Shown: positions 1-44,224 of the stretch, in pieces
Layout: each line of letters starts with the position of its first letter
How positions within the stretch are numbered: position 1 is the stretch's first letter
Assembly: GCA_031389245.1 (NCBI GenBank)
Contig: JANMSL010000729.1
Span: forward strand, 1-44,224
Length of the DNA stretch: 44,224 nt
DNA from: Lysobacterales bacterium
GTDB taxonomy: Bacteria; Pseudomonadota; Gammaproteobacteria; Xanthomonadales; Ahniellaceae
Direction: 5' to 3'
Program-made: the position numbers and the translations under genes
The notes under the pieces: generated by a model
Database searches by the model: none
What the model was told of the DNA's origin: nothing
The model's input: the letters and a program-made list of their open reading frames with translations, nothing else

Positions 1-138
1 CTGGGTGGAAATGGCTACATCAACGAATATCCGACTGGACGATTGCTGCGCGACGCCAAGCTGTATGAGATTGGCGCCGGGACCAATGAAATCCGCCGCA
101 TGCTGATCGGACGTGAACTTTTTGCCGCGACCCGTTGA
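1..138 (+). CDS. ivd: Isovaleryl-CoA dehydrogenase, C-terminal 45 codons plus stop (5' end lies outside the window)
   Basis: Frame 1 reads [45 protein letters not shown] then TGA at 136-138. This is the highly conserved acyl-CoA dehydrogenase C-terminus in its IVD/LiuA-like form ([21 protein letters not shown]). The ORF is not in the track because it has no start inside the window. Confidence 0.75.
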
Positions 139-281
139 CGCGCATTTGACATCGACACTGTCGCAGCTGAACTTCGGTCGGCTTGACCAAGAAAATTAAC
201 ACCCGGCGCGTTGACGGTAGCAAATTTGGACGCTTTCGCTGCTATGTTCTAGGTCAGTCGAAACCGGGGTCGAGACCAGCG

Positions 282-1793
282 ATGGATTTCCTGTTTGCTC
301 CCGAAACCCAGGCCAGCAAGCCCGCCTGGAAAGTATTGATCATCGATGATGAGCCCGAGGTGCACAACGTCACCCGCCTCGTCCTCGGCAACTTTCGTTT
401 TGAAAATCGCAGCATTGAATTCGTGCATGCTTATTCGGCCAAAGAGGCGCGACAGAAATTACGCGAGCACACCGACCTGGCAGTGATGCTGCTGGATGTG
501 GTGATGGAAACCGATCAGGCCGGCCTGGAGCTGGTGCGTTTCGTGCGCGAAGAATTGCAAAACCACTTCGTGCGTATCGTGCTGCGCACCGGCCAGCCCG
601 GGCAGGCGCCCGAGCAGGAAGTGATCGCCAATTACGACATCAACGACTACAAGGAAAAGACCGAACTCACTGCGCAGAAACTGTCCACGATGATGTACGC
701 AACACTGCGCGCACATCGTGACATCATGACCATCGAGGCCAGCAAGCGCGGGCTCGAGCGCGTCATCGAGTCTTCTGCAAAGATCTTTTCACTGCACGAG
801 TCGCACGAATTCGCCTCGGCAGTATTGGCGCAGCTGACCAACCTGATGAGCATGGATCGGGGCGCGCTGTACTGCAAAGTGGTGCGCCCCGAATCGTCCA
901 CACCAGACCATTTTGTAGTCGCCGCCGCGACTGGCGATTACGCGCAATTCGTCAACGCCAACGCCGACGAAAGCCTGCCGCCGCAGATCGCCGATTCTCT
1001 GCGCGCTGCTTACTCCAGCAAGAGCCATCAATTCACTCGCGACCACTACGTTCTGCATTTCACCGACAGCCACCGCAGCGAGAGCCTGCTTTACGTTGGT
1101 GAGGCCTGGGATCTTTCGCCAATGGACATGAAATTGGTCGAGGTGTTCTGCACCAATGTCTCGATCGCGTTCGAAAACCTGCACCTGCAGCGCGAACTTT
1201 TCGGCGGCCAAGTCGAAATGGTGACCTTGCTCGCCGGGCTGGCCGAGAGTCGTTCGCGCGAAACGCTGGCGCATGTCAAGCGCGTCGGCATGATCGCCAA
1301 CCTGCTCGGCGAAGTCTGGGGACTGGATGCAAAATCGCGCGAAATGTTGCGCTACGCCGCTCCGCTGCACGACATCGGCAAGATTGGCATTCCGGATGCG
1401 ATTCTCAACAAGCCCGGGGCGCATACGCCGGCGGAGAGTGCGGTGATGCGCACGCATGCGGCCCTGGGTGCGCAATGGCTGTCGGGTTCGCGACTTCCGT
1501 TATTGCAACTGGCCGCGGTTGTCGCCGAGGACCATCACGAGAACTGGGATGGCAGCGGCTACCCGCGCGGCCTGAAGGGCGAGGAAATTTCGGTCGGCGG
1601 GCGTATCACCGCCTTGGCCGATGTGTTCGACGCACTCGGTAGCAAGCGCTGTTACAAGGAAGCCTGGGAACCCGAAGCCATCCGCGCGTTCATCACGCAG
1701 CAATCCGGCATCAAGTTTGATCCGCGGCTGGTGCGGATCCTGTTTGATAACTGGGAACGCGCCTTCGAGATCCGCGGCGATATGCCGGATTGA
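282..1793 (+). CDS. Response regulator with receiver domain, central DUF3369/GAF-like region and HD-GYP phosphohydrolase domain (probable c-di-GMP phosphodiesterase)
   Basis: The track ORF 183-1793 starts at a TTG. The first ATG is at 282 (MDFLFAPE...). Receiver motifs: KVLIIDDEPEV and AVMLLDVVMETD. HD motif: APLHDIGKIGIPDAIL. GYP motif: HHENWDGSGYPRGL. Confidence 0.8.
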   Translation: MDFLFAPETQASKPAWKVLIIDDEPEVHNVTRLVLGNFRFENRSIEFVHAYSAKEARQKLREHTDLAVMLLDVVMETDQAGLELVRFVREELQNHFVRIVLRTGQPGQAPEQEVIANYDINDYKEKTELTAQKLSTMMYATLRAHRDIMTIEASKRGLERVIESSAKIFSLHESHEFASAVLAQLTNLMSMDRGALYCKVVRPESSTPDHFVVAAATGDYAQFVNANADESLPPQIADSLRAAYSSKSHQFTRDHYVLHFTDSHRSESLLYVGEAWDLSPMDMKLVEVFCTNVSIAFENLHLQRELFGGQVEMVTLLAGLAESRSRETLAHVKRVGMIANLLGEVWGLDAKSREMLRYAAPLHDIGKIGIPDAILNKPGAHTPAESAVMRTHAALGAQWLSGSRLPLLQLAAVVAEDHHENWDGSGYPRGLKGEEISVGGRITALADVFDALGSKRCYKEAWEPEAIRAFITQQSGIKFDPRLVRILFDNWERAFEIRGDMPD

Positions 1794-1825
1794 ATCAGTC
1801 GCGGGTGCTGCACGCTCTGCCTGTC

Positions 1826-4789
1826 TCAGCGCGGCTGCCACTCGACGGTGACGCCCAACTCGCGGCCGAGCCGATATTCACGCGTGATCTCGCTGCCCTG
1901 CTTGTACTCGATCTTGGGATCGAGCAGATTGCGCAAACGCAATTTGAGCGTCCAGTTTTTGGCCAGGGCATGACGCCAGTTGAAATCGAGTACGTGCAGC
2001 GGCTGCTCATAAATATCCGGCGCGCCGAATACACCAACCTGAGAAATGCGTTTTCCGGCCACGTTGTAGAGCAGTGTTGCCTCGTCGTCGCCATCCGGTG
2101 ATTTGTAGCCAAGCTGCAGGTTCATTACGTAGGGCGACTGACCCTGCAGCGGACGTGACGAATTGGTCTGGATGTCATTGGCCGCGCCCAGCTCGATGTT
2201 GGATTCGATCCAGCTGAAGTTGGCGGCGGTATAGAACTGCTGCAAGCGATCACTGACGAAACCCAGGCTGCGGAAATAGTCGATTTCGATACCGTAATTG
2301 CGCGCCGAATCGGCGTTGTCCAGCGACACCAAACTGCCGGTGCCGGGCACTTGGATCTTCTCGATGGGTTGATCGAAATCCTTCAGGAACAGCGCGACGC
2401 TGAGCGATTCGGTGTAGGAAAAATAGTGCTCCCAGCGCGCGTCGAAATGGCGGATGCTGGTCGGCACCAGGTTCGGATTGCCAATGGTTTCAAGGTCGAG
2501 CAACGGATCGGTATACGGCGCCGACGACAGTTCGCGGAAGTCCGGTCGCGAAACGGTCTCGGCGATGGTAAATCGCAACTGGTCGTCGTCTGAGTAGAGC
2601 CAGGTAAAGCCGAGGCTGGGCAGCCAGTCTGCGCTGTTGATCGCAGCCACTACGGGCACCGCGTCGGGCACGCCGAGCTGGAACGTGCTCACTTCCTGCG
2701 CGTTGTCTTCGTAGCGCACGCCGGCGGTAAAGCGGTACTTGCTTTTCCAGTTGAGGTCAGCGCCCAGGAACAGCGCATCAAGCTCCTGGTCGGCAACGTA
2801 ATTGTCGGTGCCGCGCGTGGTCTCACGCAGTTCGAAACCGTTGGGACCGATGTTGGCGGGATTGAGAATGTCATCAAGATCGAAGTTGCCGATGACATTG
2901 GGATCATTGGCCAGCGGGCCGACGCCGACAAAACTGAAACGACGGATCTGTGAATCGCGATCACGACGCAGCACCCCGCCGCCTGCGCTCAGATCGAGAT
3001 AGGTATCGTCGTTGAGCATGGTCGGCAGCTTGAACCCGAAGCTGAAGTCCTGACTGTCGTCGTCGAGTTCGGCAAACACGGTCGAGTTGCTGTCGGAGCG
3101 CCGCGAAAACGAAAATGCCTGGCTGGCATTGTCGCGGTCGTAGCGATAGCGACGCGTATTGGGCGATTCACGCGTGGCTTCGGCCAGGGTGTATTGCCAG
3201 TTCAGATTGAGATCCTTCAGGCCAGGAAAGCGGTGCTCACCGGCGAGTTGCTCAGCGATCAATGCATTCTCGATCCACTCCAGCTCGGTGAACCGCGACA
3301 CGTCACCCGGGTCTTCCGGATAGCCGGTCGACTGCTGCGTCTGGTCTTCGCTGTTGCGCAGCAACAGGGTGGTGCTCTTGAGCCGGTGATCGGCGCCCAA
3401 ATCGAGGCCAGCAACCAGGAACGCCGAAAGCTCAATGTTCTGCAGGCTGCGCTGAACATCGAGCTCGCTGGCCTGCACCAGCTCGTTCTGGCCGACCACA
3501 GCGAACTCGCGACGAACTTCATCGAAGTTGTCGTAGGTATTGCTGTAACGCAACGCGCCGAGCAAGCCGAGCTTGTTATCGCCCAGGTCAAAGCTGTTGC
3601 CGAGCGCAGCGCTGAACCCGGTATCCGGCTTGATCGTGGTGCGCGTATCGACGTTATAGTTTCCAGCCAGCGCCTCGCCGAACTGTTCCAGTTCGGCTGC
3701 CGAGGAACCGCCAGGATTGGTCGGCGACTGGGGCCGCAGCACGGTACCGCCCGCAGTCGCTGCGGCCAGCGCTCCAGGCAACTGGCGCGCGCTGTCGAAG
3801 CCAGTCCAGTCGTTGGAATCGCCAACATAACTCAGGCCATCGTCGAACGTACTGTCCTGCACGTAGCCAAGGCTCAGCCCCAACTTGGCGATGAAGCCCG
3901 CAGGTACGCCACGCGTGCGCAGCTGCACGGTACCGCCACCGAATTCTGCCGGCAGATCAGGTGACCAGGACTTCTGCACTACGACACCATCGAGAATCTC
4001 GGTCGGAAACAGGTCGAGCGGAATCGTGCGTCGCGTCGGATCTGGACTCGGAATCTGCGCGCCATTGAGCAGCACGCTGGAATAGCGATCGCCGAGTCCG
4101 CGCACAAACACGAACTTGCCGTCGACAACGGTGAGGCCGGTGACGCGCTTGAGCGTGGTGGCGGCGTCGGAGTCGCCGGTGCGCGCAATCTGTTCGGCGC
4201 TGATCGCCTCGGTCACGTTGGCCGTGGTGCGACGTTCGTCGACGTAGAGCTCCTGACCTCCCTCGACAATGGTGCCTTCAACTTCAACGCCGGCCATTTC
4301 CGTTGCGTCCAGATCGCCCGGCGGCAGGGCGTCTGCGGAGGTATCCGCAGTATCCGCACCGCCCGCGACCACTGCCGCTGGCGCAACTGCGGCAGTCGAA
4401 CTGCCGACCGTGTTCATTACCACTTTCCATTCCACCGCAGCGGCATTTTTTATCGAGAAGTTGTTCGCCGAAAAACTGTCAAAGCCGGCGAGGTCGGCCA
4501 TTACGCCATAGTCCCCTGCCGGCAGGCTCAGACTGAAGCGCCCGGCGGCATCGGACACCAGCTTGTGCGACTGGTCATAGACCGCTTCGCTCACGCCCAT
4601 CACGTTGATTTGCGCACCCGCCAACGGCTTGCCGGCCCCATCCTGCACCAGACCGGAAACACTGGCCTGCTGTTGCTCTGCTGCGACTGCGGGCATCGGC
4701 AGGCAGGCGACAAAACCGCCGGCCAGTGCGCTGGCAATGAGCAACGGCAATGCCGCGAGGCGCGGCTTGGAATTCGACTGAATGTGCAT
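1826..4789 (-). CDS. TonB-dependent receptor with N-terminal carboxypeptidase-regulatory-like domain
   Basis: 987 aa with a signal peptide (LLIASALAGGFVACLPMPAVAAE). CarboxypepD_reg-like segment: VSGLVQDGAGKPLAGAQINV...AAGRFSLSLPAGDY. Plug motifs: AATTLKRVTGLTVVDGKFVFVRGLGDRYSSVLLNG. A long beta-barrel region follows. Confidence 0.85.
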   Translation of the reverse strand: MHIQSNSKPRLAALPLLIASALAGGFVACLPMPAVAAEQQQASVSGLVQDGAGKPLAGAQINVMGVSEAVYDQSHKLVSDAAGRFSLSLPAGDYGVMADLAGFDSFSANNFSIKNAAAVEWKVVMNTVGSSTAAVAPAAVVAGGADTADTSADALPPGDLDATEMAGVEVEGTIVEGGQELYVDERRTTANVTEAISAEQIARTGDSDAATTLKRVTGLTVVDGKFVFVRGLGDRYSSVLLNGAQIPSPDPTRRTIPLDLFPTEILDGVVVQKSWSPDLPAEFGGGTVQLRTRGVPAGFIAKLGLSLGYVQDSTFDDGLSYVGDSNDWTGFDSARQLPGALAAATAGGTVLRPQSPTNPGGSSAAELEQFGEALAGNYNVDTRTTIKPDTGFSAALGNSFDLGDNKLGLLGALRYSNTYDNFDEVRREFAVVGQNELVQASELDVQRSLQNIELSAFLVAGLDLGADHRLKSTTLLLRNSEDQTQQSTGYPEDPGDVSRFTELEWIENALIAEQLAGEHRFPGLKDLNLNWQYTLAEATRESPNTRRYRYDRDNASQAFSFSRRSDSNSTVFAELDDDSQDFSFGFKLPTMLNDDTYLDLSAGGGVLRRDRDSQIRRFSFVGVGPLANDPNVIGNFDLDDILNPANIGPNGFELRETTRGTDNYVADQELDALFLGADLNWKSKYRFTAGVRYEDNAQEVSTFQLGVPDAVPVVAAINSADWLPSLGFTWLYSDDDQLRFTIAETVSRPDFRELSSAPYTDPLLDLETIGNPNLVPTSIRHFDARWEHYFSYTESLSVALFLKDFDQPIEKIQVPGTGSLVSLDNADSARNYGIEIDYFRSLGFVSDRLQQFYTAANFSWIESNIELGAANDIQTNSSRPLQGQSPYVMNLQLGYKSPDGDDEATLLYNVAGKRISQVGVFGAPDIYEQPLHVLDFNWRHALAKNWTLKLRLRNLLDPKIEYKQGSEITREYRLGRELGVTVEWQPR

Positions 4790-4955
4790 GAGCTGAGTCC
4801 GGAACGGGAGGGCGCGGTGGTCGAGACGAACACGCGGTGCACTGCAAATTACTTCCGTTGCGTGACGAGTCGATGACGCAAAGGCTGCGTTGAGATTGCA
4901 GAGGGACCAAGCACCGGGCTAGGCTGGGTAATCGCCGTCACCAAGAAATGCCGCC

Positions 4956-7331
4956 ATGAAGCTGATCCGACGCACTCTCATCCTGCTGATCCTTCTGCTG
5001 TTTTTCCTTCTGGCAAGCCTCTGGTGGCTGCTCCATGGCAGCCTCGCCAGGCTCGATGGCAACCAGGCATTGCCGGGACTCACAGCATCGGTGACGGTGA
5101 CGCGGGATGCCCGTGGCACGGTCGGCATCGACGCCGTTGACGCCACCGACGCGGCACGCGCGCTGGGATTCGTGCACGCGCAGGAGCGCTATTTTCAAAT
5201 GGATCTGTTGCGCCGGATGGCAGCGGGCGAGCTTTCGGAACTGGTCGGCGCGGCGGCCCTCCCAGTGGATCGTGCGCATCGAGCGCACCGTTTTCGCAGC
5301 CGTGCCGAACGCGCCATCGCTGCGTTGAGTGCGAGCGAACGCGCTCGCATCGAGGCCTACCGCGATGGCGTCAATGCCGGCATCGGCGCACTGCGCACGC
5401 GACCCTGGGAATACTTTGCATTGCGTCAGCGGCCGGTGCCGTGGCGCAGCGAAGACAGTGCGCTGGTGATCTATGCGATGTTTTTCGATCTCAACAGCGA
5501 TGGTGCCAATCTGCGCGAGCTGAACCTGGCGCGGATGCACGCGGTGCTGCCGCCCGAGCTGGTCGGCTTCCTGGTGCAGCCCGGGAGCGAGTGGGATGCC
5601 CCGTTGACCGGCCTGGCGATGCCAGCGGTTCCCATTCCTGAAGTGCAGACCATTGATCTGCGCACCTTGCCCGCGACCAGCAGCGCACTGGCGCGGCTCG
5701 ATGCAGCGGATCTTGACCACTTTGTCGGCAGCAACAATTTCGCTGTGGCCGGATCGTTGACACTTGACGGTGCCGCGTTGGTCGCCGATGACATGCACCT
5801 CGGACTCGGTGTGCCGTGCATCTGGTTTCGTGCGCAATTGCGCTACACCGACGCCAGCGCGGTCGGCGGCAAGGTGCAACTCGATGGCGTCACGCTGCCC
5901 GGCGTTCCTGGCCTGGTTGCGGGCAGCAATGGTCACATCGCCTGGGGCTTCACCAACAGCTACGGGGACTGGACCGACTGGATACGCGTGCAGCGCGATG
6001 CATCCGACCCCAAACGCTATCGCAACGCCGACGGCCTGGCGAACATTGTCACGCACCGTGAAACCCTGCACGTCGCCAACGCCGCCGACGAATATCTGCT
6101 GATCGAAGATACCGAGTGGGGTCCGATCCTGGCCAAGGATGCCGATGGCACCGAACTGGCGCTGATGTGGACGGCGCACGAGCCACGCGCGATCAACATG
6201 CGTATGTTTGAGATCGATCAGGTCAGGAATGTCGAGCAGGCTCTGGCGCTGGCTCCAAGGCTGGGCATGCCGGCGCAGAATTTCGTCGTCGGCGATCGCG
6301 AAGGGCGCATCGGCTGGACACTCACCGGCAATGCCATACCGCTGCGCGTCGGCTTTGATGGTCAGGCACCCACCGACTTCGCAGAGGGCAGCGCCCGCTG
6401 GCAGGGCTGGCTCGACGCAGCGGACTACCCGCGCATCATTGATCCGCCACAACAACGGCTTTGGACCGCCAATGCACGCACCGTCGATGGCCACTGGCTT
6501 GGACTGGAAGGCGATGGTGGCTTCGACCTCGGTGCGCGCCAGCAGCAGATCCGCGACGATCTGTTTGCGACCAGGAAATTCGGCACCGAGCAAATGCTGG
6601 CGATTCAACTCGACGATCGCGCTGTGTTCCTCCAGCGCTGGCATGAATTGCTGAGCGAGGTACTGCTGACAACGCCGGCACAAGAGCTCGCGGCCCTGCG
6701 TGCGCAGACCGATCGGTGGTCGGGCAAAGCCAGCATCGACTCGGTGGACTACCGGTTGACGCGCGCCTTCCGTCTAAACGTCATCGAAGCGGTATTGGCG
6801 CCGTGGCAGGACTTGGTCAAGCGCAGATTCAACGATTTCGAGTTGCCATCGGCGCAGGGTTACGAGGCGGCCGTGTGGGCAATGATCGAAGCCCGTCCGC
6901 CGCACCTGCTCGATCGCCAGTATGCCGATTGGAATGCTTTACTGGTTGCGGCCGCCGAGCGCGTCGACAGCGAACTGGGACAGCAACCTGGCGGCATTGC
7001 GGCACGCAACTGGGGCGAGCGCAACACCAGCAATATCCATCACCCGCTGTCGGGTGCACTGCCCGGTTTTCTTGCGCGTCGACTCGACATGCCGCGCCAG
7101 CCGCTGCCGGGCGACAATAATATGCCGCGCGTACAGTCACCTGAGTTCGGCGCCTCGCAGCGCTTCGCCATCGCCCCGGGGCACGAAGACCAGAGTTACT
7201 TGATGTTGTCCGGTGGCCAGAGCCCGCACCCGCTGTCGCCGTTCCATGGCGCCGGTCATGACGACTGGGCTCGGGGCGTGCCGACGCCGCTGCTACCGGG
7301 ACCGACTCAGCATCGACTGACATTGCAGTAG
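4956..7331 (+). CDS. Penicillin acylase family protein (Ntn hydrolase, MEROPS S45-like; AHL/pyoverdine-acylase-type)
   Basis: 791 aa with an N-terminal membrane anchor or signal (LILLILLLFFLLASLWWLL). Alpha-subunit motif: HAQERYFQMDLLRR. Candidate autoproteolytic nucleophile junction: FVG-SNNFAVAG. The size is typical of the family. Confidence 0.85.
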   Translation: MKLIRRTLILLILLLFFLLASLWWLLHGSLARLDGNQALPGLTASVTVTRDARGTVGIDAVDATDAARALGFVHAQERYFQMDLLRRMAAGELSELVGAAALPVDRAHRAHRFRSRAERAIAALSASERARIEAYRDGVNAGIGALRTRPWEYFALRQRPVPWRSEDSALVIYAMFFDLNSDGANLRELNLARMHAVLPPELVGFLVQPGSEWDAPLTGLAMPAVPIPEVQTIDLRTLPATSSALARLDAADLDHFVGSNNFAVAGSLTLDGAALVADDMHLGLGVPCIWFRAQLRYTDASAVGGKVQLDGVTLPGVPGLVAGSNGHIAWGFTNSYGDWTDWIRVQRDASDPKRYRNADGLANIVTHRETLHVANAADEYLLIEDTEWGPILAKDADGTELALMWTAHEPRAINMRMFEIDQVRNVEQALALAPRLGMPAQNFVVGDREGRIGWTLTGNAIPLRVGFDGQAPTDFAEGSARWQGWLDAADYPRIIDPPQQRLWTANARTVDGHWLGLEGDGGFDLGARQQQIRDDLFATRKFGTEQMLAIQLDDRAVFLQRWHELLSEVLLTTPAQELAALRAQTDRWSGKASIDSVDYRLTRAFRLNVIEAVLAPWQDLVKRRFNDFELPSAQGYEAAVWAMIEARPPHLLDRQYADWNALLVAAAERVDSELGQQPGGIAARNWGERNTSNIHHPLSGALPGFLARRLDMPRQPLPGDNNMPRVQSPEFGASQRFAIAPGHEDQSYLMLSGGQSPHPLSPFHGAGHDDWARGVPTPLLPGPTQHRLTLQ

Positions 7332-7392
7332 GAGCGCACCAGGGCGCGACCGATCGTAGCGTAACCTTGGTCGCGCCCGGGTGCGCTCCTAC
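7328..7392. repeat. REP-like inverted repeat pair forming a long hairpin; the acylase stop codon is embedded in the left arm
   Basis: The left arm GTAGGAGCGCACCAGGGCGCGACC (7328-7351) pairs with the right arm GGTCGCGCCCGGGTGCGCTCCTAC (7369-7392). Pairing is 23 of 24 positions, with a 17-nt loop. The acylase TAG stop is at 7329-7331. Confidence 0.7.
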
Positions 7393-7462
7393 GCACGCGT
7401 TAACTTCCGGACCTCGGTCGCGCCCGGGTGCGCTCCTACGCATGCGATAACATCCGGGTCTC
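7369..7462 (+). repeat. 47-bp tandem direct repeat, two copies, each starting with a REP unit
   Basis: Copy 1 is 7369-7415 (GGTCGCGCCCGGGTGCGCTCCTACGCACGCGTTAACTTCCGGACCTC). Copy 2 is 7416-7462 (GGTCGCGCCCGGGTGCGCTCCTACGCATGCGATAACATCCGGGTCTC). I count 5 mismatches. Confidence 0.85.
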
Positions 7463-7479
7463 ACTCAGGGGTTTGTGCT

Positions 7480-8793
7480 ATGCGTGATTTGCTTATCCTC
7501 GCGTTGCTCGCTGCAACAAGTACTGCGGTCGGTGCCGCCACTGATGCCCGCGTTGGCGCGGCGCAGGTCAACGCCCAAGTCCTCGCCTGGCGGCGCGATA
7601 TTCATCAGCATCCAGAACTCGGCAATCGCGAGACGCGCACGTCGGCCCTGGTCGCCGAACAGCTGAAATCGCTGGGCCTGAGCGTACAGACCGGCGTCGC
7701 CAAGACCGGTGTGATCGGATTGCTCAAAGGCGCCCTGCCCGGCCCGCGCATTGCCATCCGCGCCGATATGGACGCGTTGCCGGTAGAAGAACAGGGAACT
7801 CTGCCGTTCGCATCGAAAGTGCGCACGCAGTTCAATGGCATCGACGTCGGCGTGATGCACGCCTGCGGCCACGATGCGCATACCGCGATGACGCTTGGCG
7901 TGGCGACCGCGTTGGCCGGCATGCGCGATCAGCTCAAAGGCGAAGTGATGTTCATTTTCCAGCCGGCCGAGGAAGGTCCGCCCGCGGGCGAGGAAGGCGG
8001 CGCCGACCTGATGCTGAAAGAGGGTCTGTTCGAGCGCATGCGACCCGATGCCGTATTTGGCATGCACGTGTTCTACACCCTGCACGCTGGCCAGATCGGC
8101 GTGCGCGAGGGGCCGATACTGGCCGGTTCCGACCGTTTTCAGATCAAAGTGATGGGCAAGCAGACGCATGGCGCGCAACCGTGGCGCGGCGTCGATCCGA
8201 TCACCACCGCAGCATTGATCATCAACCAGGCGCAGACCATCGTCAGCCGCCAGCTCAACATTTCGGAGTTGCCCGTGGTGCTCAGCTTTGGCATGATCCA
8301 TGGTGGCCTGCGCTGGAACATCATTCCGGATCAGGTACTGCTCGAAGGCACCATTCGCAGCTTCGATGCCGGCATGCGCCAGCAGGCATTCGACGCGCTG
8401 CAGCGCATTGCCGAACACGTCGCCGCGGCGCAGGGTGCCAGCGTCGAAACGGTGATTCCGATGCCCGAAGCGGTCAATCTGGTGACCCGCAACGACCCGG
8501 CATTGACGCGGCGCATGCGCGCCAGTCTGGAACGTGCGGTGGGTGCCGACAACGTGCTGAATATCCCGCCAAGCATGGTCGCGGAAGACTTTTCGGCGTT
8601 CGCGGCCGAGGTCCCCGGCATGTATTTTTTTGTCGGTTCGGTCCCGCCCGCGAAGGATCTGAAAGACGCCGAACCCAATCACTCACCGCGATTCTTTCTT
8701 GACGAGGCTGCGCTTGAAATAGGCACGCGCGCGATGCTTCAGGTGGCGCTGGACGCGCTGGACGGCGGTGTCGTAGCAACGACAATACCCTAG
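7480..8793 (+). CDS. M20 family amidohydrolase (aminoacylase / hippurate hydrolase-like), secreted
   Basis: The ATG at 7480 gives the signal peptide MRDLLILALLAATSTAVGAA. The upstream part of track ORF 7381-8793 runs through the REP repeats. M20D-type motifs: WRRDIHQHPELGNRE, IRADMDALPV, MHACGHDAH, FIFQPAEEG. Confidence 0.85.
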   Translation: MRDLLILALLAATSTAVGAATDARVGAAQVNAQVLAWRRDIHQHPELGNRETRTSALVAEQLKSLGLSVQTGVAKTGVIGLLKGALPGPRIAIRADMDALPVEEQGTLPFASKVRTQFNGIDVGVMHACGHDAHTAMTLGVATALAGMRDQLKGEVMFIFQPAEEGPPAGEEGGADLMLKEGLFERMRPDAVFGMHVFYTLHAGQIGVREGPILAGSDRFQIKVMGKQTHGAQPWRGVDPITTAALIINQAQTIVSRQLNISELPVVLSFGMIHGGLRWNIIPDQVLLEGTIRSFDAGMRQQAFDALQRIAEHVAAAQGASVETVIPMPEAVNLVTRNDPALTRRMRASLERAVGADNVLNIPPSMVAEDFSAFAAEVPGMYFFVGSVPPAKDLKDAEPNHSPRFFLDEAALEIGTRAMLQVALDALDGGVVATTIP

Positions 8794-8830
8794 CCGCCGG
8801 ATTTTTCGAAATTGCACTGAAGCCACGCAG

Positions 8831-9553
8831 ATGACCAACAACGATTTCATCGAGGTCTACCCAGGTGTGATCAGCAAAGCCGACTGTGCGCGTGCCATTG
8901 CCCAGTTCAATGCCAGCAATCAGGCCACACGGGGCGCTACCGGCGCCGGCGTTGACATCAAGCTCAAGGACAGCTGGGACATCGACGTCACCGCGCGCGA
9001 AGAGTGGCAATGGCTGCAAAATGCGGTCGAGACCGCAGCCCTCGATGGCGTCTGCGCCTACGTGCGCAAGTATCCGTATACCGTGCTCGCGCCCCTGGCC
9101 TTGAAACGCCAGGATGCGGCCACCGGCGAACTGCTTGCCATTACTGCTGAAGACCTTGGCCTGCTCACGCCGGTGAATCTGCAATCGGTGGTCAAGCATT
9201 CTTTTCGTCCCGGAGGCCTGAATCTGCAGCGCTATATCGCTGACCAGGGCGGCTACCCCTACTGGCACTGCGAGCACTATCCCAGGCAAGACAGCACTGA
9301 GCCGCTCGGTCGTGTGTTGCTCTATTCGATTTATCTCAACGAGGGCTTCTATGCCGGCGAGACCGAGTTTGTGCATCAACAGCGCAAGATCACGCCGCGC
9401 ACCGGAGATCTGCTGATCGCGCCGGCATTCTTCACCCACACCCACCGCGGCAACCGCCCGATCGGCAGCGACAAATACCTCGCCACCAGTTGGATCCTGT
9501 ATCAGCACCCAGAGCAGCTGTTCGGAACCGCAATCAATGCCGGCAAGCGCTGA
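8831..9553 (+). CDS. Hypothetical protein, probably a 2OG-Fe(II) oxygenase superfamily member
   Basis: 240 aa. A possible H-x-E...H facial triad is present (WHCEHY ... FFTHTHRGNRP), with a beta-rich C-terminal half (LLYSIYLNEGFYAGETEFV). The assignment is from pattern memory only. Confidence 0.45.
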   Translation: MTNNDFIEVYPGVISKADCARAIAQFNASNQATRGATGAGVDIKLKDSWDIDVTAREEWQWLQNAVETAALDGVCAYVRKYPYTVLAPLALKRQDAATGELLAITAEDLGLLTPVNLQSVVKHSFRPGGLNLQRYIADQGGYPYWHCEHYPRQDSTEPLGRVLLYSIYLNEGFYAGETEFVHQQRKITPRTGDLLIAPAFFTHTHRGNRPIGSDKYLATSWILYQHPEQLFGTAINAGKR

Positions 9554-9659
9554 GGCGATGAACGCAGCCTATCCTGCAGTGATCCGGGTCGCGCCTTGCG
9601 CGCGGAAAATGCGCTACAAACAGCGCTGGTGACAGAGTAGCCATCCACGGCAGACCGCG

Positions 9660-10229
9660 ATGACCGAGATCACTTCCTTCCTCGAACTGACGCAAGCCTG
9701 GCGTGCCGGTGAGCTGGCTGCGCGCGATCAACTGGTGGGCCTGGTCTATGACGAAGTGCGTGCGATCGCACGCCGGCAACTTGCCCTGCACAGCGAGGCC
9801 ACGCTGCGCCCGACCGAGCTTGCACACGAAGCGCTGATGCGGGTGCTGCAGCAGACCGGCGAATGGCAGAGTCGGCGCCATCTGTTGAATGTGATCGCGC
9901 TGGCAACTCGCCAGGTTCTGGTCGATTCGGCGCGACGCCGGCACGCGCAGAAGCGTGATGGTGGCGTGCCCACCGACCTGGAATCGGCAGAGGCCGGGTC
10001 CGTTGCCGCACCCGACAGCCTGCGCCTGACGGAGGCGTTGGATGCCCTGGCGCAAACCGATGGACGGGCGGCCGAGGTGATCACGCTGACCTATTTCACC
10101 GGGCTCGATCGCATGGAGATTGCCGCATTGATGGAGGTATCAGCCAGCACGGTGGATCGCGCCCTGCGCTTTGGTCGCGCCTGGTTGAAGGATGCGCTGG
10201 GCGACGAGGCTATGCCTGCTCATGTCTGA
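9660..10229 (+). CDS. ECF-type RNA polymerase sigma factor (PF07638 / TIGR02999-like, kinase-associated type)
   Basis: 189 aa. The N-terminus ITSFLELTQAWRAGELAARDQLVGLVYDEVRAIARRQL and the segment TLRPTELAHEALMRV match the Sigma70_ECF family signature. Region 4 HTH: LTYFTGLDRMEIAALMEVSASTVDRALRFGRAWL. Confidence 0.85.
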   Translation: MTEITSFLELTQAWRAGELAARDQLVGLVYDEVRAIARRQLALHSEATLRPTELAHEALMRVLQQTGEWQSRRHLLNVIALATRQVLVDSARRRHAQKRDGGVPTDLESAEAGSVAAPDSLRLTEALDALAQTDGRAAEVITLTYFTGLDRMEIAALMEVSASTVDRALRFGRAWLKDALGDEAMPAHV

Positions 10230-12948
10230 GTCCCCGCATTCGCTTGCACTGCTGTTTGACGAGATGATCGCGCTTGATGCGGCGCAGCGCGAAGCACGAC
10301 TGGCCGTGTTGGGACCCGAGCTGGCTGCGCGGCTGCGCGCGTTGTTGACAGCTGACCAGAGCGATGATGCGGCAATCGAACAGGCCATAGTCATCGACGC
10401 CAGTGCTGCGATCGACGCGCACGCTGCCGGCACCCGCATCGGGCCGTGGCGCGTGGTACGCGAGCTCGGATCAGGTGGCATGGGCACGGTGCTGTTGGCC
10501 GAGCGCGATGGCGCCGACTTCAACCAGCAAGTTGCAATTAAGTTGATTCGCGGATTTCCATCCACGGATGGCATTCGCCGCCTGCGTCAGGAACGGCAGA
10601 TTCTCGCCACCCTCGATCACCCCAACATCGCGCGCCTCATCGATGGCGGCGAAACCGACGCCGGTCAGCCCTATCTGGTTGTCGAGTACGTGCGCGGGCT
10701 CACCCTGGACGCCTATGTGCGCGCCCAGCGTCCGGATCGCGATGGCCGCATCGAGTTGATCGAGCGCATCGGCGGCGCGGTGCAACACGCGCATCAACAT
10801 CTGGTCATTCATCGTGACCTGAAACCAGCCAACGTGATGATTCGCGAGGACGGCGAGATCAAGCTGCTCGATTTCGGCGTCGCCAAACTACTCGATCTGA
10901 GCAGCGATGGCTCCGCCATCGAATCCACCCGCGTGTTCACGCCGGGATATGCCAGTCCTGAGCAACGCGCGGGACAGCCGATCAGTATCGCCAGTGATGT
11001 TTTCAGCCTGGGTGCGATGCTGCGCGAGCTGCTCGCGCTCGGCAGTGAAAAGCCCGCACTGTTGGACGCCGAACTCTCCGGCATCATCGCCAAGGCCAGC
11101 GCAGATCTAGCTGCGCAACGCTACACCACGGTGGCAGCATTCTGCGATGATCTATCGCGCTATCGCCGCGGATTGCCGATTGCCGCGGCGGCCGACACTG
11201 GCTGGTATCGGGCGCGCAAGTTCTTCGGTCGACATCGCCTGGCCAGTGCCGCTAGTGTGCTTGCCCTTGCAGTAATCGCCATATTGATCTGGTATCTGGT
11301 CGCCGCGCTCGAACAGGCGCGGCAACAACGAACCGTGGCCGATAAGGCACGCGTCAGTGCCGAGCAAAGTCTTGAGCGTTCCAAATCGGTCATCGAGTTT
11401 TTTGCCGAGATGTTCGAGGGCGTGGCTCCCGAACATGCGCTGGGTAAAACACTGGCGCCGACCGATTTGTTGGCGCGCGCGGAGCGACTGCTGCGCGACA
11501 AGCCACCGGCCGATGCAGGCCTGCACGCGGATCTTTCAACCGCGCTCGGCGGGCTCTACCAAAAGCTTGGTGATGGCGGCAATGCAGTGCGTCTGCTGCG
11601 GCAAGGTCTCGAAGGACAGGTGCCGTCCGGAACCGAGGAGACCCTGGAGATCGCAATAAGGCATCTGATGTTGTCGCGCTCGCTGTTCGCGTTGGAGCGA
11701 CCCGAGGAGGCGATGGTGCACGTCAAGCAGGCCGTGGCCCTGCGACTGCCGCATATGGGCAATGATCCCGAACTGCAGATCGCCTCATGGATCGAACTCG
11801 CGCAAGGCAACCTGCAGCTACGCGATATTGTCGCTGCCCGTGCCGACCTGGACAAGGCGACGGCGCTCGCTGCCAACGCCAACATAAACCCCGAGCTACT
11901 GCTGGACCTGGCCGACACTGATGGTGTGCTGGCCATGGACGAAGGCCACTTCGATGTCGCGGCCGGCGCAGCGCGGAGCGGACTGGCGTTGTTGCAGGCG
12001 CATCCCGAGTTGCCCCGCACCATCTTGATTCAGTTGGAACGCACACTGGGGCGCGCACTCACGGCGAGTGCGCAGCTGGCAGACGCCGAGGCCGCGTTCA
12101 AGCGTGCAATTGCTGCGCAGAAAACGTGGATCGGCGACAGCGGCTTACGCGCCGCGTCGCTGTACAACGACTACGGAATTCTGTTGACGGTTCTCGGGCG
12201 TTATGCCGATGCCGAACAGGCGTTTCGCAGCGGTGCCGAGAATCAAGCTGCCAGCGGTGGACTGGCGCCCGACCAGAGCCCAGTGTATTTGAATAATGTG
12301 TGCGACTTGCAGATCGCGCAGGGCAAGTATGCCGACGCACTGGACAATTGCCGCGCCGCCCTGGTGTTTCATCGCGACTCCGCGCCCGACAATCCCGATC
12401 GGATGATCGTCGCCAGTAATCTCGCGCGGGTGATGGCGCTGAACGGCGAGGCAGCCGCGGCGCTCAAATCATTGCAAGCGCTACGCGTACTCGCGGCAAA
12501 TTCGGCCGGTGCCGACAGCTACCTCGCCGCTCTGCACACGGTGCGCGCGGTGCGCGCCGCCCTGCTGGTGCATGACATGACTGCGGCGCGCGAGCTGGGC
12601 GATCGCAGTGTGACCATGTTCGACGCCCTGTTCCCAGCGCCACACCCCTGGCGCGCGCGCGCGCTGCGCATGCGTGCACTGGTGTTGATGGCCGACAACC
12701 AGTACGACGCAGCCGACGCCGATCTGGCGCGCGCTCACGATGAAGCCGTCAAGGCGCTGGCCAAGGGACATCCGTTGACTGCACAGATCGAAGTCGATCA
12801 GGCCGAAGTCGCCGAACTGCGTGGCGATCGCAGCGGCGCTCGTCAGCTCATCGACACTGCGCTGCCAATCCTGCGTAGCTGCTGCAGTTCCATTGAAATC
12901 GATCGCGCGCGCGCCGAAGCCCTGGCTGTCCGCGTCGGCGAGTCCTGA
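10222..12948 (+). CDS. Ser/Thr protein kinase with one transmembrane helix and a long TPR-like C-terminal region
   Basis: The ATG at 10222 overlaps the sigma factor stop (10227-10229) by 8 nt. An alternative start is at 10192. Kinase motifs: LGSGGMGTV, VAIKLI, HRDLKPANVMI, DFGVAK, GYASPEQ. TM helix: SVLALAVIAILIWYLVAAL. About 550 aa of helical repeats follow. Confidence 0.85.
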   Translation: MSESPHSLALLFDEMIALDAAQREARLAVLGPELAARLRALLTADQSDDAAIEQAIVIDASAAIDAHAAGTRIGPWRVVRELGSGGMGTVLLAERDGADFNQQVAIKLIRGFPSTDGIRRLRQERQILATLDHPNIARLIDGGETDAGQPYLVVEYVRGLTLDAYVRAQRPDRDGRIELIERIGGAVQHAHQHLVIHRDLKPANVMIREDGEIKLLDFGVAKLLDLSSDGSAIESTRVFTPGYASPEQRAGQPISIASDVFSLGAMLRELLALGSEKPALLDAELSGIIAKASADLAAQRYTTVAAFCDDLSRYRRGLPIAAAADTGWYRARKFFGRHRLASAASVLALAVIAILIWYLVAALEQARQQRTVADKARVSAEQSLERSKSVIEFFAEMFEGVAPEHALGKTLAPTDLLARAERLLRDKPPADAGLHADLSTALGGLYQKLGDGGNAVRLLRQGLEGQVPSGTEETLEIAIRHLMLSRSLFALERPEEAMVHVKQAVALRLPHMGNDPELQIASWIELAQGNLQLRDIVAARADLDKATALAANANINPELLLDLADTDGVLAMDEGHFDVAAGAARSGLALLQAHPELPRTILIQLERTLGRALTASAQLADAEAAFKRAIAAQKTWIGDSGLRAASLYNDYGILLTVLGRYADAEQAFRSGAENQAASGGLAPDQSPVYLNNVCDLQIAQGKYADALDNCRAALVFHRDSAPDNPDRMIVASNLARVMALNGEAAAALKSLQALRVLAANSAGADSYLAALHTVRAVRAALLVHDMTAARELGDRSVTMFDALFPAPHPWRARALRMRALVLMADNQYDAADADLARAHDEAVKALAKGHPLTAQIEVDQAEVAELRGDRSGARQLIDTALPILRSCCSSIEIDRARAEALAVRVGES

Positions 12949-13194
12949 GCCGTTTGGCCAGGGCAGCAAGGCACGCGCTGGTGTCACCACGCAATCTTCA
13001 GTCCGCGCAGCAACGCACCGCAACGCGGCCCCCGATCGGCCGGAACCCATCACACCTGTTTCCGACCCGTGCGCGCTACATGTACTATCGCTGAACATCG
13101 CCTTCCATTGGCATAGTTCGTCGGGCTGCCGCTATTTGCCCGACTGCCGCGGTTCGCGATCCCCTCCAGCCCAAAAGACTCAAGGAGTTGCTCC

Positions 13195-15402
13195 ATGCGC
13201 AACAAGCACATCACCGCGGCCACATTGGTTGCCGGCCTGACCGGCCTAGGCTTCTGTGGCCTCGCGCTTGCTCAGACTGATCAGCCACAGTCCGATCAGT
13301 CGCAACCGGAACAGTCCGATGGCACGGCCAACGAGATGGAAGAGATCGTAGTCACCGCCACCAAACGCGAGGCCGGTATCTACGACGTGCCGGTGGCGAT
13401 CAGTGCGTTCACCGCGGAAACTATTGAAATGAGTGGGGTCACCGACCTGGTCGACATCGGCAAGTTCGTGCCCAACCTCAACGTTACCGAGTTTTCCGCC
13501 GGCCACACGGCATCGGTCAATCCCTTTATTCGCGGCATCGGGCTGCAGGATCACCTGATCACCACCGATCCTGGCGTTGGCGTTTATGTCGATGGTGTCT
13601 ACCTCGGCCGCCAAGTGGGGCAGAACTGGAGCCTGTCCAACATTGAACGCGTCGAAGTACTGCGCGGGCCGCAAGGCACCTTGTATGGACGCAACTCCAT
13701 TGGCGGCGCGATCAATATCATCACGCGCCAGCCGGGCGACGAAGAGGGTGGGCGCATTGCGCTCGAGGCGGGCTCGCGTGGTCGCTTGAACGGCGACTTC
13801 TACACCAATCTCAAGGTCAACGAACACTGGGCGTTGTCGGTCAACGGTGCCTACAAGCAGCGCGGCGGCGTTGGCGATTTCGTGCTGCTGGATAATCCAC
13901 GCAAGGAAGTGGGCGAACTCCAGGACAATTCGGCCCGGGTGGCAGTGAAGTGGACGCCCACCGATCAGTTCTCGCTGCTGCTGGTGGCCGACGCCAACGA
14001 AGGTGACAACGGCCTGCGACCGTACACCACGTTGATTGATGAACTTCCGAACGGCGCCGTGTACCTGGCCGGCTTCCGCAATTCCGATCTGGCCGCAGAC
14101 CCCTATGACAACAACACTGGTCAGGCCGATCAGATTGGGGTCACCAACGAAGCGAACGGTTTCGCGTTGACCGCCGACTGGTTCATGACCGAAACGCTCG
14201 CCGGCAAACTCATCCTCAGCGACCGCCATTCTGAGTATCAGGCAGGGCTGGACGACGACAGTCTGTTCGAGAATTTCCTGTCGTTTCCAGAGGATGGCGA
14301 AGCCGACCAGACCTCCGCAGAATTGCAGGTCAACGGCATCTACGAGCGCTGGGATTTTGTTGCCGGCCTGTACTACTTCAAGGAAGAGGGTTCGAACCTG
14401 CAGGATCCGAACGTATTTCTCGGCGGCGCCGGTACCTACTTTCTGGACCAGAACGTCCGCAGCAAGGCGGTGTACGGCAATATGGGTTTCCAGATCACCG
14501 ACCAGTTCCGTCTGGCTGGTGGCCTGCGTTTCACCCGGGATGACAAAGAGGCCTTCGTCGACATCAACAATTTCGTATTCACCCGCGGCGAACGCGACTG
14601 GTCTGAGACCAGCTGGGACCTGTCCGGCGTGTATGCGCTCGGTAACGGCATGAGCCTGTACGGCACCGTGCAAAATGGTTATCAGTCTGGCCAGTTTCCG
14701 CCGCGCGCTTACTGCCTGTTCGGCAATCTGGCCATTGGCCAGCCGGGCAATGTCACCGCCGACAACTGCTTCGTTGCCGGGGACAACATCACCGCGCAAA
14801 ACTATGAAGTGGGACTCAAGGGCCAGCCGTTCAACAATTTGAGCATGAGCGTGAGCGCGTTTCATACCCAGTATTCGGACCTGCCTTATCAGGTGAGCAC
14901 AACGTCAGGAGCAGGTTTTGACACACGCAACATCATTGTCGACCAGGACTCCAACGGTGTGGAATGGGAAAGCACGTTACTGGTAGGCGATAGTTTCCGA
15001 CTGCACACATCGGTCGGTTACATCAACGTGGATGTTGACGATCCGGTCGCCGTTGCACCGCTGACCCCAGAGTGGACGGCATCGATCAGCCCCGAATACT
15101 CGCTCAACTTGTCGGGCGGAAGTTTATTGCTGCGCGCTGACTGGTCCTACCGCGACGAGATGTTCGGCGAACCCACACCCGATCCGACGCGCTTTACCCG
15201 CATCGATTCGCGCAGCCTGTTGAATCTCAATGTGACGTACCAACCCGAAAACGGAAACTGGACGCTGGGCGCCTACGGTCGCAATGTCACCGACGAGCGC
15301 TATGACCAGGGCCGTCTGAATACCGGTGACTATGTACTGGTCATGCTGAGCAACGACGCCAGCGAGTTTGGCCTGCGCTTTACCCAGTATTTCGGCAAGT
15401 AG
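13195..15402 (+). CDS. TonB-dependent receptor
   Basis: 735 aa with signal peptide TLVAGLTGLGFCGLALAQ. TonB box and plug motifs: EEIVVTATKRE, VEVLRGPQGTLYGRNSIGGAINIITR. AGGAG lies 8 nt upstream of the ATG. Confidence 0.85.
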   Translation: MRNKHITAATLVAGLTGLGFCGLALAQTDQPQSDQSQPEQSDGTANEMEEIVVTATKREAGIYDVPVAISAFTAETIEMSGVTDLVDIGKFVPNLNVTEFSAGHTASVNPFIRGIGLQDHLITTDPGVGVYVDGVYLGRQVGQNWSLSNIERVEVLRGPQGTLYGRNSIGGAINIITRQPGDEEGGRIALEAGSRGRLNGDFYTNLKVNEHWALSVNGAYKQRGGVGDFVLLDNPRKEVGELQDNSARVAVKWTPTDQFSLLLVADANEGDNGLRPYTTLIDELPNGAVYLAGFRNSDLAADPYDNNTGQADQIGVTNEANGFALTADWFMTETLAGKLILSDRHSEYQAGLDDDSLFENFLSFPEDGEADQTSAELQVNGIYERWDFVAGLYYFKEEGSNLQDPNVFLGGAGTYFLDQNVRSKAVYGNMGFQITDQFRLAGGLRFTRDDKEAFVDINNFVFTRGERDWSETSWDLSGVYALGNGMSLYGTVQNGYQSGQFPPRAYCLFGNLAIGQPGNVTADNCFVAGDNITAQNYEVGLKGQPFNNLSMSVSAFHTQYSDLPYQVSTTSGAGFDTRNIIVDQDSNGVEWESTLLVGDSFRLHTSVGYINVDVDDPVAVAPLTPEWTASISPEYSLNLSGGSLLLRADWSYRDEMFGEPTPDPTRFTRIDSRSLLNLNVTYQPENGNWTLGAYGRNVTDERYDQGRLNTGDYVLVMLSNDASEFGLRFTQYFGK

Positions 15403-15434
15403 AGCCGGCTCGCTGCGGGCTGGATATGAGTCAG

Positions 15435-15462
15435 GTCGGGTGCCCCGAAAGGGGTGCCCGAC
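15435..15462. terminator. Strong hairpin in a convergent gap; candidate bidirectional terminator
   Basis: GTCGGGTGCCCC-GAAA-GGGGTGCCCGAC forms a 12-bp stem (two central G-U pairs in RNA) with a GAAA loop. It lies between the TBDR stop (15402) and the decarboxylase stop (15520). No clear U-tract is present. Confidence 0.45.
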
Positions 15463-15519
15463 ATCAACCGGTTCGAATCATCTTGAGTCGCTGCAAACGC
15501 AGCGCGACAAATCGCCGAA

Positions 15520-16707
15520 CTAGACGACGACCTCGACCGCACGTCCGCGCAGACAATGATCACTGGACATGCTCGAGCCGTAGGCACCGGCGGGAAAGAA
15601 CGCCAGAAGATCGCCTTCCTGGATTTGCGGAAGCAGGATGTCACGCCCCCAGATGTCACCGGATTCGTTGATATTGCCGGCGATGGCATAGGGTTGGGTG
15701 GCGAAAGCGAACGGCTGACGCAACGCGATCGCGGTCAGCGCAATGCCGTACATGGCGGGATTGAGGTTGATGGCAAAACCGGCGTTGACGCCAAGCCAGG
15801 TGATGCCGCGACGCGTTTCTATGGTGTTGGCCTCGACCACGAGCATGCCCGACGAGGCAGAAACAAACGTGCCGGGTTCACACAGAATGGTGGCGCCAAG
15901 CGGCGCTAGCAGATCGGCAATCAATGCCGCCCACGAGGTCAGCGACAGTGGTTGGTCGGTGGCGACGTAGCGGCCACCCAGGCCACCACCGACATTGATG
16001 TATTTCAACTGCGGGATCTGTCTGGCGATGCCGGCCAGGCGACCAAACGCCTTGGCGACTTGCGGAGAACTGTTCTCGGTCAATCCCCAGCCGATGTGCA
16101 TGTGAATGGCATCGACGCGCAAGCCAACCGCGGTTACCACTTCGAGGATATGCGGCAAGTCCGCCGGCTCGAACCCGAACTTGGATTCGCCATAGGTCAT
16201 TTTCGGATTGTCTCCATAGCCCACACGCACTCCGGGATTGAAACGCAGCCCCACTGCGGTGCCCTTCGGCGCTGACGCGGCGAAGCGTCGCAGAGCAGAC
16301 AGGGTGTCGAGCGTGCAATGCACGCCGCTGGCTGCCAGATAGGCTAGTTCTGGCGACGACAACATGCCGGCGTTGAAGGAGATCTCGTCGGGCGCAAAGC
16401 CCGCAGCGAGCGCCAGTTCTACCTCGCGCGGAGAGCAGGTATCGAGCCCGACATTGCGCGTTTCGCGAACCGCGTGCAGCACCCCAGGATGGCGATTCGA
16501 CTTCATCGCATAGTAGATGCGATGCGCGACACCGACCTCGTCCAGCGCACTTTGCATCTTGCGCAGCTGGCGCTGAACGGTGGGCTTGCTGTAGACGTAG
16601 AGCGGCGTGCCATGTTCGCGCGCCAATGCAGTCAGTGAATGTCCGTCACAAAGGATGTCGTCTTCGAGCACAACGTGGCTTTCGTTTTGCCACCAGGGAT
16701 GAGTCAT
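15520..16707 (-). CDS. PLP-dependent decarboxylase of the Orn/DAP/Arg decarboxylase family (fold type III), atypical
   Basis: 395 aa. PLP-lysine motif: IYYAMKSNRHPGV. Gly-rich phosphate loop: NVGGGLGGRY. C-terminal motif: FPAGAYGSSMSS. It carries EPGT instead of EPGR and NINESGD instead of CESGD (see findings). Confidence 0.8.
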   Translation of the reverse strand: MTHPWWQNESHVVLEDDILCDGHSLTALAREHGTPLYVYSKPTVQRQLRKMQSALDEVGVAHRIYYAMKSNRHPGVLHAVRETRNVGLDTCSPREVELALAAGFAPDEISFNAGMLSSPELAYLAASGVHCTLDTLSALRRFAASAPKGTAVGLRFNPGVRVGYGDNPKMTYGESKFGFEPADLPHILEVVTAVGLRVDAIHMHIGWGLTENSSPQVAKAFGRLAGIARQIPQLKYINVGGGLGGRYVATDQPLSLTSWAALIADLLAPLGATILCEPGTFVSASSGMLVVEANTIETRRGITWLGVNAGFAINLNPAMYGIALTAIALRQPFAFATQPYAIAGNINESGDIWGRDILLPQIQEGDLLAFFPAGAYGSSMSSDHCLRGRAVEVVV

Positions 16708-16797
16708 CGTCGAGTGCGCTGTGCGTCAAGGGAGGCAGATGCCGGCAATCATCGTCAAGTTTCGGCTCGGCAGCAAGCACTGTACCCAACAGAGTGA

Positions 16798-16824
16798 GGT
16801 CACCGCCGGGGTGCGGCGGTGACC
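16798..16824 (-). terminator. Hairpin downstream of the sigma/anti-sigma pair
   Basis: GGTCACCGCC-GGGGTGC-GGCGGTGACC forms a 10-bp perfect stem, 27 nt after the stop at 16851. There is no U-tract, so function is uncertain. Confidence 0.3.
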
Positions 16825-16850
16825 CCGAGTGGGCTATTCGCGCCGGGCGC

Positions 16851-17624
16851 TCACTCCTGCTCCTGCTGTTGCAACGCGTAGCCCGCGGGAACGACGCTGC
16901 TCAGCTGACCAGGCGATACCGGCACGTTGAACTGGAATCGATAGCGTATTTCCAGACTGGCGCTGGCGTCCTGCTCCATGGCGATGGGCAAGCCTTCCGC
17001 GTCAACCCATAGCACCATTTGTGTAGCGCCCAGATCCAGTGCCCAGCCCTGGGCCTGACGCCCGTCAATTCTGCGTGTGTTTTTCAGCCTGACCGCCTTA
17101 CCCTGAAATTGGCGTATCTCTTCCAGCCAGTCGAGGCTTGCATCCGGCGTGGTCGGCAGCGCAGGCAGCGGCATCAAGCTCGCTTCCCTGGAGTCGTGCA
17201 GCAGGGTGAGCAGCTGTCGTCGGGTGTTGTCGACGATGATGCTCAACTGGTCGCCGACATCGGTGCGCACGCTGCCATCGGCGCCAACCAACATACGCGA
17301 GGTTTGCACCGTCTCACCGTTGAAGCGCTGCTCGACCTGCATGGCCAGCGTGTTGAAGTCCAGGAAATGTGCACGTACTGCGGCGAAGGCGCGGCCGCTG
17401 TCAGGCAGCAATGGCAAAATGATCAAGGCGCACGCCGTCAGCGCCATCACTGCAGCAAAGGCGAGACGGCGACTGCCGAATGTGGGTTTGGTTTCGCCTG
17501 CCTGTTGCAGGCGTGCTGCAAGTTTTCGCTGAGCCGCATTGACCGCGGTCTCAGGGACTGCGGCAGTCGCTTGGACATGCTCGGCGAGTGCGGCAGAAAG
17601 TGGCTGTTCGGATGCCTTGTTCAT
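16851..17624 (-). CDS. Putative anti-sigma factor: single-pass membrane protein with a periplasmic domain
   Basis: 257 aa. Its ATG at 17624 overlaps the upstream ECF sigma stop (ATGA overlap at 17621-17624). One TM helix: LAFAAVMALTACALIILPLL. The call rests on genomic context only, and no HxxxCxxC zinc motif is present. Confidence 0.5.
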   Translation of the reverse strand: MNKASEQPLSAALAEHVQATAAVPETAVNAAQRKLAARLQQAGETKPTFGSRRLAFAAVMALTACALIILPLLPDSGRAFAAVRAHFLDFNTLAMQVEQRFNGETVQTSRMLVGADGSVRTDVGDQLSIIVDNTRRQLLTLLHDSREASLMPLPALPTTPDASLDWLEEIRQFQGKAVRLKNTRRIDGRQAQGWALDLGATQMVLWVDAEGLPIAMEQDASASLEIRYRFQFNVPVSPGQLSSVVPAGYALQQQEQE

Positions 17625-18178
17625 GACTGACCCTCCTGCGATGCGTGTTCGATGTGTGCTTCAAGTCGGCGCTTGGCGCGATGCAGCGTCACGCTGACGC
17701 TGTTCTCGCTCAGCTGCAGCGCGCTGGCGATGTCGGCGATGTCCAGCCCTTGCAGATAGCGCAGGCTGAAGCACTGCGCCTCGCGTCGCGAAAGCCTGGC
17801 GAGTGCGCCGCGCAGACGCCGCGCGCGCTCTGCCTCGAGACCCGCCTGCTCCGCCGAAGCGGCGCTATCGGGTGCCTGTGCGCGCCACAGCGGTAACAGC
17901 CGCCACCAACGCTGTTGCCGCCGCAGCACATCGATAGCGGCACGGGTCGACGTCGCAGCAAGGTAGGCGGGCCACGACGCTACGCGTTGCTTCGGCGATT
18001 CGATCAGGCGCAGGAAAACGTCCTGCTGTACGTCTTCGGCCAGCGACGCGTCACCCAGCACGCGATAGGCCGCCCTGAAGACCAGCGCTCCGTACAGCTG
18101 GGCCAGAGTGGCCAGGTCGGCCGCGATCGCAGATTGAGTCAATGGATTGCCTAGCTCAATGGGTGAATTGCAGGACAT
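17621..18178 (-). CDS. ECF RNA polymerase sigma factor
   Basis: The start at 18178 (MSCNSPIE...) is preceded by AGGAGG 8 nt upstream. The track start at 18208 is less likely. Region 2: VFRAAYRVLGDASLAEDVQQDVFLRL. Region 4: LSRREAQCFSLRYLQGLDIADIASALQLSENSVSVTLHRAKRRL. Confidence 0.85.
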   Translation of the reverse strand: MSCNSPIELGNPLTQSAIAADLATLAQLYGALVFRAAYRVLGDASLAEDVQQDVFLRLIESPKQRVASWPAYLAATSTRAAIDVLRRQQRWWRLLPLWRAQAPDSAASAEQAGLEAERARRLRGALARLSRREAQCFSLRYLQGLDIADIASALQLSENSVSVTLHRAKRRLEAHIEHASQEGQS

Positions 18179-18247
18179 CGCTTTTCCTCCTGTGGGTGAC
18201 AACCACAAGACGAACGAGCCCGGACAATCTTACAGATCAACCCCGCA

Positions 18248-18263
18248 GCTGTGCATGCACAGC
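18248..18263. promoter_or_regulatory. 16-bp perfect palindrome in a divergent promoter region (candidate operator)
   Basis: GCTGTGCATGCACAGC lies between the ECF sigma start (18178, minus) and the serine hydrolase start (18335, plus). Confidence 0.3.
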
Positions 18264-18334
18264 CATGGTCGCAGCGGCTGTAAGAATCCAGACCCTGACG
18301 CGTCATTACCGAAACACCCAACAGGAGTCGCGTA

Positions 18335-19573
18335 ATGCCGAGCCAATATGTTCCAAATTCGCAAGTCACTGAGTCGGCCACACGCGGCATCACTGCAGCA
18401 CTGGGTCACGCGCGGCGCCGCATGTGCTGGTCTGTGGCAGGCTTGATCGCGCTGTGCTGTTTGCCGGTCTGGGCCAAGGGGCCCAGCGCAGCCGAACTCG
18501 ATGTTGAGATCGCCGCGGCCATGGCCGCCACAAAAGCGCGCGGCCTGGCCATCGCGGTGATCGATGGCGGTCGCGTGGTGCATGCGCGCAGCTACGGCGA
18601 GCGCAACGCAGCGCGCCAGCCACTGCAGCGCGACACCATCATGTACGCCGCGTCGCTGACCAAGGCCGCCTTTGCCTACATGGTGATGCAACTGGTCGAC
18701 GAGGGCCGGCTCGATCTGGATCGGCCGATTGCTGATTATCTGCAACAGCCATTGCCGAGCTATCCTCGGGAAGATGGTTACGGCCCGTGGGCTGATCTTG
18801 CCGATGACGAGCGCTGGCGCGCGCTGACAGCACGAATACTGCTCACACACAGCGCCGGATTCTCCAACTTCGCCTTCATCGAACCGGATGGCAAACTGCG
18901 CATTCACTTCGCACCTGGCGCGCGCTATGCGTACTCGGGAGAGGGCTTGATCCTGCTGCAGTTTGTGTTGCATCGTGGTCTGCAGCTGGATGTTGGCGCC
19001 GAGATGCAACGACGCGTGTTCGATCGTTTTGGCATGACCCGGACCAGCATGATCTGGCGAACGGATTTTGCCGAAAACCTCGCCGACGGCTGGGACATCA
19101 CTGGGCAACCGCATCCGCATGACGAGCGCAGCCGCGTGCGCGCAGCCGGATCCATGGACACCACGATTCGCGATGTCGCGCGTCTGGTGGCCGGCTATGT
19201 CCGCGGCGATGGCTTGTCGGCCAGCGCTCGTGCCGAACTGGTTCGGCCGCAGCTGGCCATTACCACGGCCAGCCAGTTTCCGTCGCTGCAGCCCGAGCTG
19301 CCTGCACACCAACGTCGCAGCGATCTGGCGTCGGGTTTGGGTGTGATCACGTTCAAAGGCCCGCAGGGCCGCGGCTTCATGAAAGGCGGACACGATGACA
19401 TCACGGCCAACACCTGGATATGCGTTGAACGCGGCCAACGCTGCGTCGTGATCCTCGCCAACGACGTGCGCGCCGAGGCGGCGTTTCCCAGGCTGGTGGC
19501 GTTCGTTTTGGGCGACACCGGCGCGCCATGGCGATGGGAATACGGCGCGGCGGAATTCTGGCAACACGAGTGA
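18335..19573 (+). CDS. Serine hydrolase, beta-lactamase (class C / PBP4*-like) family
   Basis: 412 aa. Nucleophile motif S-x-x-K: MYAASLTKAAFAYMV. A Y-x-x motif is in the context YAYSGEG. An alternative start at 18422 (MCWSVAGLIALCCLPVWA) gives a cleaner signal peptide. Confidence 0.8.
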   Translation: MPSQYVPNSQVTESATRGITAALGHARRRMCWSVAGLIALCCLPVWAKGPSAAELDVEIAAAMAATKARGLAIAVIDGGRVVHARSYGERNAARQPLQRDTIMYAASLTKAAFAYMVMQLVDEGRLDLDRPIADYLQQPLPSYPREDGYGPWADLADDERWRALTARILLTHSAGFSNFAFIEPDGKLRIHFAPGARYAYSGEGLILLQFVLHRGLQLDVGAEMQRRVFDRFGMTRTSMIWRTDFAENLADGWDITGQPHPHDERSRVRAAGSMDTTIRDVARLVAGYVRGDGLSASARAELVRPQLAITTASQFPSLQPELPAHQRRSDLASGLGVITFKGPQGRGFMKGGHDDITANTWICVERGQRCVVILANDVRAEAAFPRLVAFVLGDTGAPWRWEYGAAEFWQHE

Positions 19574-19615
19574 GCAGGCGCGCTGGGAAAGATACATTCA
19601 TGCTCTGCTGCCAAG

Positions 19616-19639
19616 TGGCGTTGCCGGTGCGCAACGCCA
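19616..19639. terminator. Hairpin in a convergent gap
   Basis: TGGCGTTGC-CGGTGC-GCAACGCCA forms a 9-bp stem between the hydrolase stop (19573) and the GNAT stop (19650). Confidence 0.3.
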
Positions 19640-19649
19640 TGCGGTAGGG

Positions 19650-20363
19650 CTAGAGTTGACGCTCGGATTGCATGCGCTCCGGTTCGACGCGGCGGCGCAG
19701 CGACCAGAACGGAATATCGCGGCGAAGGTGATAACCCATCTGCTCGTACAGAGATTTGGCACGCTGGTTTTCATGGCTGACATGCAGGAACGGAATGCGA
19801 CCGCGTTCTAGATTGTCATTCGACAACAGCGCAACCAGACGCCGGGCATAGCCGCGACCATTGAAATCCGGATGCGTGCAGACCGCGCTGATTTCCTGAT
19901 GCGACTGGGTACCCAGTCGCTCGCCAATCATCGCCGCCAGCCGGCCCTCCTGGTAAATACCAAAGTAGCGGCCCAGCGCCATTGTGCGTTCGCGAAAATA
20001 ATGCGGATACACCAGTGCCGTCAGTGCCAACACGTCCGCTCGATGCGCCTCGGTCAACTCGACGACCTCCGGCCCGTCGATGTTCGCAATCGACCCGGCA
20101 CATACCATCTGTGCCAGGGAACGGTACGCGTCCAGCTGCCACAGGTCGGACAAACGCGGTGCCACGCCAAGCAGATAGACGCTTTCACCCGGTGCAACCA
20201 GGGATTCGATCGCATCGCTGACTTGCGCTTCGGCTTGCGCAATACCTAAAAACGGCGCGAACTCCGCCGGATAGCGCGCGGCATCGCCGGCGCACACCGC
20301 CAGGTCGCGGTGCCGGCTGTGCAGAGAAGACCAAAACGGATTGTCCAGAATGTGCGAGGGCAT
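19650..20363 (-). CDS. GNAT family N-acetyltransferase
   Basis: Start chosen at 20363 (MPSHILDNPFW...). Acetyl-CoA binding region: ISAVCTHPDFNGRGYARRLVALL, then AKSLYEQMGY. Confidence 0.7.
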   Translation of the reverse strand: MPSHILDNPFWSSLHSRHRDLAVCAGDAARYPAEFAPFLGIAQAEAQVSDAIESLVAPGESVYLLGVAPRLSDLWQLDAYRSLAQMVCAGSIANIDGPEVVELTEAHRADVLALTALVYPHYFRERTMALGRYFGIYQEGRLAAMIGERLGTQSHQEISAVCTHPDFNGRGYARRLVALLSNDNLERGRIPFLHVSHENQRAKSLYEQMGYHLRRDIPFWSLRRRVEPERMQSERQL

Positions 20364-20560
20364 GACTGACTGAATGCTACGCGATTTTCTTGCGCGCAAG
20401 TCGGGCACACCGGACTTGGAACAGTTCAAATTTCATGCGTCGTGCTGCTCTGGGTGCGACTGACCGGCGCCACCCGTCAGCACAGTCGCGAAGCGCTTGC
20501 TGCATCGCCAGCACGCGCTCAGCGCGCTTTGTCTTCGAGCATTTTCGCAGTGCCCATCAA

Positions 20561-22447
20561 CTACTCAAAACCATTTGCAAACACCGTATCGCCTGCGGGC
20601 AGCGTCAGCAATTCGATGCCATCGAGACTGACCTGCGCGCCGGCACCGACGATCACCTGTCGGGCAAACTCGAAGTTGGCAACGCCATCGGCCACGGTGG
20701 TCACAAACCCAATGCGCTGCGCCTGGCGCCAGCCGATGGCACTGTAGATGTCGTAGTTGTCGAGCACACGCGTGCCTTCGACAAGTGCGCCCAGGCTGCG
20801 TGTGGCATTGTTAAAGGTCACGGTATTGGAAAGGTAGAACACCGCCAGATAGCGGCCATTGGGCACGGTCAGTGCGTAGCTGAAGGCGGTTCCGCGGCGG
20901 CTGTCCAGATGCAGCACGTCGTCTTCGCTGCCATACAGCCCACGAAATCCGCTGTTGATGCTCGCTGCGCTGCCGCCGGTAAAGCCAGTGTCAGCCTCGA
21001 AGCTGACTGCACCATTGCCGACATCGGCTCCGGTCATTGCGGCGCCGCCGACATTGATCGCTCGCGCTGTCGGTCGCGGCGCGGCAGCGGCAAGCACCAG
21101 CACGGCAGATTCGCCATGCACTGGCGCGCCGCCGTCGTTGACGCTGACGCGCAGTCGATAGGCGCCTGCGTTGCTCGGGGTCCACCAGGCCAATTTCGGA
21201 TCGGCACTGTCGATTTCGAACGCGACTGTCGTGGGGCCTTCCAGCTGCGAGAAACTGATCGTCGCCGGCTGCGGCAAGTCGTCGTCGTCGACCAGTGCAC
21301 GCACGCGCAGCGGACGGCCAACGCGCGTAACCGGCTCCACCCACAGCACTACCCGCGGCGAGCGTGCGGCGGGAATGGGATGCACCACACGCACGCTACG
21401 CGAAAACGTCGTGTTGCCAGCAAACGCCGCGACATAGCTGGTGCCCGTTGCCTGGGCGCGCAGCACGGTGCTGGCGTCGGCTGGCACTGGCAACGCGGGC
21501 GCGGTGAACGATGTGGTGCCGGTGGCGGTGCCGCTACTCGCGCCAAAACTGTAGTTGACGCTGCTGACCGCGGCATCGGCAGCGCCCGTGGTGCCACTGA
21601 GCGCCACCGTGCCGGCATTGGTATACAGCGTGCCCCCATTCGCGGGCAGTGTGAGCTGCACCGCAGGATCAGTGAAGACCTGCGGCAAATGCCAGCGTTG
21701 CGCAATCAGCCAGGGTGCCAGTTTGGCGACCGCATAGCTCTGCGGAAAAATGCCGTGGCCACCGCTGGCGAATTCGGTATAGAGCGGATCGGCGCCCACC
21801 GTGCGCAGGCCGGCAACGCCTTCGCGTGACGAAATCGGCAATACGGTGCCATCGTTGGCCGCATGAAAAAACCACATCGGTACCCGCGCGATGATGGGAT
21901 GCGTCACCACATTGGAAATATTGTAGGCCGGGCAGACCGGCAACGCCGCCGCGGCGATGCTGTCGAAGTTACTGGCCAATCCCAGCGCGCCGGCCCCGCC
22001 CATGGACAGGCCGGTGACATACAGCCGCGCAGGGTCAAAGCCAAATTCGCGCTGTACGTCGTCGAGCATGTCGATCGAACCGACCAGTGGACCTTCGTTC
22101 GACCACCAGTCGTTGGGCTGGGTATTCGGGCACTGCGGCGCAACCACGATCATCGGCACAGCGGCCGCTTCGACCGCATTGACCAAAGCGAACATGCCGT
22201 TGGCACTGTTGTTCAACTGCGCAGTATTGTTGCTGCCGCGCTCCCCTGCGCCATGATAGAAAAGCAGCAGTGGGCAACGCCGATTGCTGCACGCCGCTGG
22301 CACGTAGACCCGATAGGGCAACGCAATCGCGCTGCCGCCATCCACCGACACTGTCCGCGATGCAAAATCACCGACCACCACCGTAGCGCAGGCAGTCAAC
22401 GGCATTAGCATCGACACCCAAAGCAGAACACCTGTGTGCGCTCGCAT
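20561..22447 (-). CDS. Lipoprotein alpha/beta-hydrolase esterase fused to Ig-like repeats and a malectin-like carbohydrate-binding domain
   Basis: 628 aa. Lipobox: LMPLTAC. Oxyanion region: LLLFYHGAGERGSNN. Nucleophile elbow: GLSMGG. Acid and base candidates: HAANDGTV and SGGHGI. Malectin-like segment: INVGGAAMTGADVGNGAVSFEADTGFTGGS. It ends in TVFANGFE followed by the stop. Confidence 0.75.
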   Translation of the reverse strand: MRAHTGVLLWVSMLMPLTACATVVVGDFASRTVSVDGGSAIALPYRVYVPAACSNRRCPLLLFYHGAGERGSNNTAQLNNSANGMFALVNAVEAAAVPMIVVAPQCPNTQPNDWWSNEGPLVGSIDMLDDVQREFGFDPARLYVTGLSMGGAGALGLASNFDSIAAAALPVCPAYNISNVVTHPIIARVPMWFFHAANDGTVLPISSREGVAGLRTVGADPLYTEFASGGHGIFPQSYAVAKLAPWLIAQRWHLPQVFTDPAVQLTLPANGGTLYTNAGTVALSGTTGAADAAVSSVNYSFGASSGTATGTTSFTAPALPVPADASTVLRAQATGTSYVAAFAGNTTFSRSVRVVHPIPAARSPRVVLWVEPVTRVGRPLRVRALVDDDDLPQPATISFSQLEGPTTVAFEIDSADPKLAWWTPSNAGAYRLRVSVNDGGAPVHGESAVLVLAAAAPRPTARAINVGGAAMTGADVGNGAVSFEADTGFTGGSAASINSGFRGLYGSEDDVLHLDSRRGTAFSYALTVPNGRYLAVFYLSNTVTFNNATRSLGALVEGTRVLDNYDIYSAIGWRQAQRIGFVTTVADGVANFEFARQVIVGAGAQVSLDGIELLTLPAGDTVFANGFE

Positions 22448-22758
22448 ACCCGCTCACCGTCTTTGTCGCTGAGCGCAAGATGATACACACGCGCCCGAAT
22501 CCGCGGCGCCCGCGCGCTGCCAACTGCATCACATTCTGCTTCATGCGGCTTGTCGGCGCACACGGTAGCGCCCGATCCCAAGACGACCGCGCACGGCGCT
22601 GTGCACTGGGAAACTGGTTAGTCGGTGCCGCTCACGCTTCTGCGTATGCTGGTGATTGGCGCGGCCAAAACGGTCAAGAAAATTTGAGCATTGCAGATTG
22701 ACTGAAGGCACAAGATGCCCGCATTGATCCCGTACTGATCGCGCGTACCCACGGCCAG

Positions 22759-23844
22759 TTATCGCACCGCGGCGCCGGTGTCGAACGCGATGCGCTGCGT
22801 TAACAGTGCCTTTCCTTGCGCATCATTCAGCCGCATGGAGAGTTCGCGACGTTGCCAGTCGATCTCCAGCATGCCGAAATTGGCGACGCTGTAAGCGCTG
22901 CCCAGACGCTTGGCGTTGGGCACAGCCACCGGCCAGGTCTCGGTGAGACCACTTGATGTCAGGTCCCACAGGGGATAGGCAACATTGCGCTTCTGCGAGG
23001 TTATTTCGCCGTAGTGGGTGTCGCCACTGATAAAAACGATGCCGCGCGCATTGGTGTTGCGAATCAGTTCGTACAACCGTTGCTGATCTTCAACGTAGTT
23101 GGCCCATGCTTCCCACGCAGGAAAGTCAGCGAGCACCTGTAGGCTGGAGCCAATGATGCGCAGGTCCGCAGGCTTGCGCAGCTCGTCCTCCAGCCACTGC
23201 CACTGTGTTTCGCCCAGCATGGTGGCGTTGGGGTCGGCGTTGCGCACATACGGACCCGGCACTTCGCCGGTCTTGCCCTTTTGTTGCTCGTACCACAGAT
23301 CATAGGTTTTGGTATCGCCCCAGCGCGCGTCCACGGTGATGGGAGTGCGGTTGTAGCGCAGGTCGAGCAGAATGATCTGCACGCGTTGGCCGACAGGGCC
23401 GTAGTAGTAAGAGGTGTAAATGCCATCCCGTTCACGTCTGGGCGATTCCTTCGGCTCTTTCCAGAAATCCAGGAATTGACGACGCGTCTCTTCCTTCATC
23501 GGATAGTCGCCACCGGCGTCGTCCTCACCATAGTCGTGGTCGTCCCAGGTAGCGATCACCGGTGTTTTTGCGCGAAGTTTCTTGAAGCCGGGATTGGCTG
23601 CAAACTGTGCATATTTCTCGCGCATGACTTTGGGCTCACGCGTGTCCAGATAAACATTGTCACCGAGAAAGACGAACAGCTCGGGCTTGGACTTCAGCAC
23701 CGCGCCCCAGATCGGTTGCTGCTTGTTCTCGCGCGCGCAGGAGCCAAAAGCGATCCGCGTCAATGTCTGCTCGAGCGCTACGGCATTGGTCGGCGCGCTC
23801 AATAGCCCAGCAGTCAGCGACAGTGCCAGCGCAAATGTACGCAT
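22759..23844 (-). CDS. PhoD-family alkaline phosphatase / phosphodiesterase
   Basis: The start at 23844 (MRTFALALSLTAGLLSAPTNAVA) lies 2 nt after the upstream TBDR stop. Metallophosphatase motifs: FVFLGDNVYLD, ATWDDHDYGEDDAG, VFISGDTHYGE. Confidence 0.8.
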   Translation of the reverse strand: MRTFALALSLTAGLLSAPTNAVALEQTLTRIAFGSCARENKQQPIWGAVLKSKPELFVFLGDNVYLDTREPKVMREKYAQFAANPGFKKLRAKTPVIATWDDHDYGEDDAGGDYPMKEETRRQFLDFWKEPKESPRRERDGIYTSYYYGPVGQRVQIILLDLRYNRTPITVDARWGDTKTYDLWYEQQKGKTGEVPGPYVRNADPNATMLGETQWQWLEDELRKPADLRIIGSSLQVLADFPAWEAWANYVEDQQRLYELIRNTNARGIVFISGDTHYGEITSQKRNVAYPLWDLTSSGLTETWPVAVPNAKRLGSAYSVANFGMLEIDWQRRELSMRLNDAQGKALLTQRIAFDTGAAVR

Positions 23845-23846
23845 GA

Positions 23847-26084
23847 TCAGAAACTCGCATCGACAGTGAAGAACCATTGCCGCGGCGCGCCCGTCAACAG
23901 CGTGTAGTTGTTGCCATTCGGATCGGAAGTGACGAAGCCATTGCTGCCGACTGTCGAAAAGTATTCCTTGTCCAGCAGGTTGGTCACCTGCAGCTGCAAC
24001 TTCAACGCCTTGAATGCTCCGACCTCACCAAAGTCATAACCGGCCGACGCGCTGAGCAACCAGAAATCTTCGACTTTGGAGTCGTTCAAGTAGGTGATGA
24101 AGCGTTCATCGGTGTATTGCGCGATGATCCCCGCGCTGAGCGCGCCTGAGGTATAGCTCAGGTCCGAGGTGAATAGCACCTGCGGGGTGCCCACCACTTG
24201 CTTGCCACTGGCGGGCACCAGGTTTTCCCCGTCCAGATAATCCGAGCGGTACTCAGAATCGTTATAGGAGACCGAGTGGTACCAGTTGATCTCGTCGCTG
24301 AGGTTCAGCGCGAGCGCCGCTTCGACACCGTTGGACTGCACCTTGCCGACGTTGGCGAAGCTGGACGGGCAGCCGACGATTCCGGCGCAACGGGCAATGG
24401 ACAGCAAGCGGTTGTCAAAGCGCACGTTGTACAACGCGATCGACGCCTGATACCAGTCCCGTTCGCTGCGCAGGCCGAGCTCGAACGTATCGGATGTCTC
24501 TGGCTCCAACGTATCTGCGAACAGGTTGAAGGCGGATTGGCTGGCCGAAAACGGGCCGCCCACGCCGGGTCGGAACGCTGCCATGTTCTTGGTGTAGGAC
24601 GAGAAAATTTCTTCGTTGTCGGTGAACTGATAGCGGGCTGCGATCTGCGGCAAGAAGCTGTCGTTGGATTCGATACTGCCACTGGCACGGCTACCGATCA
24701 GACTGATTGCATCGATATCGACATCGGTGCCTTTGAATCCGACATCGATGGCCAAAGCGCCTTCGAGCAGGTCGATTCTGTCACTGATGAAATACTGGGT
24801 TGTGTCGGTATCAAATCGCTGCCGGAATACGCGCAGATCCGGGTCGCGATAGAAAAACGATTCATCTGGCGGATTGTTGCGGTCGAGGTTGTAGAAATTG
24901 CGCTGCAGACCATGCACGCTGTTCTCGACCCAGATACCGGCGCTGATGGTGTTGATACCGAAAGTAGCCGAGATGCTGGGTATGAAGCCGGTGCGTTCGA
25001 TGTCGTACTCGGTGGTGCGTATCGAGATCGGCACGGTAGGAGAAGGACGGTAAGGTGTGGCCCACGTGCCCTGGCCTGCGTTGCGGTGATAGTAGGCGAG
25101 CATCTGAACGGCGATCGCATCGGTGGCCTGCCAGTCGAGATTGACCGAAGCCATATCATCATCGCGCAATCCGCTGGCTGTGTAATACGCGTCGTCGAGA
25201 CTATTCGCCGCGCCGCTGTAAATTCCGTTGGCGGCGTCGATCGCACGTTGCCAATCCGGTTGATAGTTGTCCCAGTCCCAGCCCAATCTCTGCTGCGACT
25301 CCAGCGACAGATCAGCGTAGTCGATTTCATTGCGACGCGAGGTGGAGACATATCCGGCAAGACTGAACCATTCGTTGCTGTAGACCAGTTTGCCGTTGAA
25401 CTGTGACTGCTCCTGGTCGCCGGCACCTTTCCATTTGTCCGTATCCGCGAACGCAAAGCTGAGATAGCTGCTGAAGCCACCGTGCTCGCCGCTGTCCATG
25501 CTGGCAAAGGTGCGCCAGGCACTGTCGCTGCCGAAGCTCTGCGCCACGCGGACGCCAAAGTCCGGCTCGGGATTGCGCGTAAAGAATTGCGCGGTGCCGC
25601 CCAGATTGCTGGTCGAAGCGGTGGCGATCGCGCCAGCGCCTTGTGCAAGCTCTACGCGCTGAAGGTTTTCTGCGGCTACGGCGCGGCTGATGTGCATGCC
25701 GTTGTGGTTGCCGTAGCTCATGTCGCCAAGGGGCACGCCATCCAGGGTGAAGCCGAGCTGGTTTTGGCCAAAACCACGAATGCTGATGCGCGTCGACCAT
25801 TCGTAATTGCCGAACGGATCCGCGGACTGGAAGCTCACGCCCGGAAGCTTGCTCAGCAATTTCAACGGACTGGTGCCGGCCGGGAGTTTCTGTGCCTCCA
25901 CTTCGATGTCCAGCTCTTGCACTTGACGCGTTTCGCCTTTGCCGATCACCGATATCCCTTCGAGCGTCGCTGCATCGGCATCACCTGTATCCACGGCTGT
26001 ATCCACCGTGGTCTGCGCGAATGAGGTGCCGGCGCAGAGCGCGCTGCAAATCGCGGTGGCAAGGAGTGAGCGAATCGCGTTCAT
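23847..26084 (-). CDS. TonB-dependent receptor
   Basis: The start at 26084 (MNAIRSLLATAICSALCAGTSFAQ) gives a clean signal peptide. Plug motifs: SPLKLLSKLPGVSFQSADPFG, RISIRGFGQNQLGFTLDGVPLGD. The C-terminus is ...FTVDASF. Confidence 0.85.
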   Translation of the reverse strand: MNAIRSLLATAICSALCAGTSFAQTTVDTAVDTGDADAATLEGISVIGKGETRQVQELDIEVEAQKLPAGTSPLKLLSKLPGVSFQSADPFGNYEWSTRISIRGFGQNQLGFTLDGVPLGDMSYGNHNGMHISRAVAAENLQRVELAQGAGAIATASTSNLGGTAQFFTRNPEPDFGVRVAQSFGSDSAWRTFASMDSGEHGGFSSYLSFAFADTDKWKGAGDQEQSQFNGKLVYSNEWFSLAGYVSTSRRNEIDYADLSLESQQRLGWDWDNYQPDWQRAIDAANGIYSGAANSLDDAYYTASGLRDDDMASVNLDWQATDAIAVQMLAYYHRNAGQGTWATPYRPSPTVPISIRTTEYDIERTGFIPSISATFGINTISAGIWVENSVHGLQRNFYNLDRNNPPDESFFYRDPDLRVFRQRFDTDTTQYFISDRIDLLEGALAIDVGFKGTDVDIDAISLIGSRASGSIESNDSFLPQIAARYQFTDNEEIFSSYTKNMAAFRPGVGGPFSASQSAFNLFADTLEPETSDTFELGLRSERDWYQASIALYNVRFDNRLLSIARCAGIVGCPSSFANVGKVQSNGVEAALALNLSDEINWYHSVSYNDSEYRSDYLDGENLVPASGKQVVGTPQVLFTSDLSYTSGALSAGIIAQYTDERFITYLNDSKVEDFWLLSASAGYDFGEVGAFKALKLQLQVTNLLDKEYFSTVGSNGFVTSDPNGNNYTLLTGAPRQWFFTVDASF

Positions 26085-26596
26085 GGCATTACCTTTTCTT
26101 CGGGCCGCGCACTCTTTCCTGCCATTGAGGAAGCAGGCCATGCTTGGCGTTGGTTGAGGCGCGCATGCTGCACGGCGCCCATGACACGCGCGTGTTGAGT
26201 TGATGGCTTTGACTTGACAAGCACGCTACGGGATTGTGTATAGCGACCGGTAAACCGAAGTGTTCTTGATCGCTGAATCGGTCTCGCGGGCACGCTGCGC
26301 AGGCGGATGCCGTCAGACAGTAAAGGTCAGTGCCGTGGTTCTATTTGCTCAGTCGACAGCATTTCACGCGTGTTGCCTCACCAGATATTTCCGATGCTGC
26401 GCGCGCCTGGCTTGGTCATTCGACCGCTGACGCAAATGCGGTCAACTGCGGCCGCGTGCGACATTGATTCCCACACCGGTGCGCGATCGGGTGCAAAGCC
26501 GCCACATTAGTCCGGCCCAGGCCCATCTCGTCGGCGACAGCGATTAGCGATTCGATGCGATGCCTTGACGTGGTCGTTCGCGAGCGATCCAACTAG

Positions 26597-26625
26597 TTGC
26601 AAATGCGAACGCGTCGTAATACGCT
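26597..26625 (+). promoter_or_regulatory. Candidate promoter, with a possible degenerate Fur box, upstream of the hemP-like ORF
   Basis: TTGCAA-17 nt-TACGCT lies immediately upstream of the ATG at 26632. The A/T-rich segment GCAAATGCGAACGCGTCGTAAT matches only about 8 of 19 positions of the GATAATGATAATCATTATC Fur consensus by my alignment. Confidence 0.2.
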
Positions 26626-26631
26626 TACCGA

Positions 26632-26808
26632 ATGCCGACCAATGCACCTCCGCCCTCTGCGCCTAACTCCACACACCTCAACAACCCGCCCAGACGCATT
26701 TCCAGCGAATCGCTTTTTAGTGGCGCGACGATGCTGGAAGTCGTCCACAACGGCACGGTCTACCGCCTGCAAATCACGGCTTCAAACAAACTGATCTTGA
26801 CCAAATAG
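26632..26808 (+). CDS. hemP: HemP/HmuP-family small protein (58 aa), absent from the supplied ORF track
   Basis: Manual translation: MPTNAPPPSAPNSTHLNNPPRRISSESLFSGATMLEVVHNGTVYRLQITASNKLILTK then TAG. The C-terminal pattern (I.S..L..G...V.H.G..YRL..T...KLILTK) is the hallmark of the PF10636 hemin-uptake protein HemP family. The ORF sits 63 nt upstream of a TonB-dependent receptor. Confidence 0.7.
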   Translation: MPTNAPPPSAPNSTHLNNPPRRISSESLFSGATMLEVVHNGTVYRLQITASNKLILTK

Positions 26809-26871
26809 ATCAAAAAATACACCAGCCCGCCCACGCCAGCCAGTGTTCCCCACCATCACCAGGGACACCCT

Positions 26872-29130
26872 ATGCGCATCAAGCGAACCCGGGCAACTAC
26901 GCCGCATTGCACATCCGACACTGCACTACTGCGGCAATTTTCGCCCGCAGCCACGCTTGCACCTTCTGCCCGCCCACTATTGCCTTTGGCCGCGCTGATG
27001 CTCGCCGGTGGCGCGTCTTTTGTTAGTGCCGGAGCCATACTGAGTGCGGAGGAAGTTGCCGATACCAAAACCATGGATAGCGTTGAGGTCGTCGGCTCCA
27101 AGCCGAAAGACGGCTACCGCGCAAGCACCACCTCCACTTTGAAAACGGTTCAAGACCCGCACGCGGTACCGCAGGCGTTGACCACGATCACCAATGTCTT
27201 GATGGAGGAACAGCAAGTCGGCTCACTTCGCGATGCACTGCGCAATGTTTCCGGGCTGACATTCAATGCAGCTGAAGGAGGGCGCACCGGCGATAACGTC
27301 ATGCTGCGCGGCTTTTACAGTTTCGGCGATCTGTACCTCGATGGCATCCGCGATACCGCGCAATACAACCGCGAAACGTTTTATCTTGAGCAGATCGATG
27401 TACTGCGTGGCGCCGCCGCGATGTTGTTTGGCCGTGGCCAGGCCGGCGGGGTGATCAATCAAGTCAGCAAAGCGCCCACCACAGAAGCGCAGCAGGAACT
27501 CTCGCTCAGTGCTGGCACGCTCGACTATGCTGAGGCCACTGCCGATCTGAACCTGCCGTTAGGCGCCGATCACGGGCTACGCGTCAACCTCATGCATCGC
27601 GACGAGGGCAGCACGCGCGAGAACCCCAGTAATGGAGACGGACCCGAGCTGCATCGCAGTGGCATCGCTGCCAACCTGGGTTTCAATATCGGCGGTGGCA
27701 ACCAGCTCAATCTGGCCCATGTCTACACCGCCACGCGTGATGTGCCCGACTACGGTGTGGCGTTCGATCGCACTACACGCCGCGTCAACACCAACTTCCC
27801 GGTGGATACGTTCTGGGGCAATGCGCGCAATTTCGACGACAGCGAAAACAATCTGAGCACACTGAGCTACGTACACCGGTTTCAATCCGGAGCACAATGG
27901 AGCACGCAATTTCGCCAAGCCGACTATGAGCGTCAATACTGGGCGAAGACACCCAGCGCCACTCTGGCGCCCAGTCCGGTTGGCGCTGTGGGCGGCAACC
28001 CAACGCGAAACAGCGACTATGCAACACAGACTCTGCAGTCGGATTTCACTACCGAGTGGCAGGCCTTTGGCATGCTGCATGAACTGCTGATCGGCGGCGA
28101 ATACATGGGCGAAGACAGCTACCGTCGCGCGTTGTTGAACCTGGGCACGACCGCCGCCCCGCGTTACCGACCGAACGTGGAAAACACTGCGACCTTGCCG
28201 GTTACCTTTGATGGCGACAGCTACGCGCTGTACCTGCAGGATTCCGTACAGTTCGCTCCCAACTGGAAGCTGTTGCTCGGCGCGCGTCGTGATGATCTCA
28301 AAGCGGAGTATTCCAGTCTGACCTCACCGCAACTGGAGTTTGGCGAGTGGAGCACGCGCTATGGTTTGTCCTGGCAACCCAACGCCAGCACGCACTATTA
28401 CCTGACGCGAAGTGACTCTTTCAGCCCAACCGCCGATCTGTACCAACTCTCGGGCGCAGGCTATCCGGCAGAGACCAGCGATGTGCTGGAGGCGGGCGCC
28501 AAATGGCTGCTACTCGACGGAAACCTGGCGTTTCGCAGCGCAATCTATCGAGCGGAAAAGCAATGGGAGCGGAACACGGACCTGGAGTCCACCGCTGCCA
28601 TCCTGACCCGCGAACGGCGCAGCGATGGCATCGAGTTTGAATTGATCGGGCGTATCACTCCGCAGTGGGAAATCTTCTCCGGCCTGGCACTGATGGATTC
28701 GAAAATTCTCAAGGTGGCGGAAAATCGCAATGCCACCACTGGCGTCATCACCCGGGCTGATCCACGTCTGCAGGGCGTGCAGGCGCGCAATGCGCCGGAC
28801 TACACCGCCAATGTCTGGACCACATACGCGTTGGACGAGCGTTGGAAGCTGGGCCTGGGCTTCGAGAGCAAGGATCAGCGTCTGGTCTACTCGCCGTCCA
28901 CGGCGGACGCCAGCGCCCTATTCGTCGATGGCCGCTTCGACCCCAATACTGCACCAAGCTACGTGCGTTGGGACGCCATGCTGGCGTACGCAGCAGAGCA
29001 CTGGCAAATGCGTCTGAATTTCCGCAACCTGTTTGACGAGGTTTACTACGACGCGCTCTACGACAATGGCGGCTTTGCCATACCGGGCACACGGCGCAGT
29101 GCGATCCTGACCACGGAATTCACGTTTTGA
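26872..29130 (+). CDS. TonB-dependent catecholate-type siderophore receptor (Fiu/PiuA-like)
   Basis: 752 aa. Plug region: VPQALTTITNVLMEEQQVGSLRDALRNVSGLTFNAAEGGRTGDNVMLRGFYSFGDLYLDGIRDTAQYNRETFYLEQIDVLRGAAAMLFGRGQAGGVIN. The C-terminus is TTEFTF. A piuC/ybiX homologue follows, as in fiu-ybiX and piuA-piuC loci. Confidence 0.85.
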   Translation: MRIKRTRATTPHCTSDTALLRQFSPAATLAPSARPLLPLAALMLAGGASFVSAGAILSAEEVADTKTMDSVEVVGSKPKDGYRASTTSTLKTVQDPHAVPQALTTITNVLMEEQQVGSLRDALRNVSGLTFNAAEGGRTGDNVMLRGFYSFGDLYLDGIRDTAQYNRETFYLEQIDVLRGAAAMLFGRGQAGGVINQVSKAPTTEAQQELSLSAGTLDYAEATADLNLPLGADHGLRVNLMHRDEGSTRENPSNGDGPELHRSGIAANLGFNIGGGNQLNLAHVYTATRDVPDYGVAFDRTTRRVNTNFPVDTFWGNARNFDDSENNLSTLSYVHRFQSGAQWSTQFRQADYERQYWAKTPSATLAPSPVGAVGGNPTRNSDYATQTLQSDFTTEWQAFGMLHELLIGGEYMGEDSYRRALLNLGTTAAPRYRPNVENTATLPVTFDGDSYALYLQDSVQFAPNWKLLLGARRDDLKAEYSSLTSPQLEFGEWSTRYGLSWQPNASTHYYLTRSDSFSPTADLYQLSGAGYPAETSDVLEAGAKWLLLDGNLAFRSAIYRAEKQWERNTDLESTAAILTRERRSDGIEFELIGRITPQWEIFSGLALMDSKILKVAENRNATTGVITRADPRLQGVQARNAPDYTANVWTTYALDERWKLGLGFESKDQRLVYSPSTADASALFVDGRFDPNTAPSYVRWDAMLAYAAEHWQMRLNFRNLFDEVYYDALYDNGGFAIPGTRRSAILTTEFTF

Positions 29131-29152
29131 AACTGCGCCGGAGCCAACGTCG

Positions 29153-29836
29153 ATGTTGATGCACATCCCCGCTGTGCTCGATTCCGGGCAACTGAAAGCA
29201 TGCCAGGCTCTGCTCGCCGAGGCGAGTTGGGCCGACGGCCGCGTCACCGCCGGCACCCAGGCGGCGCAGGTGAAAAACAACAGTCAATTGCCCGAAGACT
29301 GCGCCGAAGCGCAGAAGCTGCGGCTGATCGTATTGGATGCACTCAGCCGCAATGCCCTGTTCTTCAGCGCCGCCCTGCCCAAGCGCATCTATCCGCCGCT
29401 ATTCAATCACTACGGCGGCAGCAGAAATGCGTTTGGCAATCACGTCGACAATGCCATACGAACCCACCCCAAAACGGCGACGCACATACGCACGGATCTG
29501 TCGTTTACCCTGTTTCTCAACGAACCGGAGGACTATCGAGGCGGCGAGCTGGTGATCGAAGATGGCATCGCCGGTGGCGGAATAAAACTGCCCGCCGGCG
29601 ATCTGCTGTTGTATCCGTCGTATAGCTTGCATCGAGTCGAAGCAGTCACCGAAGGCCAGCGCCTGGCGTGTTTTTCCTGGGTCGAGAGCCTGATTCGCGA
29701 TGCACCACAACGCGACGTCCTGCACGAACTGGACCTATCGATTCTGGCACTGCGAGAACAGCATGGCGACAACGCGCACAGCGTGCGCCTGACCCATTGT
29801 TATCACAATCTGATGAGGATGTGGGCAGTTTGCTAG
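29153..29836 (+). CDS. piuC: PKHD-type Fe(II)/2-oxoglutarate-dependent hydroxylase (PiuC/YbiX family)
   Basis: 227 aa. The N-terminus MLMHIPAVLDSGQL...ASWADGRVTAGTQAAQVKNNSQL parallels YbiX. Metal ligands are in the contexts GNHVDNA and LYPSYSLHRVEAVT. Confidence 0.85.
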   Translation: MLMHIPAVLDSGQLKACQALLAEASWADGRVTAGTQAAQVKNNSQLPEDCAEAQKLRLIVLDALSRNALFFSAALPKRIYPPLFNHYGGSRNAFGNHVDNAIRTHPKTATHIRTDLSFTLFLNEPEDYRGGELVIEDGIAGGGIKLPAGDLLLYPSYSLHRVEAVTEGQRLACFSWVESLIRDAPQRDVLHELDLSILALREQHGDNAHSVRLTHCYHNLMRMWAVC

Positions 29837-29964
29837 CCCGGATGGCCCGTGTTTCCGGCGATTAACCACGCCACACATCAACGCACCTTCATCAGCACGA
29901 CACGCACGATCTCAGATCATTGCGCACGACATTGAATTACTCCGCTTCGGCCGAGCGCAATTGA

Positions 29965-30525
29965 TCAACGATCCAGCCGCTGCGTCTGCTCAAGGCGCCC
30001 ATCCACCAGCAGCAGCAAGCGATAATCTCGTGACGAACCGGGATCGTAAATCCAGTCTTCCTGACGCAGCACGCGCACCCGCGCGTTGCCTTGGCCATCG
30101 CGCTCAATCAGATCGCCGTAACGTTCACGCTGACTCTGTGGCAGGCCGCAACGCGCGATGATTTCGCCATTGCTGATACCCGGCAACAGCATGTCGAGAT
30201 TGCACTTCTTGGGTTTTCGATCGAAGCCGTAGCCAAGGCCCTCTTCGCGCTGCAAGCGGTCGTCGCGAAACACCAGACGCTGCATGAAGCGATTACTGCC
30301 GAAGTTGTAGAACCACACTTCAACCGTGCGTTCGACGCGCTGCTCCAACGGCCCGCGTTCACCGCGCACCAGCCATTCGCTGTAACGGTCGGTCCAGAAC
30401 GGTTCGCCGCAGCGCTCGCGCACCTGCAGCGCGTGATCGCCGGGATCTACCAGGCGCCCGTTGCAACGCAACGCCTGGGCTGGCATTGCAACGATCAGCA
30501 GCAGTGCAATTAACGTGCTTTTCAT
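29965..30525 (-). CDS. Secreted protein with two tandem DUF2845 repeats
   Basis: The start at 30525 (MKSTLIALLLIVAMPAQA) gives a signal peptide. The track ORF extends to 30756 without support. Repeat 1: CNGRLVDPGDHALQVRERCGEP...VWFYNFGSNRFMQRLVFRDDRL. Repeat 2: CNLDMLLPGISNGEIIARCGLP...DWIYDPGSSRDYRLLLLVDGRL. Confidence 0.7.
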   Translation of the reverse strand: MKSTLIALLLIVAMPAQALRCNGRLVDPGDHALQVRERCGEPFWTDRYSEWLVRGERGPLEQRVERTVEVWFYNFGSNRFMQRLVFRDDRLQREEGLGYGFDRKPKKCNLDMLLPGISNGEIIARCGLPQSQRERYGDLIERDGQGNARVRVLRQEDWIYDPGSSRDYRLLLLVDGRLEQTQRLDR

Positions 30526-30740
30526 CGAGGCTTCCGGCTCGCGGTCCGAATGTCCGCAGTAGATTCGAGCGTATCGCAATCGGGCTGAACTTCGGACATG
30601 TCCGCTGAACGGTGCATAGACTTTTTTTCTGCAAAGAAAGTTCCGTACCTCAGCGAGCGCCGCAACGGCGCGCAACTCGAACCTTTCGCCGTCGGCGAAT
30701 CCCAGCTTGCAGGCCTGCGTCAGAAAACCGGGACCTTCCG

Positions 30741-30768
30741 CACGGGCGCAACGCAACAGGCGCCCGTG
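30741..30768 (-). terminator. Hairpin downstream of the DUF4394 gene
   Basis: CACGGGCGC-10 nt loop-GCGCCCGTG forms a 9-bp perfect stem, 50 nt after the stop at 30818. On the minus strand a GGTTTTC run follows about 12 nt later. Confidence 0.35.
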
Positions 30769-30817
30769 CAGAACGTCCGCGATCGATCAGGCGCCTAAGT
30801 TCCCACGCGCCGAACGC

Positions 30818-32596
30818 TCACTCAAAACCATCGAAGAAGATTGGATCGATCTCCGTCTGCCAAACAATCAGCCCATCGGCATTGATCGGCGGCGCACCGA
30901 TGAACTGCAGTTGTCCGCTGGCCAGATCGACTCGGAACAAACCGGTCTGCGCCGCACTGGCGAGCGTCGCGTAGGCGGTGCCAGCGGCTGGCATACTGTT
31001 GGCCGGAGCGTTCACGCCAGGTGGAATGTCGAAACCGGCGCTGGACAGAAAATCAAATGCAACGCCGCCAAACGTCAAAACCTGGCTCGGGGTCTGAGTC
31101 CCGGCATTGGGTGGATTCTGGATCAACAGCTGATTGCCTGCAGGGTCGAGCGTGTACAAAGTGGTGATTGTCGTACCCGCAAAATTGTTGGTGTAGCCCG
31201 CACCGCCGAGGCCGGTCACGCCGGCGCCATTGATCGATCCGTCGGGATTGACGCCAGGGCTGGCGGCATCTCCATCGACCGGACCACCGGTGATCGGGTT
31301 GACGCGAAAGTTCAGGCCGTTGGTCAGAGACACGACGCGAAGTCGATCGACCGCGGGATTGAAGTCCACGCCGTAAGCCGTGTCAGCGAAATCAATCGGA
31401 GTGCCGACACCGTCGACAAAGGTGATTATGCCAGGCACACCGCCGACGATGGAGAGCGTACCGGTCTGCGGATCGACGACATACACGGTTCCGGTGTTGG
31501 TCGCCGCGTTGATGCCAAGAGCGTAGACGCCGCCTGTCGCCGGACGACCATCCATGCCTACGATCGTTTCGCCAGCGACCCCGCCGGTGAGCGACACCAT
31601 GACTGCGGACTGTGGCTGTCCCAGCGGAAACCGCGCGAGCTGCACCGACGCGACACTCGACACCAACGCAGTCGGGTTCACCGACACGGCGATATCGCGC
31701 GCAGTGATTCCACTGAAAGCACCGACCAACGTTGCCGTAGCGTTGGCCAAGTTGAGACGATAGAAGTTGCTGTTGCCGCCAACCAATGACACCAGGTAAC
31801 CGGTGCCATTGGCGGGAGCATTGCTGCTCGCCACGTCGACGCCGGGCGGAATATCGAACCCGGTGTCGACGTTGAGATCAAGCGGCGAGCCGTTCTGCAT
31901 CACAATCTGCGCTGCGGTCAACGTGCCCATGTTCGGCGGATTCTGGATCATCAATTGGTCGCTGGCCGCGTCGATCGTATACAGCGTTGTTGCCGTGGTG
32001 TTGATGCGACTATTCGTATAGGCGCAGGCATGCGCCGTATTGGCTGCACCGTTGAGTGCCCCGTCCATATTCAGGCCCGCTACGCTGCCGGGGCTGCCAC
32101 CCAGATCGCCATCAACGAATGCTCCGGTGTTGGGGTTCATGCGGAAGTTGCGCCCGTCGCTGGTGACCACGCGCACACGATCAACAGCGGGATTGAAGTC
32201 CACTCCAAATCCCGCGGAGGTGATCAGGACGGGCATCCCGATCGCGTCCACAAACGTGCCCGGTGTTCCGATCGGGGTCGCAAGCGCCGAGCTGATACTG
32301 CTGCTGATGTGGTACAGCTGTACGGTTCCGGCGCCCGCGTTGGCGCCCAAAGCATAGAGTCGTCCGTTCGATGGACGTACGTCGATTGCCTGCAGCGTGT
32401 CACCGGCATTCACGCCGGTGATCGGTAGCGGCGCGCCGATCGCGGTGGGCTGCGATTCGCTGCTCTGCGCCAGCTCGTTGTTGCTGGTCAATATATGCAC
32501 GGTGCGATCCGGCACGCCCGCCAACACGGAAGCCGCTGTCAGTGCGCAAAGCACTGCGACCAGCGCTTGAAGGCGAAGCCTGTATTTCTGATTCAT
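30818..32596 (-). CDS. Secreted protein with two DUF4394 domains
   Basis: 592 aa with signal peptide LQALVAVLCALTAASVLAG. The family hallmark occurs twice: GFGVDFNPAVDRVRVVTSDGRNFRMNPNTGA and AYGVDFNPAVDRLRVVSLTNGLNFRVNPITGG. LYTIDAASDQLMIQNPPN and LYTLDPAGNQLLIQNPPN are also duplicated. It ends in PIFFDGFE followed by the stop. Confidence 0.8.
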   Translation of the reverse strand: MNQKYRLRLQALVAVLCALTAASVLAGVPDRTVHILTSNNELAQSSESQPTAIGAPLPITGVNAGDTLQAIDVRPSNGRLYALGANAGAGTVQLYHISSSISSALATPIGTPGTFVDAIGMPVLITSAGFGVDFNPAVDRVRVVTSDGRNFRMNPNTGAFVDGDLGGSPGSVAGLNMDGALNGAANTAHACAYTNSRINTTATTLYTIDAASDQLMIQNPPNMGTLTAAQIVMQNGSPLDLNVDTGFDIPPGVDVASSNAPANGTGYLVSLVGGNSNFYRLNLANATATLVGAFSGITARDIAVSVNPTALVSSVASVQLARFPLGQPQSAVMVSLTGGVAGETIVGMDGRPATGGVYALGINAATNTGTVYVVDPQTGTLSIVGGVPGIITFVDGVGTPIDFADTAYGVDFNPAVDRLRVVSLTNGLNFRVNPITGGPVDGDAASPGVNPDGSINGAGVTGLGGAGYTNNFAGTTITTLYTLDPAGNQLLIQNPPNAGTQTPSQVLTFGGVAFDFLSSAGFDIPPGVNAPANSMPAAGTAYATLASAAQTGLFRVDLASGQLQFIGAPPINADGLIVWQTEIDPIFFDGFE

Positions 32597-32760
32597 GGCA
32601 AAGTTCTCCCGGAAATAGTTGCAAATTCCGCGTGAGCGGGATGAATTTCGACAACCGTCGCCCGCAAGCGCCCCCGAACCTTGGGAAATCCGTCGTCATC
32701 CCCGTCTACGCGGTCGGACCAGCCATTGGATGCACCGGTCACGAAGCAGTGTGCGCGATG

Positions 32761-32781
32761 CGGTTCAAATCGTTTGAACCG
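32761..32781. promoter_or_regulatory. 21-bp palindrome in a 500-bp divergent intergenic region
   Basis: CGGTTCAAA-TCG-TTTGAACCG has perfect 9-bp arms. It lies between the DUF4394 gene (minus) and the fasciclin gene (plus). Confidence 0.25.
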
Positions 32782-33097
32782 AACCGACACGTTGCGCGTC
32801 TCGCCCCGGAAAGTAGAGTCGCCACATTGAAAGCGCGCCTGGGCGACGACGATCAAGTCCAGTTGCTTGCGCTCACCGGTCTGGGCGCCGCGCGCCGCGA
32901 TACACATGCGCTTGGTCAGCATGCGTGCAACCCCTGCTGCGGCGCTCGGCATTCATCATTTTGCAACGCTACCGCGACATCAAGGTGACATTTGTGCAAT
33001 CGCACATCACCTCACCTGCACCACCGCGCAACATGCCTTGGCGCATGGTGGCGTCAGCGCAGACTTGCTGCGCTTCACCCCACCTCGGAGATATCAC

Positions 33098-33613
33098 ATG
33101 TTCCTTCGCAAGACGCTTCTTTCATTCGCTGTCGGCTTCGCCGCCATCGTCGCCGTACCCGCATTTGCCGAGCATCATGGCACGCACGCCGAAATGGCCC
33201 AGAGCGCACCGACCATCGTGGGCATCGCCAGCACCAACGCAGATTTTGAAACTCTGACCGCCGCGCTCTCCGCCGCCGATCTGGTCGCTACGTTGGAAGG
33301 CGCCGGTCCATTCACCGTGTTTGCGCCCACCGATGCGGCTTTTGCCAAGCTGCCTGCTGGCGCACTCGATGACCTGCTCAAGCCAGAGAACAAGGACAAG
33401 CTCACCGCGATCCTGACCTATCACGTGGTCTCGGGAAAGGTGTTGGCGTCCGATGTCGTCAAGCTCAACAGTGCCAAGACGGTCAACGGCGAGAGTGCCA
33501 AGATCGTGGTGAAGAATGGCAAGGTGATGATTGATAACGCCACCGTGACTGCGACCGATATCAAGGCCAGCAACGGTGTGATTCACATCATCGACAGCGT
33601 GCTCATGCCGTAA
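33098..33613 (+). CDS. Fasciclin (FAS1) domain protein, secreted
   Basis: The start at 33098 ([24 protein letters not shown]) follows GGAGA. FAS1 motifs: [37 protein letters not shown]. The upstream extension in the track (32867) is not supported. Confidence 0.85.
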
Positions 33614-34033
33614 CCGGAAATGTCAGGTCTGCGGCGCGGCAATGAAACGCGCGGCAGAAGCGAGCTGGCTAACAGGTTGTTCGTGCCTCAATGGTGCCGA
33701 GCAACGTGCCGCTTTAGTGTTCCAACATCGCTGCGTCGCAGACCTGCTTTGAATCGAAACGCATCGTTGCCAAACATCGACGCCTGCGTTTTGCGTGGAA
33801 GACTCGCTGTTCCAAGCGCTGAGTTACTTCGGGTCGGCCATGAGCCGAAAGCCAGGATCAGTATGAACCGCGATCGCCGCGTTGCTCACTATCGTAAACA
33901 CTCCTCCGGCGCTTGCCCGCAGAACCCGACATTGACAGTTTCACTCTGTACGTAGTCCATGCAATTGCTGTTTTTGAGATAGCCTCTGTCAGTCAACCCG
34001 AACCGGGGTCGACGCCACGACCGAGGAATCGCT

Positions 34034-34462
34034 ATGCAAGTCCGTCTTACATTTTTGTTTGGCGCGCTGATGTGTTTATTCATGATGGGCGCCGGCTCTG
34101 CGGAAGAGACCGTCGGTCGGGCACCGGCGATGCGCATCGCAACCGACCCGGGCGACCCTGTCGAACCTCAGCACGGACAATCAACCGCGCAACTTGCGAC
34201 TGCCGAGCAAGACCGGCTTACCCAGGCGAATGACCCTGCGTTTCGTCAAGCAGACGAGGGCCTGCAGATCATCTACTTGGAAGATGGCTCCAGCATGATG
34301 GAGCTTCAGGGTCGATTCCAACACGCTACCGTTGCCGAGGTGCAAGCGGATGCAAGCGTGCGAACACACTGCCAAGACGCTGATCATCTGAGACTTGGCG
34401 AGCATGTGCATGATTCGGTGGCGATACCGGCCAGAGCCAACTCCACCGCCGAAGATCATTGA
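34034..34462 (+). CDS. Hypothetical small secreted protein
   Basis: 142 aa. GAGGA lies upstream of the ATG. Signal peptide: LTFLFGALMCLFMMGAGSAEE. The stop lies 10 nt before the next gene. I recognise no family. Confidence 0.55.
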   Translation: MQVRLTFLFGALMCLFMMGAGSAEETVGRAPAMRIATDPGDPVEPQHGQSTAQLATAEQDRLTQANDPAFRQADEGLQIIYLEDGSSMMELQGRFQHATVAEVQADASVRTHCQDADHLRLGEHVHDSVAIPARANSTAEDH

Positions 34463-34472
34463 GGATTCTGTG

Positions 34473-35894
34473 ATGAAACCTCATTGCATTTTTGCCATCT
34501 CGCTCGCTCTGAGCACCCCGCTCGCCCATGCAGCCATCTTCGTGATCAACAATCTGAACACCGCTGGCGAAGGACTCAATGATCCGACGGTAGTCGCCGC
34601 ATTGCCCAGCAACCCGCATACGACTTTGGGCGAACAACGTCTTTACGTGTTACAGGCCGCCGTCAACCAGTGGGGCACATTGCTGCAAAGCTCGAGGCCC
34701 ATCATTGTCGATGCCACATTCGAACCGTTGGCTTGCACCAGCACCGCCGCAGTTCTTGGATCCGCCGCACCTCAGAGCGTCCATCAAAACTTTGCGAACG
34801 CTCCAGTGGCAAACGTTTGGTACAGCCAGGCATTGGCCAATTCATTGGCAACCACCGATTTGAGCGCCCTCAGCGATATCAGAGCGCGATTCAGTTCTAC
34901 GCTTGATAGTGGCTGCATGTCAGGTACACCGGGCTGGTATTACTCAACGCTCGCATCCGACACCACTGCGGATGGGCGCATTGCGCTGCTCCCCGTGGTG
35001 TTCCATGAATTGGCCCACGGCCTCGGATTCCAGACCTTTACCAGTAGCAACACGGGCGCCTTCAACGCGGGCGTGCCTTCGATTTGGGATACGTTTCTCG
35101 CGGATGCCGTTACCGGAACGACGTGGATCAACATGCCGGATAATGCGGCCAGGCAGGCCTCGGCGATCAGCGATCCCAATCTGATCTGGACGGGGCCGAT
35201 CGTGACTGCTGCGAAGAACAATTTTCTCGGCCCTGCACCGACGTTGATGGTCAACTTGCCAGCGACCATCGCCGGTCAAAGAGCCGCCCTTCCCGCTACC
35301 TTTGGCGCAACGGTGCCGGCGAAGGGGATCATCGGGGATGTGGTCGCAGCTGTGGATAGCGGTGGCGCGAACCTTCTCGATGGCTGTGAATCGATCTCCA
35401 ACGATGTGTCCGGCAAGATTGCGCTGATGGTTCGTGGCAATTGCAATGTCACGGTGAAGATCATGAATGCGCAAACGGCCGGCGCGATCGCAGCGCTCAT
35501 GCACCACAATACTGCTGCAGGGCTACCCAGCATGGCCGGAACCAATGCCGCCGTGAACATTTCGTCTTACGGCATTTCGCAGGCAGACGGCAATACGATA
35601 CGTGCGGAACTGTCATTACCGAGTGTGGTGAATGTGACGCTCGGATATGGCACGCAGATGGCCGGAACGACGCTCAGCGGGGGCACCCCTTTCGTGCGTA
35701 TGCATGCGCCCAATCCTTCGCAAGGCGGGACGGTGGCGCACTTTACTCTGGACGCATTCCCCAGCCTGCTGATGGAACCCGCTTACCCTGCCCAATACAA
35801 TGAAGCCGACCTGACGATTCCGTTGTTTGAGGACATTGGCTGGCAGGTGACGGTGCCGACGTCGCTGTTACCGTTCCAGGATGGCTTTGAGTAA
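34473..35894 (+). CDS. Secreted zinc-metallopeptidase-like protein with an inserted PA (protease-associated) domain
   Basis: The start at 34473 (MKPHCIFAISLALSTPLAHA) follows GAGGA. HExxH motif: VVFHELAHGLGF. PA-domain signature: GKIALMVRGNCNVTVKIMNAQTAGAIAALMHHN. It ends in LLPFQDGFE followed by the stop. Confidence 0.7.
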   Translation: MKPHCIFAISLALSTPLAHAAIFVINNLNTAGEGLNDPTVVAALPSNPHTTLGEQRLYVLQAAVNQWGTLLQSSRPIIVDATFEPLACTSTAAVLGSAAPQSVHQNFANAPVANVWYSQALANSLATTDLSALSDIRARFSSTLDSGCMSGTPGWYYSTLASDTTADGRIALLPVVFHELAHGLGFQTFTSSNTGAFNAGVPSIWDTFLADAVTGTTWINMPDNAARQASAISDPNLIWTGPIVTAAKNNFLGPAPTLMVNLPATIAGQRAALPATFGATVPAKGIIGDVVAAVDSGGANLLDGCESISNDVSGKIALMVRGNCNVTVKIMNAQTAGAIAALMHHNTAAGLPSMAGTNAAVNISSYGISQADGNTIRAELSLPSVVNVTLGYGTQMAGTTLSGGTPFVRMHAPNPSQGGTVAHFTLDAFPSLLMEPAYPAQYNEADLTIPLFEDIGWQVTVPTSLLPFQDGFE

Positions 35895-36152
35895 GGCCTA
35901 GGGCGTCAGGGGCGAGTAGCACTTTTTAAATGCGAGTTCGGGTTCATCTGACCCTGTCTTCAGCTGCTTCACATCGGGAATGGACCACACCGAGCACCGA
36001 CGACATCGGGCGCGCGCGACACGCGAGCGCCAACACTGGTGCGTCAGAAGAATGTCCACTTCCATCGCGGCTGCGGCCCAAGCGCGTCGGAAGTTGAACG
36101 CATTGCGGGACTCCAATGGACGCGCCTGTTTCCCACCAGCGAGACCATTGCC

Positions 36153-38138
36153 ATGCCCGCCGCGCGTTCCGCCTCACGCTCTGTGCTATCACGAACCGGT
36201 TTTTCGCTGATCGGCCTTTTGTTCATCGGTCCCTCCTTACTGCTTGCAAGTGTCCCGTTGGCCGCGCAGACGCTGCCAACACCCGGCATGGCAGTGCGCG
36301 GGCCCAACACGGCAGCAATGGTGTTGCCGGCCACCACAACGGAGGTCGAGATCGATGTCGCCGGCATGGTGGCGCATGCCCGTGTGCGGCAGCGCTTCAT
36401 CAATCCAGGCGACGATTTTCTGGAGGGTCAGTATCGGCTGCCGATGCCCGCCGACAGCGCCGTTTTCGCGATGCGCATCGAACTGGATGGGCGCCTGATT
36501 GAAGGTGAGATTCGCGAGCGCGAAGCCGCACGTATCGAATACGAAGCCGCCAAAAGTGCAGGCATGGCGACAGCACTGGTGGAACGCCAGGCGGTCGATA
36601 TGTTCTCTACCCGCGTCGCCAACATTCCGCCGAAGTCGGAAGTCAGCATCGAGATCGAATACTTCCAGAGTGTTGGCTATCGCGATGGCCGATTCGAGCT
36701 GGTGTTCCCGCTGACGCTGCGTCCGCGCTATGGCAGCACTGCGACGAACGACCTGAGCGCTGCACTCGATGCCGCAGAGCCGGCGGCTACAACCAGCGGA
36801 CTCACTCTGCCCGCCCGCATCGAAATTCATCTCGCCGCAGGCATTCCGATCCAGGCGCCGCAATCGGCTTCGCACGCGATTCTGGTTCAGCGCAAGGGGA
36901 AGGCATTTCAGATACTGACCCGCGAGGAGCGCGTTGCCGCGGATCGCGACTTCGTGCTGCATTGGACACCACAGTCCAATGTCGCCGCGCAGGCGGCGAG
37001 TTTTGTCGAGGAGATCAATGGCGAGCGCTATCTGAGCCTGATGCTGGTGCCGCCAACCCAGGCGGGTCCGCGCCTGCCTCGCGAACTGATTCTGGTGCTG
37101 GACAGCTCGGGCTCGATGATGGGTGCAGCCTGGAATGGCGCACAAAAGGCTGCGGACTTCGCGCTGACCCAGATCGCACCCGGCGACTTTTTCAATGTCG
37201 TCGATTTTGACAGCACTGCCAGTGCGCTCAGCCCGATGTCGTTACCGATGAATGCGCAAACCATCGCCACCGCGCGCGAGTTCGTTGCCACGCGCAGTGC
37301 CGATGGCGGCACCGAGATCGCCGGCGCGCTCGATCTGGCCCTGTCATTTCCGCCTATCAATACGCATGTGCGCCAAGTGGTATTCATCACCGATGGTGCG
37401 GTCGGCAATGAGGAGGAGATCTATCGTCATATCGCCGCGGGCAACACTGATGCACGATTGTTCATGGTCGGTATCGGCAATGCCCCGCACCGAGCTTTCC
37501 TGCGCCGTTCGGCGGAACTCGGCCGCGGCTTTGCCGAGATCATCGAGTCCGCCGACGCCGTCGATGTGCCACTGCAAGCCCTGTTCCAACGCATCGATGC
37601 GCCGGTGTTGACGCGTATCGAAGTCGAGTGGCCGGATTCGGCTGAAGCCTGGCCGAAGCAATTTCCCGATCTCTACGCCGGCGAGCCGTTGTGGTTGACC
37701 AGCCGCATGAAAATCGGCAACGCAGCCCGCCAGGAAGTGAAGGTAAGCGCGCAGGGCCTATCCGCGAAGTTTGCCAAGGGGATGCCGATCAAGCAGGCTA
37801 CGCCGGCTGTCGGCATCGCCAAGATTTGGGCACGACGCAAGATCCAGGCACTCGAAGACGAGCTCAATCTTGGCGCCAACGAGGAGAACGTTCGCACTCA
37901 AGTGTTGGCGACAGCGCTCGAGCATCGGCTGTTGTCGCGCTACACCAGCTTTGTTGCGGTTGAGAAAATAGTGCGCCGCCAGGAAGGCGACGCCCAGGGC
38001 AAAGCTGACTTTGCCAATCCCACACCAGCCGACGCCGAAGGATTCGCTCAAACCGCGCTGGGCTGGCGTGCGCTGTTGTTGCTCGGCCTGTTGATGATGA
38101 TGCTGGCCAGCGTCACGCTACTGCGCACGCGTGCATGA
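36153..38138 (+). CDS. VIT + von Willebrand factor A domain protein with a C-terminal sortase-type sorting signal (proteobacterial sortase target)
   Basis: The start at 36153 gives the signal peptide SLIGLLFIGPSLLLASVPLAAQ. VIT region: VEIDVAGMVAHARVRQRFINPGDDFLEGQYRLPMP...FSTRVANIPPKSEVSIEIEY. vWA MIDAS: LILVLDSSGSM. C-terminus: GFAQTALGWRALLLLGLLMMMLASVTLLRTRA (motif, hydrophobic span, basic tail). Confidence 0.85.
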   Translation: MPAARSASRSVLSRTGFSLIGLLFIGPSLLLASVPLAAQTLPTPGMAVRGPNTAAMVLPATTTEVEIDVAGMVAHARVRQRFINPGDDFLEGQYRLPMPADSAVFAMRIELDGRLIEGEIREREAARIEYEAAKSAGMATALVERQAVDMFSTRVANIPPKSEVSIEIEYFQSVGYRDGRFELVFPLTLRPRYGSTATNDLSAALDAAEPAATTSGLTLPARIEIHLAAGIPIQAPQSASHAILVQRKGKAFQILTREERVAADRDFVLHWTPQSNVAAQAASFVEEINGERYLSLMLVPPTQAGPRLPRELILVLDSSGSMMGAAWNGAQKAADFALTQIAPGDFFNVVDFDSTASALSPMSLPMNAQTIATAREFVATRSADGGTEIAGALDLALSFPPINTHVRQVVFITDGAVGNEEEIYRHIAAGNTDARLFMVGIGNAPHRAFLRRSAELGRGFAEIIESADAVDVPLQALFQRIDAPVLTRIEVEWPDSAEAWPKQFPDLYAGEPLWLTSRMKIGNAARQEVKVSAQGLSAKFAKGMPIKQATPAVGIAKIWARRKIQALEDELNLGANEENVRTQVLATALEHRLLSRYTSFVAVEKIVRRQEGDAQGKADFANPTPADAEGFAQTALGWRALLLLGLLMMMLASVTLLRTRA

Positions 38139-38677
38139 AGCGACTTGCACTGCGCGGGCTGGCCTGGCTACTGCTGATTGGCGGCGGCCTGCTGTCCGCG
38201 CAGGCGCTGTATCCGCTCGCCAAAGGACAACTGGCGATGCGGTTGATCGCCGATGCGTACGCGCATTCTCCCGGCAGCCGACCGTGGCCACAGGCGGATT
38301 TTCGCGGCGTCGCGCGGCTGCAGGTGCCGCGCCTGGATGTGAACCAGATTGTGCTCGACCAGGCCACGCCGCGCGTGCTCGCGTTCGGCCCTGGGCTGGT
38401 GCATCGCAATCGACACGCCGGTCCGATCATCAGCGCGCATCGTGATACGCACTTCAACTGGATCGGTCGTTTGCAGCAGGGAGATGAACTGCTTTGGGAG
38501 CAAGGCGGTGTGGTCCATCGCTATCGCATCGCCGCGTTTCGTGTCGTGGATAGTGACCAGCAGCGCATCGCGCTGCCCGACTCCGAAACCTTGTTGCTCA
38601 CTACTTGCTGGCCGTTGGAAGCATTGACCGCGGGTGGTTCGATGCGCTACGTGGTGACCGCCATCGTGATGCGCTGA
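38135..38677 (+). CDS. Sortase, Gram-negative (class GN / marine proteobacterial) type
   Basis: The ATG at 38135 overlaps the target gene stop (ATGA). N-terminal anchor: GLAWLLLIGGGLLSA. Catalytic His context: IISAHRDTHFNW. Cys: LLLTTCWP. Arg: GGSMRYVV. Confidence 0.85.
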   Translation: MKRLALRGLAWLLLIGGGLLSAQALYPLAKGQLAMRLIADAYAHSPGSRPWPQADFRGVARLQVPRLDVNQIVLDQATPRVLAFGPGLVHRNRHAGPIISAHRDTHFNWIGRLQQGDELLWEQGGVVHRYRIAAFRVVDSDQQRIALPDSETLLLTTCWPLEALTAGGSMRYVVTAIVMR

Positions 38678-38694
38678 AGATTTTGACAACTGCT

Positions 38695-40200
38695 TCAGTC
38701 GTGCTGACTGGGCGCTGCGTTTTCGAATCCGTGCTTGAACAGCAAGTCCGGCCGAAATTCGATGGCGCCTACGTCGCAAATCGCGACGCCGTTGGCATCA
38801 CCGTCGTAAGGTCGTGTGGCACCGCGCGCGTCGGTCGACGGACACAGCGTAAAGCTGCCGTTGTCGATGGCCGGGCTACCCGGCGCTACGTCGAGCGTCG
38901 GCACGTAGCCCCCATTCATCGCCGGCGGCTGCAACCCGAAATTGTTTCCGGGGAACTGCGCAGTGATCAAATTGCCGGCGACACTTGCATAGCAAGTGTT
39001 TCCGGTCATGAACACGGCTTCGCCGGCGTCGGAATTGAATGCGGTTTCCGCGCAACTTTCACCAAAAAGCGGCGGCCCGAACAACACATTGCGCATGTCC
39101 CGTACGGGTGTCGGCGCGCCCAGGCTGGTACCGAGATCAAGGTCGGATCCGCTGCCGCTGTGGGCGGTGTTGCGATGAAAGGTGACGTTGCTCAATCGTA
39201 GATCAGCGGGCTGGGCACCGACCGCAAAAATAATCAGGCCACCACCTCGGTTTGCAACATTCTCGAAGAACGTCACATTTTGCATCTGCAACCGCACCGA
39301 TTGCAGCAGAACCGCGCCGCCAGAAAAGCCTTCGTTCTGCCCAAAGTACGCGTTGTTGATAAACACGTTGGCAGCAGCCCCCGTGCTCGAGCTGTAAATG
39401 GCCAAGGCGCCGCCACGCCCGCGTTGTCGGCTGGTCTGACACTGGGTCCAGTTGCCGGTAAAGCTCACGTCAGCGAATTGGGCGTTTTGACCCGCGGGCA
39501 GGAACATGGCGACCGCACCGCCGTCACCGGCTGGACAACCGCCGGTCGGATTGGATTTCAGGATGCGATTCTGCTGAAACGTACTGCGCGCGATGCTCAC
39601 CATGGATCTCGCGGCGATTGCGCCGCCGTCCGGCAATGGAGCCAGCAGATTGTTGTCGTTTGCTTCATTTCCGGTAAAACGCGATCGGATCACCGAGAGC
39701 GGACCTTCCGCATAAATCGCACCACCACGTCCGGAAACCGAGTCATTCGCTGCCGCGCGGCAGTCTTCGAATACCAGATTGTCGACCTCGGCAATCGTTG
39801 CTACGCGCATGACAGAAAGGCAACCGCCGAAGGGTCTGCTGCCGCCTCGTAGCGTAAGGTTGCGCAGCGTGAGTCGCTCGGTATCGCCGGAGAAATCCAC
39901 ACGAAACATGCCCTGGCCGTTGCCATTGATCACCAGTCCCGGTGTATCGCCGCCATCGATCAGCACTTCGCTACCACGCACTGCCGGCAGCGTCTGGCCC
40001 AACGTGATAACGCTGTTGGCGGGCAGCTGGAAACGCACCACCTGCACGTTTGCACCGGGACTCAACTGGGTAACGGCAGCATCAAGTGTGCCCGGTCCGT
40101 TGGCTGCGGCGGAAGTGACCATCAGTGTCGTCTGTGCTTGCAGGACGCCTGCAATTGCGCCCGCAAGCAACACCGCAACAGTGCGTAGTGGCAAGAACAT
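38695..40200 (-). CDS. Secreted right-handed beta-helix protein (choice-of-anchor Q-like)
   Basis: 501 aa with signal peptide VAVLLAGAIAGVLQAQ. Repeated beta-helix rungs: GGAIYAEGPLSVIRSRFTGNEA, GGAVAMFL, GGALAIYSS, GGGLIIFA. C-proximal ICDVGAIEF is typical of this repeat class. The tail is LLFKHGFENAAPSQHD. Confidence 0.65.
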   Translation of the reverse strand: MFLPLRTVAVLLAGAIAGVLQAQTTLMVTSAAANGPGTLDAAVTQLSPGANVQVVRFQLPANSVITLGQTLPAVRGSEVLIDGGDTPGLVINGNGQGMFRVDFSGDTERLTLRNLTLRGGSRPFGGCLSVMRVATIAEVDNLVFEDCRAAANDSVSGRGGAIYAEGPLSVIRSRFTGNEANDNNLLAPLPDGGAIAARSMVSIARSTFQQNRILKSNPTGGCPAGDGGAVAMFLPAGQNAQFADVSFTGNWTQCQTSRQRGRGGALAIYSSSTGAAANVFINNAYFGQNEGFSGGAVLLQSVRLQMQNVTFFENVANRGGGLIIFAVGAQPADLRLSNVTFHRNTAHSGSGSDLDLGTSLGAPTPVRDMRNVLFGPPLFGESCAETAFNSDAGEAVFMTGNTCYASVAGNLITAQFPGNNFGLQPPAMNGGYVPTLDVAPGSPAIDNGSFTLCPSTDARGATRPYDGDANGVAICDVGAIEFRPDLLFKHGFENAAPSQHD

Positions 40201-40296
40201 GGTGACTCCAAGGCCAGCGGTGCATCCGCTTCTGTCCTTTGATACGCAGGATCGCCCTGAAGACGGTCAAAGCCAGGTCAACAACCGTTCTCTTGG

Positions 40297-41202
40297 TCAA
40301 ACACCAGACTCCTGGTCCACAATCAGACTCTCGGTCAGCAACCAGTCCACAAACTGTTGCGCCACCGGTCGCAGACGCCGATGCGCGGGATAGACCACGT
40401 GGTAACTCCAGCGCGCCGGAATCTTCGGGCCGGGCAGTTCGATCAGGCTGCCGTCCGCCAGCCAAGGCGTGACGATGCGTTCGCGCGCCAACGCTGCGCC
40501 CAGTCCATGCGCCGCGGCGTGTAGCGCATCGGTGCTATCGCTGAACGTGTAGCGCTCATCGATCTTGGCGCCATGCACACCGGCAGCGCGAAACCAATCC
40601 TGCCAGCCCTGTCGTGACAGGTCTGCAACCAATGGCAGCCGTGCGATCTGCGCCGCATTGCGCAGCTTGCGCACACCGGGAAACTTTGGCGACGCTACTG
40701 GAAACAATGCTTCGTGCATCAACGCATGCGCGGTCAACCCGGGCCAATGGCCCGGGCCATGACGGATCGCGAAATCGGCTCCGGCATCATCGAAGCGAGT
40801 CAGCGCAATTTCTGTCAGCACAAGCACGCGCACCTGCGGATGCAGCGCTGCAAAACGCGGCAGGCGCGGCATCAACCAGGTGAATGCCAACGAATGCAGC
40901 GTGCTGATTCGTAGCAATGACTGCGCATCCTGGTGCCGGCGCAGGTCAGCCATCACCACTTCGATATCACCGAGCGCACTGCTGGCCGCGTCGGCCAGTT
41001 TGCGTCCCTCAAGTGTCAACGTCACGCCGCGCGCGTGGCGTTGAAACAAAGCTGAGCCCAGGCGCGACTCGAGCTTGCGCACATGGTGGCTGACCGCACT
41101 CGCGGTCAGGTGCAACTCCTCGCCCGCATGGGCGAAGTTCTGATGGCGCGCTGCGCATTCAAACGCCGCCAGCGCCGACAGCCATTCCGGGCGTAGTCCC
41201 AT
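40297..41202 (-). CDS. LysR-family transcriptional regulator (GcvA-like)
   Basis: The start at 41202 is MGLRPEWLSALAAFECAARHQNFAHAGEELHLTASAVSHHVRKLE (wHTH). The 520-aa track ORF is an unsupported 5' extension running antisense through the DMT gene. Confidence 0.85.
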   Translation of the reverse strand: MGLRPEWLSALAAFECAARHQNFAHAGEELHLTASAVSHHVRKLESRLGSALFQRHARGVTLTLEGRKLADAASSALGDIEVVMADLRRHQDAQSLLRISTLHSLAFTWLMPRLPRFAALHPQVRVLVLTEIALTRFDDAGADFAIRHGPGHWPGLTAHALMHEALFPVASPKFPGVRKLRNAAQIARLPLVADLSRQGWQDWFRAAGVHGAKIDERYTFSDSTDALHAAAHGLGAALARERIVTPWLADGSLIELPGPKIPARWSYHVVYPAHRRLRPVAQQFVDWLLTESLIVDQESGV

Positions 41203-41307
41203 ATGAGCCTCAAATCTGATTTGTGTCTGGCAGCCAAAGTATGCGCTTGTCGATACCCGGCAGGCGAGGACAATACGAACCCAGACACGAGCGAGCTTTG
41301 CGCCACG

Positions 41308-42216
41308 ATGACCACGATGACCGTCACCCCTGCTGAAACCCTCGACAACGGCGAACGCGCGTGGTTGACCCCACTTGAACTCGTCCTGCTCGCCGCGGTC
41401 TGGGGTGCATCCTTCATGTTTCAGCGCGTCGCCGCGCCCGCGTTCGGCACGCTGCCGCTGGTTGAGATCCGGCTCGCACTCGGCGCGATGGTTTTGCTGC
41501 CCTTCCTGTGGATGGCACGCAGCCACTTTCCACTGCGATTGTGGCCGCGCATTGCGCTGATCGGCGCAATCAATTCGGCGATTCCGTTCGCGCTGTTTGC
41601 CTGGGGCGCACAACATGCCCCGGCCGGCATCGGCGCGATCACCAACAGCCTGGCAGTTCTGTTTACTGCTCTGGTCGCGTTCCTGTTTTACGGTGAGCGC
41701 ATCGGGCTGAAGCACAGCATTGCATTGATCATCGGCTTCGCCGGCGTAGTCGTACTCGCCAGCGGCAAGACCGCAGGCAGCAATGTCGGGGGCGCCGTCG
41801 CTGCCGGTGTCACCGCCGCATTTCTCTACGGCGTCGGCGCCAACCTGTTGCGTCGTCACCTGACCGGCGTTCCACCGGTGGCTTTGGCCGCCGCCACGTT
41901 GTCCTGCGCTGCGTTGCTCACGCTGCCGTTCGCGATCGCGAGCTGGCCGACAAATTCTCTTTCCATCCCGGGTTCCGCGTGGTTCTCCGCCGCGATGATC
42001 GGGGTTGCCTCCACAGGCGCCGCCTACGCGCTCTACTATCGGCTCATCCGCCGCGTCGGTGCGGCACGCGCGGTTACCGTGACCTACCTGGTGCCGTTGT
42101 TTGCAGTGGCCTGGGCCTGGTCCCTGTTGGGTGAACCACTGACGTTGCCGATGTTCATATCGGGTGTGTTGATCATTGGTAGCGTTGCGCTGAGCCAGCG
42201 CTCGCAGCGCTTGTAG
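41308..42216 (+). CDS. DMT-superfamily (EamA-like) transporter
   Basis: The start at 41308 is MTTMTVTP. About 10 hydrophobic helices are present, with duplicated EamA halves (LLAAVWGASFMFQRV... and ...AYALYYRLIRRVGAARAVTVTYLVPLFAV). The gene is divergent from the LysR gene. Confidence 0.85.
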   Translation: MTTMTVTPAETLDNGERAWLTPLELVLLAAVWGASFMFQRVAAPAFGTLPLVEIRLALGAMVLLPFLWMARSHFPLRLWPRIALIGAINSAIPFALFAWGAQHAPAGIGAITNSLAVLFTALVAFLFYGERIGLKHSIALIIGFAGVVVLASGKTAGSNVGGAVAAGVTAAFLYGVGANLLRRHLTGVPPVALAAATLSCAALLTLPFAIASWPTNSLSIPGSAWFSAAMIGVASTGAAYALYYRLIRRVGAARAVTVTYLVPLFAVAWAWSLLGEPLTLPMFISGVLIIGSVALSQRSQRL

Positions 42217-42244
42217 CGCGACGCTTGGTCCGCGGCTCCGCTTT

Positions 42245-42413
42245 CGTGGGAGCGGCGTGAGCCGCGATGCTCTGCTGTTTTGGGAGCGGCTTCAGCCGCG
42301 AAGCTTTTGTTGTGACGTTTCGTTGGAAAATAGCAACAGCCAGCACCCTTTGGGTGCGTCATCGCGTTGCGCTGACAAAACGTTTTCGCGCTTTGCGCGA
42401 GTCACTTTCTCTT
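42245..42413 (+). repeat. Left 169-bp arm of a large palindrome containing two REP hairpins
   Basis: This arm is the reverse complement of 43645-43813, with about 4 mismatches by eye. It contains GTGGGAGCGGCGTGAGCCGCGA (42246-42267) and TTGGGAGCGGCTTCAGCCGCGA (42280-42301). Confidence 0.85.
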
Positions 42414-42417
42414 GCGT

Positions 42418-43638
42418 GGCGGTTTCAACCGGTCAACGCAACAATCTGTTGTAACTTCTGAGCTGGCGTCAGAAAGCCCAACGTCTTTCTTGGTCGCTCA
42501 TTGAGCTCACGCGCTATTTTATCCAATTGGCGCTGCGTGAGAGATGATAGATCTTTCCCTTTCGGGAAGTATTGTCGCAGCAGGCCGTTGGTATTTTCGT
42601 TGCTTCCTCGTTGCCAGGGACTGTTGGGATCACAGAAATAGACCTGCATGTCGGTCGCCATGCTGAAGTCTTTGTGTTGAGACATCTCCTTGCCGCGATC
42701 CCACGTAAGTGATTGCCTTAGCTGCGCCGGCAAGCCGCCAACGACGCGTTTGAGCGCGCCGACCACTTCTTGGGTGTGCTTGCTACGTACCCTAACCAGC
42801 GTCAGAAAGCGCGACTGACGTTCGACCAGCGTGCTGACGTAGCTGTTGTTGCTGCCCGCCAACAGATCGCCTTCCCAGTGCCCAGGAACAGCACGGTCTT
42901 CGATCACCGCTGGCCGTTCGCTGATGGAGACCGCATCGGTGATCTTCCCCCGACCACCTTCGCTACGTACCTGCTTGGATTGACGCATCAATCGCTGGAA
43001 ACGCAAATGCGTCATCAGCTCCCGTTTCAGCGCGCCGCGCGCCTGGACATACAAACTCCGATAGATCGTCTCGTGCGACACGCGCATCGTCTCGTCGGCC
43101 GGGTACGCCAGCTTAAGCCATTGCGCGATCTGCTCCGGAGACCAGTGTCGTTTCAGCTTTCCAGCCACCACCCGCTGCAGCCGGTGCCGGCTTGCCAGCA
43201 CGCACATCTTGGGACGCAACGCACTCTTCCAGGCGCGCGTATCAGCCTGCTCAGCACGATACTGTTCGCGCCCACCGTTGCGCTTCACTTCGCGACTGAT
43301 CGTCGAGGCCGACCGCCCCAACAACAACGCGATCTGCCGTAACGACTGCCCCTGGGCAAGTCCCCGCGAGAGACTCTCTCGCTCCGTCAAACTCAACGTC
43401 TGCTCCGAACGCCGCCGCTCCCGTGGTGAAATGCCCCCATGGGTCTTCAACACCCAACGCACCGTCGCAGGAAATCGACCCAAGCCCCGCGCGATGTCCA
43501 CAATCGAATCGCCTCGACGCCACTGATCCCACAACCGCTTCCTATCTTCGGCGCCGATCCGCTCCCACTGTCTTTTGGCCATTGCTTCTTCCTCATCGAA
43601 TTCACCATGTGGTGATGCATCGACCAGTTGAAACCGCC
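42418..43638 (-). mobile_element. IS30-family insertion sequence, about 1.22 kb (ends approximate, plus or minus 6 bp)
   Basis: Imperfect terminal inverted repeats are GGCGGTTTCAACCGGTCAACGCAACA (42418 inward) and GGCGGTTTCAACTGGTCGATGCATCA (reverse complement from 43638 inward). A single transposase gene fills the element, and its stop lies inside the terminal repeat, as in IS30. Confidence 0.75.
42425..43582 (-). CDS. IS30-family transposase
   Basis: Start chosen at 43582 (MAKRQWERIGAEDRKRLWDQWRRGDSIVDIARGLGRFPATVRW, HTH). DDE region: PGHWEGDLL...LTWDRGKEMSQH...VYFCDPNSPWQRGSNENTNGLLRQYFPKG. The track ORF to 43939 reads through the flanking repeat. Confidence 0.9.
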   Translation of the reverse strand: MAKRQWERIGAEDRKRLWDQWRRGDSIVDIARGLGRFPATVRWVLKTHGGISPRERRRSEQTLSLTERESLSRGLAQGQSLRQIALLLGRSASTISREVKRNGGREQYRAEQADTRAWKSALRPKMCVLASRHRLQRVVAGKLKRHWSPEQIAQWLKLAYPADETMRVSHETIYRSLYVQARGALKRELMTHLRFQRLMRQSKQVRSEGGRGKITDAVSISERPAVIEDRAVPGHWEGDLLAGSNNSYVSTLVERQSRFLTLVRVRSKHTQEVVGALKRVVGGLPAQLRQSLTWDRGKEMSQHKDFSMATDMQVYFCDPNSPWQRGSNENTNGLLRQYFPKGKDLSSLTQRQLDKIARELNERPRKTLGFLTPAQKLQQIVALTG

Positions 43639-43644
43639 CATCCA

Positions 43645-43813
43645 AAGAGAAAGTGACTCGCGCAAAGCGCGAAAACGTTTTGTCAGCGCAACGCGATGAC
43701 GCACCCAAAGGGTGCTGGCTGTTGCTATTTTCCAACGAAACATCACAACAAAAGCTTCGCGGCTGAAGCCGCTCCCACAACAGCGGAGCATCGCGGCTCA
43801 CGCCGCTCCAACG
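43645..43813 (-). repeat. Right 169-bp arm of the large palindrome (inverted copy of 42245-42413)
   Basis: It contains the inverted REP units CTTCGCGGCTGAAGCCGCTCCCAC (43755-43778) and ATCGCGGCTCACGCCGCTCCAAC (43790-43812). Confidence 0.85.
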
Positions 43814-44022
43814 AGAGCGCGCATGCGACATTTGATGGCGACCGAGCGCGGCCGTCCCCAGAACAAATTCATTACTCGGTCGGATTCGTGTTTTCGGAAA
43901 ATGTCCAGTCTGCTGACGATCTCTCGTTATGCCAATCAAGACCCGGGAACCAAGTGTGTCGCGGAAATCCGTGTTTCAGTGGATAATTCTTGATCCTGGC
44001 TCAACGCGAGGAAATCCCGTGG

Positions 44023-44224
44023 ATGATGGACTTTAAGCGATTTGAGAACACCATCATGGGCAGCCCACCGTTGCAGGGGCTGACTGTGTTTGCATTGTCA
44101 CTGCCGCTGATGCTGCTGCTCAGGAGGGAGTCGGCGATGCTCGCGGCACTGGGCGCCGCGGCGTTTGCATTGGCTAGCCCGCTTGCTGGCTTGAGGCATG
44201 CCAATTTCTGGCTGTATCAGTTCG
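44023..44224 (+). CDS. Possible 5' end of a membrane protein gene running off the window
   Basis: The open frame from ATG 44023 reads MMDFKRFENTIMGSPPLQGLTVFALSLPLMLLLRRESAMLAALGAAAFALASPLAGLRHANFWLYQF. It has hydrophobic helices and mostly G/C at third positions. It is not in the track because no stop is reached. Confidence 0.35.
   Translation, partial: MMDFKRFENTIMGSPPLQGLTVFALSLPLMLLLRRESAMLAALGAAAFALASPLAGLRHANFWLYQF

Follow-up and report, generated by a model that had tools for sequence, protein, structure and literature searches.

The window analyzed here, a stretch of 44,224 nucleotides of Lysobacterales DNA, holds four genes whose products belong to different fold families but end in nearly the same few residues (Table 1). 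All four translations begin with a signal peptide, and a lipobox, LTAC, is present in the esterase/malectin protein. The beta-helix protein ends in PDLLFKHGFENAAPSQHD, followed by the stop. Two of the tail genes flank a pair formed by a sortase of the marine proteobacterial class GN and its target.

Table 1. Tail-bearing genes, their tails and the sortase locus in the window
Feature	Position	Strand	Basis
Gene 1: lipoprotein, PHB-depolymerase-like esterase N-terminal part plus malectin	20561..22447	(-)	Translation; malectin PF11721; esterase models
Tail 1: D-T-V-F-A-N-G-F-E, TAG stop	20561..20590	(-)	Gene 1; protein end GDTVFANGFE
Gene 2: double DUF4394 protein, signal peptide	30818..32596	(-)	Translation; PF14339 x2
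Tail 2: D-P-I-F-F-D-G-F-E, TGA stop	30818..30847	(-)	Gene 2; protein end IDPIFFDGFE
Gene 3: zinc metallopeptidase (HELAH), PA domain, signal peptide	34473..35894	(+)	Translation; PA PF02225; NF038122 and M36-type PA region
Tail 3: L-L-P-F-Q-D-G-F-E, TAA stop	35865..35894	(+)	Gene 3
Class GN sortase/target pair	36039-38677		
Dedicated target of the sortase	36039-38138		TIGR03788, 574 bits; TM-type C-terminus of its own
Gene 4: right-handed beta-helix, choice-of-anchor Q domain (aa 422-482), signal peptide	38695..40200	(-)	Translation; NF041518, 62 bits
Tail 4: D-L-L-F-K-H-G-F-E, then N-A-A-P-S-Q-H-D, TGA stop	38695..38748	(-)	Gene 4

The preliminary description of this DNA had reported a C-terminal GFE tail on four unrelated secreted proteins, each with a signal peptide, the stop following the Glu directly in three and after eight extra residues in the fourth; the translations give exactly these ends, and the four signal peptides are present. 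It had also stated that no other secreted protein of the window has the tail and that a match between three proteins is very unlikely by chance, and both statements hold. GFE occurs only nine times in the six frames of the whole window, four of these being the tails, and it is found near the C-terminus of no other window protein. From the internal GFE frequency, the probability of GFE ends on three or more of 29 proteins is about 8.5e-8. Stop codons of all three kinds follow the tails. At the DNA level, the four gene ends are alike nowhere but in the codons of the motif, and these differ from gene to gene, as do the flanks, so the tails are not a DNA repeat or a 3' cassette, and this candidate was rejected. 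Unusual codon usage in the tails was also considered and was dropped after the codons of the window had been counted.

Conservation and distribution of the tail

In all four families the motif is kept in orthologs and distant homologs. Orthologs of gene 1 with 94% and 74% identity retain it (GDTVFANGFE-stop in L247, GDGVYANGFE-stop in L248). Among DUF4394 homologs the motif is the protein end in 55 of 120, and it is still C-terminal where a Calx-beta domain is inserted upstream of it; an exact look-up of the window DUF4394 protein returned no record. The tail is carried by 20 of 72 beta-helix/choice-of-anchor Q homologs. Gene 4 orthologs P0122 and P0123 retain the ends GFENAAPSQHD and GFENTSPSQHD, respectively, more distant homologs stop right at GFE, and in L127 a full long form (described below) takes the place of the gene 4 tail; the eight-residue extension of tail 4 may be a degenerate remnant of that form.

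Haft's eight attributes of C-terminal sorting signals (bioRxiv 10.1101/2023.06.07.544157, section 5) served as the yardstick, and the tail has six of them (1, 2, 3, 6, 7 and 8). The conserved unit consists of nine residues, D(-3)-x-[IL]-F-x-[DN]-G-F-E, and is far better conserved than the sequence upstream of it. In 75 homolog tails, D(-3) is present in 53, [IL](-1) in 69, F in 71, [DN] in 70, G in 68, F in 75 and E in 66 (attribute 3), with Asp at -3 also found in three of the four window tails. The pattern first proposed, x-[D/N/H]-G-F-E, was real and non-random but caught only four to five of the nine conserved positions. The protein ends exactly at E in 49/75 cases, and 1-10 extra residues, mostly 1-4, follow the motif in the other 26 (attribute 1). 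Carriers end in E, EP, ES, EN... or ...TVP, and the terminal basic cluster of attribute 5 is absent, no Arg/Lys cluster being found at the tail ends. The transmembrane helix of attribute 4 is lacking as well, as the stop comes 0-12 residues past GFE, without a hydrophobic stretch. Because attributes 4 and 5 are missing, the best-understood sorting mechanism cannot apply to this tail.

A long form of the motif is found in Acidobacteriota (Thermoanaerobaculia and Holophagae) as a stereotyped stretch of 20 residues, [IL]F[AS]DGFE[ST]GDTxAWSxxxP-stop. Exactly 12 residues follow GFE in 99/120 cases, a spacing taken from a tail profile search that used 44-aa padding and returned short gene fragments only. 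These 12 residues, together with the 26 extended homolog tails, weaken the earlier suggestion that a PDZ-type protein reads a strictly free C-terminus. The tail of Lysobacterales-type Gammaproteobacteria is best read as the short form of a module whose long form is acidobacterial, and it can be described as a portable, lineage-specific C-terminal short linear motif.

The tail recurs on many unrelated signal-peptide proteins in Lysobacterales, often several per locus; the loci behind its frequencies span 8-44 kb, and the taxonomy was read from MAG record titles. Judged on loci, multiple occurrences per genome (attribute 2) are seen, with four copies in the window, two in L001 and three in L245. 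L127, L154, L176, L193, L211 and L228 have extra tail genes in their flanks, and none was found in the flanks of about 100 tail-negative loci. A position-neutral DNA scan for F-x-D-G-F-E gave 123 genome matches, in 20 of which the Phe is preceded by a hydrophobic residue and the stop of the surrounding ORF (100 aa or longer) is at most 16 residues away, compared with 3/120 in a viral control (Fisher p = 2.7e-4); no viral match directly preceded a stop. Carriers are exported and mutually unrelated (multihaem cytochrome, GSDH, FG-GAP, subtilase, matrixins, LVIVD, PD40), with varying Pfam content and few links by all-vs-all BLAST (attribute 7), in line with the portability between unrelated folds claimed at the outset. 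The expected co-occurrence with signal peptides was also found (attribute 6): besides the four window proteins, 68 of the 75 homologs pass a crude test, six more have a signal peptide by eye, and the last is a fragment truncated at the N-terminus. The TonB-dependent barrels of the window are without the tail.

In homologs from elsewhere, the slot of the tail is taken by other C-terminal modules (attribute 8). The ends of the PA-peptidase family comprise the short and the long GFE tail, a T9SS type A sorting domain (P0335, 37.9 bits), IPTL-CTERM (P0365, 30.7 bits) and MYXO-CTERM (P0412, 20.7 bits). Choice-of-anchor Q homologs have Cys/TM/Arg anchors or dockerins where the tail would be, some homologs have an [FY]LP[LI]xx[RK] tail or nothing, and P0166, which is without the tail, ends cleanly at a domain boundary. 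No Pfam or NCBIfam model matched the tail on the four window proteins and the other carriers scanned, including an NCBIfam scan of 10 other carriers at E up to 1, which accords with the initial view that the tail is unlike any curated C-terminal sorting tag. Literature searches by motif strings and by topic gave no relevant description of it, and a PDB search with the long-form peptide gave only insignificant HasA matches. AF2 models of two window carriers have confident cores and a disordered tail: in the DUF4394 protein the mean pLDDT is 91.2 and drops to 65 and then 47 over the tail, with no strand there, and in the beta-helix protein residues 484-501 fall below 50. The tail is thus predicted to be a flexible appendage and not part of the fold.

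Candidate roles of the tail

The tail is real, portable, confined to signal-peptide proteins, unlike curated tags and placed in the slot of sorting domains, and a secretion or retention tag is therefore its best reading. More precisely, it would be a TM-less sorting or retention tag that is read after Sec export by a cognate reader, an explanation to which we give a probability of about 0.55. Since it stands where other bacteria have their sorting signals, it probably marks a previously undescribed sorting or anchoring route.

Several other explanations were weighed against this one. A substrate signal for the neighboring class GN sortase is suggested by the two tail genes that flank the sortase/target pair and by the adjacency of the beta-helix and sortase genes in L246, an 87% identical relative; however, that synteny comes from a close relative only, the sortase already has a dedicated one-to-one target with a TM-type end, the tails lack an LPXTG-like motif as well as a TM helix and a basic cluster, and none of the other 23 tail-positive loci compared contains a sortase. 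A substrate role is very improbable and largely refuted, and the link to the sortase locus raised in the preliminary description is not borne out. All-vs-all BLAST of ORFs found no cognate receptor, protease or secretion component in the neighborhoods of 24 tail-positive loci; their recurrent neighbors, an SDR, an ABC ATPase and an ECF sigma/Ser-Thr-kinase pair, are generic and probably high-copy families. Chance, an assembly or annotation artifact, or the remains of a linker or domain cut short has next to no probability and is already refuted by the data. Nothing favors such an origin except the likeness of the motif to a domain start, and against it stand the window probability of about 1e-7, the three kinds of stop codon in use, the absence of a TM-coding continuation past the stops and the fixed length of the long-form extension. 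The same ends also recur in independent assemblies from NCBI, JGI, ENA and Logan. Together these points dispose of the concern that the tail is a linker start truncated by assembly or annotation.

The motif is similar to the first strand plus calcium loop found in Cip1-like domains, and this gives some scope for a structural or docking role. The same sequence, internal or N-terminal, begins a Cip1-like domain in L233 (PF21340, E 4.9e-71) that matches PDB 3ZYP, and hhalign places the tail profile on the opening 25 residues of this domain with a probability of 86%. At the corresponding positions of Cip1, the carbonyl of Asp5 and the side chain of Glu7 join the C-terminal strand in binding a structural calcium (PMC3764139). 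The tail might then be an orphan element of a ConA/Cip1-like jelly roll, namely its first strand with the calcium loop. It would complete in trans a surface receptor without a first strand of its own, by donor-strand or split-domain pairing, possibly calcium-dependent, and hold cargo non-covalently on the surface or in a complex. The dockerins in the slot of some choice-of-anchor Q homologs are in keeping with this, but the likeness spans only about 20 residues and could be convergence, and the short form has neither the Trp nor the second strand, so that such docking is unlikely. The acidic and aromatic pattern, similar to the calcium-site element of jelly rolls, would also suit a cap that bends back onto the protein carrying it, perhaps with calcium, and stabilizes the last domain with no role in sorting. 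This is quite improbable, as the tail follows unrelated folds (beta-propeller, beta-helix, malectin, Calx-beta, metzincin) and homologs without it, as P0166 shows, end cleanly at the domain boundary; the two AF2 models, which leave the tail unstructured next to confident cores, weaken it further. A recognition site for a protease of C-terminal processing or quality control (an S41/Prc-type enzyme or a PA-domain peptidase), setting the maturation or half-life of exported proteins and not their destination, is improbable too. The tail is C-terminal, exposed and predicted to be flexible, and trimming of long forms after GFE could yield the short-form end, but known tail-specific proteases favor apolar termini, and a degradation tag on dozens of stable extracellular enzymes, swappable with sorting domains, is hard to rationalize. 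A further point for such a site is that PA domains of plant vacuolar sorting receptors read C-terminal sorting peptides (PMC12796998).

For the sorting or retention tag, the carrier would cross the inner membrane by Sec, leaving the tail exposed and flexible. A lineage-specific factor would then read the tail in the periplasm or at the outer membrane, and direct the cargo to the surface or outside of the cell, or retain it there. The nine-residue core, and not a free carboxylate, would be recognized, because trailing residues are tolerated. With no membrane-stop segment, intramembrane processing of the sortase type is unlikely; the tail would more likely be recognized non-covalently or be cut by a soluble or outer-membrane enzyme. 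A wider and more doubtful proposal is that the tail and its long form address cargo to an undescribed pathway of diderms that acts after Sec in sorting or surface anchoring. This pathway would read the TM-less nine-residue peptide and have its own receptor or enzyme, common to Lysobacterales and Acidobacteriota; maybe the peptide would complement, with the help of calcium, a strand of a jelly-roll receptor.

New sorting machines (sortases, exosortases, rhombosortase, myxosortases, T9SS) have time and again been discovered by way of C-terminal signals. In comparative terms this tail has the marks of one, yet it is without the TM helix and basic cluster that all sortase-type mechanisms need. At the loci sampled it is found on several exported enzymes per neighborhood, including proteases, esterases and multihaem cytochromes, in little-studied lineages of soil and sediment (Lysobacterales, Thermoanaerobaculia, Holophagae). 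Should the tail prove to be a sorting tag, it would define a cargo set, the regular expression or an HMM would offer a handle for finding the machinery through phylogenetic profiling, and localization prediction would improve for many proteins now called hypothetical. Use in biotechnology, as a very short tag for export or display, is also conceivable.

Relation to known C-terminal signals

With the tripartite signals (LPXTG/sortase, PEP-CTERM/exosortase, GlyGly-CTERM/rhombosortase, MYXO-CTERM/myxosortase and IPTL-CTERM), the tail shares the extreme C-terminal position, many copies per genome, at least three near-invariant residues, otherwise unrelated signal-peptide carriers, and homologs elsewhere that have no signal or another one. 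It differs in its 9-20 residues with an acidic or polar end and in having no TM segment or Arg/Lys cluster; without a TM segment, the carrier does not stay in the inner membrane within reach of an enzyme that lies in the membrane or is anchored to it. The T9SS CTD (TIGR04183, Por_Secre_tail) is likewise a TM-less C-terminal signal on Sec-exported proteins of diderms, read after export, and occupies the slot of the tail in P0335. However, the CTD is folded, has about 70-100 residues and belongs to Bacteroidota and relatives, whereas the GFE tail is disordered in the AF2 models and belongs to Lysobacterales and Acidobacteriota; TIGR04183 had no match on the window proteins and 10 other carriers.

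Cip1-like and ConA-like jelly rolls (PF21340; PDB 3ZYP) have an N-terminal strand and calcium loop with the pattern h-F-x-D-[DG]-F-E-...-W, but about 200 domain residues follow it there, whereas the tails stop after 0-12; PF21340 had no match on the carriers scanned, and the complete jelly roll of about 210 residues is absent. KDEL/HDEL, the PTS1 -SKL and the plant ctVSD, read by the PA domain of the vacuolar sorting receptor, are also very short TM-less C-terminal peptides, potentially read non-covalently. This likeness is an analogy only, as these signals belong to another kingdom and other compartments and need a free terminus, whereas the GFE core tolerates trailing residues. The OMP beta-signal read by BAM is, similarly, a short C-terminal motif with conserved aromatics that is read in the periplasm, but it ends in Phe or Trp and is part of a beta-barrel, whereas the tail carriers are soluble folds ending in Glu.

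A portable tail on exported proteins

The four C-terminal ends and N-terminal signal peptides reported in the preliminary description were reproduced exactly by translation of the carrier genes (see table). Read in six frames, the window contains the tripeptide GFE nine times. Four occurrences are the tails, and GFE is absent near the C-terminus of every other window protein, including the remaining exported ones (four TonB-dependent receptors, fasciclin, PhoD, M20, penicillin amidase and DUF2845), as had been claimed for secreted proteins. Chance had also been judged improbable, and the internal GFE frequency gives P ~8.5e-8 for three exact GFE ends in 29 window proteins. All three stop codons (TAG, TGA and TAA) follow the four tails, whose codon usage is ordinary relative to the window. 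Motif codons vary from gene to gene and the DNA flanking the tails is unrelated, which indicates constraint on the protein and rules out a DNA repeat as their source.

The tail is confirmed as real and generalises far past the window. It ends 55 of 120 DUF4394 homologues, in some of which a Calx-beta domain sits between DUF4394 and the tail, and 20/72 beta-helix homologues, where it comes straight after CD[IV]GA[IY]E, the conserved end of choice-of-anchor Q (aa 422-482 in the window protein, with the tail beginning just after). Beta-helix orthologues (87% and 75% identity) keep a GFENAAPSQHD-type extension, esterase/malectin orthologues stop after GDTVFANGFE (94%) or GDGVYANGFE (74%), and PA-peptidase family members of 485-1164 aa also end in the tail. 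An artefact is rejected as the explanation. Carriers are otherwise unrelated (multihaem cytochrome, GSDH, FG-GAP, subtilase, matrixins, LVIVD, PD40), and essentially all full-length ones bear signal peptides, the co-occurrence that had been proposed as a check. In a logo of 75 tails, D (position -3) is found in 53, [IL] (-1) in 69, F in 71 and, after a variable residue, [DN] in 70, G in 68, F in 75 and E in 66; Glu is the very last residue in 49, and most others continue for 1-4 residues. The GFE-type motif first described is therefore real but too short, the unit being D-x-[IL]-F-x-[DN]-G-F-E. Locus L245 holds three tail genes inside 7 kb, with two variant tails (Gly to Asn, and without the terminal Glu) next to a canonical one.

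Tail carriers and neighbouring genes, with coordinates in the window or in compared loci (L-numbers)
Feature	Location	Strand	C-terminus or remark	Basis
Esterase + malectin lipoprotein	20561-22447	-	...GDTVFANGFE-stop	translation; Pfam/NCBIfam; signal peptide + lipobox
Double DUF4394 protein	30818-32596	-	...IDPIFFDGFE-stop	translation; Pfam/NCBIfam; signal peptide
Zinc metallopeptidase with PA domain	34473-35894	+	...LLPFQDGFE-stop	translation; Pfam/NCBIfam; signal peptide
Beta-helix protein	38695-40200	-	...PDLLFKHGFENAAPSQHD-stop	translation; Pfam/NCBIfam; signal peptide
Small ORF, gene status doubtful	34034-34462	+	directly upstream of PA-peptidase gene	weak post-PEP-CTERM-1 match, 27.2 bits vs cut-off 28
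Dedicated sortase target, VIT/vWA	36039-38138	+	own TM-type C-terminus	TIGR03788, 574 bits
Class GN sortase	38135-38677	+	between PA-peptidase and beta-helix genes	TIGR03784
IS30-like transposase	42425-43939	-	at window's end	HTH_38 + rve
ECF sigma/kinase-TPR pair	9660-12948	+
ECF sigma/kinase-TPR pair	L001 1081-4400
ECF sigma/kinase-TPR pair	L002 19343-21776
ECF sigma/kinase-TPR pair	L154 6196-8001
ECF sigma/kinase-TPR pair	L129 7122-8003
Variant tail gene	L245 6934-7716	-	...DRVFADNFE-stop
Variant tail gene	L245 11974-13347	+	...GDGIFKNGF-stop
Class GN sortase + dedicated target	L246 3795-6007

Position at the stop and lineages

DNA was scanned with the pattern TTCNNNGACGGCTTCGAG, which represents F-x-D-G-F-E codons and does not demand a stop. 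Among the matches listed for bacterial and archaeal genomes (123, from at least 120 loci), 20 had a hydrophobic residue before Phe and lay 16 residues or fewer from the stop of a long ORF, compared with 3/120 in a viral-contig control (Fisher p = 2.7e-4); none of the 120 viral matches had a stop directly after the motif. Tail-positive loci L001, L127, L154, L176, L193, L211, L228 and L245 contain additional tail genes in their flanks, which the DNA pattern had not selected, and none were found in ~100 tail-negative loci.

The C-terminal matches take two forms, restricted to certain lineages, which were assigned from MAG record titles. The short form (0-5 residues past GFE) is found in Lysobacterales/Lysobacteraceae MAGs (L208, L211, L236), unclassified proteobacterial MAGs (L147, L228) and a Fermentibacteria MAG (L176); the sole named DUF4394 carrier is from Rudaea (family Rhodanobacteraceae, order Lysobacterales), which makes a Lysobacterales origin of the window probable. 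The long form, hhFxDGFE[ST]G[DNT]xxxW[ST]xxxP-stop, belongs to Acidobacteriota, in Thermoanaerobaculia (including Ca. Multivoradales) and Holophagae. Its profile found 271 gene fragments, with exactly 12 residues past GFE in 99 of the best 120. Locus L127 bridges the two forms, as its choice-of-anchor Q beta-helix protein carries the long form exactly at the place of HGFENAAPSQHD in the window protein. Mini-ORFs consisting of a signal peptide and the long-form tail alone were also seen (P0256, 39 aa; P0288, 47 aa; P0208; P0224), and P0217 has the motif immediately after its signal peptide. Such ORFs could encode genuine small peptides, or they could be remnants of genes or artefacts of gene calling.

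Neighbouring genes and candidate readers

Two of the four genes had been noted to flank the sortase locus directly. The sortase has a dedicated TM-ended target and no sortase recurs across 24 tail-positive loci, and the tail is rejected as a sortase signal. The adjacency of beta-helix and sortase genes, within a LysR/beta-helix/sortase/target order, is uninformative, as it is kept only in a relative with 87% identity (L246). Comparison of ORFs across the 24 loci revealed no cognate machinery among recurrent neighbours, which comprised an SDR, an ABC ATPase and a gene pair encoding an ECF sigma (PF07638) and a Ser/Thr kinase-TPR protein. This pair lies no more than a few kb from tail genes in 5/24 loci; it is probably a high-copy paralogue family and could regulate exported proteins. 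In plant vacuolar sorting receptors, C-terminal sorting peptides are read by a PA domain (PMC12796998). By analogy, the PA domain of the window metallopeptidase, itself a tail carrier, might provide a lead to a tail reader.

Function of the tail and comparison with known sorting signals

We infer, with a probability of roughly 0.55, that the tail serves as a C-terminal tag for sorting or retention that has no transmembrane segment. Carriers would first be exported by Sec; the tail would then be read by a putative factor, leading to sorting or retention. Competing readings make it a tag for processing, a cap with a structural role or a peptide that docks in trans. AlphaFold2 modeled the window DUF4394 protein with a mean pLDDT of 91.2 and pTM of 0.90; pLDDT drops first to 65 and then to 47 over the last 13 residues, where a strand is absent; the beta-helix core is likewise confident, with residues 484-501 below 50. 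The low values in both models mark the tail as a flexible appendage, which fits a linear motif and argues against a structural cap. According to a minority reading, the tail would dock in trans through strand complementation, as may be hinted at by its likeness to an internal hhFxDGFE...W, with which a Cip1-like jelly roll begins as its first strand. For example, the tail profile aligns with the first 25 residues of such a domain at locus L233 (CBM2 + PF21340, E 4.9e-71; matching PDB 3ZYP) with a probability of 86%. In Cip1, the equivalent Asp5 carbonyl and Glu7 side chain contribute to structural-calcium binding (PMC3764139). The resemblance may also be convergence.

A sorting or retention tag is consistent with what else occupies the C-terminal slot, where the tail is interchangeable with curated sorting domains. 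In other lineages, PA-peptidase homologues carry at the same place a T9SS type A sorting domain (P0335; TIGR04183, 37.9 bits vs cut-off 23), IPTL-CTERM (P0365; TIGR04174, 30.7 vs 20.5) or MYXO-CTERM (P0412; TIGR03901, 20.7 vs 20). Choice-of-anchor Q homologues end in Cys/TM/Arg anchors, dockerins, an [FY]LP[LI]xx[RK]-stop tail, or nothing. A second TM-less tail, [FY]LP[LIV]xx[RK]-stop (e.g., VVYLPLIIR), fills this slot in 25/192 proteins among DUF4394 and choice-of-anchor Q homologues (including P0004, P0052, P0141, P0155, P0163, P0174 and P0189), and looks like a further undescribed terminal tag; it is probably from Chloroflexota, given a named carrier from Roseiflexaceae and another member from Anaerolineae. 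PA-peptidase homologues P0338 and P0355 share another recurrent ending, IDN[VN]T[NS]DPRT[LI]LP(K)-stop.

No Pfam or NCBIfam model covers the GFE tail on window proteins or scanned carriers (ten at E up to 1), in agreement with the earlier view that known C-terminal sorting tags differ from it, and full-text literature searches with motif strings and related phrases returned no relevant description; within these sources, the tail is undescribed. Among the attributes proposed for C-terminal sorting signals, the eighth is a slot differently filled or empty in homologues elsewhere (bioRxiv 10.1101/2023.06.07.544157). Whereas Haft-type signals have a transmembrane helix (attribute 4) and a basic cluster (attribute 5), the tail dispenses with both and shares attributes 1, 2, 3, 6, 7 and 8.

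Follow-up and report, generated by a model that had tools for sequence, protein, structure and literature searches.

The window (the whole stretch of DNA that was analyzed, 44,224 nucleotides or 44 kb) contains two genes on the + strand that encode a VIT-vWA protein and a sortase (Table 1). The open reading frame of the first, the sortase target, extends from an ATG at 36153 to a TGA at 38136-38138, and its homologues begin at the identical Met. The ATGA overlap, the VIT and vWA domains, and a catalytic triad carried by the motifs SAHRDTH, LTTCWP and SMRYVV had been described in an earlier sequence-only reading, and all were verified by inspection of the sequence and by Pfam. We compared the locus to 77 target/sortase pairs in a full-length alignment, and about a third of these related loci have the same 4-nucleotide overlap (-4 spacing). 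Only the target/sortase pair is conserved in every locus examined. Five TonB-dependent receptors are encoded within the window, indicating a diderm host. We conclude that the two genes are translationally coupled and co-inherited, and that the pair is a real two-gene sortase system of a Gram-negative sediment bacterium.

Table 1. Features of the target/sortase locus, in window positions.
Feature	Position	Strand	Description or basis
Sortase target gene	36153..38138	+	661 aa plus stop; VIT-vWA protein; TIGR03788 and Pfam
Predicted Sec signal peptide, about residues 1-39 (MPAARSASRSVLSRTGFSLIGLLFIGPSLLLASVPLAAQ)	36153..36269	+	sequence; AF2
VIT domain, residues 62-170	36336..36662	+	PF08487, 1.6e-29
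vWA domain, residues 311-463	37083..37541	+	PF13768 (VWA_3), 1.9e-19
Sorting motif F631-A-Q-T634-A635-L-G-W638, LPxTA(T) homologue	38043..38066	+	alignment column, lineage conservation
C-terminal hydrophobic membrane span LLLLGLLMMMLASVTLL, residues 641-657	38073..38123	+	hydropathy; AF2
Basic cytoplasmic tail R-T-R-A	38124..38135	+	sequence reading
ATGA overlap, target stop/sortase start, translational coupling	38135..38138	+	sequence reading
Sortase gene	38135..38677	+	180 aa plus stop; divergent class-GN-type; PF04203
N-terminal membrane anchor of sortase, about residues 8-25, GLAWLLLIGGGLLSAQAL	38156..38209	+	hydrophobic sequence
Leu88-Val89, beta3/beta4 loop ('GPG-L-V'), candidate Phe-Ala determinant	38396..38401	+	sequence association
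Catalytic His102 (SAHRDTH)	38438..38440	+	invariant in 69 homologues; aligns with 2LN7 His
Catalytic Cys158 (LTTCWP)	38606..38608	+	invariant; aligns with LTTCYP of 2LN7
Catalytic Arg171 (SMRYVV)	38645..38647	+	invariant; aligns with R-Y of 2LN7

The target is a genuine sortase-target protein by family. It matches TIGR03788 far beyond chance, with 574.7 bits (cutoff 551.65; E 2.3e-172) over profile positions 3-621 of 629. The MIDAS of the vWA domain is intact (D317-x-S319-x-S321, T387, D414), and these residues are invariant both in 16 and in 60 homologues. The top Foldseek match of the AF2 model of the target (pLDDT 86.3) is ITIH1 (6fpy), with E 1.4e-39 and TM 0.61-0.66 over about 600 columns. 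In the predicted signal peptide MPAARSASRSVLSRTGFSLIGLLFIGPSLLLASVPLAAQ, basic residues at the N-terminus precede a hydrophobic core and an A-A-Q site of small residues at which cleavage is predicted; AF2 places a helix at residues 19-37, followed by a low-confidence linker. The C-terminus has the tripartite architecture of a sorting signal, reading ADAEG-FAQTA-LGWRA-LLLLGLLMMMLASVTLL-RTRA and then the stop. The span LLLLGLLMMMLASVTLL has a mean Kyte-Doolittle hydropathy of 2.59 and is modeled within a helix at residues 638-660. No second real gene in the 44-kb window encodes a C-terminal hydrophobic span followed by a basic tail.

The motif FAQTA (residues 631-635; nucleotides 38043-38057) is the sole match to [LFMWY][PA]x[TG][AGS] in the target. 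Motif position 4 occupies a single alignment column in all of the pairs (77/77), and FAQTA stands in the column of LPxTA. To judge from this alignment, FAQTA is the positional homologue of LPxTA, in agreement with the earlier assignment of motif, span and RTRA tail. The consensus LP[QK]T[AS]T, which had been cited earlier, is indeed the most frequent form: among the 77 pairs, no hexamers occur more often than LPQTAT and LPKTAT. It had further been supposed that Leu and Pro are the most conserved positions, and this is not the case. At position 1, 35/77 pairs have Leu and 21/77 have Phe; at position 2, 57/77 have Pro and 18/77 have Ala, and 20/77 members lack Pro. In contrast, Thr4 (67/77) and Ala5 (65/77) are the best kept positions. 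The signal of the GN family is thus much looser than "LPXTG", with only Thr4 and Ala5 well kept.

FAQTA is not exceptional either, although it had seemed so when the sequence was read in isolation. F-A-x-[TG]-A-[LI]-G-W is found in 19 of the 120 nearest protein clusters, Ala occupies position 2 in 52/116, and the lineage retains the motif at overall identities from 92% down to about 42%. F-A-x-[TG]-A-[LI]-G-W is therefore the usual signal throughout a lineage related to Xanthomonadales, and FAQTA is no one-off. Residues 631-635 are the sole segment with pLDDT <50 in the C-terminal part of the AF2 model, and connect the folded part of the protein to its membrane helix; this supports a linker that would be accessible to an enzyme. 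The sequence LPATT at residue 58 was considered as a sorting signal and rejected because it is inside the conserved VIT domain and no membrane segment follows it. Either a canonical motif elsewhere in the target or the loss of catalytic residues would argue against the proposed system. No canonical motif is present elsewhere and the triad is intact, so the proposal stands on both points.

The second gene encodes a protein with a sortase fold, a His-Cys-Arg triad and a membrane anchor. The sortase domain PF04203 is matched at 4.6e-17 (62.4 bits; cutoff 26.6). The best model by a wide margin is TIGR03784 (131 bits, E 3.3e-38), even though the score is below the cutoff of 158.25; together with the TIGR03788 match of the target above its cutoff, this bears out the proteobacterial sortase/target identity that had been suggested. 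The second-best NCBIfam matches are class D models (NF033746, 56.9 bits against a cutoff of 165; NF058671, 56.9 against 140), and the class E model NF033747 gives 26 bits against a cutoff of 160. The protein cluster P0134, 59% identical to the window sortase, is labeled 'class GN sortase' by NCBI. H102, R103, D104, T157, C158 and R171 show no variation among 69 homologues. The Cys motif is L-L-T-T-C, not T-L-x-T-C, with Thr156 replacing the usual Val or Ile. In the AF2 model (pLDDT 95), a single long helix over residues 3-44 spans the anchor GLAWLLLIGGGLLSAQAL, and the best Foldseek matches (1e-9 to 3e-11) are without exception to sortases, from classes E, C, A and D. The literature that we searched on class GN contains genome-survey mentions and one Shewanella transcriptome study, and no enzyme biochemistry.

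The genes on either side of the pair do not belong to the system. The upstream neighbor, on the same strand, encodes a PA-domain protein with a metallopeptidase-like region, as had been noticed, and ends in PFQDGFE. The downstream neighbor, on the minus strand, ends in FKHGFENAAPSQHD. The description of both as GFE-tailed is correct for the upstream protein only, since in the downstream protein GFE is 10 residues from the end. We considered these flanking proteins, including the PA-domain peptidase, as parts of the system and rejected them because the neighbors vary in every relative and only the two-gene pair is conserved. Among the relatives, LysR and EamA genes downstream, in L082 and L084, are the sole recurring neighbors.

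The locus is a minimal two-gene cassette without PdsS, PdsR or PdsO. There are no homologues of the histidine kinase (TIGR03785) or the response regulator (TIGR03787) at E <= 1e-3 in the 44-kb window or in loci L081-L088. The identity of the regulator reference was confirmed in L089, where the response regulator scores 358.8 bits (cutoff 335.7). TIGR03785 and TIGR03787 genes are both adjacent to the pair in about 35 of 93 loci, and about half of the loci in the family also have no adjacent regulators, so their absence is not unique to the window. No OmpA-like match to PdsO was found in the 44-kb window (the PdsO reference was confirmed at 270 bits; cutoff 152). PdsO-like ORFs are located upstream of the target in few loci, for example, L036 and L067 of Shewanella and L071 of Agarivorans. 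In L089 and L091-L093, small ORFs (41-72 aa) separate the target gene from the sortase gene; they are probably not genes, as their sequence is not conserved and they match no model.

Both genes are under purifying selection. In a comparison to L081, the single close relative in the metagenome scan (92% identity), the target has a dN/dS of 0.128 and the sortase one of 0.127 (about 0.13 for each), and the two genes diverge at equal rates. No close relative was among the matches listed in the genome scan. The sequence is present in DNA metagenome runs only, and no evidence of expression was found. A promoter scan upstream of the pair yielded no sigma-70-like site, and the terminator-like matches were unconvincing.

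The lineage with F-A-x-[TG]-A-[LI]-G-W signals has its own divergent subclade of sortases. The TIGR03784 scores of eight sortases from the lineage, including that of the window, are about 115-148.5 bits, all below 158.25, whereas the Arenimonas sortase in L089 scores 195.7. Ten sequence positions are diagnostic of the subclade, and position 156 is one of them. At position 88, in the beta3/beta4 loop, no sortase paired with an [FYL]-A signal has His (0/16), compared with 42/63 of those paired with other signals (Fisher p 6e-7, a value that ignores kinship and reflects about two evolutionary events in an NJ tree). The adjacent Val89 aligns with Tyr128 of T. fusca SrtE; we assume that Tyr128 corresponds to the S3-subsite Tyr with which class E enzymes recognize Ala at P3 (PMC5148588). 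We found no general association between the loss of Pro and sortase changes. Six independent non-Pro signals (AAKTAT, CAATAT, GAQTAT, NAQTAT, TAQTAT and TSQTAT) go with an ordinary His88 sortase, and only the [FYL]-A type of signal correlates with changes in the enzyme, in about two events.

We tentatively raise the idea, which we regard as possible but doubtful, that the Leu88-type GN sortases and a Trp88-type sister clade are natural proline-independent sortases that cut between Thr and Ala in F-A-x-T-A-L-G-W. Specificity may have shifted to an aromatic residue at P4, Ala at P3 and an extended primed side, and may have done so by a change in the beta3/beta4 loop other than the tyrosine solution of class E. 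If true, Pro-less sorting signals would have arisen independently a second time, and for the first time in diderms. Such a proline-independent enzyme could be orthogonal to LPXTG sortases and useful for protein ligation.

We consider it likely that the locus is a functional minimal two-gene cassette of the class-GN type in a diderm from freshwater sediment, and that it works as follows. The target would leave the cytoplasm through Sec, and its C-terminal helix and RTRA tail would retain it in the inner membrane. The flexible FAQTALGW linker would then be at the periplasmic face, where the membrane-anchored sortase would bind it. Recognition would have moved from Leu-Pro to Phe-Ala, aided by the change of His88 to Leu and by the subclade changes F56, R57 and T156. 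By analogy to class D at LPxTA, Cys158 would attack the Thr634-Ala635 bond to form a thioacyl intermediate. An amine would resolve this intermediate, most likely the meso-diaminopimelate side chain of peptidoglycan or lipid II; cleavage between Thr634 and Ala635 and attachment to peptidoglycan are both inferred. Class D sortases anchor proteins to diaminopimelate cross-bridges, and proteobacterial peptidoglycan bears the same amine. The product would be a periplasmic, wall-tethered and metal-dependent vWA adhesin or scaffold. The score of the sortase under the curated TIGR03784 cutoff counts against this explanation. So does the report that class A, B and D sortases are unable to process Ala at P3 (PMC5148588), taken with the absence of the class E Tyr from the window sortase.

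Other outcomes can be envisioned for the same pair of proteins. We think it unlikely that the sortase is mainly a releasing protease that cuts the FAQTALGW linker and lets water resolve the acyl-enzyme, with the target then freed to the periplasm or passed to an outer-membrane or polysaccharide acceptor or into another route. To our knowledge, every characterised sortase is a transpeptidase for which hydrolysis is a slow side reaction, and the closest of them, class D, anchors proteins to a peptidoglycan amine. The Shewanella system includes the peptidoglycan-binding, OmpA-like PdsO (PMC11580497), which also points to the wall. Release is nevertheless consistent with the full-length structural homology of the target to ITIH1, which is ester-linked to a glycan at its C-terminus (PMC7170535). 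In addition, homologous VIT-vWA proteins of other bacteria carry exosortase or rhombosortase signals (PMC3237569), so that what appears to be conserved is the processing of the C-terminus in itself.

The position of the cut could differ as well. Although FAQTA aligns with LPxTA, it might not be the functional pentapeptide, and the enzyme could recognize either A-[LI]-G-W or Phe together with G-W, with the cut falling elsewhere, such as behind Ala635 or Gly637. In favor of such a register, the residues that are invariant in the lineage are the Phe of position 1 and the L/I-G-W of positions 6-8, and position 4 alternates between Thr and Gly (FAQGALGW, FAQGSLGW). Close relatives with FAQGALGW have no Thr at all, and the assumed Thr-Ala scissile bond may thus fail across the lineage. 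Elsewhere in the family, Thr6 is kept where position 4 varies (LPQ[TGS][AG]T-D), and in P0003-P0005 the signal is duplicated in tandem, with NALGW kept and FAQT lost in the second copy. Even so, we find a different register quite improbable: cleavage after position 4 (P1) is common to all characterised sortases (PMC5148588), Thr4 is the most conserved motif residue in the family as a whole, and the window has Thr634. It is highly improbable that the signal has decayed and is not processed, leaving the target anchored in the inner membrane and the sortase a relic or an enzyme with another substrate. Decay would fit the absence of the dedicated regulators and PdsO, the low TIGR03784 score, and the behavior of the tail, which matches neither TIGR01167 nor NF058670 nor any other curated sorting-signal model at E <= 10, whereas the LPKTAT and LPQTAT tails of relatives pass TIGR01167 (18.5-20.4 bits; cutoff 15.9) and match NF058670 weakly. 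However, the eight-residue motif is kept across the lineage, the triad is invariant, both genes are constrained and diverge at equal rates, translational coupling is retained, and a tail of this type is found in no other protein of the 44-kb window.

Gram-negative sortases were first noticed about twenty years ago. Because the variant described here is typical of its lineage, it is a modest and testable twist on a known but uncharacterised system. F-A-x-T-A-L-G-W is not detected by curated models, and surveys of sortase substrates in diderms will therefore miss it. The signal travels with a distinct sortase subclade that is altered in the loop governing the Pro/Ala preference of class E, making positions 88 and 156 targets for mutation. 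As a bare two-gene cassette without PdsS, PdsR and PdsO, the pair is a compact unit for heterologous reconstitution.

The nearest known system is Pds (TIGR03784 plus TIGR03788) of Shewanella, Colwellia and Bradyrhizobium, whose two core genes are also those of the window and are arranged in identical order, often joined by ATGA. Both systems have a VIT-vWA target that passes the curated model, a single dedicated substrate, and a motif in the homologous column. They differ in the signal (LP[QK]TAT in Pds and F-A-Q-T-A-L-G-W in the window) and in the sortase, which in the window falls in a separate subclade and scores 131 bits against the 158.25 of the curated cutoff. In Shewanella algae, all five Pds genes form one regulon (PMC11580497), whereas three of them, PdsS, PdsR and PdsO, are absent from the 44 kb.

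Class D, represented by SrtC/SrtD of B. anthracis (PDB 2LN7; LPxTA/LPxTATN), is the closest characterised class by sequence (2LN7, E 4.8e-8). Its LPxTATN resembles the family consensus LPxTAT, and Ala at P1' is common to both. However, the class D models score far below their cutoff on the window sortase (57 against 165), and the window belongs to a diderm with a signal that has neither Leu nor Pro. Class E (SrtE1 of S. coelicolor, SrtE of T. fusca) is the only characterised class with a natural Ala at P3. Its enzymes process LAXTG, Ala at motif position 2 is the norm for them, and the beta3/beta4 loop sets their Pro/Ala preference (PMC5148588); the same loop differs in the subclade of the window. 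T. fusca SrtE structures are the top Foldseek matches of the window sortase model (3e-11), and T. fusca SrtE shares a Trp at one aligned position with the sister clade that has FA-type signals. In contrast to class E, the window sortase has Val89 in place of the Tyr and reaches 26 bits of the 160 required by NF033747, and its signal has Phe, not Leu, at P4 and Ala, not Gly, at P1'.

The target itself has relatives in eukaryotes. The inter-alpha-inhibitor heavy chains ITIH1, ITIH2 and ITIH4 and the VIT-vWA module of PARP4 show full-length homology with the target, whose MIDAS is intact, and the family profile matches PARP4 (3.8e-78), ITIH4 (1.1e-58) and ITIH1 (2.9e-41). The ITIH heavy chains lose a C-terminal segment and are then attached covalently through the new C-terminus; for example, ITIH1 loses its C-terminal pro-domain and is ester-linked by its C-terminus to chondroitin sulfate (PMC7170535). 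The chemistry differs, as ITIH proteins form a glycosaminoglycan ester and use no sortase, whereas a cysteine transpeptidase and a membrane-anchor signal are predicted for the window. The full-length similarity to ITIH is nonetheless suggestive, and covalent tethering by the C-terminus may be an ancient property of VIT-vWA proteins.

The sequence-only reading had proposed a translationally coupled gene pair encoding a VIT-vWA protein and a sortase, and ORF reading and Pfam bear this out. The stop codon of the target gene and the start codon of the sortase gene share ATGA (overlap beginning at 38135), the target carries VIT and vWA domains, and the second protein carries a Sortase domain with the predicted motifs (see table). 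The start Met of the target is also the start Met in close homologues, and its C-terminus reads ...ADAEG-FAQTA-LGWRA-LLLLGLLMMMLASVTLL-RTRA. Assignment to the known proteobacterial sortase/target systems is supported by NCBIfam. The target scores 574.7 bits with TIGR03788, "marine proteobacterial sortase target protein", above the cutoff of 551.65. The sortase scores 131 bits with TIGR03784, "class GN sortase", which is under the cutoff of 158.25 yet far ahead of the other sortase models (the runner-up, class D, scores 57 bits). Members of this lineage already carry these two names at NCBI, and about 780 target homologues were found at E <= 1e-20. The host is a diderm, and five TonB-dependent receptors are encoded within the window. 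The window sequence was found in freshwater-sediment metagenomes.

Features of the window and of related loci
Feature	Location	Strand	Remarks
VIT-vWA target gene	window 36153-38138	+	ATG at 36153; 661-aa ORF; stop at 38136-38138
Second conserved element of target	window ~38001-38036		residues ~617-628
Sortase gene	window 38135-38677	+	180 aa; motifs SAHRDTH, LTTCWP, SMRYVV
PA-domain metallopeptidase	window 34392-35894	+	GFE tail
DUF4394 protein	window 30818-32695	-	GFE tail
Esterase-like protein with malectin domain	window 20561-22453	-	GFE tail
PMP-repeat protein with choice-of-anchor Q domain	window 38695-40266	-	GFE tail
LysR-family regulator	window 40297-41859	-	downstream of pair
EamA transporter	window 41203-42216	+	downstream of pair
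IS30-like transposase	window 42425-43939	-	HTH_38 and rve integrase core; near window end
GFE-tail protein of relative	L083 1757-5113		
GFE-tail protein of relative	L087 2-3136		
GFE-tail protein of relative	L084 8669-10078		
GFE-tail protein of relative	L081 6540-8111		
Target P0003	L084 6001-8067		tandem sorting signal

FAQTA is the positional homologue of LPxTA. We collected 93 related loci (at least 80 from representative genomes, 1 from metagenomes and 12 by exact-protein look-up); the window and the first 89 of these loci yielded 77 complete target/sortase pairs. The homology follows because motif position 4 (Thr634 in the window target) occupies a single column in 77/77 targets of a full-length MAFFT alignment, which places FAQTA over LPxTA in every one. 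The stretch AEGFAQTALGWRA of the window target contains the motif. Scanning the window target revealed no canonical motif elsewhere; the only other LPxT string, LPATT at residue 58, was rejected since it lies within the conserved VIT domain. The AlphaFold model of the target has a pLDDT of 86.3, and its C-terminal part falls to low confidence only at residues 631-635, which sit between the folded body and the membrane helix (638-660). This is how a linker that proteases can reach at the membrane face would be expected to appear. Immediately ahead of the motif, a second conserved element recurs in the targets of the 77 loci, 'FANPxPAD' in the window lineage and 'NLPxGW(D/E)(Y/F)xKVFG' in most other clades, separated from the motif by a linker of varying length. 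It may serve in extended recognition or in docking.

The positions conserved in this sortase-target family are Thr4 and Ala5, and not Leu and Pro as originally supposed. Among the 77 pairs, position 4 is T in 67, G in 9 and S in 1, and position 5 is A in 65, G in 6, D in 4 and S in 2. In contrast, position 1 is L in only 35 (F 21, M 6, W 4, Y 4, others 7) and position 2 is P in 57 (A 18, S 2). Position 3 is mostly Q (40), followed by K (11), A (10) and R (10), and position 6 is T in 56 and L in 12. The form LP[QK]T[AS]T, named in the sequence-only reading, is indeed the commonest. Within the 120 protein clusters nearest to the window target, Ala stands at position 2 in 52 of 116 assignable motifs, and 19 clusters have the complete form [FL]-A-x-[TG]-A-[LI]-G-W. 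FAQTA is less unusual than at first sight: the non-canonical signal is real and lies in the LPxTA column, but the variant is shared across a lineage, and positions 1 and 2 are intrinsically variable in this family. Pro is found at P3 (position 2) in ~90% of known sorting signals; Ala at P3 is the hallmark of class E signals, LAXTG, and enzymes of classes A, B and D reportedly cannot process it (PMC5148588). The FAQTA-type signal is invisible to curated models. The window tail matches none of the sorting-signal models at E <= 10; the LPKTAT and LPQTAT tails of relatives pass a generic LPXTG-anchor model (18.5-20.4 bits, cutoff 15.9) and weakly match the class D LPxTATN model.

In three targets 74-77% identical to that of the window (P0003, P0004 and P0005), the entire sorting signal is tandemly duplicated. 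The first copy consists of FAQTALGW, a membrane span and RSR. The second has its own membrane span and basic tail, and its motif has decayed to FSGNALGW, SSGNALGW or PARNALGW, so that ALGW is kept and FAQT is gone.

Could the FAQTA signal itself be a decayed remnant that is no longer processed? This is unlikely, judging from the conservation of both partners. All 69 sortase homologues compared keep His102, Arg103, Asp104, Thr157, Cys158 and Arg171, so that neither the catalytic Cys nor the His has been lost, and these residues align with the catalytic residues of 2LN7, a class D sortase of Bacillus anthracis; by sequence, no solved relative is closer than 2LN7 (E 4.8e-8). The sortase fold is intact in the model (pLDDT 95): residues 3-44 form a long anchor helix at the N-terminus, the beta-barrel is present, and the catalytic domain covers residues ~45-180. 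Its structural neighbours in Foldseek are exclusively sortases. The vWA MIDAS residues of the target are also invariant among homologues. Comparison with the 92%-identical locus L081 gives dN/dS values of 0.128 (target) and 0.127 (sortase), and over greater distances the two genes still diverge at matching rates.

The cognate sortases of the FA-signal lineage form a subclade of their own. Eight sortases from targets' partners with F-A-x-[TG]-A-[LI]-G-W signals were scored, and all stay under the TIGR03784 cutoff (115-148 bits); an Arenimonas sortase paired with FAQGSVGW scores 195.7 bits. Beyond the first 17 clusters of the sortase homology search, there is a sharp fall in bit score. The subclade has ten diagnostic positions, among them F56/R57 of the conserved motif WPWADTW, T156, which precedes Cys158 by two residues (giving LLTTC, not TLVTC), and L88 in "GPG-H". 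Position 88 is in the beta3/beta4 loop. By alignment, Val89 of the window enzyme corresponds to Tyr128 of T. fusca SrtE, which we take to be the class E tyrosine, and Leu88 to the preceding Trp. The class E tyrosine has been proposed to read Ala at P3 (PMC5148588). Across 79 sortases, His88 is present in 42 of the 63 with other signals and in none of the 16 paired with [FYL]-A signals, which have Leu (9), Trp (5), Phe (1) or Arg (1) (Fisher p = 6e-7). We regard this link as a lead and not proof, because the 16 sortases are two neighbouring clades in an NJ tree and reflect approximately two events. Another six signals without Pro, in which position 1 is small or polar (AAKTAT, CAATAT, GAQTAT, NAQTAT, TAQTAT and TSQTAT), arose separately and retain an ordinary His88 sortase.

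One 821-aa protein found on two contigs (P0105) is an apparent natural target-sortase fusion, in which WPRTAT and a single hydrophobic span lead straight into the stalk of the sortase and its catalytic domain. Because one membrane span would put the two halves on opposite sides of the membrane, the fusion may be an artefact of assembly or of a frameshift.

Our analyses establish the homology, architecture and co-inheritance of the pair, its intact catalytic apparatus, the constraint on the motif and the flexible linker. We postulate that the target would be exported by Sec and then retained through its C-terminal helix and RTRA tail. The membrane-anchored sortase would recognize F-A-Q-T-A-L-G-W, and Cys158 would attack the Thr634-Ala635 bond, by analogy with class D cleavage of LPxTA between Thr and Ala. 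Transfer to an amine would follow, most plausibly that of meso-diaminopimelate in peptidoglycan, and would leave a vWA protein tethered to the wall in the periplasm. In Gram-positives, meso-diaminopimelate is used by sortases of classes D and E, and it is also present in proteobacterial walls. The scissile bond may not be Thr-Ala throughout the lineage, since some relatives (FAQGALGW) lack Thr in the motif. Signals with Gly at position 4 and Thr nowhere in the motif (FAQGALGW, LAQGALGW, FAQGSVGW) occur in loci L086 and L052, in proteins P0020-P0024 and in an FAQGS[LTV]GW group (e.g., L089, from Arenimonas). For a sortase, a P1 other than Thr would depart further from the norm than Ala in place of Pro.

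The target is a full-length homologue of the eukaryotic inter-alpha-inhibitor heavy chains. Its family profile matches ITIH4 at 1e-58 and ITIH1 at 3e-41, and its model matches ITIH1 over ~600 columns (Foldseek E 1.4e-39, TM ~0.6). ITIH heavy chains shed a C-terminal pro-domain, and the new C-terminus is then ester-linked to glycosaminoglycan (PMC7170535). Bacterial VIT-vWA proteins have sortase, exosortase or rhombosortase signals at the C-terminus (PMC3237569). By this analogy, covalent C-terminal tethering may be a shared theme of VIT-vWA proteins, and an acceptor other than peptidoglycan is therefore possible. On the question of what Gram-negative sortases attach their substrate to, this locus alone gives no better handle than do canonical systems whose hosts can be cultured.

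Four unrelated predicted secreted proteins in the window end in hydrophobic-F-x-[DNH]-G-F-E. In three, GFE is exactly C-terminal (...PFQDGFE, ...IFFDGFE and ...VFANGFE), corresponding to 3/58 window ORFs of at least 200 aa. At the loci of relatives the tail also closes M36 peptidases and further proteins. It is followed by no membrane segment, matches no NCBIfam model and was not found in the literature. In all, it resembles a C-terminal tag specific to the lineage and not described before. The PA-domain peptidase and GFE-tailed proteins were considered as parts of the sortase system and rejected as bystanders, since neighbours vary from relative to relative. Only the LysR-family regulator and EamA transporter are common to two relatives (L082 and L084), a sign of local synteny rather than of any link in function. 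An IS30-like transposase gene is also present.

The "proteobacterial dedicated sortase system" of Shewanella algae consists of five co-regulated genes: pdsS, pdsR, the OmpA-like pdsO, target and sortase (PMC11580497). We searched all 93 loci with a PdsS reference confirmed as best match, PdsR from L089 (358.8 bits, cutoff 335.7) and PdsO from L036 (270 bits, cutoff 152). The five-gene label fits only part of the family, because the PdsS kinase and PdsR regulator adjoin the pair in ~35/93 loci, mainly gammaproteobacterial, and PdsO-like ORFs are rarer, occurring in only a few. No adjacent PdsS or PdsR was found in the alphaproteobacterial and Nitrospirota loci examined among the 93, and none of the three in the 44-kb window or its eight closest relatives (L081-L088). 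Because these accessory genes are absent and the remaining neighbours differ between relatives, the window holds a minimal two-gene cassette. The locus provides a natural, well-defined change of specificity, and it shows where signal predictors are blind. The kind of system to which the pair belongs is already known; in contrast to the five genes of Shewanella, the window has target and sortase without pdsS, pdsR and pdsO, and it combines this reduced form with a distinct signal and a co-diverged sortase subclade under the curated cutoff.
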